Positions 1-32,000 of a DNA stretch of 32,000 nucleotides are shown here, piece after piece. Location of the stretch: NCBI GenBank assembly GCA_964432405.1, contig CAYSNH010000004.1, positions 1 through 32,000 of the forward strand, in the 5' to 3' direction. The DNA comes from an uncultured Candidatus Saccharibacteria bacterium. Its GTDB lineage: Bacteria; Patescibacteriota; Minisyncoccia; UBA6257; UBA11618. How positions within the stretch are numbered: position 1 is the first letter of the stretch; each line of letters opens with the position of its first letter. The notes under the pieces were generated by a model that was not told where the DNA came from, made no database searches, and was given only the letters and a program-made list of their open reading frames with translations. A program made the translations under genes and the position numbers.

Positions 1-315
1 CCTAATATTGGTAGTATTTTTAAGAATGTTGATTGGCACTTAGTTCCTAATAAATGGCAAGAAGACGAAGAGTTAAAGACTCACCTTAAAACAGACCCCT
101 TTCCTGTTTTGCCCGCTGCCACATTAATTGATAAAACCGGCCTTAAAGGAGAAAAGTTTGGCGGAGCAATGGTTTCTCCTAAACACCCTAACTTTATTAT
201 CAACTCTAATAATGCTTCAGCTGAGGATGTTAGATCTCTTATTAAAATAATAAAGGAGCGTGTTCATGATAAATATGATATCTGGTTAGAAGAAGAGGTA
301 ATGATTGTTAAATAA
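1..315 (+). CDS. murB: UDP-N-acetylenolpyruvoylglucosamine reductase, C-terminal fragment (5' end lies outside the window)
   Basis: Frame 1 is open from nt 1. Translation PNIGSIFKNV...LIDKTGLKGEKFGGAMVSPKHPNFIIN...AEDV matches the MurB C-terminal substrate-binding region (xxGSxFKN, GLKG, S-x-KH-x-NFI-xN). The TTG at 109 in the track is not the real start. Confidence 0.7.
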   Translation, partial: PNIGSIFKNVDWHLVPNKWQEDEELKTHLKTDPFPVLPAATLIDKTGLKGEKFGGAMVSPKHPNFIINSNNASAEDVRSLIKIIKERVHDKYDIWLEEEVMIVK

Positions 316-342
316 AAAAAGACCCTCATCACGAGGGTCTTT
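314..342. terminator. Bidirectional rho-independent terminator between murB and the 88-aa ORF
   Basis: A-run 314-320, stem GACCCTC (321-327), loop ATCAC, stem GAGGGTC (333-339), then TTT. On the minus strand the stem is followed by 7 T, so it is strongest for the minus-strand gene. Confidence 0.7.
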
Positions 343-367
343 AGCTTCTGAGGTCGGTATTGCTGCT

Positions 368-634
368 TTACGTTAAGACGGAAAGCAGCACCATCACCCA
401 CATCATTGCGGCCACTGTTCCTAAGAACATGAATATGCTTGACTTACCTCTGTCGACCTCTCTTTGCCGCCGAACTCTACGACAGAGCTCAGCCATTCCT
501 TCTTCGTAGTTATTTTTTGGTTTGACTGGCTGGAGGGCTAAGTCTCCCAGATCGTTTGCGAGCTGGTCAAACCCTCTTCCAATAATAGCCATCACCGTCA
601 AGATGATCGCTAAAACTGTTAAAACAAAAGTCAT
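368..634 (-). CDS. Orphan small membrane protein (88 aa): hydrophobic helix at each end, Arg-rich middle
   Basis: ORF with ATG, AAGGAG 5 nt upstream, its own consensus promoter and a terminator. TM-like segments MTFVLTVLAIILTVMAIIG and IFMFLGTVAAMMWVMVLLSVL. No family recognised. Confidence 0.6.
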   Translation of the reverse strand: MTFVLTVLAIILTVMAIIGRGFDQLANDLGDLALQPVKPKNNYEEGMAELCRRVRRQREVDRGKSSIFMFLGTVAAMMWVMVLLSVLT

Positions 635-639
635 GGTCT

Positions 640-701
640 CTCCTTAAGTGAACAGTGTTAATTTACTAAGCACATTATAGCATATTAAAACCGTTTGTCA
701 A
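640..701 (-). promoter_or_regulatory. Promoter, 5' UTR and SD of the 88-aa ORF
   Basis: Minus strand: TTGACA (696-701), 16 nt, TATAAT (674-679), about 30 nt UTR, AAGGAG (640-645). The -35 overlaps back-to-back with a plus-strand TTGTCA (695-700) that fits an hpf promoter (17 nt, TACGAT 718-723). Confidence 0.55.
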
Positions 702-729
702 TGTGTGGGTGTTGTGGTACGATAATGGC

Positions 730-1050
730 GTGAGAATAATTATCAAGACAAAAGACTTGGAATTAACTCCAGTACTTAATGAGTATATTGAGACCAAGTT
801 ATGGTCTCTTAATAAGCTTGTAGATAAGTGGGATATTGAAGGAGGTGTAGAGGCTAAAGTGGAGATTGGAAAGACAACTAAACATCACAAAAAGGGTGAT
901 GTCTATCAAGCTAAAGTTAATCTTGCTCTTCCGGGCAAGCTCATTAGAGCTCAGCGAGAAGAATGGGATTTGCGCGTAGCTATTGATCGTGTAAAGAATA
1001 AATTACAGCAAGAAATTAAGAAGTATAATGACTTTAAAAACGACCACTAA
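730..1050 (+). CDS. hpf: Ribosome hibernation promoting factor / RaiA family (short form)
   Basis: IIIKTKDLELTPVLNEYIETKL...KVEIGK...YQAKVNLALPGKLIRAQREEWDLRVAIDRVKNKLQQEIKKY follows the HPF/YfiA pattern. The ORF is open from GTG 703. GTG 730 gives the canonical N-terminus and lies 6 nt after a -10-like TACGAT. Confidence 0.7.
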   Translation: MRIIIKTKDLELTPVLNEYIETKLWSLNKLVDKWDIEGGVEAKVEIGKTTKHHKKGDVYQAKVNLALPGKLIRAQREEWDLRVAIDRVKNKLQQEIKKYNDFKNDH

Positions 1051-1107
1051 TCCTCTTACTTTTTTCCTCCATCCTGCTATACTCTAAGTCTTGAAGAGTA
1101 TTATTTT

Positions 1108-3417
1108 ATGTTTAAAAAACTATTTAAAAGATTTTCTCCTGATAAGAAGTTAGGCAAGGTTGTTCAACAGATTAATAATCTAGAGAAACAGTTTGAACAA
1201 TTATCAAAAGATCAGTTGGTAGATGCAAGTGCTAAACTTCGTCAACGAGCTCAATTAGGTGAAAATTTAGATAATTTATTACCAGAAGCTTTTGCCCTGG
1301 TTAGAGAGACTGCTAAGCGGACTTTGGGTCAGCGACATTATGATGTCCAATTAATGGGCGGAATAGCTCTGCACCAAGGTAAGGTTACAGAAATGATGAC
1401 TGGTGAGGGTAAGACCCTGGCTTCTACAAGCCCTATTTATTTAAATGCTTTAACTGGTAAGGGAGTTCATGTCATTACCGTTAACGAATACTTGGCTAAG
1501 CGTGACATGGTTTGGATGGGGCAAATCTATCATCTATTAGGTTTAAAGATATCTTGTCTGGCTCACGATACCGCTTATTTATATGATCCGGAATTTAAGA
1601 TCGATACGGAAGATAAAAATCAGACTGATAAAAATAGAGATGAGACTGGTAGCTTTTTAGTTCATGAAGAATATCTTCGACCGGTTGGTCGTAAAGAGGC
1701 CTATCAAGCTGATATCGTCTATGGTACTAACCATGAATTTGGCTTTGATTATCTTAGAGATAACTTGGCCACCAGTGTAGAGGGTCAGTCTCAAGGAGAA
1801 TTTAGTTTTGCTATTATCGATGAGGTCGATAGTGTTTTGATTGATGAGGCTCGTACCCCACTAATTATTTCTGCTCCTGATGCAGAATCAAGCGCTTTTT
1901 ATAAAGTTTTTGCTCGTGTGGTAGCTCGTTTAAAACCTGAAAAAGATTATATTGTTGAGGAGAAGCTTCGAGCTGTTAATATTACCGAAGATGGCATTGA
2001 TAAGGTTGAGAAGGAGTTAAAAATTAAAGATCTCTATTCTCCAGAAAATATTCGCCTTAGTCATTACCTTCAAGAAACTCTTAAAGCCCAGGGTCTTTTT
2101 CAGCTAGATAAAGATTACGTTGTTAAAGATGGTCAGATTATTATCGTTGATCAATTTACCGGCCGCCTAATGCCAGGTCGTCGTTATTCAGCCGGTCTTC
2201 ACCAAGCCTTAGAGGCTAAGGAGGGAGTTCAGGTTCAGAATGAATCTCGTACTTACGCCCAAATTACTATTCAAAACTACTTCCGTTTGTATAAAAAAAT
2301 CTCTGGTATGACTGGTACCGCTCAAACCTCAGCTGAAGAGTTTGCCAAAGTTTACGGTCTAGATGTCATCTCTATTCCCACTAACAAACCTTCGGCTAGG
2401 AAGGATTTGCCTGATGTGATCTATAAGACTAGGAAGGCTAAATATAATGCCTTGGTTAAGGAGGTTAAAAGAGTTAATGAAACAGGCCAACCTATTTTGA
2501 TTGGTACGGTTTCTATTGAAAACAATGAAGAGGTCTCTAACTTATTAGGCAAAGCAGGTATCAAGCACGAAATGCTTAATGCCAAGAAGCATGAACAAGA
2601 AGGTAAGGTTATTGCTCAAGCTGGAAGATTGGGAGCGGTAACTGTTGCTACCAACATGGCTGGTCGTGGTGTCGACATCGTATTGGGTGGTAATCCTGTT
2701 GATGCCGAGAAGGCTGATAAGGTAAAAGAATTAGGAGGTCTTCATGTTGTTGCTACCGAGCGACACGAGGCTCGTCGTATTGATAATCAGTTACGTGGTC
2801 GTGCCGGTCGTCAGGGTGACCCAGGATCTTCTCAATTTTATCTTTCTTTAGAAGATGACATTTTACGTATCTTTGGTGGTGAGCGAGTTCAAAACATTAT
2901 GGAGTCTTTGAAGGTTCCAGAAGATATGCCAATTAGTGCCAAGATGATTAGTAAGTCTGTTGGACAGGCACAAGGCAAGATCGAGGGCATGAACTTTGAT
3001 GCTCGAAAACACTTACTCGATTACGACGACGTTCTTAACAAGCAACGAAAAGCTATTTATAAACGCCGCCAGGAGTTATTAGAAAATAAATCTCATCCAC
3101 AAATACTAAGTATGTTAGACATGCTTTGGATGAGTCATTTAGAAAATATAGAAGCTTTAATGGATGCGGTTCGTATTCGAGCTTATGGTCAACACGATCC
3201 TTTGGTAGAGTTTCGTAGAGAAGCTCATGTTATGTATCAGCAGTTGATTGCTGACTTTGAGGATTGGATTAAGGAAAATGCCAACAAGCTAGAAGAGGTT
3301 ATTGAAACAGTTCCTCTTCCAACCAAACCTTTGTCTGAGGATGATAAAAAAGTGGGTCGTAACGATCCGTGTCCTTGTGGTAGTGGTAAGAAGTATAAAA
3401 AATGCCACGGCGCTTAA
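1108..3417 (+). CDS. secA: Preprotein translocase ATPase SecA
   Basis: 769 aa with MMTGEGKTL Walker [23 protein letters not shown]-like box, [10 protein letters not shown], and C-terminal zinc motif [14 protein letters not shown]. Confidence 0.95.
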
Positions 3418-3418
3418 A

Positions 3419-4435
3419 TTACTTGATTAATAGATAATACCAGGATCTAGCTCCTCCATTTACCGCGCTGCTTTTAGTATTTCTGAGAGTAATATCTATT
3501 TTGTTAGTACTGGAGTTAGCGAAAGCTCCTACCATCAACAACCCAGACTCCAAACTTTTATTAGGAGTCAAAAAGACGCGATCACCACTTTCTATAGTTA
3601 TTCCGCTAGGAGGGTTAACAGATACAGTGCCATTGCTATCAGCTCCAATATTAGGCGGGTCAACAGTTATTTGACCATTATAAATACCACTCATTGGAGT
3701 GCCATTATCACTCACCTTAAGAGTTTTGACCTGAGCTTCTGTATCAACTTTTAAAGTGCCACTAAAAAAAGCATCTTTCCACTTATAGCCAGAACTACCA
3801 ACATCAACGTTGTTATTGGCGCCAGGTAAAAGGGTGGTGTCAAAAATAGCAGCATAAGCTTTGCTCGTTCCCAAAATTAATTTTCGTGAGACCTGCTCCT
3901 GCTCTTGTTCGCTGTTATAACTAAGGGCGAGATCTATTTCTATTAAATCTCGACCAGGGTAATCAACAAATTTGGTGAATTCTAATTTATCAACTACCAC
4001 TTTGTCGGTTGTAAGTTCGCTAGTTGTAGAATGACCAATCTCTCCTCCTCGTCCCTTGCGAACCTTTATTACACCTCCATCTAGATAGATAATAGTCGGA
4101 GTAGTTTCTGAGTTAGAAGAGTTTTCATCTTCTGGTAATTTAAGAACTAGATATTTTTGAGCTACCCCCAAGTTATTATCCACCTCATCCCAGTCTTTTC
4201 CTAAATCAGTATCTTCAATTGAATTGGTAGCAACTACATGACTAGCGTTACTAATCATGCGTTGAATTTTTTGCGTAACAAAACTTAATTGAGAGGAGAC
4301 TTCATTTTTCGAAGACTGGGTAATGGTAACTCGGGAAAAGGTGACTAATATACTAGAAAAAGCCACCGCTAAGATAGCAAATATACCTATATAAATTAGG
4401 AGCTCAACCAAAGTAAATCCAGCTCTTTTTCTCAT
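3419..4435 (-). CDS. Prepilin-type N-terminal cleavage/methylation domain protein (large type IV pilin/pseudopilin-like, 338 aa)
   Basis: N-terminus MRKRAGFTLVELLIYIGIFAILAV is a class III signal (G|FTLVE plus hydrophobic helix). TATAAT (4443-4448, minus) lies 7 nt from the ATG. The C-terminal part is not recognisable. Confidence 0.7.
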   Translation of the reverse strand: MRKRAGFTLVELLIYIGIFAILAVAFSSILVTFSRVTITQSSKNEVSSQLSFVTQKIQRMISNASHVVATNSIEDTDLGKDWDEVDNNLGVAQKYLVLKLPEDENSSNSETTPTIIYLDGGVIKVRKGRGGEIGHSTTSELTTDKVVVDKLEFTKFVDYPGRDLIEIDLALSYNSEQEQEQVSRKLILGTSKAYAAIFDTTLLPGANNNVDVGSSGYKWKDAFFSGTLKVDTEAQVKTLKVSDNGTPMSGIYNGQITVDPPNIGADSNGTVSVNPPSGITIESGDRVFLTPNKSLESGLLMVGAFANSSTNKIDITLRNTKSSAVNGGARSWYYLLIK

Positions 4436-4450
4436 GTCTTTAATTATAAA

Positions 4451-5044
4451 CTAGACCGCAGTGGGATCAAAGAACAATATCAACAGGGTCTTGATAATAG
4501 TCTTTATATCTAACCATAAAGATTGATTTTTTAGGTAGTAGCTATCAAGTTCTAATTCCTTTAGAAAGGGTAGGCTAGAGGAGCCGCTAACTTGAGAAAG
4601 ACCGGTTACCCCTGTTTTGGCTAATATTAGATGCTGATATTTTTCTGGATAATGAATAACCTCTTCTGGCTTATGAGGGCGAGGGCCAACTAGAGTTAAT
4701 TCATTTTTTAAAACATTAATTAATTGAGGGAATTCATCAATACGAAATTTCCTTAACAATCGACCGGTTTTGGTAATGCAGGGATTATTAGATATTTTAA
4801 AGAAAGGACCATCCTTTCTCTCGTTAAGGTGCATTAAGCGGGCCTTCTCTATGGCCGGAGCATTTTCGATCATCGTACGGAACTTATAGAGTTTAATAAT
4901 TTTCCCCTGACTAACTCTATCTAGGTCGATGATGGCCGCTCCTTTGCTCTCTAATTTTATAGCCAGAATAATAAAGGGTAAGAAAGGTGCTATAATAAGC
5001 AGACCTAAAATAGAACCGATAATATCTAATATTCTTTTAATCAT
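4451..5044 (-). CDS. Bacterial sugar transferase (PglC/WbaP C-terminal-domain type polyprenyl-phosphate glycosyl-1-phosphate transferase)
   Basis: 197 aa with an N-terminal re-entrant helix, then KLYKFRTM, DEFPQLINVLKNELTLVGPRP and GLSQV motifs typical of small monotopic phosphoglycosyl transferases. Confidence 0.8.
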   Translation of the reverse strand: MIKRILDIIGSILGLLIIAPFLPFIILAIKLESKGAAIIDLDRVSQGKIIKLYKFRTMIENAPAIEKARLMHLNERKDGPFFKISNNPCITKTGRLLRKFRIDEFPQLINVLKNELTLVGPRPHKPEEVIHYPEKYQHLILAKTGVTGLSQVSGSSSLPFLKELELDSYYLKNQSLWLDIKTIIKTLLILFFDPTAV

Positions 5045-6131
5045 GAAAATTGCTTTAGTCTACGATTATCTTAATCAATACGGTGGCGGGGAGAGGGTGC
5101 TAGAAATTTTTACCGCCATGTTTCCTCAAGCTCCGCTTTATACTATTTTCTACGACCCACAAAAGACTCGTCAAAGATTTAATACTAATACTATAAAGAC
5201 CAGCTTCCTAGATTACAAATTAGCCAGAGAAAATCATCGTTGGTTTATCCCCTTTATGCCACGAGCTATAGAGAGTCTAGATCTTGGCAATCAGTATGAT
5301 TTAATTATCTCTATTGGAGCTAGCTACGCTAGAGGAATAAATTATCAATCACCTACCAAACATCTTCATTATTGCTTCACTCCTATACGCTACGCCTGGG
5401 AGGATAGATATATTCCTCCTCAGATAAAAAACCTTAATCTTTTAACTCGACCTTTGAGAAATTATCTAAGACGATGGGATTTTAAAGTTGCCCAGAGACC
5501 AGATAAGATATTAACCATTTCTAATCATATCGCTATGAGAATAAGAAAATGTTATGGTCGCTCAGCTGAAATACTGCACCCACCCCTAGATACCAAAATC
5601 TTTTATCTCGATTCTAATATAAGGAAGCAGTCATATTTTCTAGCTGCTGGTCGATTGCTTCATTATAAAAAATTCGACCTAGTTATTAAGGCTTTTAATA
5701 AATTAAACCTTCCCTTAAAAATAGTTGGTCAGGGCCCAGAGATAGATCGATTAAAAAAAATGGCCACTTCTCCCAAAATAGAGTTTCTAGGCTTTGTTAA
5801 AAGCGATAATGAGATGAGATTGCTTTATTCGGGTGCTCGAGCTTTTATATTCCCTCAGGTAGAGGATTTTGGCTTGGTTGCCGTCGAAGCTCAGATCTGT
5901 GGAACGCCCGTTATTGCTTTTGCTCAAGGAGGAGCTTTAGATATTATTAATCATGGTCAAAATGGCCTTCTTTTTGCCGAACAAACCCCTGAATGCTTAG
6001 CTTACGCCATCAAAGAGTTTTGTAAGTATGATTTTGATCGTAAAGCTATTAATCAATCTGCTGAGAGATTTGCAGTAAAAAACTTCAAACTTGCCCTTGT
6101 CAAACACATAAAAAAGTTGCAAAAAAGTTGA
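5043..6131 (+). CDS. Glycosyltransferase, GT4 / Glycos_transf_1 family
   Basis: MKIALVYDYLNQYGGGERV N-terminus and C-terminal EDFGLVAVEAQICGTPVIA...GGALDII E-x7-E region. The track ORF opens at 4929, but ATG 5043 gives the canonical N-terminus. Confidence 0.8.
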   Translation: MKIALVYDYLNQYGGGERVLEIFTAMFPQAPLYTIFYDPQKTRQRFNTNTIKTSFLDYKLARENHRWFIPFMPRAIESLDLGNQYDLIISIGASYARGINYQSPTKHLHYCFTPIRYAWEDRYIPPQIKNLNLLTRPLRNYLRRWDFKVAQRPDKILTISNHIAMRIRKCYGRSAEILHPPLDTKIFYLDSNIRKQSYFLAAGRLLHYKKFDLVIKAFNKLNLPLKIVGQGPEIDRLKKMATSPKIEFLGFVKSDNEMRLLYSGARAFIFPQVEDFGLVAVEAQICGTPVIAFAQGGALDIINHGQNGLLFAEQTPECLAYAIKEFCKYDFDRKAINQSAERFAVKNFKLALVKHIKKLQKS

Positions 6132-6153
6132 TAATTTATTAATATTTCTAGCA

Positions 6154-6984
6154 ATGACACCAGAAAAGGAATTAGAGCAAGAAGACACCTCAACCACTAC
6201 TATGGTTGATGAGCCTAAACAATTAACAGCTGTTAAAGATCAGCTTTCTCCCGAAGACAAGGTCTTGGTGGAAGAAATGATCGAAGCTGGAGTTTTGTTT
6301 GGTCGCAAGCACTCTCGTACCAACCCTAAGATGAATAAATTCATCTTTAGTACTCGAAGAGGCATTGATCTTATCGACCTTATGCAGACTAAAGATCTAT
6401 TAGATGAGGCCGGTAACTTTCTTAAAGAAAAAATAGAAGAAGGTGGTACCATCTTGGTAGTTAGTACTAAGGCTAATATAAAAGACCAGGCTCTTGAGTT
6501 TATTGAAAAATACAAGTTTCCTTATGTTACCGAGCGTTGGTTGGGAGGTACTTTAACTAACTTTAAAACCATTAACAAAAGAGCTGATAGGCTTCGTCAA
6601 TTAAGAATTGATAAGGAGTCTGGAGAGTTGGATAAGTATACTAAGAAAGAGCGCCTAATGATGGATCGTCAATTAGAGAAGTTAGAGCGTCTTTTTGGCG
6701 GTATAGAAAGTATGGATAGTTTGCCAGCCGCTCTATTAGTCTTTGATGTAGATGAGCACGAGACAGCTATTAGAGAAGCTATTAGAATGAACATTCCAAT
6801 CGTTGGTTTGATTAACACTGATGGTGATCCTCGACCAATTAAATATCCGATTCCTTGTAATGATAATGCTCGTTCTAGCATTGGATGGGTTTTAGGTAAG
6901 TTGGAGGTTAAGTTAGATCAAGCTAAGCCAACTATTGCTAAAGAAGAAAAAGAAGAAGAAATTAAAAAAGAAGAAGAAAAATAA
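6154..6984 (+). CDS. rpsB: 30S ribosomal protein S2 (with N-terminal extension and Lys/Glu-rich tail)
   Basis: AGVLFGRKHSRTNPKMNKFIF...GIDLIDLMQT, ERWLGGTLTNFKT and LLVFDV...AIREA..MNIPIVGLINTD are S2 signatures. Confidence 0.9.
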   Translation: MTPEKELEQEDTSTTTMVDEPKQLTAVKDQLSPEDKVLVEEMIEAGVLFGRKHSRTNPKMNKFIFSTRRGIDLIDLMQTKDLLDEAGNFLKEKIEEGGTILVVSTKANIKDQALEFIEKYKFPYVTERWLGGTLTNFKTINKRADRLRQLRIDKESGELDKYTKKERLMMDRQLEKLERLFGGIESMDSLPAALLVFDVDEHETAIREAIRMNIPIVGLINTDGDPRPIKYPIPCNDNARSSIGWVLGKLEVKLDQAKPTIAKEEKEEEIKKEEEK

Positions 6985-6986
6985 TT

Positions 6987-7427
6987 ATGACCGAATTAGT
7001 TAAACAGCTCAGAGATGAGACAGGGGCTGGAGTTATGGATTGTAAAAAGGCTTTAGAAGAAGCTCAGGGTGATCTCGATAAAGCTAAAGAGATTATTCAA
7101 GAAAAAGGATTGATTAAAGCTACTAAGCGTGCTGGTCGTGATACTGGAGCTGGTATTCTTGAATCATACATTCACAATAATCGCGTAGGCGTGTTATTAG
7201 AGTTGCGTTGTGAAACCGATTTTGTTGCTCGCTCTGATGACTTCAAAAACCTAGCTCATAATTTGGTAATGCATATTGCCGCTTTAAACCCTAAGGATAT
7301 AGAGGCTTTATTAGAGCAACCTTTTGTGAAGGATGAGTCTCAGACTGTTGATCAATTGGTTAAGAGTGTTGCTGCGAAGACGGGTGAGAATACTCAAATT
7401 GAGAGATTCTGTCGTTACGAGATCTAA
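6987..7427 (+). CDS. tsf: Translation elongation factor Ts (short 146-aa form)
   Basis: VKQLRDETGAGVMDCKKALEEAQGDLDKAKEIIQEKG (UBA-like N-domain) and GVLLELRCETDFVARSDDF. It lies directly downstream of rpsB, as in most bacteria. Confidence 0.9.
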   Translation: MTELVKQLRDETGAGVMDCKKALEEAQGDLDKAKEIIQEKGLIKATKRAGRDTGAGILESYIHNNRVGVLLELRCETDFVARSDDFKNLAHNLVMHIAALNPKDIEALLEQPFVKDESQTVDQLVKSVAAKTGENTQIERFCRYEI

Positions 7428-7429
7428 TC

Positions 7430-7765
7430 ATGTACGATTTTCTTCTCCAAATATTTTTTATCACCAGCCTAGCAGTCATTATTTATTTAATGGCTCGTTC
7501 ATTGCCGCGTGTTCAAGAGGGGGAGGGGCATGTAACGCTTTCTGATTATTTAGAAAAGTGGGTTGCTAAGCTACCTCTATCAAAAATAGATAGTTCTCTT
7601 AATAACCGTATTGAAAAATTTCTCAGACGTATTAAAGTATTAGTATTAAAGCTTGACAATTCTATCAATCGCCACCTTAATAAGAGGAAGGAAGATGTTG
7701 ATGAAGAAGGTGCGAGTCTTGAGTTAGTTAGTCAGCTTAAGAAAAAAGAAGTTAATAAAGGGTAG
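7430..7765 (+). CDS. Hypothetical membrane-anchored protein (111 aa)
   Basis: ORF 2 nt after tsf. One N-terminal TM helix (LLQIFFITSLAVIIYLMA), then a charged helical region. Its last sense codon and stop lie inside tRNA-Tyr. Confidence 0.5.
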   Translation: MYDFLLQIFFITSLAVIIYLMARSLPRVQEGEGHVTLSDYLEKWVAKLPLSKIDSSLNNRIEKFLRRIKVLVLKLDNSINRHLNKRKEDVDEEGASLELVSQLKKKEVNKG

Positions 7766-7842
7766 GTACCGAAGTGGTCAAACGGGACTGGCTGTAAACC
7801 AGTTGGCATACGCCTTCGGGGGTTCGAATCCCTCCCTGCCCA
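7760..7842 (+). tRNA. tRNA-Tyr (GTA), type II with long variable arm
   Basis: Acceptor GGGTAGG/CCTGCCC, anticodon stem ACTGG/CCAGT with loop CT-GTA-AA, T-loop GGTTCGAATCC, discriminator A. No encoded CCA. Confidence 0.9.
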
Positions 7843-7851
7843 CAACCGATT

Positions 7852-8508
7852 TTATCTGTTCTTAACCTTAAGACGTTGAGAATATAAGAAGAAGGCTATT
7901 ATTGCCGCTACAACAATAATAGCTCCATAAGTCTGCCAGACTACTATTTGCTCGGCAAAATACTCATAAGCTTCACCAAAGCTCCAGCCAGCTATTCCAA
8001 GTAGCATCGTCCTAAAGAAGAATCCTAAGAAAGAGTAAATTACGAATTTACTCCAGGGCATACGAACCACTCCGCAAAAAATAGAGATTATTTCAATTGG
8101 CCAAATAGGCAAAGCTCTAGCAAAAAATAATACAACCTCATCTTTGCTGCCAGCGCCAAAGTATTCTTGAGCTTTAGAAATCTTTCTCCAATTTAGCTTA
8201 AAATAATGTCCATATTTTTTTATTACTCCCTTACCTCCCCAATAGAAAATAATATAAATTATCCAGGCGCCGGCGGTATAGCCAATAGCTCCAGGCACGC
8301 CTATTTTAACTAGCGCTTCCCATAAAGCTGAATTAAAAGTGTAACTAGGATCGATAGAAAAGAAGCCTGCCGCTATTAGCATAATGGAGGAGGGAATTAT
8401 AGAAATTACTGAATCTAAAAAGGTGGTTAAAAAAGAAAACAAAAAAACGGCCGATGTATTAGAGGCGTCTATCAGATTGTGTATTAAGGCCAAGCTAAGA
8501 TCGTTCAT
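7852..8508 (-). CDS. DedA / VTT-domain family membrane protein
   Basis: 218 aa and polytopic. The region KYGHYFKLNWRKISKAQEYF...FFARALPIWPIEIISIFCGVVRMPWSKFVIYSFLG resembles the DedA/SNARE-associated signature. TATAAT (8516-8521, minus) lies 7 nt from the ATG. Confidence 0.65.
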   Translation of the reverse strand: MNDLSLALIHNLIDASNTSAVFLFSFLTTFLDSVISIIPSSIMLIAAGFFSIDPSYTFNSALWEALVKIGVPGAIGYTAGAWIIYIIFYWGGKGVIKKYGHYFKLNWRKISKAQEYFGAGSKDEVVLFFARALPIWPIEIISIFCGVVRMPWSKFVIYSFLGFFFRTMLLGIAGWSFGEAYEYFAEQIVVWQTYGAIIVVAAIIAFFLYSQRLKVKNR

Positions 8509-8582
8509 TGACTTAATTATATCAAGTATGACAGTCTTTAACCAACAGAACTTTCAAACATTCTTCATCAAGGAGATGCATC

Positions 8583-8981
8583 ATGATTCTTTATCGTAAT
8601 GGTAGTACTTGTCCGAAAAACGAAATTCCTCCTTCTGCTTGGGCCTCAAGTTCATTAGCTCTGGATCATTTTATTGATCGTTGTGATGACAATCTAATTA
8701 TGCGAGGGGATCGGATCTTTATCATCACCTTGCCCTATCCTTCATTGGATAAGATTGGTCAGTATTTTCATATTCGCCGGAGGATAGTGCCCGAAGAGGC
8801 AATCCTTCCTTTCGGCTTTGATTTTGACAGAGACTGGTGGAGCTTTAATTTCTGCTACGCTGGTTCATTCAAAGTATTAGCCGATCTCGATGAGCTTAAA
8901 ATCGGCTTGGATCAAATTCAGAATTTAGACAATCATTATCTAGACGAGGATCTTTGGTTGACCTCATCAGAAAACACTTAG
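8583..8981 (+). CDS. Orphan small protein (132 aa), no recognisable family
   Basis: AAGGAG (8570-8575) lies 7 nt before ATG 8583, and a terminator follows the stop directly. The promoter is unclear (TTGACT 8508-8513 but no well-spaced -10). Confidence 0.55.
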   Translation: MILYRNGSTCPKNEIPPSAWASSSLALDHFIDRCDDNLIMRGDRIFIITLPYPSLDKIGQYFHIRRRIVPEEAILPFGFDFDRDWWSFNFCYAGSFKVLADLDELKIGLDQIQNLDNHYLDEDLWLTSSENT

Positions 8982-9008
8982 CGCGCCTTAAGAAGGGGCG
9001 CTTTTTTA
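8980..9008 (+). terminator. Rho-independent terminator
   Basis: AGCGCGCC (8980-8987), loop TTAAGAA, GGGGCGCT (8995-9002), then TTTTTT. Confidence 0.7.
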
Positions 9009-9021
9009 TAAAAAACCTTAC

Positions 9022-9050
9022 TTTACCAATCACCCCTCCTAAGCTATAAT
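9022..9050 (+). promoter_or_regulatory. Promoter of the peroxiredoxin gene (leaderless layout)
   Basis: TTTACC (9022-9027), 17 nt, TATAAT (9045-9050), then only 7 nt (caagacc) before ATG 9058. No SD. Confidence 0.55.
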
Positions 9051-9057
9051 CAAGACC

Positions 9058-9657
9058 ATGGAAAAAGGATCAAATCAATCTTTTTCAAATCATCCGCCTC
9101 AAATTGGTAGGGAGATTGAAGATTTTGAATTAGAAGCTTTTCACAACGAAGAGGTGAAAAATATCAAACTTTCTGATCTAAGAGGCAAGTGGATTGTATT
9201 GTTCTTTTATCCAGCTGACTTTACCTTCATCTGCCCAACAGAATTAGAGGAGGCGGCTGATAACTATCAAGAATTTGAAAAAATGGGAACGGAGCTTTTA
9301 AGTATTAGCACTGACACGGTTTTTGTTCACAAAGCTTGGCATGATAAGTCAGAGGCTATTAAGAAGATTAAATTTCCAATGCTAGCTGATCCAAGTGGTA
9401 AGGTTTGTCGTCAGTTCGGCACTTATATTGAAAATGAAGGATTATCTCTTAGAGGTACTTTTGTTATCGATCCCGAAGGAGTTTTGAGAGCTTATGAGAT
9501 TCATGACAATAGCATCGGCCGAAGTATTCAAGAAGTTATCAGAAAAGTTCAGGCTGCTAAGTTCGTTGCTGAAAATACTGGAAAGGTTTGTCCTGCTAGT
9601 TGGAAGCCTGGTCAAGACACTTTAGAGCCGGGTCTTGATTTGGTAGGTAAGATATAG
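9058..9657 (+). CDS. ahpC: Typical 2-Cys peroxiredoxin (AhpC/Prx1 subfamily)
   Basis: FFYPADFTFICPTEL (peroxidatic Cys) and GKVCPASWKPG (resolving Cys). 199 aa. Confidence 0.9.
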   Translation: MEKGSNQSFSNHPPQIGREIEDFELEAFHNEEVKNIKLSDLRGKWIVLFFYPADFTFICPTELEEAADNYQEFEKMGTELLSISTDTVFVHKAWHDKSEAIKKIKFPMLADPSGKVCRQFGTYIENEGLSLRGTFVIDPEGVLRAYEIHDNSIGRSIQEVIRKVQAAKFVAENTGKVCPASWKPGQDTLEPGLDLVGKI

Positions 9658-9728
9658 CGCGCATAGCTCAGTGGTAGAGCGCTTCGTTGACATCGAAGAG
9701 GTCCCAAGTTCGATCCTTGGTGCGCGCA
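9657..9728 (+). tRNA. tRNA-Val (GAC)
   Basis: Acceptor GCGCGCA/TGCGCGC, AGCTCAGTGGTAGAGC D-arm, anticodon stem CTTCG/CGAAG with loop TT-GAC-AT, T-loop GTTCGATCC. Its first nt is the last nt of the ahpC stop codon, and its 3' end is 4 nt before the next start codon. Confidence 0.9.
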
Positions 9729-9732
9729 CAAA

Positions 9733-10809
9733 ATGATTTTTTATCACGGTTCACCCGTTAAAGGTCTCAAATATCTTGAGCCTCGTCTCGACCCTCGCCT
9801 TAATATCAAAGGTGTTTTTGTAGCTGATGAGCCTTTCGGTCCCATGATGTTCTCTCTTTTGCCTGATCGAGCTCATTCAATTATCAAATACGAGACCAAG
9901 AAAGGAGAGTTTATTAAAGGCAAGGTTGTAACACCTCAACCTCTAAATAAAGAGGGCTGGTTATATGAAGTTCAGCCAGCCAAAGAAGATATTAAGGAGA
10001 GACAGGCTGATCGTTATTATCTAACTAAAAAAACTCCTATTACCAAATCAACCAAGGTTACCCAAAAAGATGTCTTGAGGTTAGGTTGGGAGGTTGTAGT
10101 TGATGAAAGAAAGTTTGTAAATGAACCAATTGTACAAATCATTTATGAAGGCAAGGACTTCGTTATTGTTAATAAGCCCGCTGGCTTATTAGTCCACCCC
10201 GTTAAAGAAGGTGACAAATCATTAGTTGATTGGTTATTAGCTCACTATCCTTCAGTTAAGGAGGTGGGTGATAAGCCAAAAGTTCGCCCGGGTATTGTTC
10301 ATCGATTAGATAAGAATACTTCGGGAGCTTTATTGATTTGTCTTACCCAAGAAGCTTTTAAGTATTTTAAAAAACAATTTCAAGAAAAGACGATTAAGAA
10401 AACCTATAAGGCTATAGTTCATGGCACTCCTAAGGAAAAGAAGGGCGTAATTGATAAGCCTATCGGCTTGAAAAGCGGCACCACCAAAAGAATCACTCAC
10501 ACGGCTCGAGCTAAGATGGTTAAGGAGGCTGTTACCGAGTATCAAGTGGAACGATCTATCGGAGATTATTCTTTATTAAAAGTTAAGCCATTAACTGGTA
10601 GAACTCATCAAATCAGAGTTCACTTAGCTAGTATTGGTCACCCTATTGTTGGTGATAGATTGTATGGCTCTAAAAACAAAACTATCGTAAGGCACATGTT
10701 GCACGCAGAATCTTTAGAGGTCACTACACCTGATGGTGGTCGTATCAATGTGGCCGCTGAACCACCACAAGACTTTCAAGACGCTATAACTTCTTTAGCT
10801 GGAGACTAA
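9733..10809 (+). CDS. RluA-family pseudouridine synthase with an unrecognised ~130-aa N-terminal domain
   Basis: The C-terminal ~225 aa has IIYEGKDFVIVNKPAGLLVHP, HRLDKNTSGALL (catalytic Asp), GRTHQIRVHL and LHA. The N-terminal 130 aa (MIFYHGSPVKGLKYLEP...) is not an S4 domain and has no in-frame internal start. Confidence 0.8.
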   Translation: MIFYHGSPVKGLKYLEPRLDPRLNIKGVFVADEPFGPMMFSLLPDRAHSIIKYETKKGEFIKGKVVTPQPLNKEGWLYEVQPAKEDIKERQADRYYLTKKTPITKSTKVTQKDVLRLGWEVVVDERKFVNEPIVQIIYEGKDFVIVNKPAGLLVHPVKEGDKSLVDWLLAHYPSVKEVGDKPKVRPGIVHRLDKNTSGALLICLTQEAFKYFKKQFQEKTIKKTYKAIVHGTPKEKKGVIDKPIGLKSGTTKRITHTARAKMVKEAVTEYQVERSIGDYSLLKVKPLTGRTHQIRVHLASIGHPIVGDRLYGSKNKTIVRHMLHAESLEVTTPDGGRINVAAEPPQDFQDAITSLAGD

Positions 10810-12616
10810 TTATTTCTTTTGCCGAGGGCCTCTCATTCTTATAGATAAAATAAGGACCACCTGATTCTTGCCAGATAAAGCCAGGAGGTGCTTCTATGGA
10901 AAATTCTAGACTGGTATTAACACCTGACTGTTTATCAAAGATAAAATGATATAAGCCACTTTTTTGTTTTTCAATATAAAAACGGTTTTTATTCTTATAT
11001 CTAACCTCTAAGCTTTTTGTTTTGCCAGCTGGCACATTGAACCAGGTATCAAAAACCTGCTTGCCAAACTGCTCACCATTTTCAATAGCAGCTAGATCAG
11101 GATCGGTCCTATAACCCCTTTTATAATTAACCCGAGGTTTTATCTTCTTCTTGCTATCTCCAGTAATGCTTAATAATTTTGATCCTAGCGGAGTGAGAAT
11201 CTGAATGTAGTTTTGGTTAGTTTTTCTGTACCAAGAGTCTTTTTCATTTTGACCATTATGAGAGCGGGTAATTGTTAGATTATTTAATACCTCCCCCTTC
11301 TCATTTATCTTGCTTTCCAGATTGATTTTTTGATTGATAAAGGCATCACTTTTTCCACCAGCAATATTGGCATTAACTACCGCCAAATATTCACCAAAGA
11401 AATCTTCGGGTAGGCGAGTAACTTCTCCGCCAACGCCCATGTTCTGAATAAAATTCTCCATTATCAGATCATCTAGATAGATCATAATGTCTTTTTTCTC
11501 AATTCGGTCTTTTACAATCTCTACCAAAGCCATCTTTTCTTTTTCTTCTAACTTACCCAGTTTTTCAAAAACAATAGGGGTGGCGGTTTTAAGAACGTTT
11601 TTATTCTTATTAGTCTCAACATTAAGTTGAATTTCTGAAAGGAAATTGTTGTGATCTAAAGTCATTTCATACTCCTTTAATTCAATGGGGCCGATTATTT
11701 TCAAAATATCGTTAATAACATGAACATTAATTGCTACCACTCCATCAAACTTAGTTCCCTTGTCTTGATAAGTTTGAGAGATTTCTAATAGTTCAATAAT
11801 TTTTTTGGCTGAGGTAGGAAAGTCAAAGAACCAGTTAGCATCTCTAGCTCCCCAGTTAGGAGTGATAGTTTGAAGAGCTTTAGGAGGAATAATCTTTTTC
11901 TTTAACTGACCATCAATATCATAAATATCATTAACCTCTAAATTGGTCATGCTAGCTTGATGAAGGGTTAGCTGTGCAAAGCTGCCGATAAATCCTCCAG
12001 CCGGCCTCATCTCAGAGGGGTTTTGAAAAATAACTACCAAGTGATGAGGCTGCTTATCCTTCAGCCAGCCAATGAAGGATTCAAGAAATATTTTTGATGA
12101 TTGAAGTTGATGGCTCATGGTCATTAACTCACCTCCAAGATTGAAATCAACCTCCTTGGCTTGTTTTTTAAGGTCATTTGTTAGAAGGGTTAATTTATTG
12201 ATATCTCTTAACACCTCTTCCATCACTTTTATTAATGATAGGCCTTTTTCTTGCAACACTAGCTCTGCCCCTTCTTTCTTTAGATGGTCTAATTTAACAG
12301 TGAGATTGGCGGCTGTGTTTGTGATCTCATCGATATTATTGAATATAGGAGGCAGATTCCTTAAAACCGGTATAAATTTTGTGAGAGTAGGTAGTTGGTC
12401 TTGTAGTAGGTCAATCTCTTTTTTAACCATATCAAAATGAGCAATCGCTCCATTTGGCTCCAGGTTAAATAAAGAAGCCAGCGCTTCTTTAAAACTTAGA
12501 GAGACGTTATCAGCGGAGGTTAGGGCTTGATCTTTAAACTCCTTCAAACCCACAAAAAAGACACCCGCTCCTATAGCCATTATTAGTATTAAAAAAATAA
12601 TCGTTCTAAGCCTCAT
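10784..12616 (-). CDS. DUF4012-like membrane-anchored protein (610 aa)
   Basis: N-terminal TM helix and coiled-coil region, then NPSEMRPAGGFIGSFAQL, which I associate with DUF4012. It is commonly next to glycosyltransferases. It overlaps the upstream GT4 gene by 11 nt. Confidence 0.55.
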   Translation of the reverse strand: MRLRTIIFLILIMAIGAGVFFVGLKEFKDQALTSADNVSLSFKEALASLFNLEPNGAIAHFDMVKKEIDLLQDQLPTLTKFIPVLRNLPPIFNNIDEITNTAANLTVKLDHLKKEGAELVLQEKGLSLIKVMEEVLRDINKLTLLTNDLKKQAKEVDFNLGGELMTMSHQLQSSKIFLESFIGWLKDKQPHHLVVIFQNPSEMRPAGGFIGSFAQLTLHQASMTNLEVNDIYDIDGQLKKKIIPPKALQTITPNWGARDANWFFDFPTSAKKIIELLEISQTYQDKGTKFDGVVAINVHVINDILKIIGPIELKEYEMTLDHNNFLSEIQLNVETNKNKNVLKTATPIVFEKLGKLEEKEKMALVEIVKDRIEKKDIMIYLDDLIMENFIQNMGVGGEVTRLPEDFFGEYLAVVNANIAGGKSDAFINQKINLESKINEKGEVLNNLTITRSHNGQNEKDSWYRKTNQNYIQILTPLGSKLLSITGDSKKKIKPRVNYKRGYRTDPDLAAIENGEQFGKQVFDTWFNVPAGKTKSLEVRYKNKNRFYIEKQKSGLYHFIFDKQSGVNTSLEFSIEAPPGFIWQESGGPYFIYKNERPSAKEIISLQLKKL

Positions 12617-13703
12617 ATTCGTTAAAAATATTCAATAATTGATGAGCTGATTTATCCCAACTAAATCGCTGTCTATTAATGAGCCCCGCCTCCTTTAATT
12701 TGTTTTTTAAGTTGGTAGTTAAGACTTCTTCTATCGTACCAGCTAGATCATGAATTCGCCATGGATCTATTAATCGGGCCGAATCACCCAAAACCTCAAT
12801 CAAAGAGGTTCTTCGACTAGCAATAACCGGACAGCCACAAGCTTGAGCTTCTAGGGGTGGTAGGCCAAAGCCTTCAAAAAAAGAAGGAAATATTAATGCT
12901 TCGGCTAGATTATATAATAATGGTCGATCTTTATCTTCCACTGACCCCCATAGAATAATATCTTCTTTATAGGGCGAGGCTTCGTAGGTCTTTAAAGTTT
13001 TTTTATACAACCATCCTAGGCGACCAGCCAAGACCAGCTTTAGATCCTTTAACTGACCATTGGCTTTCACGATATTAAAAGCTTTAATGATTGCGGCAAC
13101 ATTCTTTCTTGGCTCAATAGTACCGAGGTATAAGATGAAAGGGGCTTGTAATGAAGAGGGTCTTTTAACATTTAAAACTTTAAACTTCTCATCAATTCCC
13201 AAAGGCACCACTCTTATCTTCTCCTCAGGCACTTTTAGAGTTTCAATTAGGTCTTGCTTGGTAAAGTTAGAGACGGCGGTAATTAGAGAAGCTTCTTTTA
13301 TTTGAGATTTATAGTCTTGCAGCCAATGCCAGATCTGTGATTGGCGAGGAAAGAGGTGGGGGTAATGAATAAAAGAAAGATCATGAATAGTTAATATTCT
13401 TGGAACCTTGGTTTTTAATAGATTGAGATTAGGGCTAAATATCAGATCTGCTGGAGGGAGGGGAGATTTTTTCATAAAATGACTATTTAAATCAAACAAC
13501 TTATTAGGCATTTTCCTATCAATTATTGTTGCCTTGTTAGGCCAGGTTGTTGGTAGCGGATGCTTTTTCCAGCCGTTATAAAATAGTTGATAGGAATTCT
13601 TTTTATCAATAGCTAAAAGATTGGATACCAAGTGCCTAGTATACTCCTCAATCCCTGATTGACCTCCTTTACTCAAAAGGCGAATATCGATAAGAATCTT
13701 CAT
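12606..13703 (-). CDS. Glycosyltransferase, GT4 / Glycos_transf_1 family
   Basis: LYLGTIEPRKN, PSFFEGFGLPPLEAQACGCPVIAS (E-x7-E region). 365 aa. Confidence 0.8.
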   Translation of the reverse strand: MKILIDIRLLSKGGQSGIEEYTRHLVSNLLAIDKKNSYQLFYNGWKKHPLPTTWPNKATIIDRKMPNKLFDLNSHFMKKSPLPPADLIFSPNLNLLKTKVPRILTIHDLSFIHYPHLFPRQSQIWHWLQDYKSQIKEASLITAVSNFTKQDLIETLKVPEEKIRVVPLGIDEKFKVLNVKRPSSLQAPFILYLGTIEPRKNVAAIIKAFNIVKANGQLKDLKLVLAGRLGWLYKKTLKTYEASPYKEDIILWGSVEDKDRPLLYNLAEALIFPSFFEGFGLPPLEAQACGCPVIASRRTSLIEVLGDSARLIDPWRIHDLAGTIEEVLTTNLKNKLKEAGLINRQRFSWDKSAHQLLNIFNEYEA

Positions 13704-13746
13704 TGCCTTAAGAAAAGCAGAAAATAATCAGATACTCAATTTTTAC

Positions 13747-13775
13747 TTGCCAATCTAATAAAAATACTCTATTAT
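13747..13775 (+). promoter_or_regulatory. rplS promoter (leaderless layout)
   Basis: TTGCCA (13747-13752), 17 nt, TATTAT (13770-13775), 9 nt, ATG 13785. No SD. Confidence 0.5.
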
Positions 13776-13784
13776 CTAACTACT

Positions 13785-14108
13785 ATGATTGATGAGAAAA
13801 TTATTGATCAAATAAGGCCCGGCGCTACAGTTCTCGTACAGGAGATCATTAAAGATGGTGATAAAAAGAGAGCTAGTAACTTCAAGGGTATCGTTTTAGC
13901 TAGAAAGCACGGTAAAGAAATCGGAGCTACTTTTACCGTTCGCTCAATTATCTCTGGTGAGGGTGTAGAGAAGGTTTATCCTATTAACTCGCCAAGGATT
14001 GGTAAAGTGGAAATTATCTCTACTCCTGGTAGAGTACGTCGTTCTAAACTATACTTTTTACGTAGCCTGTCAGCTAAGCAGATTAGACAGAAGCTAGGTT
14101 CAAAATAA
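13785..14108 (+). CDS. rplS: 50S ribosomal protein L19
   Basis: IRPGATVLV...FKGIVLARKHGKEIGATFTVRSIISGEGVEKVYPINSPRIGKVEII...RRSKLYFLR matches L19. Confidence 0.9.
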   Translation: MIDEKIIDQIRPGATVLVQEIIKDGDKKRASNFKGIVLARKHGKEIGATFTVRSIISGEGVEKVYPINSPRIGKVEIISTPGRVRRSKLYFLRSLSAKQIRQKLGSK

Positions 14109-14191
14109 GCGCGAGTGGCGGAACGGTAGACGCGCAAGCTTGAGGGGCTTGTGGGAGCAATCCCGTGGAGGTTCAAATCCTCTCTCGCGCA
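14109..14191 (+). tRNA. tRNA-Leu (GAG), type II
   Basis: Acceptor GCGCGAG/CTCGCGC, anticodon stem CAAGC/GCTTG with loop TT-GAG-GG, variable arm TGGGAGCAATCCCGT, T-loop GGTTCAAATCC. Starts 1 nt after the rplS stop. Confidence 0.9.
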
Positions 14192-14206
14192 CTATATAAT
14201 ATAAAT

Positions 14207-14722
14207 ATGAAACATTTAGACCCTAAAGCCATTTGGCTCTTCTTTATTGGATTAGTAATTGGTTGGACTATTATGATGTTCTTTTTATCTTTTTGGATTG
14301 CTGGTGTTACAATCGCCTCTTTGCAAATAGGAGAGGATTATAGTGTGGGCCCCTTTCTTACACTCTTCATGATATTTCTGGTTGGTTTTTATGCTGCTCT
14401 TTATTTCTGGGCTAAGCTATCATACCAAAATTATAAGTATCAATTGAGACCCGAAGGTTTTTATAAAGAATACGGCGTTATTTGGAAGAAGTACGTCACC
14501 ATTCCTTATAGTCGCATTCAAAACGTTGATATCTATAGAGGTTTAATCGTTCGTCTTCTAGGCCTTTCTGATCTTCACATTCAAACCGCTGGCATGAGCT
14601 TTACGGGCAAAAGAGGATCTCGTTCAGAAGGTCGTCTTCCGGGCCTTAGCATCAAAGAAGCTACTATGATTAGAGATGATTTAATCAAACGCTCTCAAAA
14701 GTCTAGTGCCCAGGGGCTTTAA
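14207..14722 (+). CDS. Membrane protein with bacterial PH domain (bPH_2 / YdbS-like)
   Basis: Two TM helices, then YKYQLRPEGFYKEYGVIWKKYVTIPYSRIQNVDIYRGLIVRLLGLSDLHIQTAG, a typical bPH_2 motif. The track start at 14165 lies inside tRNA-Leu. ATG 14207 lies 6 nt after TATAAT (14195-14200). Confidence 0.7.
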   Translation: MKHLDPKAIWLFFIGLVIGWTIMMFFLSFWIAGVTIASLQIGEDYSVGPFLTLFMIFLVGFYAALYFWAKLSYQNYKYQLRPEGFYKEYGVIWKKYVTIPYSRIQNVDIYRGLIVRLLGLSDLHIQTAGMSFTGKRGSRSEGRLPGLSIKEATMIRDDLIKRSQKSSAQGL

Positions 14723-14728
14723 GTTTAT

Positions 14729-14756
14729 TTGACTTTTTTAATAAAAGTAGTATAAT
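14729..14756 (+). promoter_or_regulatory. Promoter of the 84-aa zinc-ribbon ORF
   Basis: TTGACT (14729-14734), 16 nt, TATAAT (14751-14756). About 40 nt UTR with AAAGGAG (14789-14795) 6 nt before ATG 14802. Confidence 0.6.
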
Positions 14757-14801
14757 ATAGGCAGTTCTTCAGTTTTTGTAACCTGCATAAAGGAGTAATG
14801 C

Positions 14802-15056
14802 ATGTTTTGTCAATATTGTGATGTTGATTTGAACGAAGAAAACTCTTCGGAGGTGACAGTGATGTATAATCTCTGTTCCGAATGTTTTCATAATTCTGAC
14901 ACCTTGATTTATTTTAGTCATGGTGAAACGGCTGATCAGTCTCAGTCATCAGGAGAGAATCAAGACTTTCCTCTTTTGAAACCAAGAAAAGAAGAAGCGG
15001 TTGAGGAGTTTGATTCTTTTGATGATTGGAATTTGAAAACACAAAAGCCTCGTTGA
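14802..15056 (+). CDS. Orphan small acidic protein with N-terminal CxxC-x18-CxxC zinc-ribbon-like motif (84 aa)
   Basis: MFCQYCDVDL...NLCSECFH, followed by an acidic, low-complexity tail (about 18 D/E vs 6 K/R). Has its own promoter, SD and terminator. Confidence 0.6.
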   Translation: MFCQYCDVDLNEENSSEVTVMYNLCSECFHNSDTLIYFSHGETADQSQSSGENQDFPLLKPRKEEAVEEFDSFDDWNLKTQKPR

Positions 15057-15060
15057 GCTT

Positions 15061-15089
15061 GGGCCCACGCTAGTGTGGGCCCTTTTTTT
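15061..15089 (+). terminator. Rho-independent terminator
   Basis: GGGCCCAC (15061-15068), loop GCTAGT, GTGGGCCC (15075-15082), then TTTTTTT. Confidence 0.8.
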
Positions 15090-15122
15090 ATTCTTTAAAT
15101 TAGTTATATTAAATATTACCTT

Positions 15123-15968
15123 ATGTCCAAGATATTAATTGTTGATAGTGGAGCAACTAAGACCAGTTGGCTTTATTGCTGCGATGGAGAAAAGAAGCTG
15201 CTTAACACCAAGGGGCTTAATCCTTATTTTGTTAGCGTTTCTGACATTACTAAAATCATTCAAGATACCTTTGCTCCTTTAGGAATTAAAGAGATTGATC
15301 ATTTATTTTTTTATGGAGCCGATTGTGATGGCGAGCTTTCAAAGCAGAAGATTAGCCAGGGCTTGAAAAACTATTTTGTTGTAAAGGATCTTTATATAGA
15401 GGGAGATCTTTTAGGATCTGCTCGGGCTGCGTGTGGCAATGAATCAGGAGTCTGTTGCATTTTAGGGACCGGGTCTAACGCTTGTATTTATGATGGAAAA
15501 GAAATAACACAGTCTATTGGTGGGCTGGGGTATGTTTTAGGCGACGAGGGTAGTGGCGCTTATCTAGGTCGCCTATTAGTTCGCAAAGTTTTGAATAGAC
15601 AGTTGAGCAACGATTTATTAAATAAATTTTTCAAAGAGTATTCGCTAACCCCTGCCCTTATTCTTGACCAAGTTTACTCTCCTAATCGATCCAGTTATTT
15701 TCTAGCTAGCCTAACTCACTTTCTTAAGCAAAATAACGACCAACCTGAGATTAGGGAGATTATTAAGCAAAGTTTCGATGACTTTATTAAAGCCAACATT
15801 CTTCTTTTACCTAAGTACAAACAATATAAGATTAACTCTATTGGCTCGATCGGCTTTTATTTCAAGGAGTTCTTTATATTAGCCTGCAAGGATCATGAGT
15901 TGGAGGTGGGGCAGGTGATAGATAGGCCGATAGATCTCTTGTATCAATTTCACATTAATAATAGCTAA
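15123..15968 (+). CDS. BadF/BadG/BcrA/BcrD-type ATPase (N-acetylglucosamine kinase-like)
   Basis: ILIVDSGATKTSW (phosphate-1), CILGTGSNA and GGLGYVLGDEGSGAYLGRLL are ASKHA-fold BadF/GlcNAc-kinase motifs. Confidence 0.75.
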   Translation: MSKILIVDSGATKTSWLYCCDGEKKLLNTKGLNPYFVSVSDITKIIQDTFAPLGIKEIDHLFFYGADCDGELSKQKISQGLKNYFVVKDLYIEGDLLGSARAACGNESGVCCILGTGSNACIYDGKEITQSIGGLGYVLGDEGSGAYLGRLLVRKVLNRQLSNDLLNKFFKEYSLTPALILDQVYSPNRSSYFLASLTHFLKQNNDQPEIREIIKQSFDDFIKANILLLPKYKQYKINSIGSIGFYFKEFFILACKDHELEVGQVIDRPIDLLYQFHINNS

Positions 15969-16003
15969 AATCTAACATTGACAGAAAATGGCTTTAGGGG
16001 GGG

Positions 16004-16093
16004 TTGACTTTTTTTTATATTAATATATAATAGGGCAATCGTACCTGAGGATGGGTACGGAGTACGTTAACTTTTTTAGAAGGAGTGCATGCT
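16004..16093 (+). promoter_or_regulatory. Promoter and structured 5' UTR of the GC-rich 174-aa ORF
   Basis: TTGACT (16004-16009), 16 nt, TATAAT (16026-16031). Perfect hairpin CGTACC (16040-16045) / GGTACG (16054-16059) near the predicted 5' end. AAGGAG ends at 16085, 8 nt before ATG 16094. Confidence 0.6.
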
Positions 16094-16618
16094 ATGCACG
16101 AAGGCGAACAAGTTGGTCAAGGCGGAGCAACGGCAACTATTGATCGTTCAGTCCCGGCGGAAAAGAGCGGCGACGGTTTCAAGGCTGTCATTGCGGATTT
16201 GATCACTACTCCTGACAGAGTGGCGCTGATCATCTCGACCAGGCTCACCGGCCAGGAAATGCCCGAGGAGACGAGCGAACTTTCCGCTTCGGAAGTCCAG
16301 TTGGTCAAGTATCTTGATCAGCTCGTCCAATGTGGCAACGAAAAGGCGTTGTCGGAGATACAGGTCGTTGTGAAAAGCGAGGCTTTTCTTCATCAAGTGG
16401 ATGATGCTGTGAAGCTCATCCAAGGCGACCAGGAAAGCGTCGCAATTGAAGAGAGGGCTCACGAATCCTCCGAGAAGCTGAAGAGCTTCATTATTGAGGG
16501 AGCGATGAAGGCCGCAACTCCGGCTGAGAGCTGGGAAGTTGAATCGACGCAAGAAGCCAAGACGATTACTGCGATAGCAAGATTGCTGCAGCATCTCGTG
16601 TCCTTGCGCTGCGCTTGA
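16094..16618 (+). CDS. Orphan acidic protein (174 aa) in a GC-rich island, no recognisable family
   Basis: The ORF is open from GTG 16085, and ATG 16094 has the best SD spacing. Two 60-nt lines counted by hand give 55% and 57% G+C, against 40-43% in the flanking genes. About 29 D/E vs 16 K/R; looks helical. Strong terminator downstream. Confidence 0.6.
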   Translation: MHEGEQVGQGGATATIDRSVPAEKSGDGFKAVIADLITTPDRVALIISTRLTGQEMPEETSELSASEVQLVKYLDQLVQCGNEKALSEIQVVVKSEAFLHQVDDAVKLIQGDQESVAIEERAHESSEKLKSFIIEGAMKAATPAESWEVESTQEAKTITAIARLLQHLVSLRCA

Positions 16619-16658
16619 TCCTTCTGATCGACGACCTCTTTTTTGAGATGTCGTGCCG

Positions 16659-16691
16659 CCCCCTGTAGCTTAGGCTGCAGGGGGTTTTTTA
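16659..16691 (+). terminator. Rho-independent terminator
   Basis: CCCCCTGTAGC (16659-16669), loop TTAG, GCTGCAGGGGG (16674-16684), then TTTTTT. Confidence 0.8.
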
Positions 16692-16739
16692 TTTCAATAA
16701 AGCTTTCCAAAAGCAGTTTTTTGTTTTATTATTTTCAAT

Positions 16740-17285
16740 GTGAAAGAGTATTGTACTGAGGCTATCGTTTTAGATAAAGAAGATCTTGGGGAGCTTGATT
16801 CACGAGTCTTTTTTTATACTAAGAGTCTTGGCAAGGTGGTTGGTAAAGCCACTAGTGCTCGAAAGATAACATCAAAACTCAATGCTCATTTAGAACCCTT
16901 AAATCTAGTTCAATTAAGACTGATTCATAAGAATAATTTTCAGATTATTGACGCCCTAACTATTGATCGTTTTTCTGCCTTGCGTCATCCAGATCGACTT
17001 CCTCAGATTCTCAATCTCTTGTCTTTTATAAAGGAAATGACTTTTGAGGAACAAGATGATTTCGAATTATGGAGTGCTTTCAAAGACATTCTCTATTCAG
17101 AAAAGATTACTTATCAGTTCTTATTAAGATCATTAGGCTTTGATCCGCAGTTTGCTCTTTGTGACACTTGTCAGAAAAAACCTCATTATTTTATTGCTCA
17201 AGACTTCAGTTTTTGTTGTCAGCAATGTCTAACCGAAGCAAATAATAATAAAGTATGCTTAAAATCCTATATACCATTGTCTTAA
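16740..17285 (+). CDS. recO: DNA repair protein RecO (short form)
   Basis: N-terminal OB-like TEAIVLDKEDLGELDSRVFFYTKSLGKVVGKATSARK and C-terminal CDTC...CCQQC zinc motif. GTG start lies 7 nt after TATTAT (16727-16732), with TTCCAA at -35 (16 nt spacer). Confidence 0.6.
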   Translation: MKEYCTEAIVLDKEDLGELDSRVFFYTKSLGKVVGKATSARKITSKLNAHLEPLNLVQLRLIHKNNFQIIDALTIDRFSALRHPDRLPQILNLLSFIKEMTFEEQDDFELWSAFKDILYSEKITYQFLLRSLGFDPQFALCDTCQKKPHYFIAQDFSFCCQQCLTEANNNKVCLKSYIPLS

Positions 17286-18925
17286 TAGTTATTTTAGCCG
17301 GTTTGGCCTATTTCGGCTTTTACTGGTTCACTCATGATAATAGTGGGTTGGTTTTGGAGTTTAATGGTCCAGAATCGGTACCAATTGGTATGCCTTTTGA
17401 TTTAGAGGTTGGAGTCAACAACAACTCCAGTCAGGTTTTGAATAATGCTAAACTTCTTCTTTCGGTACCTAAGGGCATAGTTTTTGTTGGTAGGTCGATT
17501 GATGAAAATATCATTTCTCGCAAGATTGGTAATGTTGGCGTGGGTAGTTTAACTAGTCAAAAATTTAAATTATTAATTCTTAAAGGAAAAGAGGATGATA
17601 TTAAAAATATCACAGCGACCATTGATTATTCGCCAGAGGATGTCAAAACTCGTTTTCAAAAAAGATCGAGTTGGCAAACACCAATTATGGGAGAGGCTCT
17701 TGAGTTAATAGGCGTGCTACCAGAAAAAATTACCAGCGGCAAAGTGGTTGAGTTGAAGATAGATTATAAGAACAATAGCCCTATTGATTTAGATGATCTT
17801 ATTTTAAAGATTAAATACCCAGAATCATTCCAATTTCAAAGAGCTACCTTAAAGCCTGATGAGGGTAATAACGAGTGGCATCTTGGAGGTCTTCACCCTG
17901 GCTCATCTAATGACTTCGTTATTATTGGTAAGCTGGTTGGTCCAGAAAACGGATTTTTTGATTTTAAGGCCACCGTCACAAGTGAGTTAGATGGTCGCAA
18001 ATATATTATTAGCGAAAAGGTTATCAATACCTCTATTAAAGTTGCTCCTATAGATCTAGGCTTTTCAGTTAACAACTCTACCAATCACATCGCCAAAACC
18101 GATGAAGAATTAAATTACTCTATCAATTATCGCTACCTCACCCGTTCTCAGGGCAATGATCCTGTGGTTAAGGCTAAGTTAAGTGGCAAGATGTTTGATT
18201 TTGAATCTCTTAAGATAGGTGATAATGGCCAGTTAGATGATCGGACCAATACTATCATCTGGCAATTAGATGACGGGGTTCAGTCTGGTAGTGTTAATTT
18301 CTCCATAAAAACTCAACCTAAATATCCTATTAGAAGAGCTGGTGATCGCAACTTTGTTTTAAAGGTGGACGCTCAGTTTGAAGATAGTTCTCACGCAACT
18401 GTTAGCCGCTCTGAAACAAAGGTTGCTGGTCAAATAGAAGTTGATACCAAGGGCTACTTCCGCGACGCAAAGGGCAAGGTGGTTAATAATGGCTCTCTTC
18501 CTCCTCAGGTTGGTAAGCCAACTGAGTTTAGTATTCATTGGGATATTACCAACTACGCTACCGATGTTAGCGATGTTAAAGTTACCGCCCGACTTCCTAG
18601 TCATGTAGAATTTGTTGGAGTTAAGAGTGAGACGGATGGGAGTCTTAGTTTCGACGAAGATTCTCCAGAATTCTTAACTTGGGAGATAGATAAGATTTCT
18701 GCTACCAAAGGAGTTATTAGCAAGCCGGTCACAGCTATTTTTCAGATAAGAGCCGTACCAACTAAGGAGATGATTGGTAAGCACATGTCATTAATAGGGC
18801 CAACTACTATTAGCGCTACCGATAAATTTACCGACTCTCCATTGAGTGGCGGTGATGATTCTTTAACTACCGAGCTAACTGATGACCCTACTTTAAGTGC
18901 TTCGGATGGAATTGTGGTAGAATAA
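17255..18925 (+). CDS. Membrane-anchored protein with repeated beta-sandwich (DUF11/CARDB-like) modules, 556 aa
   Basis: N-terminal TM helix (ILYTIVLIVILAGLAYFGFYWF). A recurring pattern (..V..G..F.L.V.V.N.S...L.N..L.L..P.G..F) suggests repeated Ig-like folds. Overlaps recO by 31 nt. Confidence 0.5.
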   Translation: MLKILYTIVLIVILAGLAYFGFYWFTHDNSGLVLEFNGPESVPIGMPFDLEVGVNNNSSQVLNNAKLLLSVPKGIVFVGRSIDENIISRKIGNVGVGSLTSQKFKLLILKGKEDDIKNITATIDYSPEDVKTRFQKRSSWQTPIMGEALELIGVLPEKITSGKVVELKIDYKNNSPIDLDDLILKIKYPESFQFQRATLKPDEGNNEWHLGGLHPGSSNDFVIIGKLVGPENGFFDFKATVTSELDGRKYIISEKVINTSIKVAPIDLGFSVNNSTNHIAKTDEELNYSINYRYLTRSQGNDPVVKAKLSGKMFDFESLKIGDNGQLDDRTNTIIWQLDDGVQSGSVNFSIKTQPKYPIRRAGDRNFVLKVDAQFEDSSHATVSRSETKVAGQIEVDTKGYFRDAKGKVVNNGSLPPQVGKPTEFSIHWDITNYATDVSDVKVTARLPSHVEFVGVKSETDGSLSFDEDSPEFLTWEIDKISATKGVISKPVTAIFQIRAVPTKEMIGKHMSLIGPTTISATDKFTDSPLSGGDDSLTTELTDDPTLSASDGIVVE

Positions 18926-18935
18926 ATAAAATATT

Positions 18936-20210
18936 ATGGATCTAATGGAGAAAATTGTTAGTTTAGCTAAGCGCCGAGGCTTTATATTTCCCGGTTCAGA
19001 GATTTATGGTGGTCTAGCTAACTCATGGGATTATGGACCTTTGGGGGTGGAGTTGAAGAATAATATCAAGCAAGAGTGGTGGAAGCGCTTTGTTCAGAGT
19101 CGAGATGATGTTATTGGTATCGAGACCGCCCTTATTATGAATCCTAAGGTTTGGGAGTCTTCTGGTCATCTCAAAACTTTTTCTGATCCTTTGGCAGATT
19201 GTAAGGGGTGTCGGAGGCGTTTTCGAGCTGATCAATTAAAAAATAAAAAGAAGTGTCCTGACTGTGGAGGAGAGCTAACCAAAGCTCGCCAATTCAATTT
19301 AATGTTTAAGACTTTTATTGGTCCATCTGAGGAGTCTTCTAATGTTGCTTATTTTCGACCAGAAACCGCTCAAGGAATGTTTGTTAATTTTGAGCAGGTG
19401 ATTAATAGCACTCGTAAAAGACTGCCTTTTGGTATTGCTCAGATTGGAAAGGCTTTTCGTAATGAGATTACTCCCGGCAACTTTATCTTTCGTACGCTTG
19501 AGTTTGAGCAAATGGAGATAGAATATTTTATTAAAAAAGAGGAGTGGGAAAAGCAGTTTGAAAAATGGTTGAAGGAGATGAAGCAATGGATCAAGCATCT
19601 AGGAATTGCTAATAAAAATATCGAGGTCATTGATATTCCCAAGAAAGAGCTAGCCCACTATTCCAAGAGAACTGTCGATATATTTTACAAATTCCCTTTT
19701 GGTCATGAAGAATTATATGGTTTAGCTTATCGTTCTGACTTTGATCTTAAGAATCACAATCAAAGCTATCAAGACCCTAAAACAGGTAAGCAGTTTACCC
19801 CTCATATTATCGAGCCAACTTTGGGAGTTGAGCGAACCGTATTGGCGGTAATGGTGGAGTCGTATAAGGAGGAAAGTGTAAAAGGAGAGACGCGAGTTGT
19901 GATGAACTTTCCTAATTGGCTAGCACCTTATAAAGTAGCTATATTGCCTTTATCTAAAAAAACTCCATTAACCAAACTAGCTAAAAGCATATATAAAGAT
20001 CTCCTCCCTCACTTTACTTGCGAATATGATGAAACGCAGAGTATTGGTAAGCGTTATCGACGTCAGGATGAGATCGGAACCCCTTTCTGCATTACGGTTG
20101 ATTTCGATAGCCCTAAGAAGAAAGACGTTACTGTTAGAGATCGTAACACTATGAAACAAAAGCGCGTTAAAATTAATAAATTACAACAATACTTAAATGA
20201 AGCCCTTTAG
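18936..20210 (+). CDS. glyQS: Glycine--tRNA ligase (class II, alpha2 type)
   Basis: RRGFIFPGSEIYGGLANSWDYGPLGVELKNNIK..W, FRPETAQGMFVNF, GKAFRNEITPGNFIFRTLEFEQMEIEYF and IEPTLGVERT are GlyRS class II motifs. Confidence 0.9.
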   Translation: MDLMEKIVSLAKRRGFIFPGSEIYGGLANSWDYGPLGVELKNNIKQEWWKRFVQSRDDVIGIETALIMNPKVWESSGHLKTFSDPLADCKGCRRRFRADQLKNKKKCPDCGGELTKARQFNLMFKTFIGPSEESSNVAYFRPETAQGMFVNFEQVINSTRKRLPFGIAQIGKAFRNEITPGNFIFRTLEFEQMEIEYFIKKEEWEKQFEKWLKEMKQWIKHLGIANKNIEVIDIPKKELAHYSKRTVDIFYKFPFGHEELYGLAYRSDFDLKNHNQSYQDPKTGKQFTPHIIEPTLGVERTVLAVMVESYKEESVKGETRVVMNFPNWLAPYKVAILPLSKKTPLTKLAKSIYKDLLPHFTCEYDETQSIGKRYRRQDEIGTPFCITVDFDSPKKKDVTVRDRNTMKQKRVKINKLQQYLNEAL

Positions 20211-21471
20211 CAGAAAGGTTCTTAAAAACGGATTACGTATTATTACCGTTCCACAAAAAGACAGTTTATCAGCTACCGTTCTAGTTTTAGTTGAGGCAGG
20301 TTCTAAATATGAGACCAAGAGAATCAGTGGCCTTTCTCACTTTCTAGAACACATGTGTTTTAAGGGCACTTCTAATCGTCCCAGCGCTCTTCACATCACT
20401 ACCGAGCTAGATCAGTTAGGAGCTCAGTATAACGCTTTTACCGGTCAGGAGTATACTGGTTATTATGCAAAAGTTCGATCGGAAAAATTAACAGATGCGG
20501 TTGATATTATTGCCGACCTGTACAGCAATCCGCTCTTAAATGAGGAGGAGATTGAAAGAGAGAAGGGCGTTGTTATTGAAGAGATTAATATGTACGAAGA
20601 TCTTCCACCTCGAAAGGCTCCAGAATTATTTGAAGAGCTTCTTTATGGTGATCAGCCTGCTGGTTGGCCAATTGGTGGACTTAAAGACGTTATTCGTAAA
20701 TTAAATAGAAAAGATTTGGTTAAATATCGCAGTCAGCACTATGTCGCTCAAGCCACCTCTATTGTTGTGGTCGGATCCTTTAATGAGAAGAAGCTGATTA
20801 AGCAGCTAGAAGAAGCTTTTGCCAATGTTCCTTCTAATAAAAAGTTTGGCAAGGTTAAAACCAGAGAATCTCAGAAAAAACCCCAACTGTCTATTCAGTA
20901 CAAAAAATCAGATCAGACTCATTTAGTTATTGGCTGTCGGTCTTTTGCTGAAGATGATGAGAGGCGTTTTGCTCTAAGGGTCATGAATGATATCTTGGGT
21001 GGTGGTATGAGCTCTCGTCTTTTTCAAAGAGTCAGAGAAGAGTTAGGTGCGGCTTATTATGTTCGTTCAGGAGCTAGTCTCTACACAGATCATGGTTATT
21101 GGGCCGCTGGTGCTGGAGTTGATCATAAAAAACTTAATCTAGTTATCAAGGCCATTCTAGAAGAGATGAGGCGTTTAACTAGAGAGCCTGTTTCCAAAGA
21201 AGATCTTCAGCGTGCTAAAGATCATTTGAGCGGTAACTTGGTTTTGGGATTGGAGTCGTCTGATGATCTAGCGCTTTTTTATGGCATGCAAGAAATATCT
21301 AATAGACCTGTTATGACACCCCAGCAAATTTTAAAGAAAATTATTGATGTTAAGCCAAATGATATTATGAAGGTGGCTAAGCATATATTTACTAATAAAA
21401 AATTAAACTTGGCTTTGATTGGACCAACTAGAAGTAAGGGTACTTTAATTAAAAATTTGCGTTTTGATTAA
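20197..21471 (+). CDS. M16 family (pitrilysin/insulinase-like) zinc peptidase
   Basis: GLSHFLEHMCFKGT contains the inverted HxxEH zinc motif, and EREKGVVIEEI contains the downstream Glu. 424 aa. Overlaps glyQS by 14 nt. Confidence 0.85.
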   Translation: MKPFSRKVLKNGLRIITVPQKDSLSATVLVLVEAGSKYETKRISGLSHFLEHMCFKGTSNRPSALHITTELDQLGAQYNAFTGQEYTGYYAKVRSEKLTDAVDIIADLYSNPLLNEEEIEREKGVVIEEINMYEDLPPRKAPELFEELLYGDQPAGWPIGGLKDVIRKLNRKDLVKYRSQHYVAQATSIVVVGSFNEKKLIKQLEEAFANVPSNKKFGKVKTRESQKKPQLSIQYKKSDQTHLVIGCRSFAEDDERRFALRVMNDILGGGMSSRLFQRVREELGAAYYVRSGASLYTDHGYWAAGAGVDHKKLNLVIKAILEEMRRLTREPVSKEDLQRAKDHLSGNLVLGLESSDDLALFYGMQEISNRPVMTPQQILKKIIDVKPNDIMKVAKHIFTNKKLNLALIGPTRSKGTLIKNLRFD

Positions 21472-21492
21472 AAACGAGTTTTAATTTATTTA

Positions 21493-22518
21493 ATGGAGAA
21501 TAAATCTACCAACGAAGTATTCAGCTGGATAGCTCTATGGAGAATAGTGGCTGTCGCTGCTTTTGTTTGGGTTATTTTCAGTGCTCTTAATGTTGTTTTG
21601 GCGATCTTTGTTGCTTTTGTTATTGCTGCTGGTTTGGATGCTCCCGTTAGTTATTTGAGTAAGAAAGGCATTCCTAGAATTCTAGGCACTTTAATATTTT
21701 TTATCATCGGTTTATCGTTTTTAGCAGGTTTAGTTTATACAATCGTTCCCCTTGCTATCTCCGACTTCACTCAATTATTCCTCAATCTTAAGGATTACGC
21801 GGGACCGTTTCTTGATAATTTTCAAGCCGGTGAGACTTTAGATATTATCAATCAGAGACTCAATGCTTTTTCAGACACCTTAGTTAGTGGCACCATACCT
21901 CTAACATCGGTTATCGGTTCACTTTTTGGCAACATCTTCTTAGCTATTACTGTACTTATGATCTCTTTTTATCTCACCGTTGGGCAAGATGGAATCGAGC
22001 GCTTCTTAGTAGCTGTTCTACCTACCGCTTATGAAGAGTCAGCTATCGATCTTTATTTAAAAACTAGAAAAAAGATTGGTCAGTGGCTGAAGGGTCAGAT
22101 GCTATTAAGCCTAGTGATAGGTCTCTTAACTTTCATCGGTTTATATTTCCTTGATGTTAAATACGCCCTTCTTCTAGCTTTATTAGCCGGCGTCTTTGAA
22201 TTGATTCCTTTTGTAGGGCCGGTCTTCAGTGGTGGTATAGCGGTCTTGATTGGTCTTTCAACCTCCTTCAATCTCGCCCTTTATGTATTAATACTCTTTG
22301 TTATTATTCAGCAATTAGAAAACAACTTACTAGTACCAATAGTTATGAAATATACTACCAATCTTAACCCAGCTGCTATTCTGATATCTATTTTGATTGG
22401 TGGTACCGTCTTTGGCTTTACCGGTCTAGTTCTTGCCGTTCCTGCCTCAGTGTTAATTCAAGAGGTTATTGAAAAATGGGCTACGGCCAAGAGAAGAAAA
22501 AAAGGTTTGGGCCTATAA
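21493..22518 (+). CDS. AI-2E family transporter (PerM/UPF0118)
   Basis: 341 aa and polytopic. ELIPFVGPVFSGG...IIQQLENNLLVPIVM is the characteristic AI-2E core. Confidence 0.75.
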   Translation: MENKSTNEVFSWIALWRIVAVAAFVWVIFSALNVVLAIFVAFVIAAGLDAPVSYLSKKGIPRILGTLIFFIIGLSFLAGLVYTIVPLAISDFTQLFLNLKDYAGPFLDNFQAGETLDIINQRLNAFSDTLVSGTIPLTSVIGSLFGNIFLAITVLMISFYLTVGQDGIERFLVAVLPTAYEESAIDLYLKTRKKIGQWLKGQMLLSLVIGLLTFIGLYFLDVKYALLLALLAGVFELIPFVGPVFSGGIAVLIGLSTSFNLALYVLILFVIIQQLENNLLVPIVMKYTTNLNPAAILISILIGGTVFGFTGLVLAVPASVLIQEVIEKWATAKRRKKGLGL

Positions 22519-22541
22519 AAAAACCCCGCTAAAGCAGGGTT
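22515..22541 (-). terminator. Rho-independent terminator of the 77-aa ORF (overlaps its last codons)
   Basis: Minus strand: AACCCTGC, loop TTTA, GCGGGGTT (one G-U pair), then TTTTTTT. The stem contains the final codons and TAG stop of the ORF. It also abuts the stop of the AI-2E gene. Confidence 0.7.
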
Positions 22542-22762
22542 GTAACTCTATCTTTTCTGATCAACGTCACCCTTCCTGAGGGTGATTCTTCTATAATGAT
22601 GAATTGATCTAAAGCAAAAGTTTTTTCCTCGTGCCATCTCTGAGGTCTTTTGTACCCATAGATGAAGGCGGTGAGAAAGGAACAGAGCAGACGACGATCT
22701 CTTGATCGTACCCAGAGGACGATGTGATCTTCGTCTTGCAGGTTAAGTTTAAGTTGTTGCAT
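22529..22762 (-). CDS. Orphan small protein (77 aa), no recognisable family
   Basis: The track starts at TTG 22768, only 2 nt from the SD. ATG at 22760-22762 lies 8 nt after AAGGAG (22771-22776). Has its own consensus promoter and terminator. Confidence 0.55.
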   Translation of the reverse strand: MQQLKLNLQDEDHIVLWVRSRDRRLLCSFLTAFIYGYKRPQRWHEEKTFALDQFIIIEESPSGRVTLIRKDRVTTLL

Positions 22763-22770
22763 TTTCAACT

Positions 22771-22833
22771 CTCCTTAGTTGTGTGATTTTAAATTCCAGG
22801 CCATATCATATAATAATTTAATAAAATTGTCAA
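22771..22833 (-). promoter_or_regulatory. Promoter, UTR and SD of the 77-aa ORF
   Basis: Minus strand: TTGACA (22828-22833), 17 nt, TATGAT (22805-22810), about 28 nt UTR, AAGGAG (22771-22776). Confidence 0.6.
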
Positions 22834-22874
22834 TTCTGGAAAAAAACCAGCAAAAGAACTATAATCCTTATACA

Positions 22875-24251
22875 ATGTCAAAATTTTATATCACCACCTC
22901 AATCGCTTATGTTAACGGAGCGCCTCATATAGGTTTTGCTTTAGAGTCCGTCCAGGCTGATGCTATCGCTCGTTATCATCGTCAACAAGATGACCAAGTC
23001 TTCTTTTTAACTGGTACTGATGAACATGGTGCTAAAATATCTCGTACAGCCGAGGCATTAAAGATAACACCTGAGGAGCTAACCGATACGAACGCTGCTA
23101 AGTTTAAGGCTCTGAAAGAGTTACTAAACCTTTCCTGGGATGATTTTATTAGAACTAGCGATAAAGAAAAACATTGGCCAAATGTTGTTAATCTTTGGCA
23201 CAAGTTAGAAGCTAGGGGTGATATTTATAAAAAGGTATACAAAGGTCTTTATTGTGTAGGTCACGAAGCTTTTGTAACGGAGAAGGATCTGGTTGATGGG
23301 CAGTGTCGAGATCATCAGAGTAAACCAGAGATTATTGAAGAAGAAAACTACTTCTTCCGTCTCTCTAAGTACGCTGATCAGATTAAAAGTCTGATAGAGA
23401 GCGAAGAGTTAAAAATCTATCCTCAGAGCAGAGCTAATGAGATTATCAGCTTTATTAATCAAGGCATTGAGGATATTAGCTTTTCCCGACCCCGAAAAGA
23501 TCTAAGTTGGGGCATTCCCGTTCCTGGTGATGAAACGCAGACTATCTATGTTTGGTGTGATGCTCTTTCCAATTATCTTTCTCAGCCTGATCAGTGGCCA
23601 GCCGAGCTGCAAATCATTGGAAAAGATATTTTGCGCTTTCACGCTCTATTTTGGCCTGCCATGTTACTCTCCGCCAAACTACCTTTACCCAAAGCCCTTT
23701 TTGTTCACGGTCACATTACGGTTGATAATCAGAAGATGTCTAAAAGCTTAGGGAATGTTATCGATCCGGTAGAGTTAGTGAACAGGTATGGTGTTGATGC
23801 TGTCCGTTACTACCTCCTACGAGAAATTCCTCCTTTTAATGATGGGGATTTTAGTTATAAGAAGTTTGAGGAGCGCTATAACGGTGATCTAGCTAATGGC
23901 TTAGGTAACTTTGTTTCTCGAGTTTTTGCCTTGCAGAAAAGATTAGAGGTTTCGGCTGCTGATAAAAGCTCTGATGATGTTGGTGACTTTATCAAACGAG
24001 TACGGGAACAGATGGGCTCTAGAATGGAGCAGTATCGTCTTAACGAGGCCCTAGAAACTCTCTGGGAGTTGATTAGTCGCGGTGATAAGTATATAAATGA
24101 AAAAAAGCCTTGGGAGACGGGTGATAAGAATGCGGTAGCTAATGCTCGGGAGTTGGTTGATCAGGTTGCAGAATTATTAAAGCCCTTCCTTCCAGAAACA
24201 GCAGAAAAAATAATTAAAGGAGAGCCAGGAACTTTATTTCCTCGGTTGTAA
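22875..24251 (+). CDS. metG: Methionine--tRNA ligase (short form without C-terminal tRNA-binding domain)
   Basis: FYITTSIAYVNGAPHIGFALE (HIGH region) and KMSKSLGNVIDP (KMSKS). The track ORF opens at 22779. ATG 22875 gives the canonical N-terminus and lies 9 nt after TATAAT (22860-22865). Confidence 0.9.
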   Translation: MSKFYITTSIAYVNGAPHIGFALESVQADAIARYHRQQDDQVFFLTGTDEHGAKISRTAEALKITPEELTDTNAAKFKALKELLNLSWDDFIRTSDKEKHWPNVVNLWHKLEARGDIYKKVYKGLYCVGHEAFVTEKDLVDGQCRDHQSKPEIIEEENYFFRLSKYADQIKSLIESEELKIYPQSRANEIISFINQGIEDISFSRPRKDLSWGIPVPGDETQTIYVWCDALSNYLSQPDQWPAELQIIGKDILRFHALFWPAMLLSAKLPLPKALFVHGHITVDNQKMSKSLGNVIDPVELVNRYGVDAVRYYLLREIPPFNDGDFSYKKFEERYNGDLANGLGNFVSRVFALQKRLEVSAADKSSDDVGDFIKRVREQMGSRMEQYRLNEALETLWELISRGDKYINEKKPWETGDKNAVANARELVDQVAELLKPFLPETAEKIIKGEPGTLFPRL

Positions 24252-24257
24252 CAGATT

Positions 24258-25064
24258 ATGACTTTATTTGATGCCCATACTCATATTCATTTTCCCGCCT
24301 ATGATCAAGATCGAGAGGAGGTGATTAAGCGTGCTCAAGCGGCTGAGGTTAAGATGATTACCGTCGGCACCAATCTAGAGACCTCTCAGGGCGCTATCGC
24401 TTTAGCTAATCAGTATCCAGATGATATCTGGGCTACCGCTGGCTTTCACCCTGCTCATGCTGGTGAAAATTGGCATCACGATAAGAAGGAGCAAAAGAAA
24501 TCTCAACAGGAAAGCTTTGATAAAGAAGCTTTGCTAGCACTAGCTAAAGATGAGCGAGTGGTAGCGATTGGGGAGTGTGGTTTGGATTATTTTCGTGGTC
24601 GAGAAAGTGAAGCAGCTCAAAAAGATATTTTTCAACAACAGCAGGTGATTGCTCAATCACTTAGCAAGCCTCTTATGATTCACTGTCGCCCTACCTCCAA
24701 CACTGATGACGCTTATGAGGACCTAGTTGAGTTATTAAATCCTAATACTCCCACTATTATACATTTCTTTGTTGGTTCAGCTGATGTGGCTAAGAAGTTG
24801 TTAGCTAAAAAATGTTACTTTACTTTTGGCGGGGTAATTACATTCGTCAGTGACTATAACGAAGTTATCAAGGCGATTCCTTTATCTAATATAATGCTGG
24901 AGACCGACGCCCCTTATGTCACCCCTCATCCTCATCGAGGAAAAAGAAATGAGTCGTCTTATGTAGTTGAGGTGGCTAAAAAAATAGCCGAAATCAAAGA
25001 TATTGATTATGATGAAGTAGTGGCGCAGACTACTGCTAACGCAAAGAAAGTTTTTAATATTTAA
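24258..25064 (+). CDS. tatD: TatD family metal-dependent hydrolase/DNase
   Basis: LFDAHTHIHF (HxH), AIGECGLDY, MIHCR and LETDAPYV are TatD motifs. Confidence 0.85.
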   Translation: MTLFDAHTHIHFPAYDQDREEVIKRAQAAEVKMITVGTNLETSQGAIALANQYPDDIWATAGFHPAHAGENWHHDKKEQKKSQQESFDKEALLALAKDERVVAIGECGLDYFRGRESEAAQKDIFQQQQVIAQSLSKPLMIHCRPTSNTDDAYEDLVELLNPNTPTIIHFFVGSADVAKKLLAKKCYFTFGGVITFVSDYNEVIKAIPLSNIMLETDAPYVTPHPHRGKRNESSYVVEVAKKIAEIKDIDYDEVVAQTTANAKKVFNI

Positions 25065-27373
25065 TGAGATACAATCATCAACAAGTAGAAAAGAAGTGGC
25101 AAAAGGTTTGGGAGAAGGAAAAGGTTTGGCAAGCCAATGACAAATCTAAAAAGAAAAAATATTATTCATTAATTGAATTTCCCTATCCTTCTGGACTTGG
25201 TTTGCACGTGGGTCATATAAGGAGTAATACGGCCATGGATATAATTTCTCGTAAGAGGAGAATGGAAGGTTATAACGTTCTTTATCCTATCGGCTGGGAT
25301 GCTTTTGGTCTACCAACCGAAAACTACGCTATCAAAACTGGCATCTCACCCCAAAAAGCCACCAAAGAAAATACCGATAATTTTCGTAAGCAATTAAAAT
25401 CCTTAGGTTTTTCTTTCGATTGGGATCGGGAAATCAATACAACCGACCCCAAGTATTATAGATGGACTCAGTGGCTCTTCCTGCAATTCTTCAAACACGG
25501 CCTAGCATACAAAGATTCGGTAGCTGTTAACTGGTGCCCTTCTTGCCTAACTGGTTTAGCTAATGAGGAGGTGGTGGGTGGTAACTGTGATCGTTGTGGT
25601 TCAGAGGTAGAGAGAAAACTTAAGAGTCAGTGGATGCTTCGTATTACCGCTTATGCCGACAAGCTTTTAGATGGTTTGGCGAGCGTTGACTTTTTAGATG
25701 AGATAAAAACTCAACAGAAGAATTGGATCGGTCGTTCTGATGGGCGATTAATTAAATTCCCTATCACCGGTTCCAAATTAGAGATCGATATCTTTACCAC
25801 TCGTCCCGACACAATCGATGGCGCCACTTATATGGTCCTAGCTCCCGAGCATCCTTTTATTAGTGAGCTCAAGATTAAGAATGAGAAAGAGGTGGAGCGA
25901 TATATAAAGAAAGTTCAGAAGAAGAGTGATCGAGAGCGTCAGGAGAATAAAATCAAGACAGGTATTGAGTTGAAAGGAGTAAAGGTTGTTAATCCTTATA
26001 ACAACAAGAAGATTCCAGTCTGGGTTTCCGATTATGTATTAATCGGCTATGGCACTGGAGCTATCATGGCCGTCCCTTTTCATGATGAGCGAGATAGAGA
26101 ATTTGCTGAGAAGTTTAAGTTACCTATCGAAGATCGTCCTTTAGTTACTAAAAAAAGAGAGTGGCCGGGCAAGTCTCAAATCAATTACAAACTTAAAGAT
26201 TGGGTCTTCTCACGCCAACGTTACTGGGGCGAGCCTATTCCTATTGTTAATTGTAAGAGTTGTGGCTTTGTGCCTGTTCCAGAAAAAGACCTTCCTATCA
26301 AATTGCCTAAGGTTGATAGTTATCGACCACGACCTGATGGTCAATCACCGCTAGCCTCTGTTGCTAGCTGGGTAGATGTGAAGTGTCCTAATTGTAAAGG
26401 AAAGGCTCGGCGAGAAACTGATACCATGCCTAACTGGGCGGGTTCTAGTTGGTATTTCTTGCGTTACACCGACTCTCAAAATAATAAAGAATTTGCTGAT
26501 AAGAAAAAGTTGAAATACTTTATGCCAGTTGATTGGTATAACGGTGGTATGGAGCACGTCACCTTACACCTCCTCTATTCTCGTTTCTGGAACATCTTTC
26601 TTCACGACGTCGGTCTAGTTCCTTGTTCTGAGCCGTACAAGAAGAGAACCGCTCACGGTATGATTTTAGGAGAGGGTGGTGAAAAGATGGCTAAGTCTAA
26701 AGGCAACGTTATTAACCCAGATGGAGTGGTTAAAAAGTTTGGAGCAGATTCGCTTCGTCTTTATGAGATGTTCATGGGTCCTTTTGATGAAGCTATTCCA
26801 TGGGACGACCAAGGAGTGATTGGTACCAGTCGCTTTATTAATCGTGTTTATAATATTGGCATGAAAGTGGCTCAGCATAAATCAAAAGCCTCTATCGACA
26901 AGGAGTTGGAAAAGCTACTTCATCAAACTATAAAGAAGGTTAGTCAGGACATTGAACTAATGCGCTTCAATACCGCTATCTCCACCATGATGATTTTTAT
27001 TAATGAGGTAGAGAAGCACAGCTCTCGAACTGTGATCGGTCAGAAATTCTTCTCAGATTTTCTTAAATTACTCTTTCCTTTTGCTCCACATCTGTCACAG
27101 GAGCTCTGGAAGGCCGTTGGCAACGACGATTTATTAGATTTTAAGGCTTGGCCTAAGTGGAAGGAAGGTCTAACTGTTGAGGAGCGATTTGAGCTGATTA
27201 TACAGATTGATGGTAAGTTGCGAGGTACAGTGGTTGTTAAGAAGGGATTAAGCAAAAAGGAGGCGATAAAGTTGGCTAATGATCACAAGGTGGTTAAGGG
27301 CTATTTAGAAGGGCAGAAAATCAAGAAGGTGATTTTTGTACCTGATAGGTTAATTAACTTCATTATTGGTTGA
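25064..27373 (+). CDS. leuS: Leucine--tRNA ligase
   Basis: PYPSGLGLHVGHIRS (HIGH), CPSC...CDRCG zinc site, TTRPDTIDGATYMVLAPEHP editing domain and KMAKSKGN (KMSKS). The start overlaps the tatD stop (TAATG). Confidence 0.95.
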   Translation: MRYNHQQVEKKWQKVWEKEKVWQANDKSKKKKYYSLIEFPYPSGLGLHVGHIRSNTAMDIISRKRRMEGYNVLYPIGWDAFGLPTENYAIKTGISPQKATKENTDNFRKQLKSLGFSFDWDREINTTDPKYYRWTQWLFLQFFKHGLAYKDSVAVNWCPSCLTGLANEEVVGGNCDRCGSEVERKLKSQWMLRITAYADKLLDGLASVDFLDEIKTQQKNWIGRSDGRLIKFPITGSKLEIDIFTTRPDTIDGATYMVLAPEHPFISELKIKNEKEVERYIKKVQKKSDRERQENKIKTGIELKGVKVVNPYNNKKIPVWVSDYVLIGYGTGAIMAVPFHDERDREFAEKFKLPIEDRPLVTKKREWPGKSQINYKLKDWVFSRQRYWGEPIPIVNCKSCGFVPVPEKDLPIKLPKVDSYRPRPDGQSPLASVASWVDVKCPNCKGKARRETDTMPNWAGSSWYFLRYTDSQNNKEFADKKKLKYFMPVDWYNGGMEHVTLHLLYSRFWNIFLHDVGLVPCSEPYKKRTAHGMILGEGGEKMAKSKGNVINPDGVVKKFGADSLRLYEMFMGPFDEAIPWDDQGVIGTSRFINRVYNIGMKVAQHKSKASIDKELEKLLHQTIKKVSQDIELMRFNTAISTMMIFINEVEKHSSRTVIGQKFFSDFLKLLFPFAPHLSQELWKAVGNDDLLDFKAWPKWKEGLTVEERFELIIQIDGKLRGTVVVKKGLSKKEAIKLANDHKVVKGYLEGQKIKKVIFVPDRLINFIIG

Positions 27374-27387
27374 CAAAAGGGTTAATA

Positions 27388-28443
27388 ATGGTTAAAATAT
27401 GGCCGATGAAAAATATAAAGGTTTTCGCGGCCATTTTAATTTTAAGCAATATGTTTATGGGCTTAACAGCTCATGCTTATCATGAATATTATTACCGACC
27501 CGAATGGAATCCGGTAACTTATAATTCTGCTCCAAGATGGAATGCTGAGACCGTTAAATATGCTCACGTTGGTCAAAATATGACATTTACCGTTTCTGCT
27601 AATGATGTTGACGGTGATCGTCTATCTTATTACGGTATGTTCTTACCAATAGGAGCTCGTTTTGACAGTCATAGTAGAACTTTTACTTGGACCCCTAGAA
27701 AGACTGGAACTTATGATCTACAATTCCGAGTTTATGATGGTGGTTATAGTCACTCTGATCTTTATGTTACCGTTGTTGTTGGTAATAGATTGCCAGAGTT
27801 TAACAATATAACTCCAGTTGATTATGACTATCCTACACATAATCCAACCAATCCTTCTAGTACTTATTTAAACTTTGTTAACTTTAATCCAGTTAGTACC
27901 GCTACTGAGAACCAGCTTTACACTTACACGGTTCAGACGAATAGTAGCCATAAGGTAATATACTCTTTACCAAGAGCTCCTCAGGGAATGACCATTAACC
28001 CAGACCTAGGTATTATTATCTGGCTACCAAATCAGAATCAGGCTCAGCTAGCTCCTTATTTGGTAACGGTTAAAGCTACCAATGGTTATCAGGACATTCA
28101 GCTCAACTACAATCTAACTGTTGGTGAGGGTGGTACGATCACTCCTCAGCCAAAACCAGATCCTACCCCTCAGCCTACCCCTGGTCCTGTAGTACCAGAT
28201 GAGCCAGCTGATGATAAGGATGATCAAGACGAAGTTGAAACTGATGAAGATAAGACAGGTTTTCTAGCTAGCATATTTATTGCTGGTATAGACTTCCTCT
28301 TTAGTCCTTGGTTCTTGCTCTTCTTAATCTTTTTACTTCTAATACTTTTATTTCTTTGCAAAAGAAAAGGTAAAGGAGAAAAGCAATTAATTGCTTTCAT
28401 GGAAGAGAGAGATAAAATGGAAGATAAAGAGTTAGAGGAATAA
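27388..28443 (+). CDS. Surface protein: signal peptide, two cadherin/Ig-like domains, Pro/Thr-rich acidic stalk, C-terminal TM anchor
   Basis: Signal-like MKNIKVFAAILILSNMFMGLTAHA. FTVSANDVDGDRLSYY...FTWTPRKTGTYDLQFRVYDG and YTYTVQT...MTINPDLGIIIWLP...YLVTVKATNG resemble dystroglycan-type cadherin-like/putative Ig domains. Stalk TPQPKPDPTPQPTPGPVVPDEPADDKDDQDE, then TM FLLFLIFLLLILLFL. The start is uncertain (TTG 27370, ATG 27388 or ATG 27406). Confidence 0.6.
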   Translation: MVKIWPMKNIKVFAAILILSNMFMGLTAHAYHEYYYRPEWNPVTYNSAPRWNAETVKYAHVGQNMTFTVSANDVDGDRLSYYGMFLPIGARFDSHSRTFTWTPRKTGTYDLQFRVYDGGYSHSDLYVTVVVGNRLPEFNNITPVDYDYPTHNPTNPSSTYLNFVNFNPVSTATENQLYTYTVQTNSSHKVIYSLPRAPQGMTINPDLGIIIWLPNQNQAQLAPYLVTVKATNGYQDIQLNYNLTVGEGGTITPQPKPDPTPQPTPGPVVPDEPADDKDDQDEVETDEDKTGFLASIFIAGIDFLFSPWFLLFLIFLLLILLFLCKRKGKGEKQLIAFMEERDKMEDKELEE

Positions 28444-28444
28444 T

Positions 28445-28475
28445 AAAAGAAGCGGCTCAGCCGCTTCTTTTATTA
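28445..28475. terminator. Bidirectional terminator shared by convergent genes
   Basis: AAAAGAAGCGGC / GCCGCTTCTTTT palindrome around a TCA loop, flanked by an A-run and a T-run. Confidence 0.8.
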
Positions 28476-28492
28476 TCTTTTATAAACTAAAA

Positions 28493-28804
28493 TTAAAAGT
28501 CTCCAAAGTCTCCAAAGTCTCCAAAGTCTCCAGAATCTCCAAAGCCTCCAGAACCTCCTTCTCTACTGAAGCCCTCATTATTACATTTGTGAGCTCTAAA
28601 ATGTAAATGAGCGCCATGAGCTGGTCCACAATGAAAGAGTCCGCCACCAGACGACCCTCCACATCCTTGGGAGTTTCCATCTGGAAGAGGAGTACCCCCA
28701 GCCTCTACATGAGTTGATCTAGAAGGTGCTCCAAGCCAAATTAATAATACGGCGATTGCTATAACAACTAACCAAACAAGACTTTTGTTTTTCTTTTTTG
28801 TCAT
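28493..28804 (-). CDS. Small secreted or membrane-anchored Gly/His/Cys-rich protein with C-terminal (GDF)n repeat (103 aa)
   Basis: MTKKKNKSLVWLVVIAIAVLLIWLG signal/anchor, then GCGGSSGGGLFHCGPAHGAHLHFRAHKC, ending GGSGGFGDSGDFGDFGDFGDF-stop. TATAAT (28813-28818, minus) lies 8 nt from the ATG. It is 47 nt downstream of htrA on the same strand, with no terminator between them. Confidence 0.6.
   Translation of the reverse strand: MTKKKNKSLVWLVVIAIAVLLIWLGAPSRSTHVEAGGTPLPDGNSQGCGGSSGGGLFHCGPAHGAHLHFRAHKCNNEGFSREGGSGGFGDSGDFGDFGDFGDF
28496..28558 (-). repeat. 9-bp tandem repeat x7 (4 perfect and 3 degenerate copies) encoding the G-D/G-F/S triplets
   Basis: Plus strand: AAAGTCTCC x4 (28496-28531), then AGAATCTCC, AAAGCCTCC, AGAACCTCC. 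Confidence 0.9.
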
Positions 28805-28851
28805 ATCTATTAATTATAATAAATTAAATTATCAATTAGGTGTGTATAACT

Positions 28852-29901
28852 TTATTTTCTTTCTGCTAACATAGCTTTCTTCTCAAACTCTCTGCTACCA
28901 CGTCTTACCTTTAAGAGAACGTAGTCACCAACACCTTTTTCTTCTAAGAAGTCTTGAATAGTTCTTTCTTTAGTTACCTTCTCACCATTAAACTCTAATA
29001 CAATATCTTTTTCCTTGAGACCGGCTTTGGCAGCTGGACTGCTAGGAATAATAGCTGGTTGCTTAGAGCTATGCCCTAATACCAAGGCACCATAATCAAC
29101 TGGTAATTTCATCTTAGCTTGAAGATTTTCATCAACCATTACATAACGAAGACCTAATAATGGTCGTTTTATTCTTCCAAATTTATTGAGATCACTTAGG
29201 TCTCTTTTTGCGGCGTTGATAGGAATGGCAAAACTAAGGTTTTGTGCTCCAAAGACTATAGCAGTATTAATACCAATAACTTGCCCCTTTGCGTTAATAA
29301 GTGGTCCACCTGAGTTACCAGGATTAACAGCTGCATCGGTTTGGATTAAACCTCTCAATTCTTGCATAGGAGTATTAGGGGCTACCGCAGCTGCGATCGA
29401 ACGAGAGAGTCCAGAAACAATACCTGAGGAAACAGTATTTTTAAATAAGCCTAATGCTGTACCAATAGCTAATACTGGTTGACCAAGGGCTATGGCGTCC
29501 GAGTCTCCCAAGCCAATTACAGGCAAACTGCGACCGGTAATTTTTAAAATCGCTACATCCTCAATTGGATCACGAGCTAAAATAGTGGCTTTATATTTCT
29601 TGTTGTCGTTAGTAACGACGGTATAGTCTGATTTAGCATCCGCCACCACATGCTTGTTAGTTAAAATAATACCCTTAGAACTGACAATGAACCCAGAGCC
29701 GCTACCAACCTTAATCATACCGTGGGCATCAGTCATTTGTTCGAGTTGTTTTTTAGGGTTTAAAAAGGGAAAGAGGGGAAGCAGTTCACGAGGAATTTCT
29801 TTTTCCACGTTCTCCAAACTTTTGGAAATAACAATGCTAACCATGGAGGGCATATTTTTTTGAATAACCTTTTCCCAACTTACCTGTGCCATCTCTAACA
29901 T
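28852..29901 (-). CDS. htrA: HtrA/DegP-family serine protease (S1C) with one PDZ domain
   Basis: GSGFIVS..GIILTNKHVV (His), DVAILKI (Asp), TDAAVNPGNSGGPLIN (Ser), and a C-terminal PDZ-like PAAKAGLKEKDIVLEFNGEKV. No obvious signal peptide. Confidence 0.85.
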   Translation of the reverse strand: MLEMAQVSWEKVIQKNMPSMVSIVISKSLENVEKEIPRELLPLFPFLNPKKQLEQMTDAHGMIKVGSGSGFIVSSKGIILTNKHVVADAKSDYTVVTNDNKKYKATILARDPIEDVAILKITGRSLPVIGLGDSDAIALGQPVLAIGTALGLFKNTVSSGIVSGLSRSIAAAVAPNTPMQELRGLIQTDAAVNPGNSGGPLINAKGQVIGINTAIVFGAQNLSFAIPINAAKRDLSDLNKFGRIKRPLLGLRYVMVDENLQAKMKLPVDYGALVLGHSSKQPAIIPSSPAAKAGLKEKDIVLEFNGEKVTKERTIQDFLEEKGVGDYVLLKVRRGSREFEKKAMLAERK

Positions 29902-29936
29902 CTTACCAAATATTTATAATAAATTTTATCAACAGG

Positions 29937-30009
29937 TTGACTTTATTTAAAAAGCTGATATTATCATTTAATATCGTTCTTTGCACAATTGTAGAAAAGG
30001 AGTTTCAAG
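29937..30009 (+). promoter_or_regulatory. Promoter, UTR and SD of the 101-aa ORF
   Basis: TTGACT (29937-29942), 16 nt, TATTAT (29959-29964), about 35 nt UTR, AAAGGAG ending at 30002, 7 nt before TTG 30010. Confidence 0.55.
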
Positions 30010-30315
30010 TTGGAAACTGGAGTTAAGGAAGGGCTTGATCGTTGCTATGTGATTCTCAGACGTCCCGAGCGTCAGGATACGGCTATCGTATTGTGTCCGG
30101 GGATGGAAATGCACATTTTCGATCAAGACGAGGAGTCTTTTGACAGATTGTTTAACCAGATTGAGGAGGCTACCGGATGCAAGTTTGTTCCAAGAGGTGA
30201 TTTAACCTCAGTCGTTTTATATGCAAGAGAAAAGCTGGAAGACGACTTGCAAGAAAAAGTGGAATTGCTTGAAGACGCTACTTATGCGTCGGCTGAGACC
30301 GTTGTACTTGGTTAG
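30010..30315 (+). CDS. Orphan small acidic protein (101 aa), no recognisable family
   Basis: TTG start with a well-spaced SD. One 60-nt line counted at 53% G+C. About 23 D/E vs 11 K/R. Terminator downstream. Confidence 0.55.
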   Translation: METGVKEGLDRCYVILRRPERQDTAIVLCPGMEMHIFDQDEESFDRLFNQIEEATGCKFVPRGDLTSVVLYAREKLEDDLQEKVELLEDATYASAETVVLG

Positions 30316-30334
30316 GGTCTGACAAGCAACACCC

Positions 30335-30367
30335 CCCGCTTAAGCTGTATAGCTGAGCGGGTTTTTT
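30335..30367 (+). terminator. Rho-independent terminator
   Basis: CCCGCT (30335-30340) ... AGCGGG (30356-30361), with inner AGCT/AGCT pairing, then TTTTTT. Confidence 0.75.
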
Positions 30368-30377
30368 ATTACACCCC

Positions 30378-30444
30378 TTTACAAAAATAAACTTTTGTTG
30401 TATAATGGCAGATAGTTACTTCACATTTCGAAAAGGAGTTAGAA
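30378..30444 (+). promoter_or_regulatory. Promoter, UTR and SD of the 130-aa ORF
   Basis: TTTACA (30378-30383), 17 nt, TATAAT (30401-30406) with extended -10 TGt. About 30 nt UTR, with AAAGGAG 7 nt before ATG 30445. Confidence 0.65.
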
Positions 30445-30837
30445 ATGACTACGTTTTCTGTTACCTTTCCTTCCGCAGTGATGGTTCCTGGTTATGGCGT
30501 TATTGATGACGTCGAGCCGGTACGAGGCGCTCATGATGCGTGCATCAAGCCAGTGTTGCGGCAAGGAGAAAAGAATCGTGTCCTCAGCTTAGACGAGCTG
30601 AAGATGAGAGCTATCGAAGAAAGAGGTGACTTGGGGATCAGAGATCTCAATTTCATCATGCAGACCAGCGTCCTACCTGAGGATGGTCTGGTGTACATCT
30701 TTCCGGGAACTATCTTGGAAAGAGATGGTGAGGTCTTCGTGCCTTATACTTACTTCGACAGCGTAGGTCTGACAAGAGGTTTTCGCAATCTCAAGGAAGG
30801 CTTCACTCAGCACGACAGGTTTTTCTGTCTTTGTTAA
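30445..30837 (+). CDS. Orphan small protein (130 aa), no recognisable family
   Basis: ATG with SD, own promoter and terminator. One 60-nt line counted at 55% G+C. Ends in ...RFFCLC. Confidence 0.6.
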   Translation: MTTFSVTFPSAVMVPGYGVIDDVEPVRGAHDACIKPVLRQGEKNRVLSLDELKMRAIEERGDLGIRDLNFIMQTSVLPEDGLVYIFPGTILERDGEVFVPYTYFDSVGLTRGFRNLKEGFTQHDRFFCLC

Positions 30838-30860
30838 AGAGATGGAGAGCTGAAAACACA

Positions 30861-30893
30861 AAACCCTATCGGTTTTTCCGATAGGGTTTTTTT
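30861..30893. terminator. Rho-independent terminator (12-bp stem), possibly bidirectional
   Basis: AAACCCTATCGG (30861-30872), loop TTTTT, CCGATAGGGTTT (30878-30889), then a T-run. It ends 7 nt from the 3' end of the convergent tRNA-Ala. Confidence 0.85.
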
Positions 30894-30899
30894 ATTGTG

Positions 30900-30972
30900 T
30901 GGACCGTAGGAGAATCGAACTCCTGACCTCCTCATTGCAAATGAGGCGCTCTACCGACTGAGCTAACGGCCC
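30900..30972 (-). tRNA. tRNA-Ala (TGC)
   Basis: Reverse complement GGGCCGTTAGCTCAGTCGGTAGAGCGCCTCATTTGCAATGAGG...TTCGATTCTCCTACGGTCCA. G3:U70 identity pair; anticodon loop TT-TGC-AA. Confidence 0.9.
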
Positions 30973-30975
30973 ATG

Positions 30976-31057
30976 CGGAGGGTATAGGAATCGAACCTAT
31001 GAGGGATTGCTCCCGCCGCTTTTCGAAAGCGGTGCATTACCATTCTGCCAACCCTCC
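30976..31057 (-). tRNA. tRNA-Ser (CGA), type II
   Basis: Reverse complement GGAGGGTTGGCAGAATGGTAATGCACCGCT-TTCGAAA-AGCGG, variable arm CGGGAGCAATCCCTCA, T-loop GGTTCGATTCC, discriminator G. Confidence 0.9.
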
Positions 31058-31059
31058 TG

Positions 31060-31131
31060 TGTCCCTACCAGGAATCGAACCTAGATCTAGAGTTTAGGAA
31101 ACTCTCGTTTTATCCATTAAACTACAGGGAC
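31060..31131 (-). tRNA. tRNA-Arg (CCT)
   Basis: Reverse complement GTCCCTGTAGTTTAATGGATAAAACG-AGAGT-TTCCTAA-ACTCT...CTAGGTTCGATTCCTGGTAGGGACA. Confidence 0.9.
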
Positions 31132-31149
31132 AAGTTTTCAATCAACCCT

Positions 31150-31178
31150 ATTATACCGAATTGTCAATTATTTAACAA
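31150..31178 (-). promoter_or_regulatory. Candidate promoter of the Arg-Ser-Ala tRNA operon
   Basis: Minus strand: TTGTTA (31173-31178), 17 nt, TATAAT (31150-31155), 18 nt upstream of the tRNA-Arg 5' end. Confidence 0.45.
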
Positions 31179-31222
31179 TAGCTGTACAAAGGATATCTAA
31201 TATTATATATTTTTTTAGTATT

Positions 31223-31295
31223 GGGCCATTAGCTCAGCTGGCAGAGCGCTTCTATGGCATAGAAGAGGTCATCGGTTCAAATCCGATATGGTCCA
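31223..31295 (+). tRNA. tRNA-Ala (GGC)
   Basis: GGGCCATTAGCTCAGCTGGCAGAGCG-CTTCT-ATGGCAT-AGAAG...GGTTCAAATCCGATATGGTCCA. G3:U70 pair; anticodon GGC. Confidence 0.9.
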
Positions 31296-31302
31296 CAGTC
31301 AA

Positions 31303-31338
31303 ATAGTACATACTATAGTACATACCTTAGTATATACT
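31303..31338. repeat. 12-bp tandem repeat x3 between convergent tRNA genes
   Basis: ATAGTACATACT / ATAGTACATACC / TTAGTATATACT. Confidence 0.7.
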
Positions 31339-31350
31339 ATTTTTAATTGG

Positions 31351-31433
31351 CGGAGGGTATAGGATTCGAACCTATAAGGGATTGCTCCCGCCGGTTTTCA
31401 AGACCGGTGCATTAGCCGTTCTGCCAACCCTCC
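31351..31433 (-). tRNA. tRNA-Ser (TGA), type II
   Basis: Reverse complement GGAGGGTTGGCAGAACGGCTAATGCA-CCGGT-CTTGAAA-ACCGG, variable arm CGGGAGCAATCCCTTA, T-loop GGTTCGAATCC. Close paralogue of tRNA-Ser(CGA). Confidence 0.9.
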
Positions 31434-31454
31434 AATTTCACTATTATACCACTT

Positions 31455-32000
31455 TTATCTCGCTCTGGCAATCACCAGGGCTGTTATCTTATTAGCCCCC
31501 GCTAACTTTAATACTCGAGCTGCTTCTTTGAGCGTGGTACCTGAGGTGAAGATGTCATCTATCAATATTACATTCTTTTTCAAAAACTGCTCTGGATTAT
31601 TAATAAAGAAGGCGTCCTCAACATTCTTTTCTCGAGCTCCCCAGTCAGGTTGAGCTGCCTGAGAGGCGGTGTTTTTAACTCTTTCTAAATTATCTGGTGA
31701 CCAGACAAGATGGAGTTGGCCTTTAACAATATCAGCCATTAGTTCTGATTGATTAAAACCTCTTTTTCTTTTCTTTGAGGAATGGAGTGGCAAGGGGACA
31801 ACGATAGCATTATCAAGTTTTAGGTTATTGTCTTTTGCGGCTTTAACCAATAAATGAGCTAAAGGCATAGCTAGACTTTGCCAGCCCTCGTATTTTAACT
31901 GCCAAACCATTTTTTTGATAATAGGATTGTCATAACTGGTAGCGGGGACTAGTGAATAGAGGGCGTGAGGATGACAGGTATCGTCAGCACTTCTTAAAGT
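31455..32000 (-). CDS. comFC: ComF family protein / phosphoribosyltransferase-domain protein (5' end outside the window)
   Basis: VILIDDIFTSGTTLKEAARVLKLAGA is a PRTase motif, and LKYEGW...A..LA..L is typical of ComFC. The frame stays open upstream of the track ATG (31910) to the window edge (TLRSADDTCHPHALYSLVPATSYDNPIIKK...). Confidence 0.75.
   Translation of the reverse strand, partial: TLRSADDTCHPHALYSLVPATSYDNPIIKKMVWQLKYEGWQSLAMPLAHLLVKAAKDNNLKLDNAIVVPLPLHSSKKRKRGFNQSELMADIVKGQLHLVWSPDNLERVKNTASQAAQPDWGAREKNVEDAFFINNPEQFLKKNVILIDDIFTSGTTLKEAARVLKLAGANKITALVIARAR

Follow-up and report, generated by a model that had tools for sequence, protein, structure and literature searches.

A probable class of vertically inherited, Shine-Dalgarno-led small-protein genes in a leaderless, SD-poor Saccharibacteria genome

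The window analysed here comprises 32,000 nt from an uncultured Candidatus Saccharibacteria bacterium (contig CAYSNH010000004.1, positions 1-32,000). Its ORF list contains seven small ORFs, C1 to C7, at exactly the coordinates given in the original prediction (Table 1), which placed each of them alone in a gap between housekeeping operons. They are indeed independent monocistronic units, but C6 adjoins C7, so that not every cassette is solitary. The encoded proteins were as unrecognisable and as dissimilar to one another as anticipated. No pairwise similarity was found among the seven, in protein or in DNA, and comparison with Pfam, NCBIfam and PDB sequences gave no family match for any of them. 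Being unrelated, they do not form the "family of modules" that had been proposed. The strong acidity foreseen for the proteins of 84, 174 and 101 amino acids (C3, C4 and C6) was confirmed. AF2 models were of low confidence (pLDDT 59 and 32, the latter for C2), leaving fold comparison uninformative. PADLOC returned nothing significant and PHROGs nothing beyond a weak match of C1 to a holin (E=0.0027), which counts little because of the hydrophobic helices of C1. Membership in a known anti-restriction or defence family found no support beyond the acidic charge, with no significant match in PADLOC, PHROGs or PDB sequences; the effector, immunity or anti-defence roles suggested in the original prediction are possible but gained no backing from homology. 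Homologs of C2 and C4 were not found beyond the genus.

Table 1. Position and signals of the seven small-ORF cassettes in the window
Feature	Position	Strand	Description	Basis
C1 whole cassette	318..701	-	promoter, SD, ORF, terminator	
C1 promoter	701-674	-	TTGACA-16-TATAAT with TG	consensus match
C1 SD	645-640	-	AAGGAG	sequence
C1 ORF	634-368	-	88 aa, two hydrophobic helices	
C1 terminator	342-318	-		predicted
C2 whole cassette	8570..9008	+		
C2 SD	8570-8575	+	AAGGAG	
C2 ORF	8583-8981	+	132 aa, charge -9	
C2 terminator	8983-9001	+	then T-run	predicted
C3 whole cassette	14729..15090	+		
C3 promoter	14729-14756	+	TTGACT-16-TATAAT	consensus match
C3 SD	14790-14795	+		
C3 ORF	14802-15056	+	84 aa, CxxC...CxxC then acidic tail, charge -12	
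C3 terminator	15061-15082	+		predicted
C4 whole cassette	16004..16693	+		
C4 promoter	16004-16031	+	TTGACT-16-TATAAT	consensus match
C4 5'-UTR hairpin	~16040-16059	+	CGTACC-TGAGGATG-GGTACG, conserved	
C4 SD	16080-16085	+		
C4 ORF	16094-16618	+	174 aa, charge -13	
C4 terminator	16658-16685	+		predicted
C5 whole cassette	22522..22833	-		
C5 promoter	22833-22805	-	TTGACA-17-TATGAT	consensus match
C5 SD	22776-22771	-		
C5 ORF	22762-22529	-	77 aa, charge +3	
C5 terminator	22541-22522	-		predicted
C6 whole cassette	29937..30367	+		
C6 promoter	29937-29964	+	TTGACT-16-TATTAT with TG	consensus match
C6 SD	29997-30002	+		
C6 ORF	30010-30315	+	TTG start, 101 aa, charge -12	
C6 terminator	~30334-30367	+		read by eye
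C7 whole cassette	30378..30897	+		
C7 promoter	30378-30406	+	TTTACA-17-TATAAT	consensus match
C7 SD	30433-30438	+		
C7 ORF	30445-30837	+	130 aa	
C7 terminator	30860-30890		bidirectional	predicted

The expression signals ascribed to the cassettes were recovered throughout. A perfect AAGGAG lies 5-8 nt before the start codon of all seven ORFs and is kept in orthologs. The motif occurs 48 times in the window, 41 times within genes; the intergenic occurrences are those of the seven cassettes only. Rankings of promoters and terminators were taken from two overlapping scans of the window. At six cassettes, sigma70-like sites scoring 10-12 out of 12 are located 38-62 nt upstream of the start, among them the only 12/12 site of the window and four of its six 11/12 sites; the promoter of C2 is unclear, as stated beforehand, none being recognisable in the scan of the window for such sites. 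Predicted terminators, composed of a GC stem and a T-tract, follow all seven ORFs. The five top-ranked terminator-like hairpins are those behind C4, C3, C1, C2 and C7, and that of C5 was also listed. Each ORF occupies the space from its SD up to the terminator.

Host genes begin differently. None of the 28 host genes in the window and one of 20 more in the 10-kb extensions on either side (hyp191) has an SD. Within these 52 kb of one genome, an SD thus precedes 7/7 cassettes versus 1/48 host genes (Fisher p=4e-8), in line with the claim that host starts are almost devoid of it. In total, 8 of 55 genes are SD-led and seven of the eight are small monocistronic orphan ORFs; the operon-internal host genes of the window and its extensions lack an SD. 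Hyp191 is an SD-led gene within the mreBCD cluster. The expectation of at least nine leaderless-looking host genes also held: a -10-like hexamer ends 7-12 nt upstream of the ATG of a pilin-like gene and of VTT, Prx, L19, RecO, MetS (start 22875), hyp103, BadF and aaRS2, and PilM and PilT, just beyond the window, show the same placement. These leaderless assignments, like the promoters and UTR lengths of the cassettes, are predictions from consensus matches. Large genes are poor in SDs in all the related loci as well, each of which has 0-2 SD-led ORFs with a length of 150 aa or more. The contrast in expression signals between cassettes and housekeeping genes is real. The cassettes stand out because the remaining genome appears to initiate translation in another way, and leaderless or SD-less host genes on the one hand and SD-led cassettes on the other would therefore represent two gene classes split by initiation mode.

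Base composition distinguished only some of the cassettes. Scored against a size-matched null, whole-ORF GC was raised in C4 (0.53, z=6.7), C7 (0.48, z=3.9), C1 (0.46, z=2.4) and marginally in C6 (0.45, z=2.4), which are also atypical in GC3 and codon usage. C5 (0.43), C2 (0.41) and C3 (0.365) fall inside the host range of 0.34-0.44, C3 even under the host mean of 0.386. The higher G+C content claimed for the cassettes relative to their flanks is thus true of the former four and not of the latter three. GC is concentrated at codon position 3 (C1: GC3 0.52). Given the ordinary composition of C2, C3 and C5 and the host-like dN/dS of C2 (0.09), the class is heterogeneous.

Deviant composition in four cassettes would be expected if single genes, moron-like or from a high-GC SD-using host, had been acquired horizontally and had kept the signals and composition of the donor. 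Several features of the C7 family favour this scenario. Distant members in other Patescibacteria (P0068, P0070, P0071 and P0073) have the same promoter, UTR and SD architecture and a GC3 of 0.83-0.90 in loci of GC 0.37-0.52, the profile of a gene from a genome of about 65% GC. The C7-family copy in the distant Patescibacteria contig L043, also followed by a terminator, sits at a different genomic position. Moreover, C7 has a tandem paralog, C7b, in L030, L032, L038 and L039 that the present genome lacks, and the cassette proteins are orphans. Against acquisition, syntenic orthologs exist in sister lineages for C2, C3 and C5 (L008-L011), C1-C4 (L036/L037) and C6/C7 (L038/L039), and C4 forms an orthologous series across every close relative. 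The C5 slot is recognisable, with its C-terminal motif conserved, even in L002, a member of another genus with a RecO only 58% identical, and SD-led small ORFs also lie in the corresponding gaps of L002, L003 and L006. Inspection of the sites between shared host genes, proposed as a check in the original prediction, revealed no empty site for C1-C7 among the close relatives covering them. C7b alone was polymorphic and behaves as the only truly accessory, strain-variable member. C4 orthologs retain a GC3 of 0.51-0.62 although dS is saturated, which argues against decaying foreign DNA. An exhaustive phmmer search with C7 found seven proteins only, none traced to a high-GC donor, and 2.9 million viral contigs contained no relatives of the five cassettes scanned. 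The PHROGs and PADLOC results likewise speak against acquisition. The window contains neither integrase or transposase genes nor repeats flanking the cassettes, and promoters and terminators are AT-rich, of the local type and the most conserved parts. In view of synteny, occupied sites and missing mobile-element genes, the notion of acquired modules was not upheld; we regard acquisition as rather unlikely, and its recent-transfer version as already weakened.

Rates of evolution vary among the cassettes. Compared with L010, their products are among the least conserved proteins, C2 and C3 being lowest. C4 proteins share about 25-30% identity in species with 93% identity in RecO. The signals of C4 (promoter, 5'-UTR hairpin, SD and terminator) have hardly changed, apart from one compensatory substitution in the terminator stem, whereas DNA identity in the ORF drops to 49-63%. 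Nevertheless, the C4 ORF is intact in seven lineages, with all indels in frame and protein motifs kept in near-unalignable DNA. At moderate divergence its dN/dS amounts to 0.33-0.84; three close pairs give Nd:Sd values of 8:1, 15:1 and 16:2. C6 differs from its L038 counterpart by five nonsynonymous and no synonymous changes, compared with 0:3 in HtrA and 2:6 in LeuS. Together, C4 and C6 yield 13N:1S versus 2N:14S in the flanks (p=2e-5; counts are small and close pairs non-independent). Such an excess of nonsynonymous change would fit a conflict interface; relaxed constraint or recombinational import could also cause it. C1, C2, C3 and C5 show coding constraint: orthologs of C2, in the same slot, and of C3 are 65-94% identical and those of C5 70-73%, with a dN/dS of 0.18-0.21 for C3 and C5, and C1 is 77% identical to its L037 ortholog (Nd:Sd 22:14, pN 0.11 vs pS 0.23). 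The leaderless host gene hyp103 is also hypervariable, so that hypervariation is not confined to the SD-led class. A DGR target was considered but found no support: the window has no direct repeat resembling a template and no RT domain among its proteins, and substitutions in C4 and C6 are of mixed types rather than adenine-specific.

Alternatively, the cassettes might encode ordinary small housekeeping or regulatory proteins, SD and leader being typical of the leadered monocistronic genes of the clade and the speed of evolution a consequence of small size or disorder. Retention in every close relative examined, clear purifying selection and native composition of C2, C3 and C5, the likewise SD-led hyp191 and the almost equally fast divergence of the host proteins VTT, pilin-like and BadF would all be in accordance with this. 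However, the lack of Pfam or NCBIfam matches, the confinement of C2 and C4 to the genus, the substitution ratio of C4 and C6, the tandem duplication and loss of C7b and the persistently deviant GC3 of C4, C7 and C1 make it quite improbable. That the cassettes are non-coding or dual-function structured GC-rich sRNAs with incidental ORFs, as their typical sRNA look (a strong promoter and a terminator enclosing a GC-rich stretch of a few hundred bases, set in AT-rich surroundings), the long ORFs on both strands of C4 and its invariant 5' hairpin might suggest, is hardly credible, since only tRNAs passed in Rfam, no known RNA family matched under any cassette at gathering or permissive thresholds (nothing credible at E up to 5), every ORF runs from a perfect SD to its terminator, substitution patterns in C1, C2, C3 and C5 and the in-frame indels of C4 are those of coding sequence, GC is focused on codon position 3 and six of seven 5' UTRs are unstructured.

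We therefore favour, with a probability of roughly 70%, the view that the cassettes are a class of fast-evolving small-protein genes, leadered and SD-dependent, which have been inherited vertically in a genome that is otherwise leaderless and poor in SDs. Judged from sequence, the cassettes are best read as restricted to their lineage, in a marine Saccharibacteria (Patescibacteria) genus, and not as recently acquired DNA. The pattern extends to the distant contig L043, where both GC-rich orphan genes have a strong promoter, a structured UTR, an SD and a terminator, and only MazG among nine other genes has an SD-like motif (AGGAG, 14 nt upstream). In each unit, the sigma70-type promoter would fire a monocistronic transcript with a 5' UTR of 30-60 nt, on which the consensus AAGGAG would bring in 30S subunits by pairing with the presumed 16S anti-SD. 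Each unit would yield a protein of 77-174 aa, and the intrinsic terminator would insulate it from its neighbours. Host genes in first position would be transcribed leaderless from the adjacent -10 box, and internal genes would be translated without an SD. The SD-led class would then consist of unrelated orphans with higher rates of evolution than the genes beside them, and with variable copy number in the case of C7. The SD/leader architecture may provide separately controllable and probably high expression. The fast-evolving acidic members might act at an interface with the host bacterium or phage rather than in housekeeping, and partner- or phage-interaction roles appear plausible for the cassette proteins.

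Several known systems share individual traits with the cassettes. Prophage morons and other single-gene insertions are likewise one-gene units between unrelated genes, each bracketed by a promoter and a terminator of its own, and their composition is frequently atypical. The cassettes, in contrast, lack a prophage or mobile context, the five scanned have no viral homologs, and throughout the genus they are inherited vertically at syntenic positions. C3, C4 and C6 resemble the acidic DNA-mimic anti-restriction proteins Ocr and ArdA in small size and charge, but match no such protein in Pfam, PHROGs, PADLOC or PDB sequences and are vertically inherited genes of the chromosome rather than of a phage or plasmid. 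With taxonomically restricted genes and symbiont effector or immunity proteins they have in common short length, lineage restriction, lack of domains, elevated dN/dS and copy-number variation; an effector role is conceivable. Unlike symbiont effectors, they show no secretion signal except the hydrophobic helices of C1 and no linked secretion or toxin system or partner gene. Bacteroidetes such as Flavobacterium use SDs at near zero frequency genome-wide, have retained the anti-SD and carry a consensus SD on few genes (e.g. rpsU), where it serves autoregulation of a ribosomal protein. The present genome is similarly SD-poor with a strong SD on a handful of genes, but here the SD marks fast-evolving orphans, and the 16S and ribosome context of Bacteroidetes differs. 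Coexistence of leadered and leaderless classes has been outlined for leaderless-rich bacteria (Mycobacterium, Deinococcus, Actinobacteria; PMC3898074, PMC4633059, PMC3160421), and GeneMarkS-2 describes genome classes with leadered versus leaderless initiation (PMC6028130). The present locus shares with leaderless-rich bacteria the leadered genes with an SD and the leaderless-looking first genes whose -10 box immediately precedes the ATG. In leaderless-rich bacteria, most genes are SD-led, operon-internal and housekeeping genes among them, whereas here SD-led genes are a small minority of mostly small monocistronic orphans amid SD-less internal genes.

All seven small ORFs singled out by the original prediction are present at their proposed sites, and each of these cassettes (C1 to C7; see table) carries a perfect AAGGAG Shine-Dalgarno (SD) sequence 5–8 nt before its start codon. 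The motif occurs 48 times in the window, and its only intergenic copies are those of the seven cassettes. The host genes, predicted to be almost devoid of SD sequences, are so: not one of the window's other 28 genes is SD-led, and when the count was widened by approx. 9–10 kb of contig on either side, one out of 20 further genes was, a 191-aa ORF between mreB and mreC. The resulting difference between cassettes (7/7) and host genes (1/48) has a p value of 4e-8 in Fisher's exact test. The 191-aa gene, whose SD sequence reads AAAAGGAGG, located about 5.2 kb to the left of the window start, has a native composition and no Pfam match, and is the sole SD-led gene found in the window and its extensions besides the cassettes.

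The remaining expression signals follow the same division. In consensus scans, the lone 12/12 promoter-like site lies upstream of a cassette, as do four of the six that score 11/12; the promoter of C2 is unclear, as had been stated. In two overlapping scans, the top five terminator-like hairpins follow C4, C3, C1, C2 and C7, that of C5 was also listed, and the terminator of C6 was recognised by eye. At least nine host genes look leaderless, with a -10-like hexamer ending 7–12 nt ahead of the ATG, whereas the -10 boxes of the cassettes are found 38–62 nt upstream of the start. The net charges previously assigned to the acidic cassette proteins are also correct. The promoters of C3 and C4 share the sequence GGCTTTA-N7-TTGACTTTTTT (repeat family D16), possibly an upstream element that both use, or a site for a regulator. 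The mechanically called MetS ORF, opening with TTG, is too long; its probable ATG start is preceded by a TATAAT ending 9 nt upstream, which would place MetS and C5 on a common divergent promoter region.

Coordinates of the cassettes and of further features in the window and in related loci
Feature	Sequence	Position	Strand	Remark
C1	window	318..701	-
C2	window	8570..9008	+
C3	window	14729..15090	+
C4	window	16004..16693	+
C5	window	22522..22833	-
C6	window	29937..30367	+
C7	window	30378..30897	+
Shared C3 promoter element	window	14715-14739
Shared C4 promoter element	window	15990-16014
Tract resembling L009	window	14500-15300		bPH2 end, C3, BadF start
MetS start region	window	22779-22875		TTG at 22779, probable MetS ATG at 22875
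hyp103	window	28493-28804	-	103 aa; variable part ~28500-28740
tRNA-Ser (CGA)	window	30975-31057
tRNA-Ser (TGA)	window	31348-31433
Phosphoribosyltransferase/ComF-like gene	window	31455-32000		236 aa in public gene calls
191-aa SD-led gene	L035 (left-side locus)	3724-4299
C4 positional analogue	L002 (another genus)	5282-5614		110 aa, GC 0.60
C7b	L030	10394-10621		two of the four C7b contigs break inside the gene
C7b	L032	1011-1277
C7b	L038	6001-6420
C7b	L039	2548-2967
GC-rich orphan	L043 (GCA_964649075.1, contig CAZYOM010000001.1)	185-697		GC 0.62, GC3 0.70
GC-rich orphan, C7 family	L043	6001-6558		GC 0.65, GC3 0.87; immediately upstream of MurB

The genes surrounding the cassettes are those of a reduced genome. 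At an overall GC content of 39.2%, the window encodes a housekeeping set (SecA, S2, EF-Ts, L19, RecO, MetS, LeuS, a class II aaRS, HPF and HtrA) together with glycosyltransferases, DUF4012, a pilin-like protein and eight tRNAs. Judging from exact-sequence look-ups, it belongs to a marine Patescibacteria/Saccharibacteria population, with occurrences on a 300,815-bp contig and in Tara mesopelagic 0.1–0.22 µm samples; the annotation of its relatives reads 'Candidatus Saccharibacteria' or 'Patescibacteria group bacterium'. Two tRNA-Ser genes in the five-tRNA cluster adjoining C7 form a 65-nt repeat with 91% identity, and the public gene call of the phosphoribosyltransferase/ComF-like gene would overrun the right edge of the window.

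A non-coding nature of the cassettes is rejected, because Rfam searches of the window and of the loci with distant C7 homologs returned only tRNAs and noise at gathering and permissive thresholds, every cassette ORF occupies the whole SD-to-terminator interval, the reading frame is kept in sister-lineage orthologs, and dN/dS amounts to 0.09 for C2 and 0.18–0.21 for C3 and C5. For C1, pN is 0.11 and pS 0.23. C4 is intact in seven lineages (155–196 aa, many in-frame indels), its orthologs sharing several motifs and starting with MHE(Q/G)E, and C7 belongs to a broader uncharacterised family. We conclude that C1 to C7 are all predicted protein-coding genes; the weakest case is C6, for which ORF conservation is the evidence.

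As anticipated, pairwise protein and DNA comparison revealed no similarity among the seven. Pfam, PHROGs, PADLOC and NCBIfam gave nothing above noise for the seven proteins and two host ORFs (hyp103 and hyp111), Pfam did not match the positional analogues in relatives, and PDB sequence searches with profiles (C4, C7, C2) or single sequences (C6, C3) returned nothing significant. No homologs of C4 and C2 were found outside the genus among 5.8 billion proteins. AlphaFold2 reached a pLDDT of 59 with the C7 family alignment, and Foldseek found no PDB match to this model below E=0.25; the C2 alignment gave an unusable model (pLDDT 32). Similarity of C7 to a 1990-aa protein (P0069) comes down to many repeats of a short motif, some 30 residues long, and was given no functional weight.

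The proposal that the cassettes are acquired modules did not stand up to comparison with related genomes. RecO-anchored scans led to five sister species (L008–L012, RecO 90–93% identical) and the near-identical strain L007, and contigs with C2 or C7 homologs provided loci L036–L039. In these sister loci, gap and strand are unchanged for each of the seven cassettes. In another genus (L002, RecO 58% identical), the host gene order from EF-Ts to LeuS is kept, and the gaps matching the C2, C4 and C5 slots hold SD-led small ORFs. At the end of the C5-slot unit stands a short ORF, LNQFIIIRETDDGCVTLKR, plainly homologous to the C-terminus of C5, LDQFIIIEESPSGRVTLIRK. The ORF in the C4 slot has no detectable sequence similarity to C4; it lies approx. 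110 nt past the 3′ end of a tRNA, behind a 5′ hairpin (GGGCTTCC-GCAA-TGGAAGCCC) and GAAAGGAG. Neither integrases, transposases nor flanking repeats were found in the window, and a search of 2.9 million viral contigs with five cassettes (family alignments of C7 and C4; C2, C6 and C1) returned no relatives, the match in L040 being a trivial one of 12 residues. Syntenic orthologs, no mobile-element genes and no viral relatives of the five cassettes scanned argue against acquisition, which is not supported for recent events and would survive only as an ancient capture of the GC-rich subset. Recombination between lineages is apparent in a tract that covers the end of bPH2, C3 and the start of BadF and is 90–98% identical to sister species L009; the remainder of BadF is 71–79% identical to that species.

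Base composition gave a mixed picture. With in-frame host-gene segments of matching size as the reference, the atypical GC content attributed to the cassettes was found in C4 (0.53, third-position GC (GC3) 0.59, z=6.7), C7 (0.48, z=3.9), C1 (0.46, z=2.4) and C6 (0.45, z=2.4), and not in C2 (0.41), C5 (0.43) and C3 (0.365, under the host mean of 0.386), which fall within the null. Within the genus, GC3 of the C4 orthologs is 0.51–0.62 versus 0.27–0.35 in the adjacent RecO, despite saturated synonymous sites between the orthologs; the positional analogue in the other genus reaches 0.77. This steadiness rules against a decaying foreign signature and indicates that something maintains the GC3 of C4, be it repeated exchange of alleles, mRNA-level selection or biased gene conversion where the locus is prone to recombination. 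The lasting high GC3 of some cassettes within AT-rich genomes is a compositional puzzle, which might stem from selection acting on the mRNA, from biased gene conversion where recombination is frequent, or from an ancient capture out of hosts with high GC.

Compared with L010, the cassettes encode some of the least conserved proteins: C2, C3 and C5 are 65%, 69% and 73% identical, and host genes 71 to 93%. C4 is only about 25–30% identical between species with 93% identical RecO. Between the window and L009, DNA identity is 88% in the C4 promoter/UTR region, 49–63% in the ORF and 90% at the RecO start just past the terminator. In alignments, the -35 and -10 boxes, a 5′-UTR hairpin (CGTACC-TGAGGATG-GGTACG), the SD sequence and the terminator of C4 are nearly invariant, and the terminator stem shows one compensatory C:G to T:A change. 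Relative to L007, C4 carries eight nonsynonymous and one synonymous substitution, BadF five synonymous ones, and RecO and DUF11 none; other close pairs gave nonsynonymous to synonymous ratios of 15:1 and 16:2 for C4. Likewise, all five substitutions that separate C6 from its L038 allele are nonsynonymous (HtrA 0:3, LeuS 2:6). Pooled, C4 and C6 show 13:1 versus 2:14 in the flanks (p=2e-5), an excess which, given the small counts and non-independent pairs, may be read as diversifying selection or as strongly relaxed constraint on retained proteins. A diversity-generating retroelement (DGR) target was rejected since a template repeat is absent and the mutations are not A-specific. The leaderless gene hyp103 varies as well. 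L038 has the identical N-terminal signal/TM anchor, MTKKKNKSLVWLVVIAIAVLLIWL, and the Gly/Cys-rich C-terminal part of about 75 residues, ending in (GDF)4, is swapped outright (DNA 42–46% identical, flanks 100%), suggesting a hypervariable, predicted secreted or anchored peptide outside the SD-led class.

The C7 family extends these observations to other lineages. Four related loci carry a tandem paralog, C7b (139 aa, 55% identical to C7), directly after the C7 terminator, with its own TTTACA-17-TATAAT promoter, AAAGGAG and terminator; it is missing from the window strain, where it would follow position 30897. Its presence or absence by strain together with its own signals suggests that the duplicated or lost unit reaches from promoter to terminator. 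Large ORFs are SD-poor in all related loci examined. Distant C7 relatives (P0070, P0071 and P0073; 30–33% identity) have strong promoters, long leaders and SD sequences upstream, and a GC3 of 0.83–0.90 in loci of 0.37–0.52 GC. On a distant 163-kb Patescibacteria contig (L043), MurB, HPF and SecA lack an SD sequence, SecA looking leaderless, whereas the C7-like gene and a GC-rich 170-aa membrane orphan each combine a TTGACA promoter and a terminator with a 5′ hairpin and a long SD of the GGAGG type. The dichotomy between SD-led and SD-less genes is therefore not peculiar to the genus of the window.

Taken together, the signals of the original prediction are statistically solid, its compositional claim holds in part, and acquisition was wrong. 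The best-supported reading sees the cassettes as native small-protein genes, restricted to the lineage and inherited vertically, which would use a leadered, SD-dependent route amid leaderless or SD-independent bulk genes. Each would be transcribed from its promoter into a leader whose SD presumably pairs with the anti-SD sequence, yielding a small protein, with transcription ending at the terminator. This signal chain, its conservation and its contrast with host genes are established in silico. Such an architecture may provide separately controllable or high expression, and C4, C6 and perhaps C1 and C7 might act at the interface with a host cell or phage. That SD-poor leaderless Patescibacteria in general carry a translationally separate class of monocistronic, strongly promoted, SD-led, often GC3-rich and fast-diversifying orphans serving as a partner- or phage-interaction repertoire is an unlikely generalisation, to which we give roughly one chance in five. 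In a bolder variant, the 'foreign-style' signals and GC-rich codons might be tuned to expression inside a host cell that has a high GC content and uses SD sequences.

Saccharibacteria, like other CPR bacteria, live as obligate episymbionts, and their lineage-specific genes are mostly unannotated 'hypotheticals'. To our knowledge, hardly any of the molecules that they deploy on their hosts have been identified. If initiation mode marks fast-evolving orphans, interaction or effector candidates could be nominated from sequence in thousands of uncultured genomes, a leader, consensus SD and terminator in an SD-less genome making them readable from DNA alone. Such genomes would also represent a natural two-channel translation system, testable in cultivable oral Saccharibacteria. 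Even if there is no separate class, the apparent 'foreign islands' would be native genes, not to be labelled as horizontally transferred.

Literature searches returned no account of such a gene class in Saccharibacteria or CPR bacteria, and a class of fast-evolving Patescibacteria orphans defined by translation mode would be a modestly novel pattern. According to one analysis, the anti-SD motif is seldom lost and, among CPR bacteria, is missing mainly from a subgroup of Parcubacteria (PMC9297842). This retention fits a functional SD sequence in the organism studied here, whose own anti-SD is presumed.

Follow-up and report, generated by a model that had tools for sequence, protein, structure and literature searches.

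The first survey of DGRs in CPR/Patescibacteria is reportedly that of Paul et al. 2017. CPR DGRs form a clade of their own (DGR clade 2, Roux et al. 2021) and their targets typically carry no recognisable TM or other domain (PMC8144416). Solved structures are available for the DGR variable proteins Mtd, TvpA, TaqVP and AvpA, all of which display a C-type-lectin fold (PMC6328139). In typical relatives of the protein described below, RT together with Avd copies a template (TR) into the 3'-terminal ~125 nt of the gene. AAC codons are randomised thereby, which would diversify the C-terminal ligand-binding surface. Phage morons are autonomous promoter-gene-terminator units inserted between genes, as in lambdoid phages.

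The locus studied here was found in a CPR bacterium, of which Ca. Harrisonbacteria is the closest named relative. Within the window, i.e. the whole 32-kb stretch of DNA analysed, two same-strand ORFs of 101 aa and 130 aa (ORF101 and ORF130) sit between htrA and a tRNA cluster. The interval would represent a small array whose content varies between strains and whose cassettes are autonomous, each made of promoter, leader with SD, a single ORF and intrinsic terminator. ORF130 is probably a frozen, orphaned protein of the DGR-target type within this array, and cassette 1 would contribute ORF101, an unrelated, fast-evolving acidic protein travelling along. The locus reveals no new mechanism. An apparent ORFan is now placed in a definable yet unannotated family. 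Roughly half of the members of this family are bona fide DGR targets of CPR bacteria, and some are located on phage-like contigs.

Borders and signals of the cassettes

The left border is fixed and consists of the gene htrA (trypsin-like protease with PDZ; 28852..29901, minus strand), which is divergent from cassette 1. On the right, the cluster of tRNA-Ala(TGC), tRNA-Ser(CGA) and tRNA-Arg(CCT) (30899..31131, minus strand) converges on the cassettes and is a fixed border in all strains. The annotated neighbours are housekeeping genes. An Rfam scan of the interval returned the tRNAs and no other family.

Cassette 1 begins with a TG-extended promoter-like site, TTGACT-16-TATTAT (29937..29964, plus strand), which is kept in the related sequences L001, L047 and L046. 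It matches 10 of 12 positions, whereby all promoters (sigma-70-like) and terminators were called by their agreement with a consensus and promoters of Patescibacteria are poorly characterised. ORF101 (30010..30315, plus strand) follows with a TTG start 7 nt 3' of the ribosome-binding site AAAAGGAG. Terminator 1, a hairpin with U6 (fold -16.7 kcal/mol, z -2.2), occupies 30335..30367 (plus strand) and precedes the conserved junction GGGTTTTTTATTAC of the cassettes. The junction recurs after each cassette. Cassette 2 is preceded by the promoter TTTACA-17-TATAAT (30378..30406, plus strand; 11/12 match). The extended form TGtTATAAT given for it in the original prediction was a misreading, as the sequence reads TTGTATAAT and has no extended -10. 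Together with leader and SD this promoter forms a conserved 5' module, which cassette 2 has in common with the 134-aa cassette present in L048 and L049 and with the third cassette of L001. ORF130 (30445..30837, plus strand) has an ATG start 6 nt 3' of AAAAGGAG and would be constitutively expressed from its own promoter. It is followed by terminator 2 (30860..30897, plus strand), a perfect 13-bp stem with U-run (fold -20.1 kcal/mol, z -3.9). Owing to the A- and T-runs that flank the perfect hairpin it can act bidirectionally, and it is oriented towards the tRNA operon as well, which converges on it. The gap to the 3' end of tRNA-Ala(TGC) (30899-30972, minus strand) is 2-8 nt, which agrees with the proximity described before. 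An own promoter, SD and terminator had been predicted for each ORF. All of these were recovered, and a hairpin with a U-run was obtained on folding of either terminator. As had been proposed, the two ORFs are thus not an operon but separate transcription units with a folded terminator in between.

The cassettes resemble morons in having their own sigma-70-type promoter, an intrinsic terminator, atypical composition and presence/absence between near-identical genomes. In contrast to morons they are located in the chromosome among housekeeping genes and not in a prophage, and they share a 5' module and a junction that allow exchange. Integron cassettes are likewise tandem single-gene units with strain-variable content. 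However, the hairpins between the cassettes described here are plain GC-stem/U-run terminators without RYYYAAC/GTTRRRY cores (no attC), no integrase (IntI) is present among the annotated genes within 8 kb, and no cassette depends on a shared promoter, as all have their own. An integron cassette array was hence rejected.

The content of the array differs between near-identical strains. It reads [101][130] in the window, sister strains have [101][130][139], and [101-variant][134] was observed in a strain that is more distant, whereby the third cassette (139 aa) and the 134-aa cassette encode paralogues of ORF130. The cassettes had been called accessory, each with its own promoter. This description is appropriate, since their content varies between strains and they are inserted on the tRNA-proximal side of htrA. 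The site of gain or loss of cassette 3, at terminator 2, is GATAGGG(G)TTTTTTTATT, and the junction of cassette exchange reads GGGTTTTTTATTA/TTTACA. Diversity of the locus would arise from cassette duplication, loss and allele exchange by recombination at the conserved terminator/promoter junction. In the comparison with L046, dS of the cassettes is lower than dS of the flanking htrA, which suggests recent exchange.

Family membership and fold of ORF130

A word-indexed search of 5.8 billion proteins returned only near-identical strains and one paralogue. An HMM of ORF130 and its paralogues, searched against 1.8 billion representatives, matched 41 proteins at E<1e-3, most of them 150-200 aa long and aligned over positions 15-128. 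Comparison of ORF130 with a nine-member family profile from which it had been left out (hhalign) gave a probability of 99.1% with E=6e-19 over 126 columns. The designation as orphan therefore does not hold for the 130-aa protein, which falls into a fairly large family of DGR variable proteins. The family is unannotated and stems from Patescibacteria and phage. Scans of Pfam, PHROGs, NCBIfam and PADLOC yielded no match for ORF101 or ORF130, and the family profile matched no chain in a PDB sequence search. Moreover, nothing was found in IMG/VR with the ORF130 subfamily or in GenBank phages by tblastn with the phage-borne homologue P0057. Typical members comprise ~185 aa; ORF130 stands alone and is trimmed N-terminally, lacking their extension of ~55 aa. 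Its coding status is supported by the 55%-identical paralogue, in which the frame is kept, and by ~40 remote homologues.

Several properties are shared with the variable proteins of CPR DGRs. The homology covers the whole 130-aa domain, the protein is small and its G+C lies above that of the host. Signal peptide, TM and Pfam domain are absent, in agreement with what is described for CPR targets (PMC8144416). A C-terminal segment (residues 88-130, FPGT...DRFFCLC; 30706..30837, plus strand) is homologous to the VR of DGR-linked relatives and includes the previously noted FFCLC end. ORF130 deviates from those proteins by the absence of a nearby TR, Avd and RT, of adenine-type variation, of the scaffold tryptophans and of the N-terminal extension. 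A further difference is that the cassettes here are tandem paralogues with a promoter and a terminator each. By analogy with its relatives ORF130 may bind a ligand and, as it lacks a signal peptide, is probably intracellular.

The AlphaFold model of ORF130 has a pLDDT of 92.3 and the order beta-beta-alpha-alpha-beta5, which resembles that of CLec. An earlier run with 3 sequences reached a pLDDT of 66, and its Foldseek matches were noise. C-type lectins rank first in the PDB and viral Foldseek libraries, but these matches are not significant (E 0.1-0.5, TM 0.36-0.40). The assignment is hence tentative and the fold possibly C-type-lectin-like. The predicted beta-alpha-alpha-beta topology and the position of the variable segment in the C-terminal strands would be in common with Mtd, TvpA, TaqVP and AvpA. 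Different from these, the Foldseek comparison is not significant (TM ~0.38) and FGE-subtype structures are not matched. The family could represent a new, minimal variant of CLec or have another fold.

The VR-equivalent segment and the DGRs of relatives

At least 7 loci have a family gene whose terminal ~125 nt are a DGR variable region (VR), with Avd and RT alongside. For L016, L022, L025, L027, L031 and L041 the 3' ~125 nt of the gene are repeated 400-500 nt downstream with 78-93% identity. The mismatches fall on adenines of the downstream copy in 21/21, 17/18, 22/23, 9/9, 14/14 and 27/28 cases, respectively, which amounts to 110 of 113 over the six VR/TR pairs. TR codons at the variable sites are AAC in the DGR-linked relatives. 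L032 exhibits the same pattern of VR/TR, Avd and RT. L033 has a truncated RT of 179 aa and neither Avd nor TR. About half of the family loci with adequate flanks have no DGR at all.

Around ORF130, RT and Avd of L016 (CPR) found no match by tblastn in the 32-kb window, L001-L005 or L046-L049. An adenine-tolerant TR scan of the window and 16 kb of the sister contig L001, ~48 kb taken together, only returned the gene itself. Between window and L001, 117 of the 118 nt of the VR-equivalent segment are identical; the strains differ by 0.4-0.8% overall. Given this identity and the similar dN/dS of the gene parts, strain variation in the segment is not concentrated at first and second codon positions. 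The dN/dS of cassette-3 orthologues is 0.36 in the N-terminal part versus 0.43 in the VR part, and between the paralogues, for which dS is saturated, dN is 0.39 for either part. The scaffold W/RW/WL/W, which is fixed by the TRs of the family, has changed to F/GL/NL/F in ORF130. On these data ORF130 would have kept the domain and its VR-equivalent segment with no TR, Avd or RT nearby, and would evolve by ordinary mutation under moderate purifying selection. The GC gradient within the family (see below), the intermediate L033 and the retained VR-like segment argue for former targeting, hence ORF130 may well have been diversified by a DGR in the past. That this family member was never a DGR target is somewhat unlikely.

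Base composition is in line with such a series. G+C is 45.4% in ORF101, 48.1% in ORF130, 43.8% in the whole interval and 39.2% in the window. The highest 200-nt stretch reaches 50.5%, and the 53-55% of the original prediction were thus overstated. The claimed deviation from the surroundings itself is real. Both ORFs are at the ~95th-98th percentile of same-size windows for G+C, and GC3 is 44% (ORF101) and 52% (ORF130) compared to ~30% in htrA and the Ig-domain gene. The excess of G+C over the host locus amounts to +16 to +24 points for DGR-linked genes, +14 for L033, +9 for ORF130 and +3 to +6 for other orphans. The anomaly of the cassette can therefore be attributed to a trait of the protein family of ORF130. 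A base-composition island beside a tRNA need not be integrase-borne. The family appears as a natural series from active DGR target over decaying DGR (L033) to frozen orphan, and the G+C excess tracks these stages. It is useful for asking what becomes of hypermutation targets after loss of the retroelement, and also why CPR targets lack export signals.

ORF101 and competing readings of the locus

ORF101 was described as very acidic, and with a pI of 4.3 and 23 D+E versus 11 K+R it is. The frame stays open in a strain with 94% nucleotide identity, dN/dS is 0.41 and third codon positions account for 10 of 18 differences, which supports its coding status. Alleles in related strains are strongly divergent, with divergent C-termini in L048 and L049. 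No homologue was detected outside this locus and no family, structure or phage match was obtained, including an IMG/VR scan, tblastn against GenBank phages and a PDB sequence search. Here the term orphan remains adequate, as the protein is lineage-restricted. ORF101 is unrelated to the family profile of ORF130. When ORF101 was compared with all neighbours of family genes no partner family emerged, and an ORF101-like gene was absent beside ~25 other family loci. At this locus, a 101-like gene is located 5' of the family gene in all five variants (window, L001, L046, L048, L049), hence a functional link to the family is possible.

Small ORFs without database annotation, one of them with a TTG start, might be chance frames in a non-coding spacer. 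For ORF130 this is effectively refuted by the paralogue with its frame kept, the remote homologues and the model with pLDDT 92. ORF101 shows the open frame, third-position bias and dN/dS given above. Since both ORFs moreover have a strong SD at correct spacing and the interval contains no Rfam family, the probability that one or both are chance frames is close to nil. The original prediction went further in proposing a compact two-component module. This could for instance be a binder plus its cognate acidic partner, a toxin/immunity pair or a defence pair, with parts that have to act together. The constant gene order is compatible with it. So is the strong divergence of the ORF101 alleles of L048 and L049, which have identical downstream cassettes, as could be expected of a specificity partner. 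Family members also occur among the early/accessory genes of two phage-like contigs. As in type II TA or two-gene defence systems, a pair of small genes lies side by side at an accessory position, and one of the products is acidic. However, the genes are not co-transcribed but separated by a terminator, neither protein matches PADLOC, Pfam, NCBIfam or PHROGs, and the partner is missing from the other family loci. The check for co-occurrence at those ~25 loci thus turned out negative. As the pair is known from a single locus of a single narrow lineage, its co-occurrence may be plain inheritance, i.e. synteny by descent. A toxin-antitoxin or two-gene defence module was rejected on these grounds, and a two-component module in general is an improbable reading. 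Equally improbable is a more far-reaching idea, in which modular cassettes of CLec-like binders and the hypervariable acidic ORF101 would be shuffled, duplicated and exchanged among strains at the conserved terminator/promoter junction beside the tRNA, as a retroelement-independent diversification that replaces DGR mutagenesis, with ORF101 and ORF130-type proteins as matched intracellular specificity pair. If true, the pair might for example enable a CPR bacterium that lives as an episymbiont to recognise phage or host.

The interpretation of ORF130 as frozen also has to be weighed against ongoing diversification in trans. ORF130 and the 139-aa paralogue could still be live targets of an RT, Avd and TR encoded elsewhere. 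Cases of remote targets are known, which are missed by surveys that rely on short contigs, and CPR show an enrichment of DGRs (PMC8144416). ORF130 does retain a VR-equivalent segment followed by a strong hairpin. Yet the segment is nearly invariant between strains, dN/dS is the same in the VR part as in the remainder, and scaffold residues are lost which a template would impose anew. The paralogues differ at many synonymous sites and therefore have no shared recent template. Together with the lack of TR or RT in ~48 kb this makes remote targeting very improbable.

The cassettes might finally be what is left of a mobile element, namely phage morons or else an integrative islet that entered at the 3' end of tRNA-Ala, with incidental present function. 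Such an origin would fit the moron-like architecture (own promoter, own terminator, atypical G+C), the adjoining tRNA 3' end, the family members in phage-like contigs and the cassette dS below that of htrA in the comparison with L046. The tRNA 3' end had been put forward as a target of integration, although neither an integrase nor a direct repeat of the tRNA end had been noticed. We obtained the same result, as 29800-31200 contains no second copy of the tRNA-Ala end as direct repeat and the genes annotated within 8 kb to the left and right in sister contigs include no integrase. A tRNA-targeted integrative island is consequently not supported. Furthermore, no other phage gene lies within 8 kb, IMG/VR and GenBank phages yielded no relative, and the G+C excess belongs to the protein family itself. 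Overall a mobile residue is unlikely, but it is an account of origin and as such compatible with the frozen DGR-target-type protein rather than an alternative to it. One other family gene, L042, also converges on a tRNA; as the sole other case it does not make tRNA adjacency a general trait of the family. As to the suggested comparison of htrA and tRNA neighbourhoods, a distant relative within the Patescibacteria, L007, has htrA ~50 nt from tRNA-Ser(CGA)/tRNA-Arg(CCT) with nothing between.

Architecture and composition of the two cassettes

The interval is bordered by htrA (28852-29901, minus strand; Trypsin_2 and PDZ domains), which is divergent from the cassettes, and at the opposite end by tRNA-Ala(TGC) (30899-30972, minus strand), which closes a convergent tRNA-Arg/Ser/Ala run. 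ORF101, the gene of cassette 1 (30010-30315, plus strand), has a TTG start 7 nt 3' of AAAAGGAG, and ORF130 in cassette 2 (30445-30837, plus strand) an ATG start 6 nt 3' of AAAAGGAG. Each gene is preceded by its own sigma-70-like site on the plus strand (TTGACT-16-TATTAT, 29937-29964; TTTACA-17-TATAAT, 30378-30406), both ranking among the four best matches of a 3-kb scan. Each is also followed on the plus strand by a hairpin with U-run: T1 after ORF101 (30335-30367, -16.7 kcal/mol, z -2.2) and T2 after ORF130 (30860-30897, 13-bp perfect stem, -20.1 kcal/mol, z -3.9). The gap between T2 and the tRNA-Ala(TGC) 3' end is 2-8 nt. At 30860-30890 T2 is a perfect palindrome between an A-run and a T-run, called on both strands by the scan, and would probably also terminate the converging tRNA transcript.

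The original prediction was largely right in its observations: separate promoters and terminators, an acidic ORF101 product (pI 4.3) and the FFCLC C-terminus of ORF130 are all present, and neither an integrase nor a direct repeat of the tRNA end was found near the cassettes. Its G+C value of 53-55% was too high, as ORF101 has 45.4% and ORF130 48.1%, against 39.2% for the window, and the maximum among 200-nt windows is 50.5%. The anomaly itself persists in GC3 (44% in ORF101 and 52% in ORF130 vs ~30% in neighbouring genes).

The ORF130 family and its retroelements

The 130-aa protein had been regarded as an orphan. It has no match in curated libraries, and a word-indexed protein search returned strain copies and a paralogue only. 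It is no orphan: a profile built from ORF130, its paralogue and one strain variant detected 41 proteins at E<1e-3 among 1.8 billion representatives, mostly 150-200 aa long and most aligning by their C-termini to profile positions 15-128. The family shares the motifs W.V.EDV.P, GEEMR.RA.EL.ANLGL.DA, YIVFPGT.LR and VPYL.W.G.RW.L.F.WL...W....RL. Profile-profile comparison with nine members, ORF130 left out, gave 99.1% probability (E=6e-19, 126 columns). No member matched Pfam, and the family profile matched no PDB sequence. Two large proteins, P0006 (1990 aa) and P0009 (481 aa), match only profile positions ~3-52, seven and four times respectively; the beta-hairpin portion at the start of the domain seems to occur elsewhere as a tandem repeat.

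The family is a target family of diversity-generating retroelements (DGRs). The gene of a Parcubacteria homologue, P0051, adjoins bAvd (PF22296) and an RVT_1 reverse transcriptase (RT). Its final 125 nt are repeated 417 nt downstream with 83% identity, and 21/21 mismatches fall on adenines of the downstream copy. A metagenome scan yielded template-adenine mismatches in five more loci (17/18, 22/23, 9/9, 14/14 and 27/28), and locus L032 shows the same pattern in reverse comparison. Homologues of the accessory protein Avd and of RT lie downstream in L022, L025, L027, L031 and L032, and an RT start in L041. Translated in frame, the templates give ...VPYLNWN.DRW.LNFNWLDNDWN.NDRL..., the variable codons being AAC, which is the textbook DGR design. 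DGRs of the candidate phyla radiation (CPR) form a separate clade, and their targets mostly carry no recognisable TM or other domain (PMC8144416), a pattern with which our reading agrees.

About half of the family loci with sufficient flank have a DGR and half do not, and the orphan copies look derived. DGR-free copies lie among housekeeping genes (Trp-repressor-like, O-antigen ligase, FtsL, ClpB, NYN, RpiB, tRNA synthetase) or on phage-like contigs, namely L019:5001-5465 with RecT, HNH, YopX, a Tad2-like anti-Thoeris gene and RusA, and L050:3772-4248 with SLT, MT-A70 methylase and terminase. Both phage-like copies sit amid early or accessory genes. Such contexts hint at an intracellular role in phage-host conflict. 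Directly 3' of the family gene in L033 lies a truncated RT (5485-6024, 179 aa) matching RVT_1 positions 146-203 only; neither Avd nor a template repeat was found in this locus, which looks like an intermediate, a DGR caught in decay.

G+C content follows a similar series. The excess of the gene over its own locus is +16 to +24 points in DGR-linked copies (62-73% G+C in their variable region, VR), +14 in L033, +9 in ORF130, +4 to +6 in the genes of cassette 3 (the 139-aa paralogue of sister strains) and about zero or slightly negative in phage-borne copies. This gradient fits amelioration once the retroelement is lost, and it accounts for the composition anomaly noted in the original prediction. 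The chief value of the locus is that it defines an unannotated DGR-target family, along with stages of decay that lead from an active target to an orphan.

Two further loci are worth recording. In L042 the family gene (786-1354) converges on a minus-strand tRNA-Glu(CTC) 100 nt downstream; apart from L042 and the present locus, tRNA adjacency is no family trait. L038 carries two copies (332-808 and 2860-3444) 2 kb apart with a GT4 glycosyltransferase gene between them; the second exceeds its locus by 16 G+C points, and the contig stops 480 nt downstream.

Present state and predicted fold of ORF130

Neither tblastn with CPR RT and Avd nor a template scan tolerating adenine mismatches gave a hit in the window (32 kb) or in L001, a contig of the same locus in a related strain, of which 16 kb was covered. 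Nothing was found in the remaining strain contigs either. The VR-equivalent segment (30706-30837) is identical between strains at 117/118 nt, and the two differing residues of strain variant P0001 are both N-terminal. Between cassette-3 orthologues the N-terminal part has a dN/dS of 0.36, and the VR part one of 0.43. Between the paralogues of cassettes 2 and 3 dN is 0.39 in both parts; dS is saturated and many synonymous differences fall within the VR-equivalent, so no common template has acted on them recently. Moreover, the scaffold residues W, RW, WL and W fixed by family templates are replaced by F, GL, NL and F. These comparisons indicate that ORF130 currently undergoes no DGR diversification.

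The AlphaFold model of ORF130 (40-sequence alignment; pLDDT 92.3, pTM 0.84) runs beta-beta-alpha-alpha followed by five strands, with the VR-equivalent located in the final four. Top Foldseek matches were C-type lectin domains in the PDB (BDCA2, EMS16, DCIR, aggrecan G1) and a herpesvirus C-type lectin in the viral library, none of them significant (E 0.1-0.5, TM 0.36-0.40). A CLec-like fold is a likely but tentative assignment.

A strain-variable cassette array

For the htrA protein, identity is 97% to its counterpart in Patescibacteria MAG UBA11618, 66% to that of Ca. Harrisonbacteria and 50% to that of a further Patescibacteria MAG (L007). In L007 htrA lies directly beside tRNAs, with tRNA-Arg(CCT) and tRNA-Ser(CGA) ~50 nt upstream and nothing between; in Harrisonbacteria the synteny differs. 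The cassettes were therefore inserted at the htrA-tRNA junction in a single narrow lineage.

Among near-identical sister contigs (99.2-99.6% nucleotide identity), L047 has the same two cassettes as the window, and L001 and L002 have three. The third, which lies between T2 and the tRNA, encodes the paralogue (55% identity to ORF130) and has a paralogous promoter, leader, SD and terminator of its own. The gain/loss junction is GATAGGG(G)TTTTTTTATT, repeated in both terminators. All family cassettes share the 5' module GG(G)TTTTTTATTA, a few bases, TTTACAAAAA..TGTTGTATAAT..ATAGTTA.TTCACA...AAAGGAGTTAGAAATG. In a lineage further removed, at 89% nucleotide identity, the gene adjoining tRNA-Ala is orthologous to the third cassette and encodes 134 aa, and the upstream gene is ORF101-like with a C-terminus and terminator strongly unlike those of the window. 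The upstream gene also differs between L048 and L049, contigs of the same locus with no differences beyond the start of the terminator T-run. Metagenome contigs repeatedly break off within it, L003 and L004 at window 30517 and L005 at 29974, as expected from population heterogeneity.

A compact two-component module had been proposed for the two genes. The ORF101 frame is preserved even in strains with only 94% nucleotide identity, at a dN/dS of 0.41 (11 non-synonymous and 7 synonymous changes, vs 0 and 23 in htrA in the same comparison). ORF101 is unrelated to the ORF130 family and has no match in the PDB, IMG/VR or GenBank phages. The only relatives that could be detected are the divergent genes in the upstream position of L048 (~40% identity across the final 33 residues; phmmer E=0.008 in a small set) and L049. 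The two-component interpretation is not supported: an ORF101-like gene is absent beside all other family genes. A functional link to the family cassette is possible, given the constant position of ORF101 ahead of it and its allelic divergence. The interval is best read as an array of self-contained, moron-like cassettes, sharing the autonomous-unit architecture of phage morons. Their main cargo would be a DGR-less, frozen protein from a family of CPR DGR targets, and the array would diversify as cassettes are duplicated, lost or exchange alleles at the conserved junction.

Against related contig L046 (window 29482-30562), silent divergence is ~0.31 in htrA, 0.12 in ORF101 and 0.03 in the 5' part of ORF130, and the spacer 30316-30444 is 99% identical. 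On these small counts the cassettes look to have been shared between strains more recently than the flanking htrA.

A second strain-variable spot lies 1.2 kb from the cassettes. Window 28477-28717 cannot be aligned to L001, while its flanks are 99% identical. The ORF there (28493-28804, minus strand) encodes 103 aa (97 aa in L001): a hydrophobic anchor at the N-terminus, then a Gly-rich stretch, and a GDFGDFGDFGDF repeat at the C-terminus. A DNA repeat occupies ~28490-28540 within its region. The He_PIG/Big_9 Ig-domain protein (27370-28443, plus strand), which has a linker rich in Pro and Asp and a TM anchor at its C-terminus, varies in length between strains, from 357 aa in the window to 348 in L001, 330 in L003 and 327 in L004.
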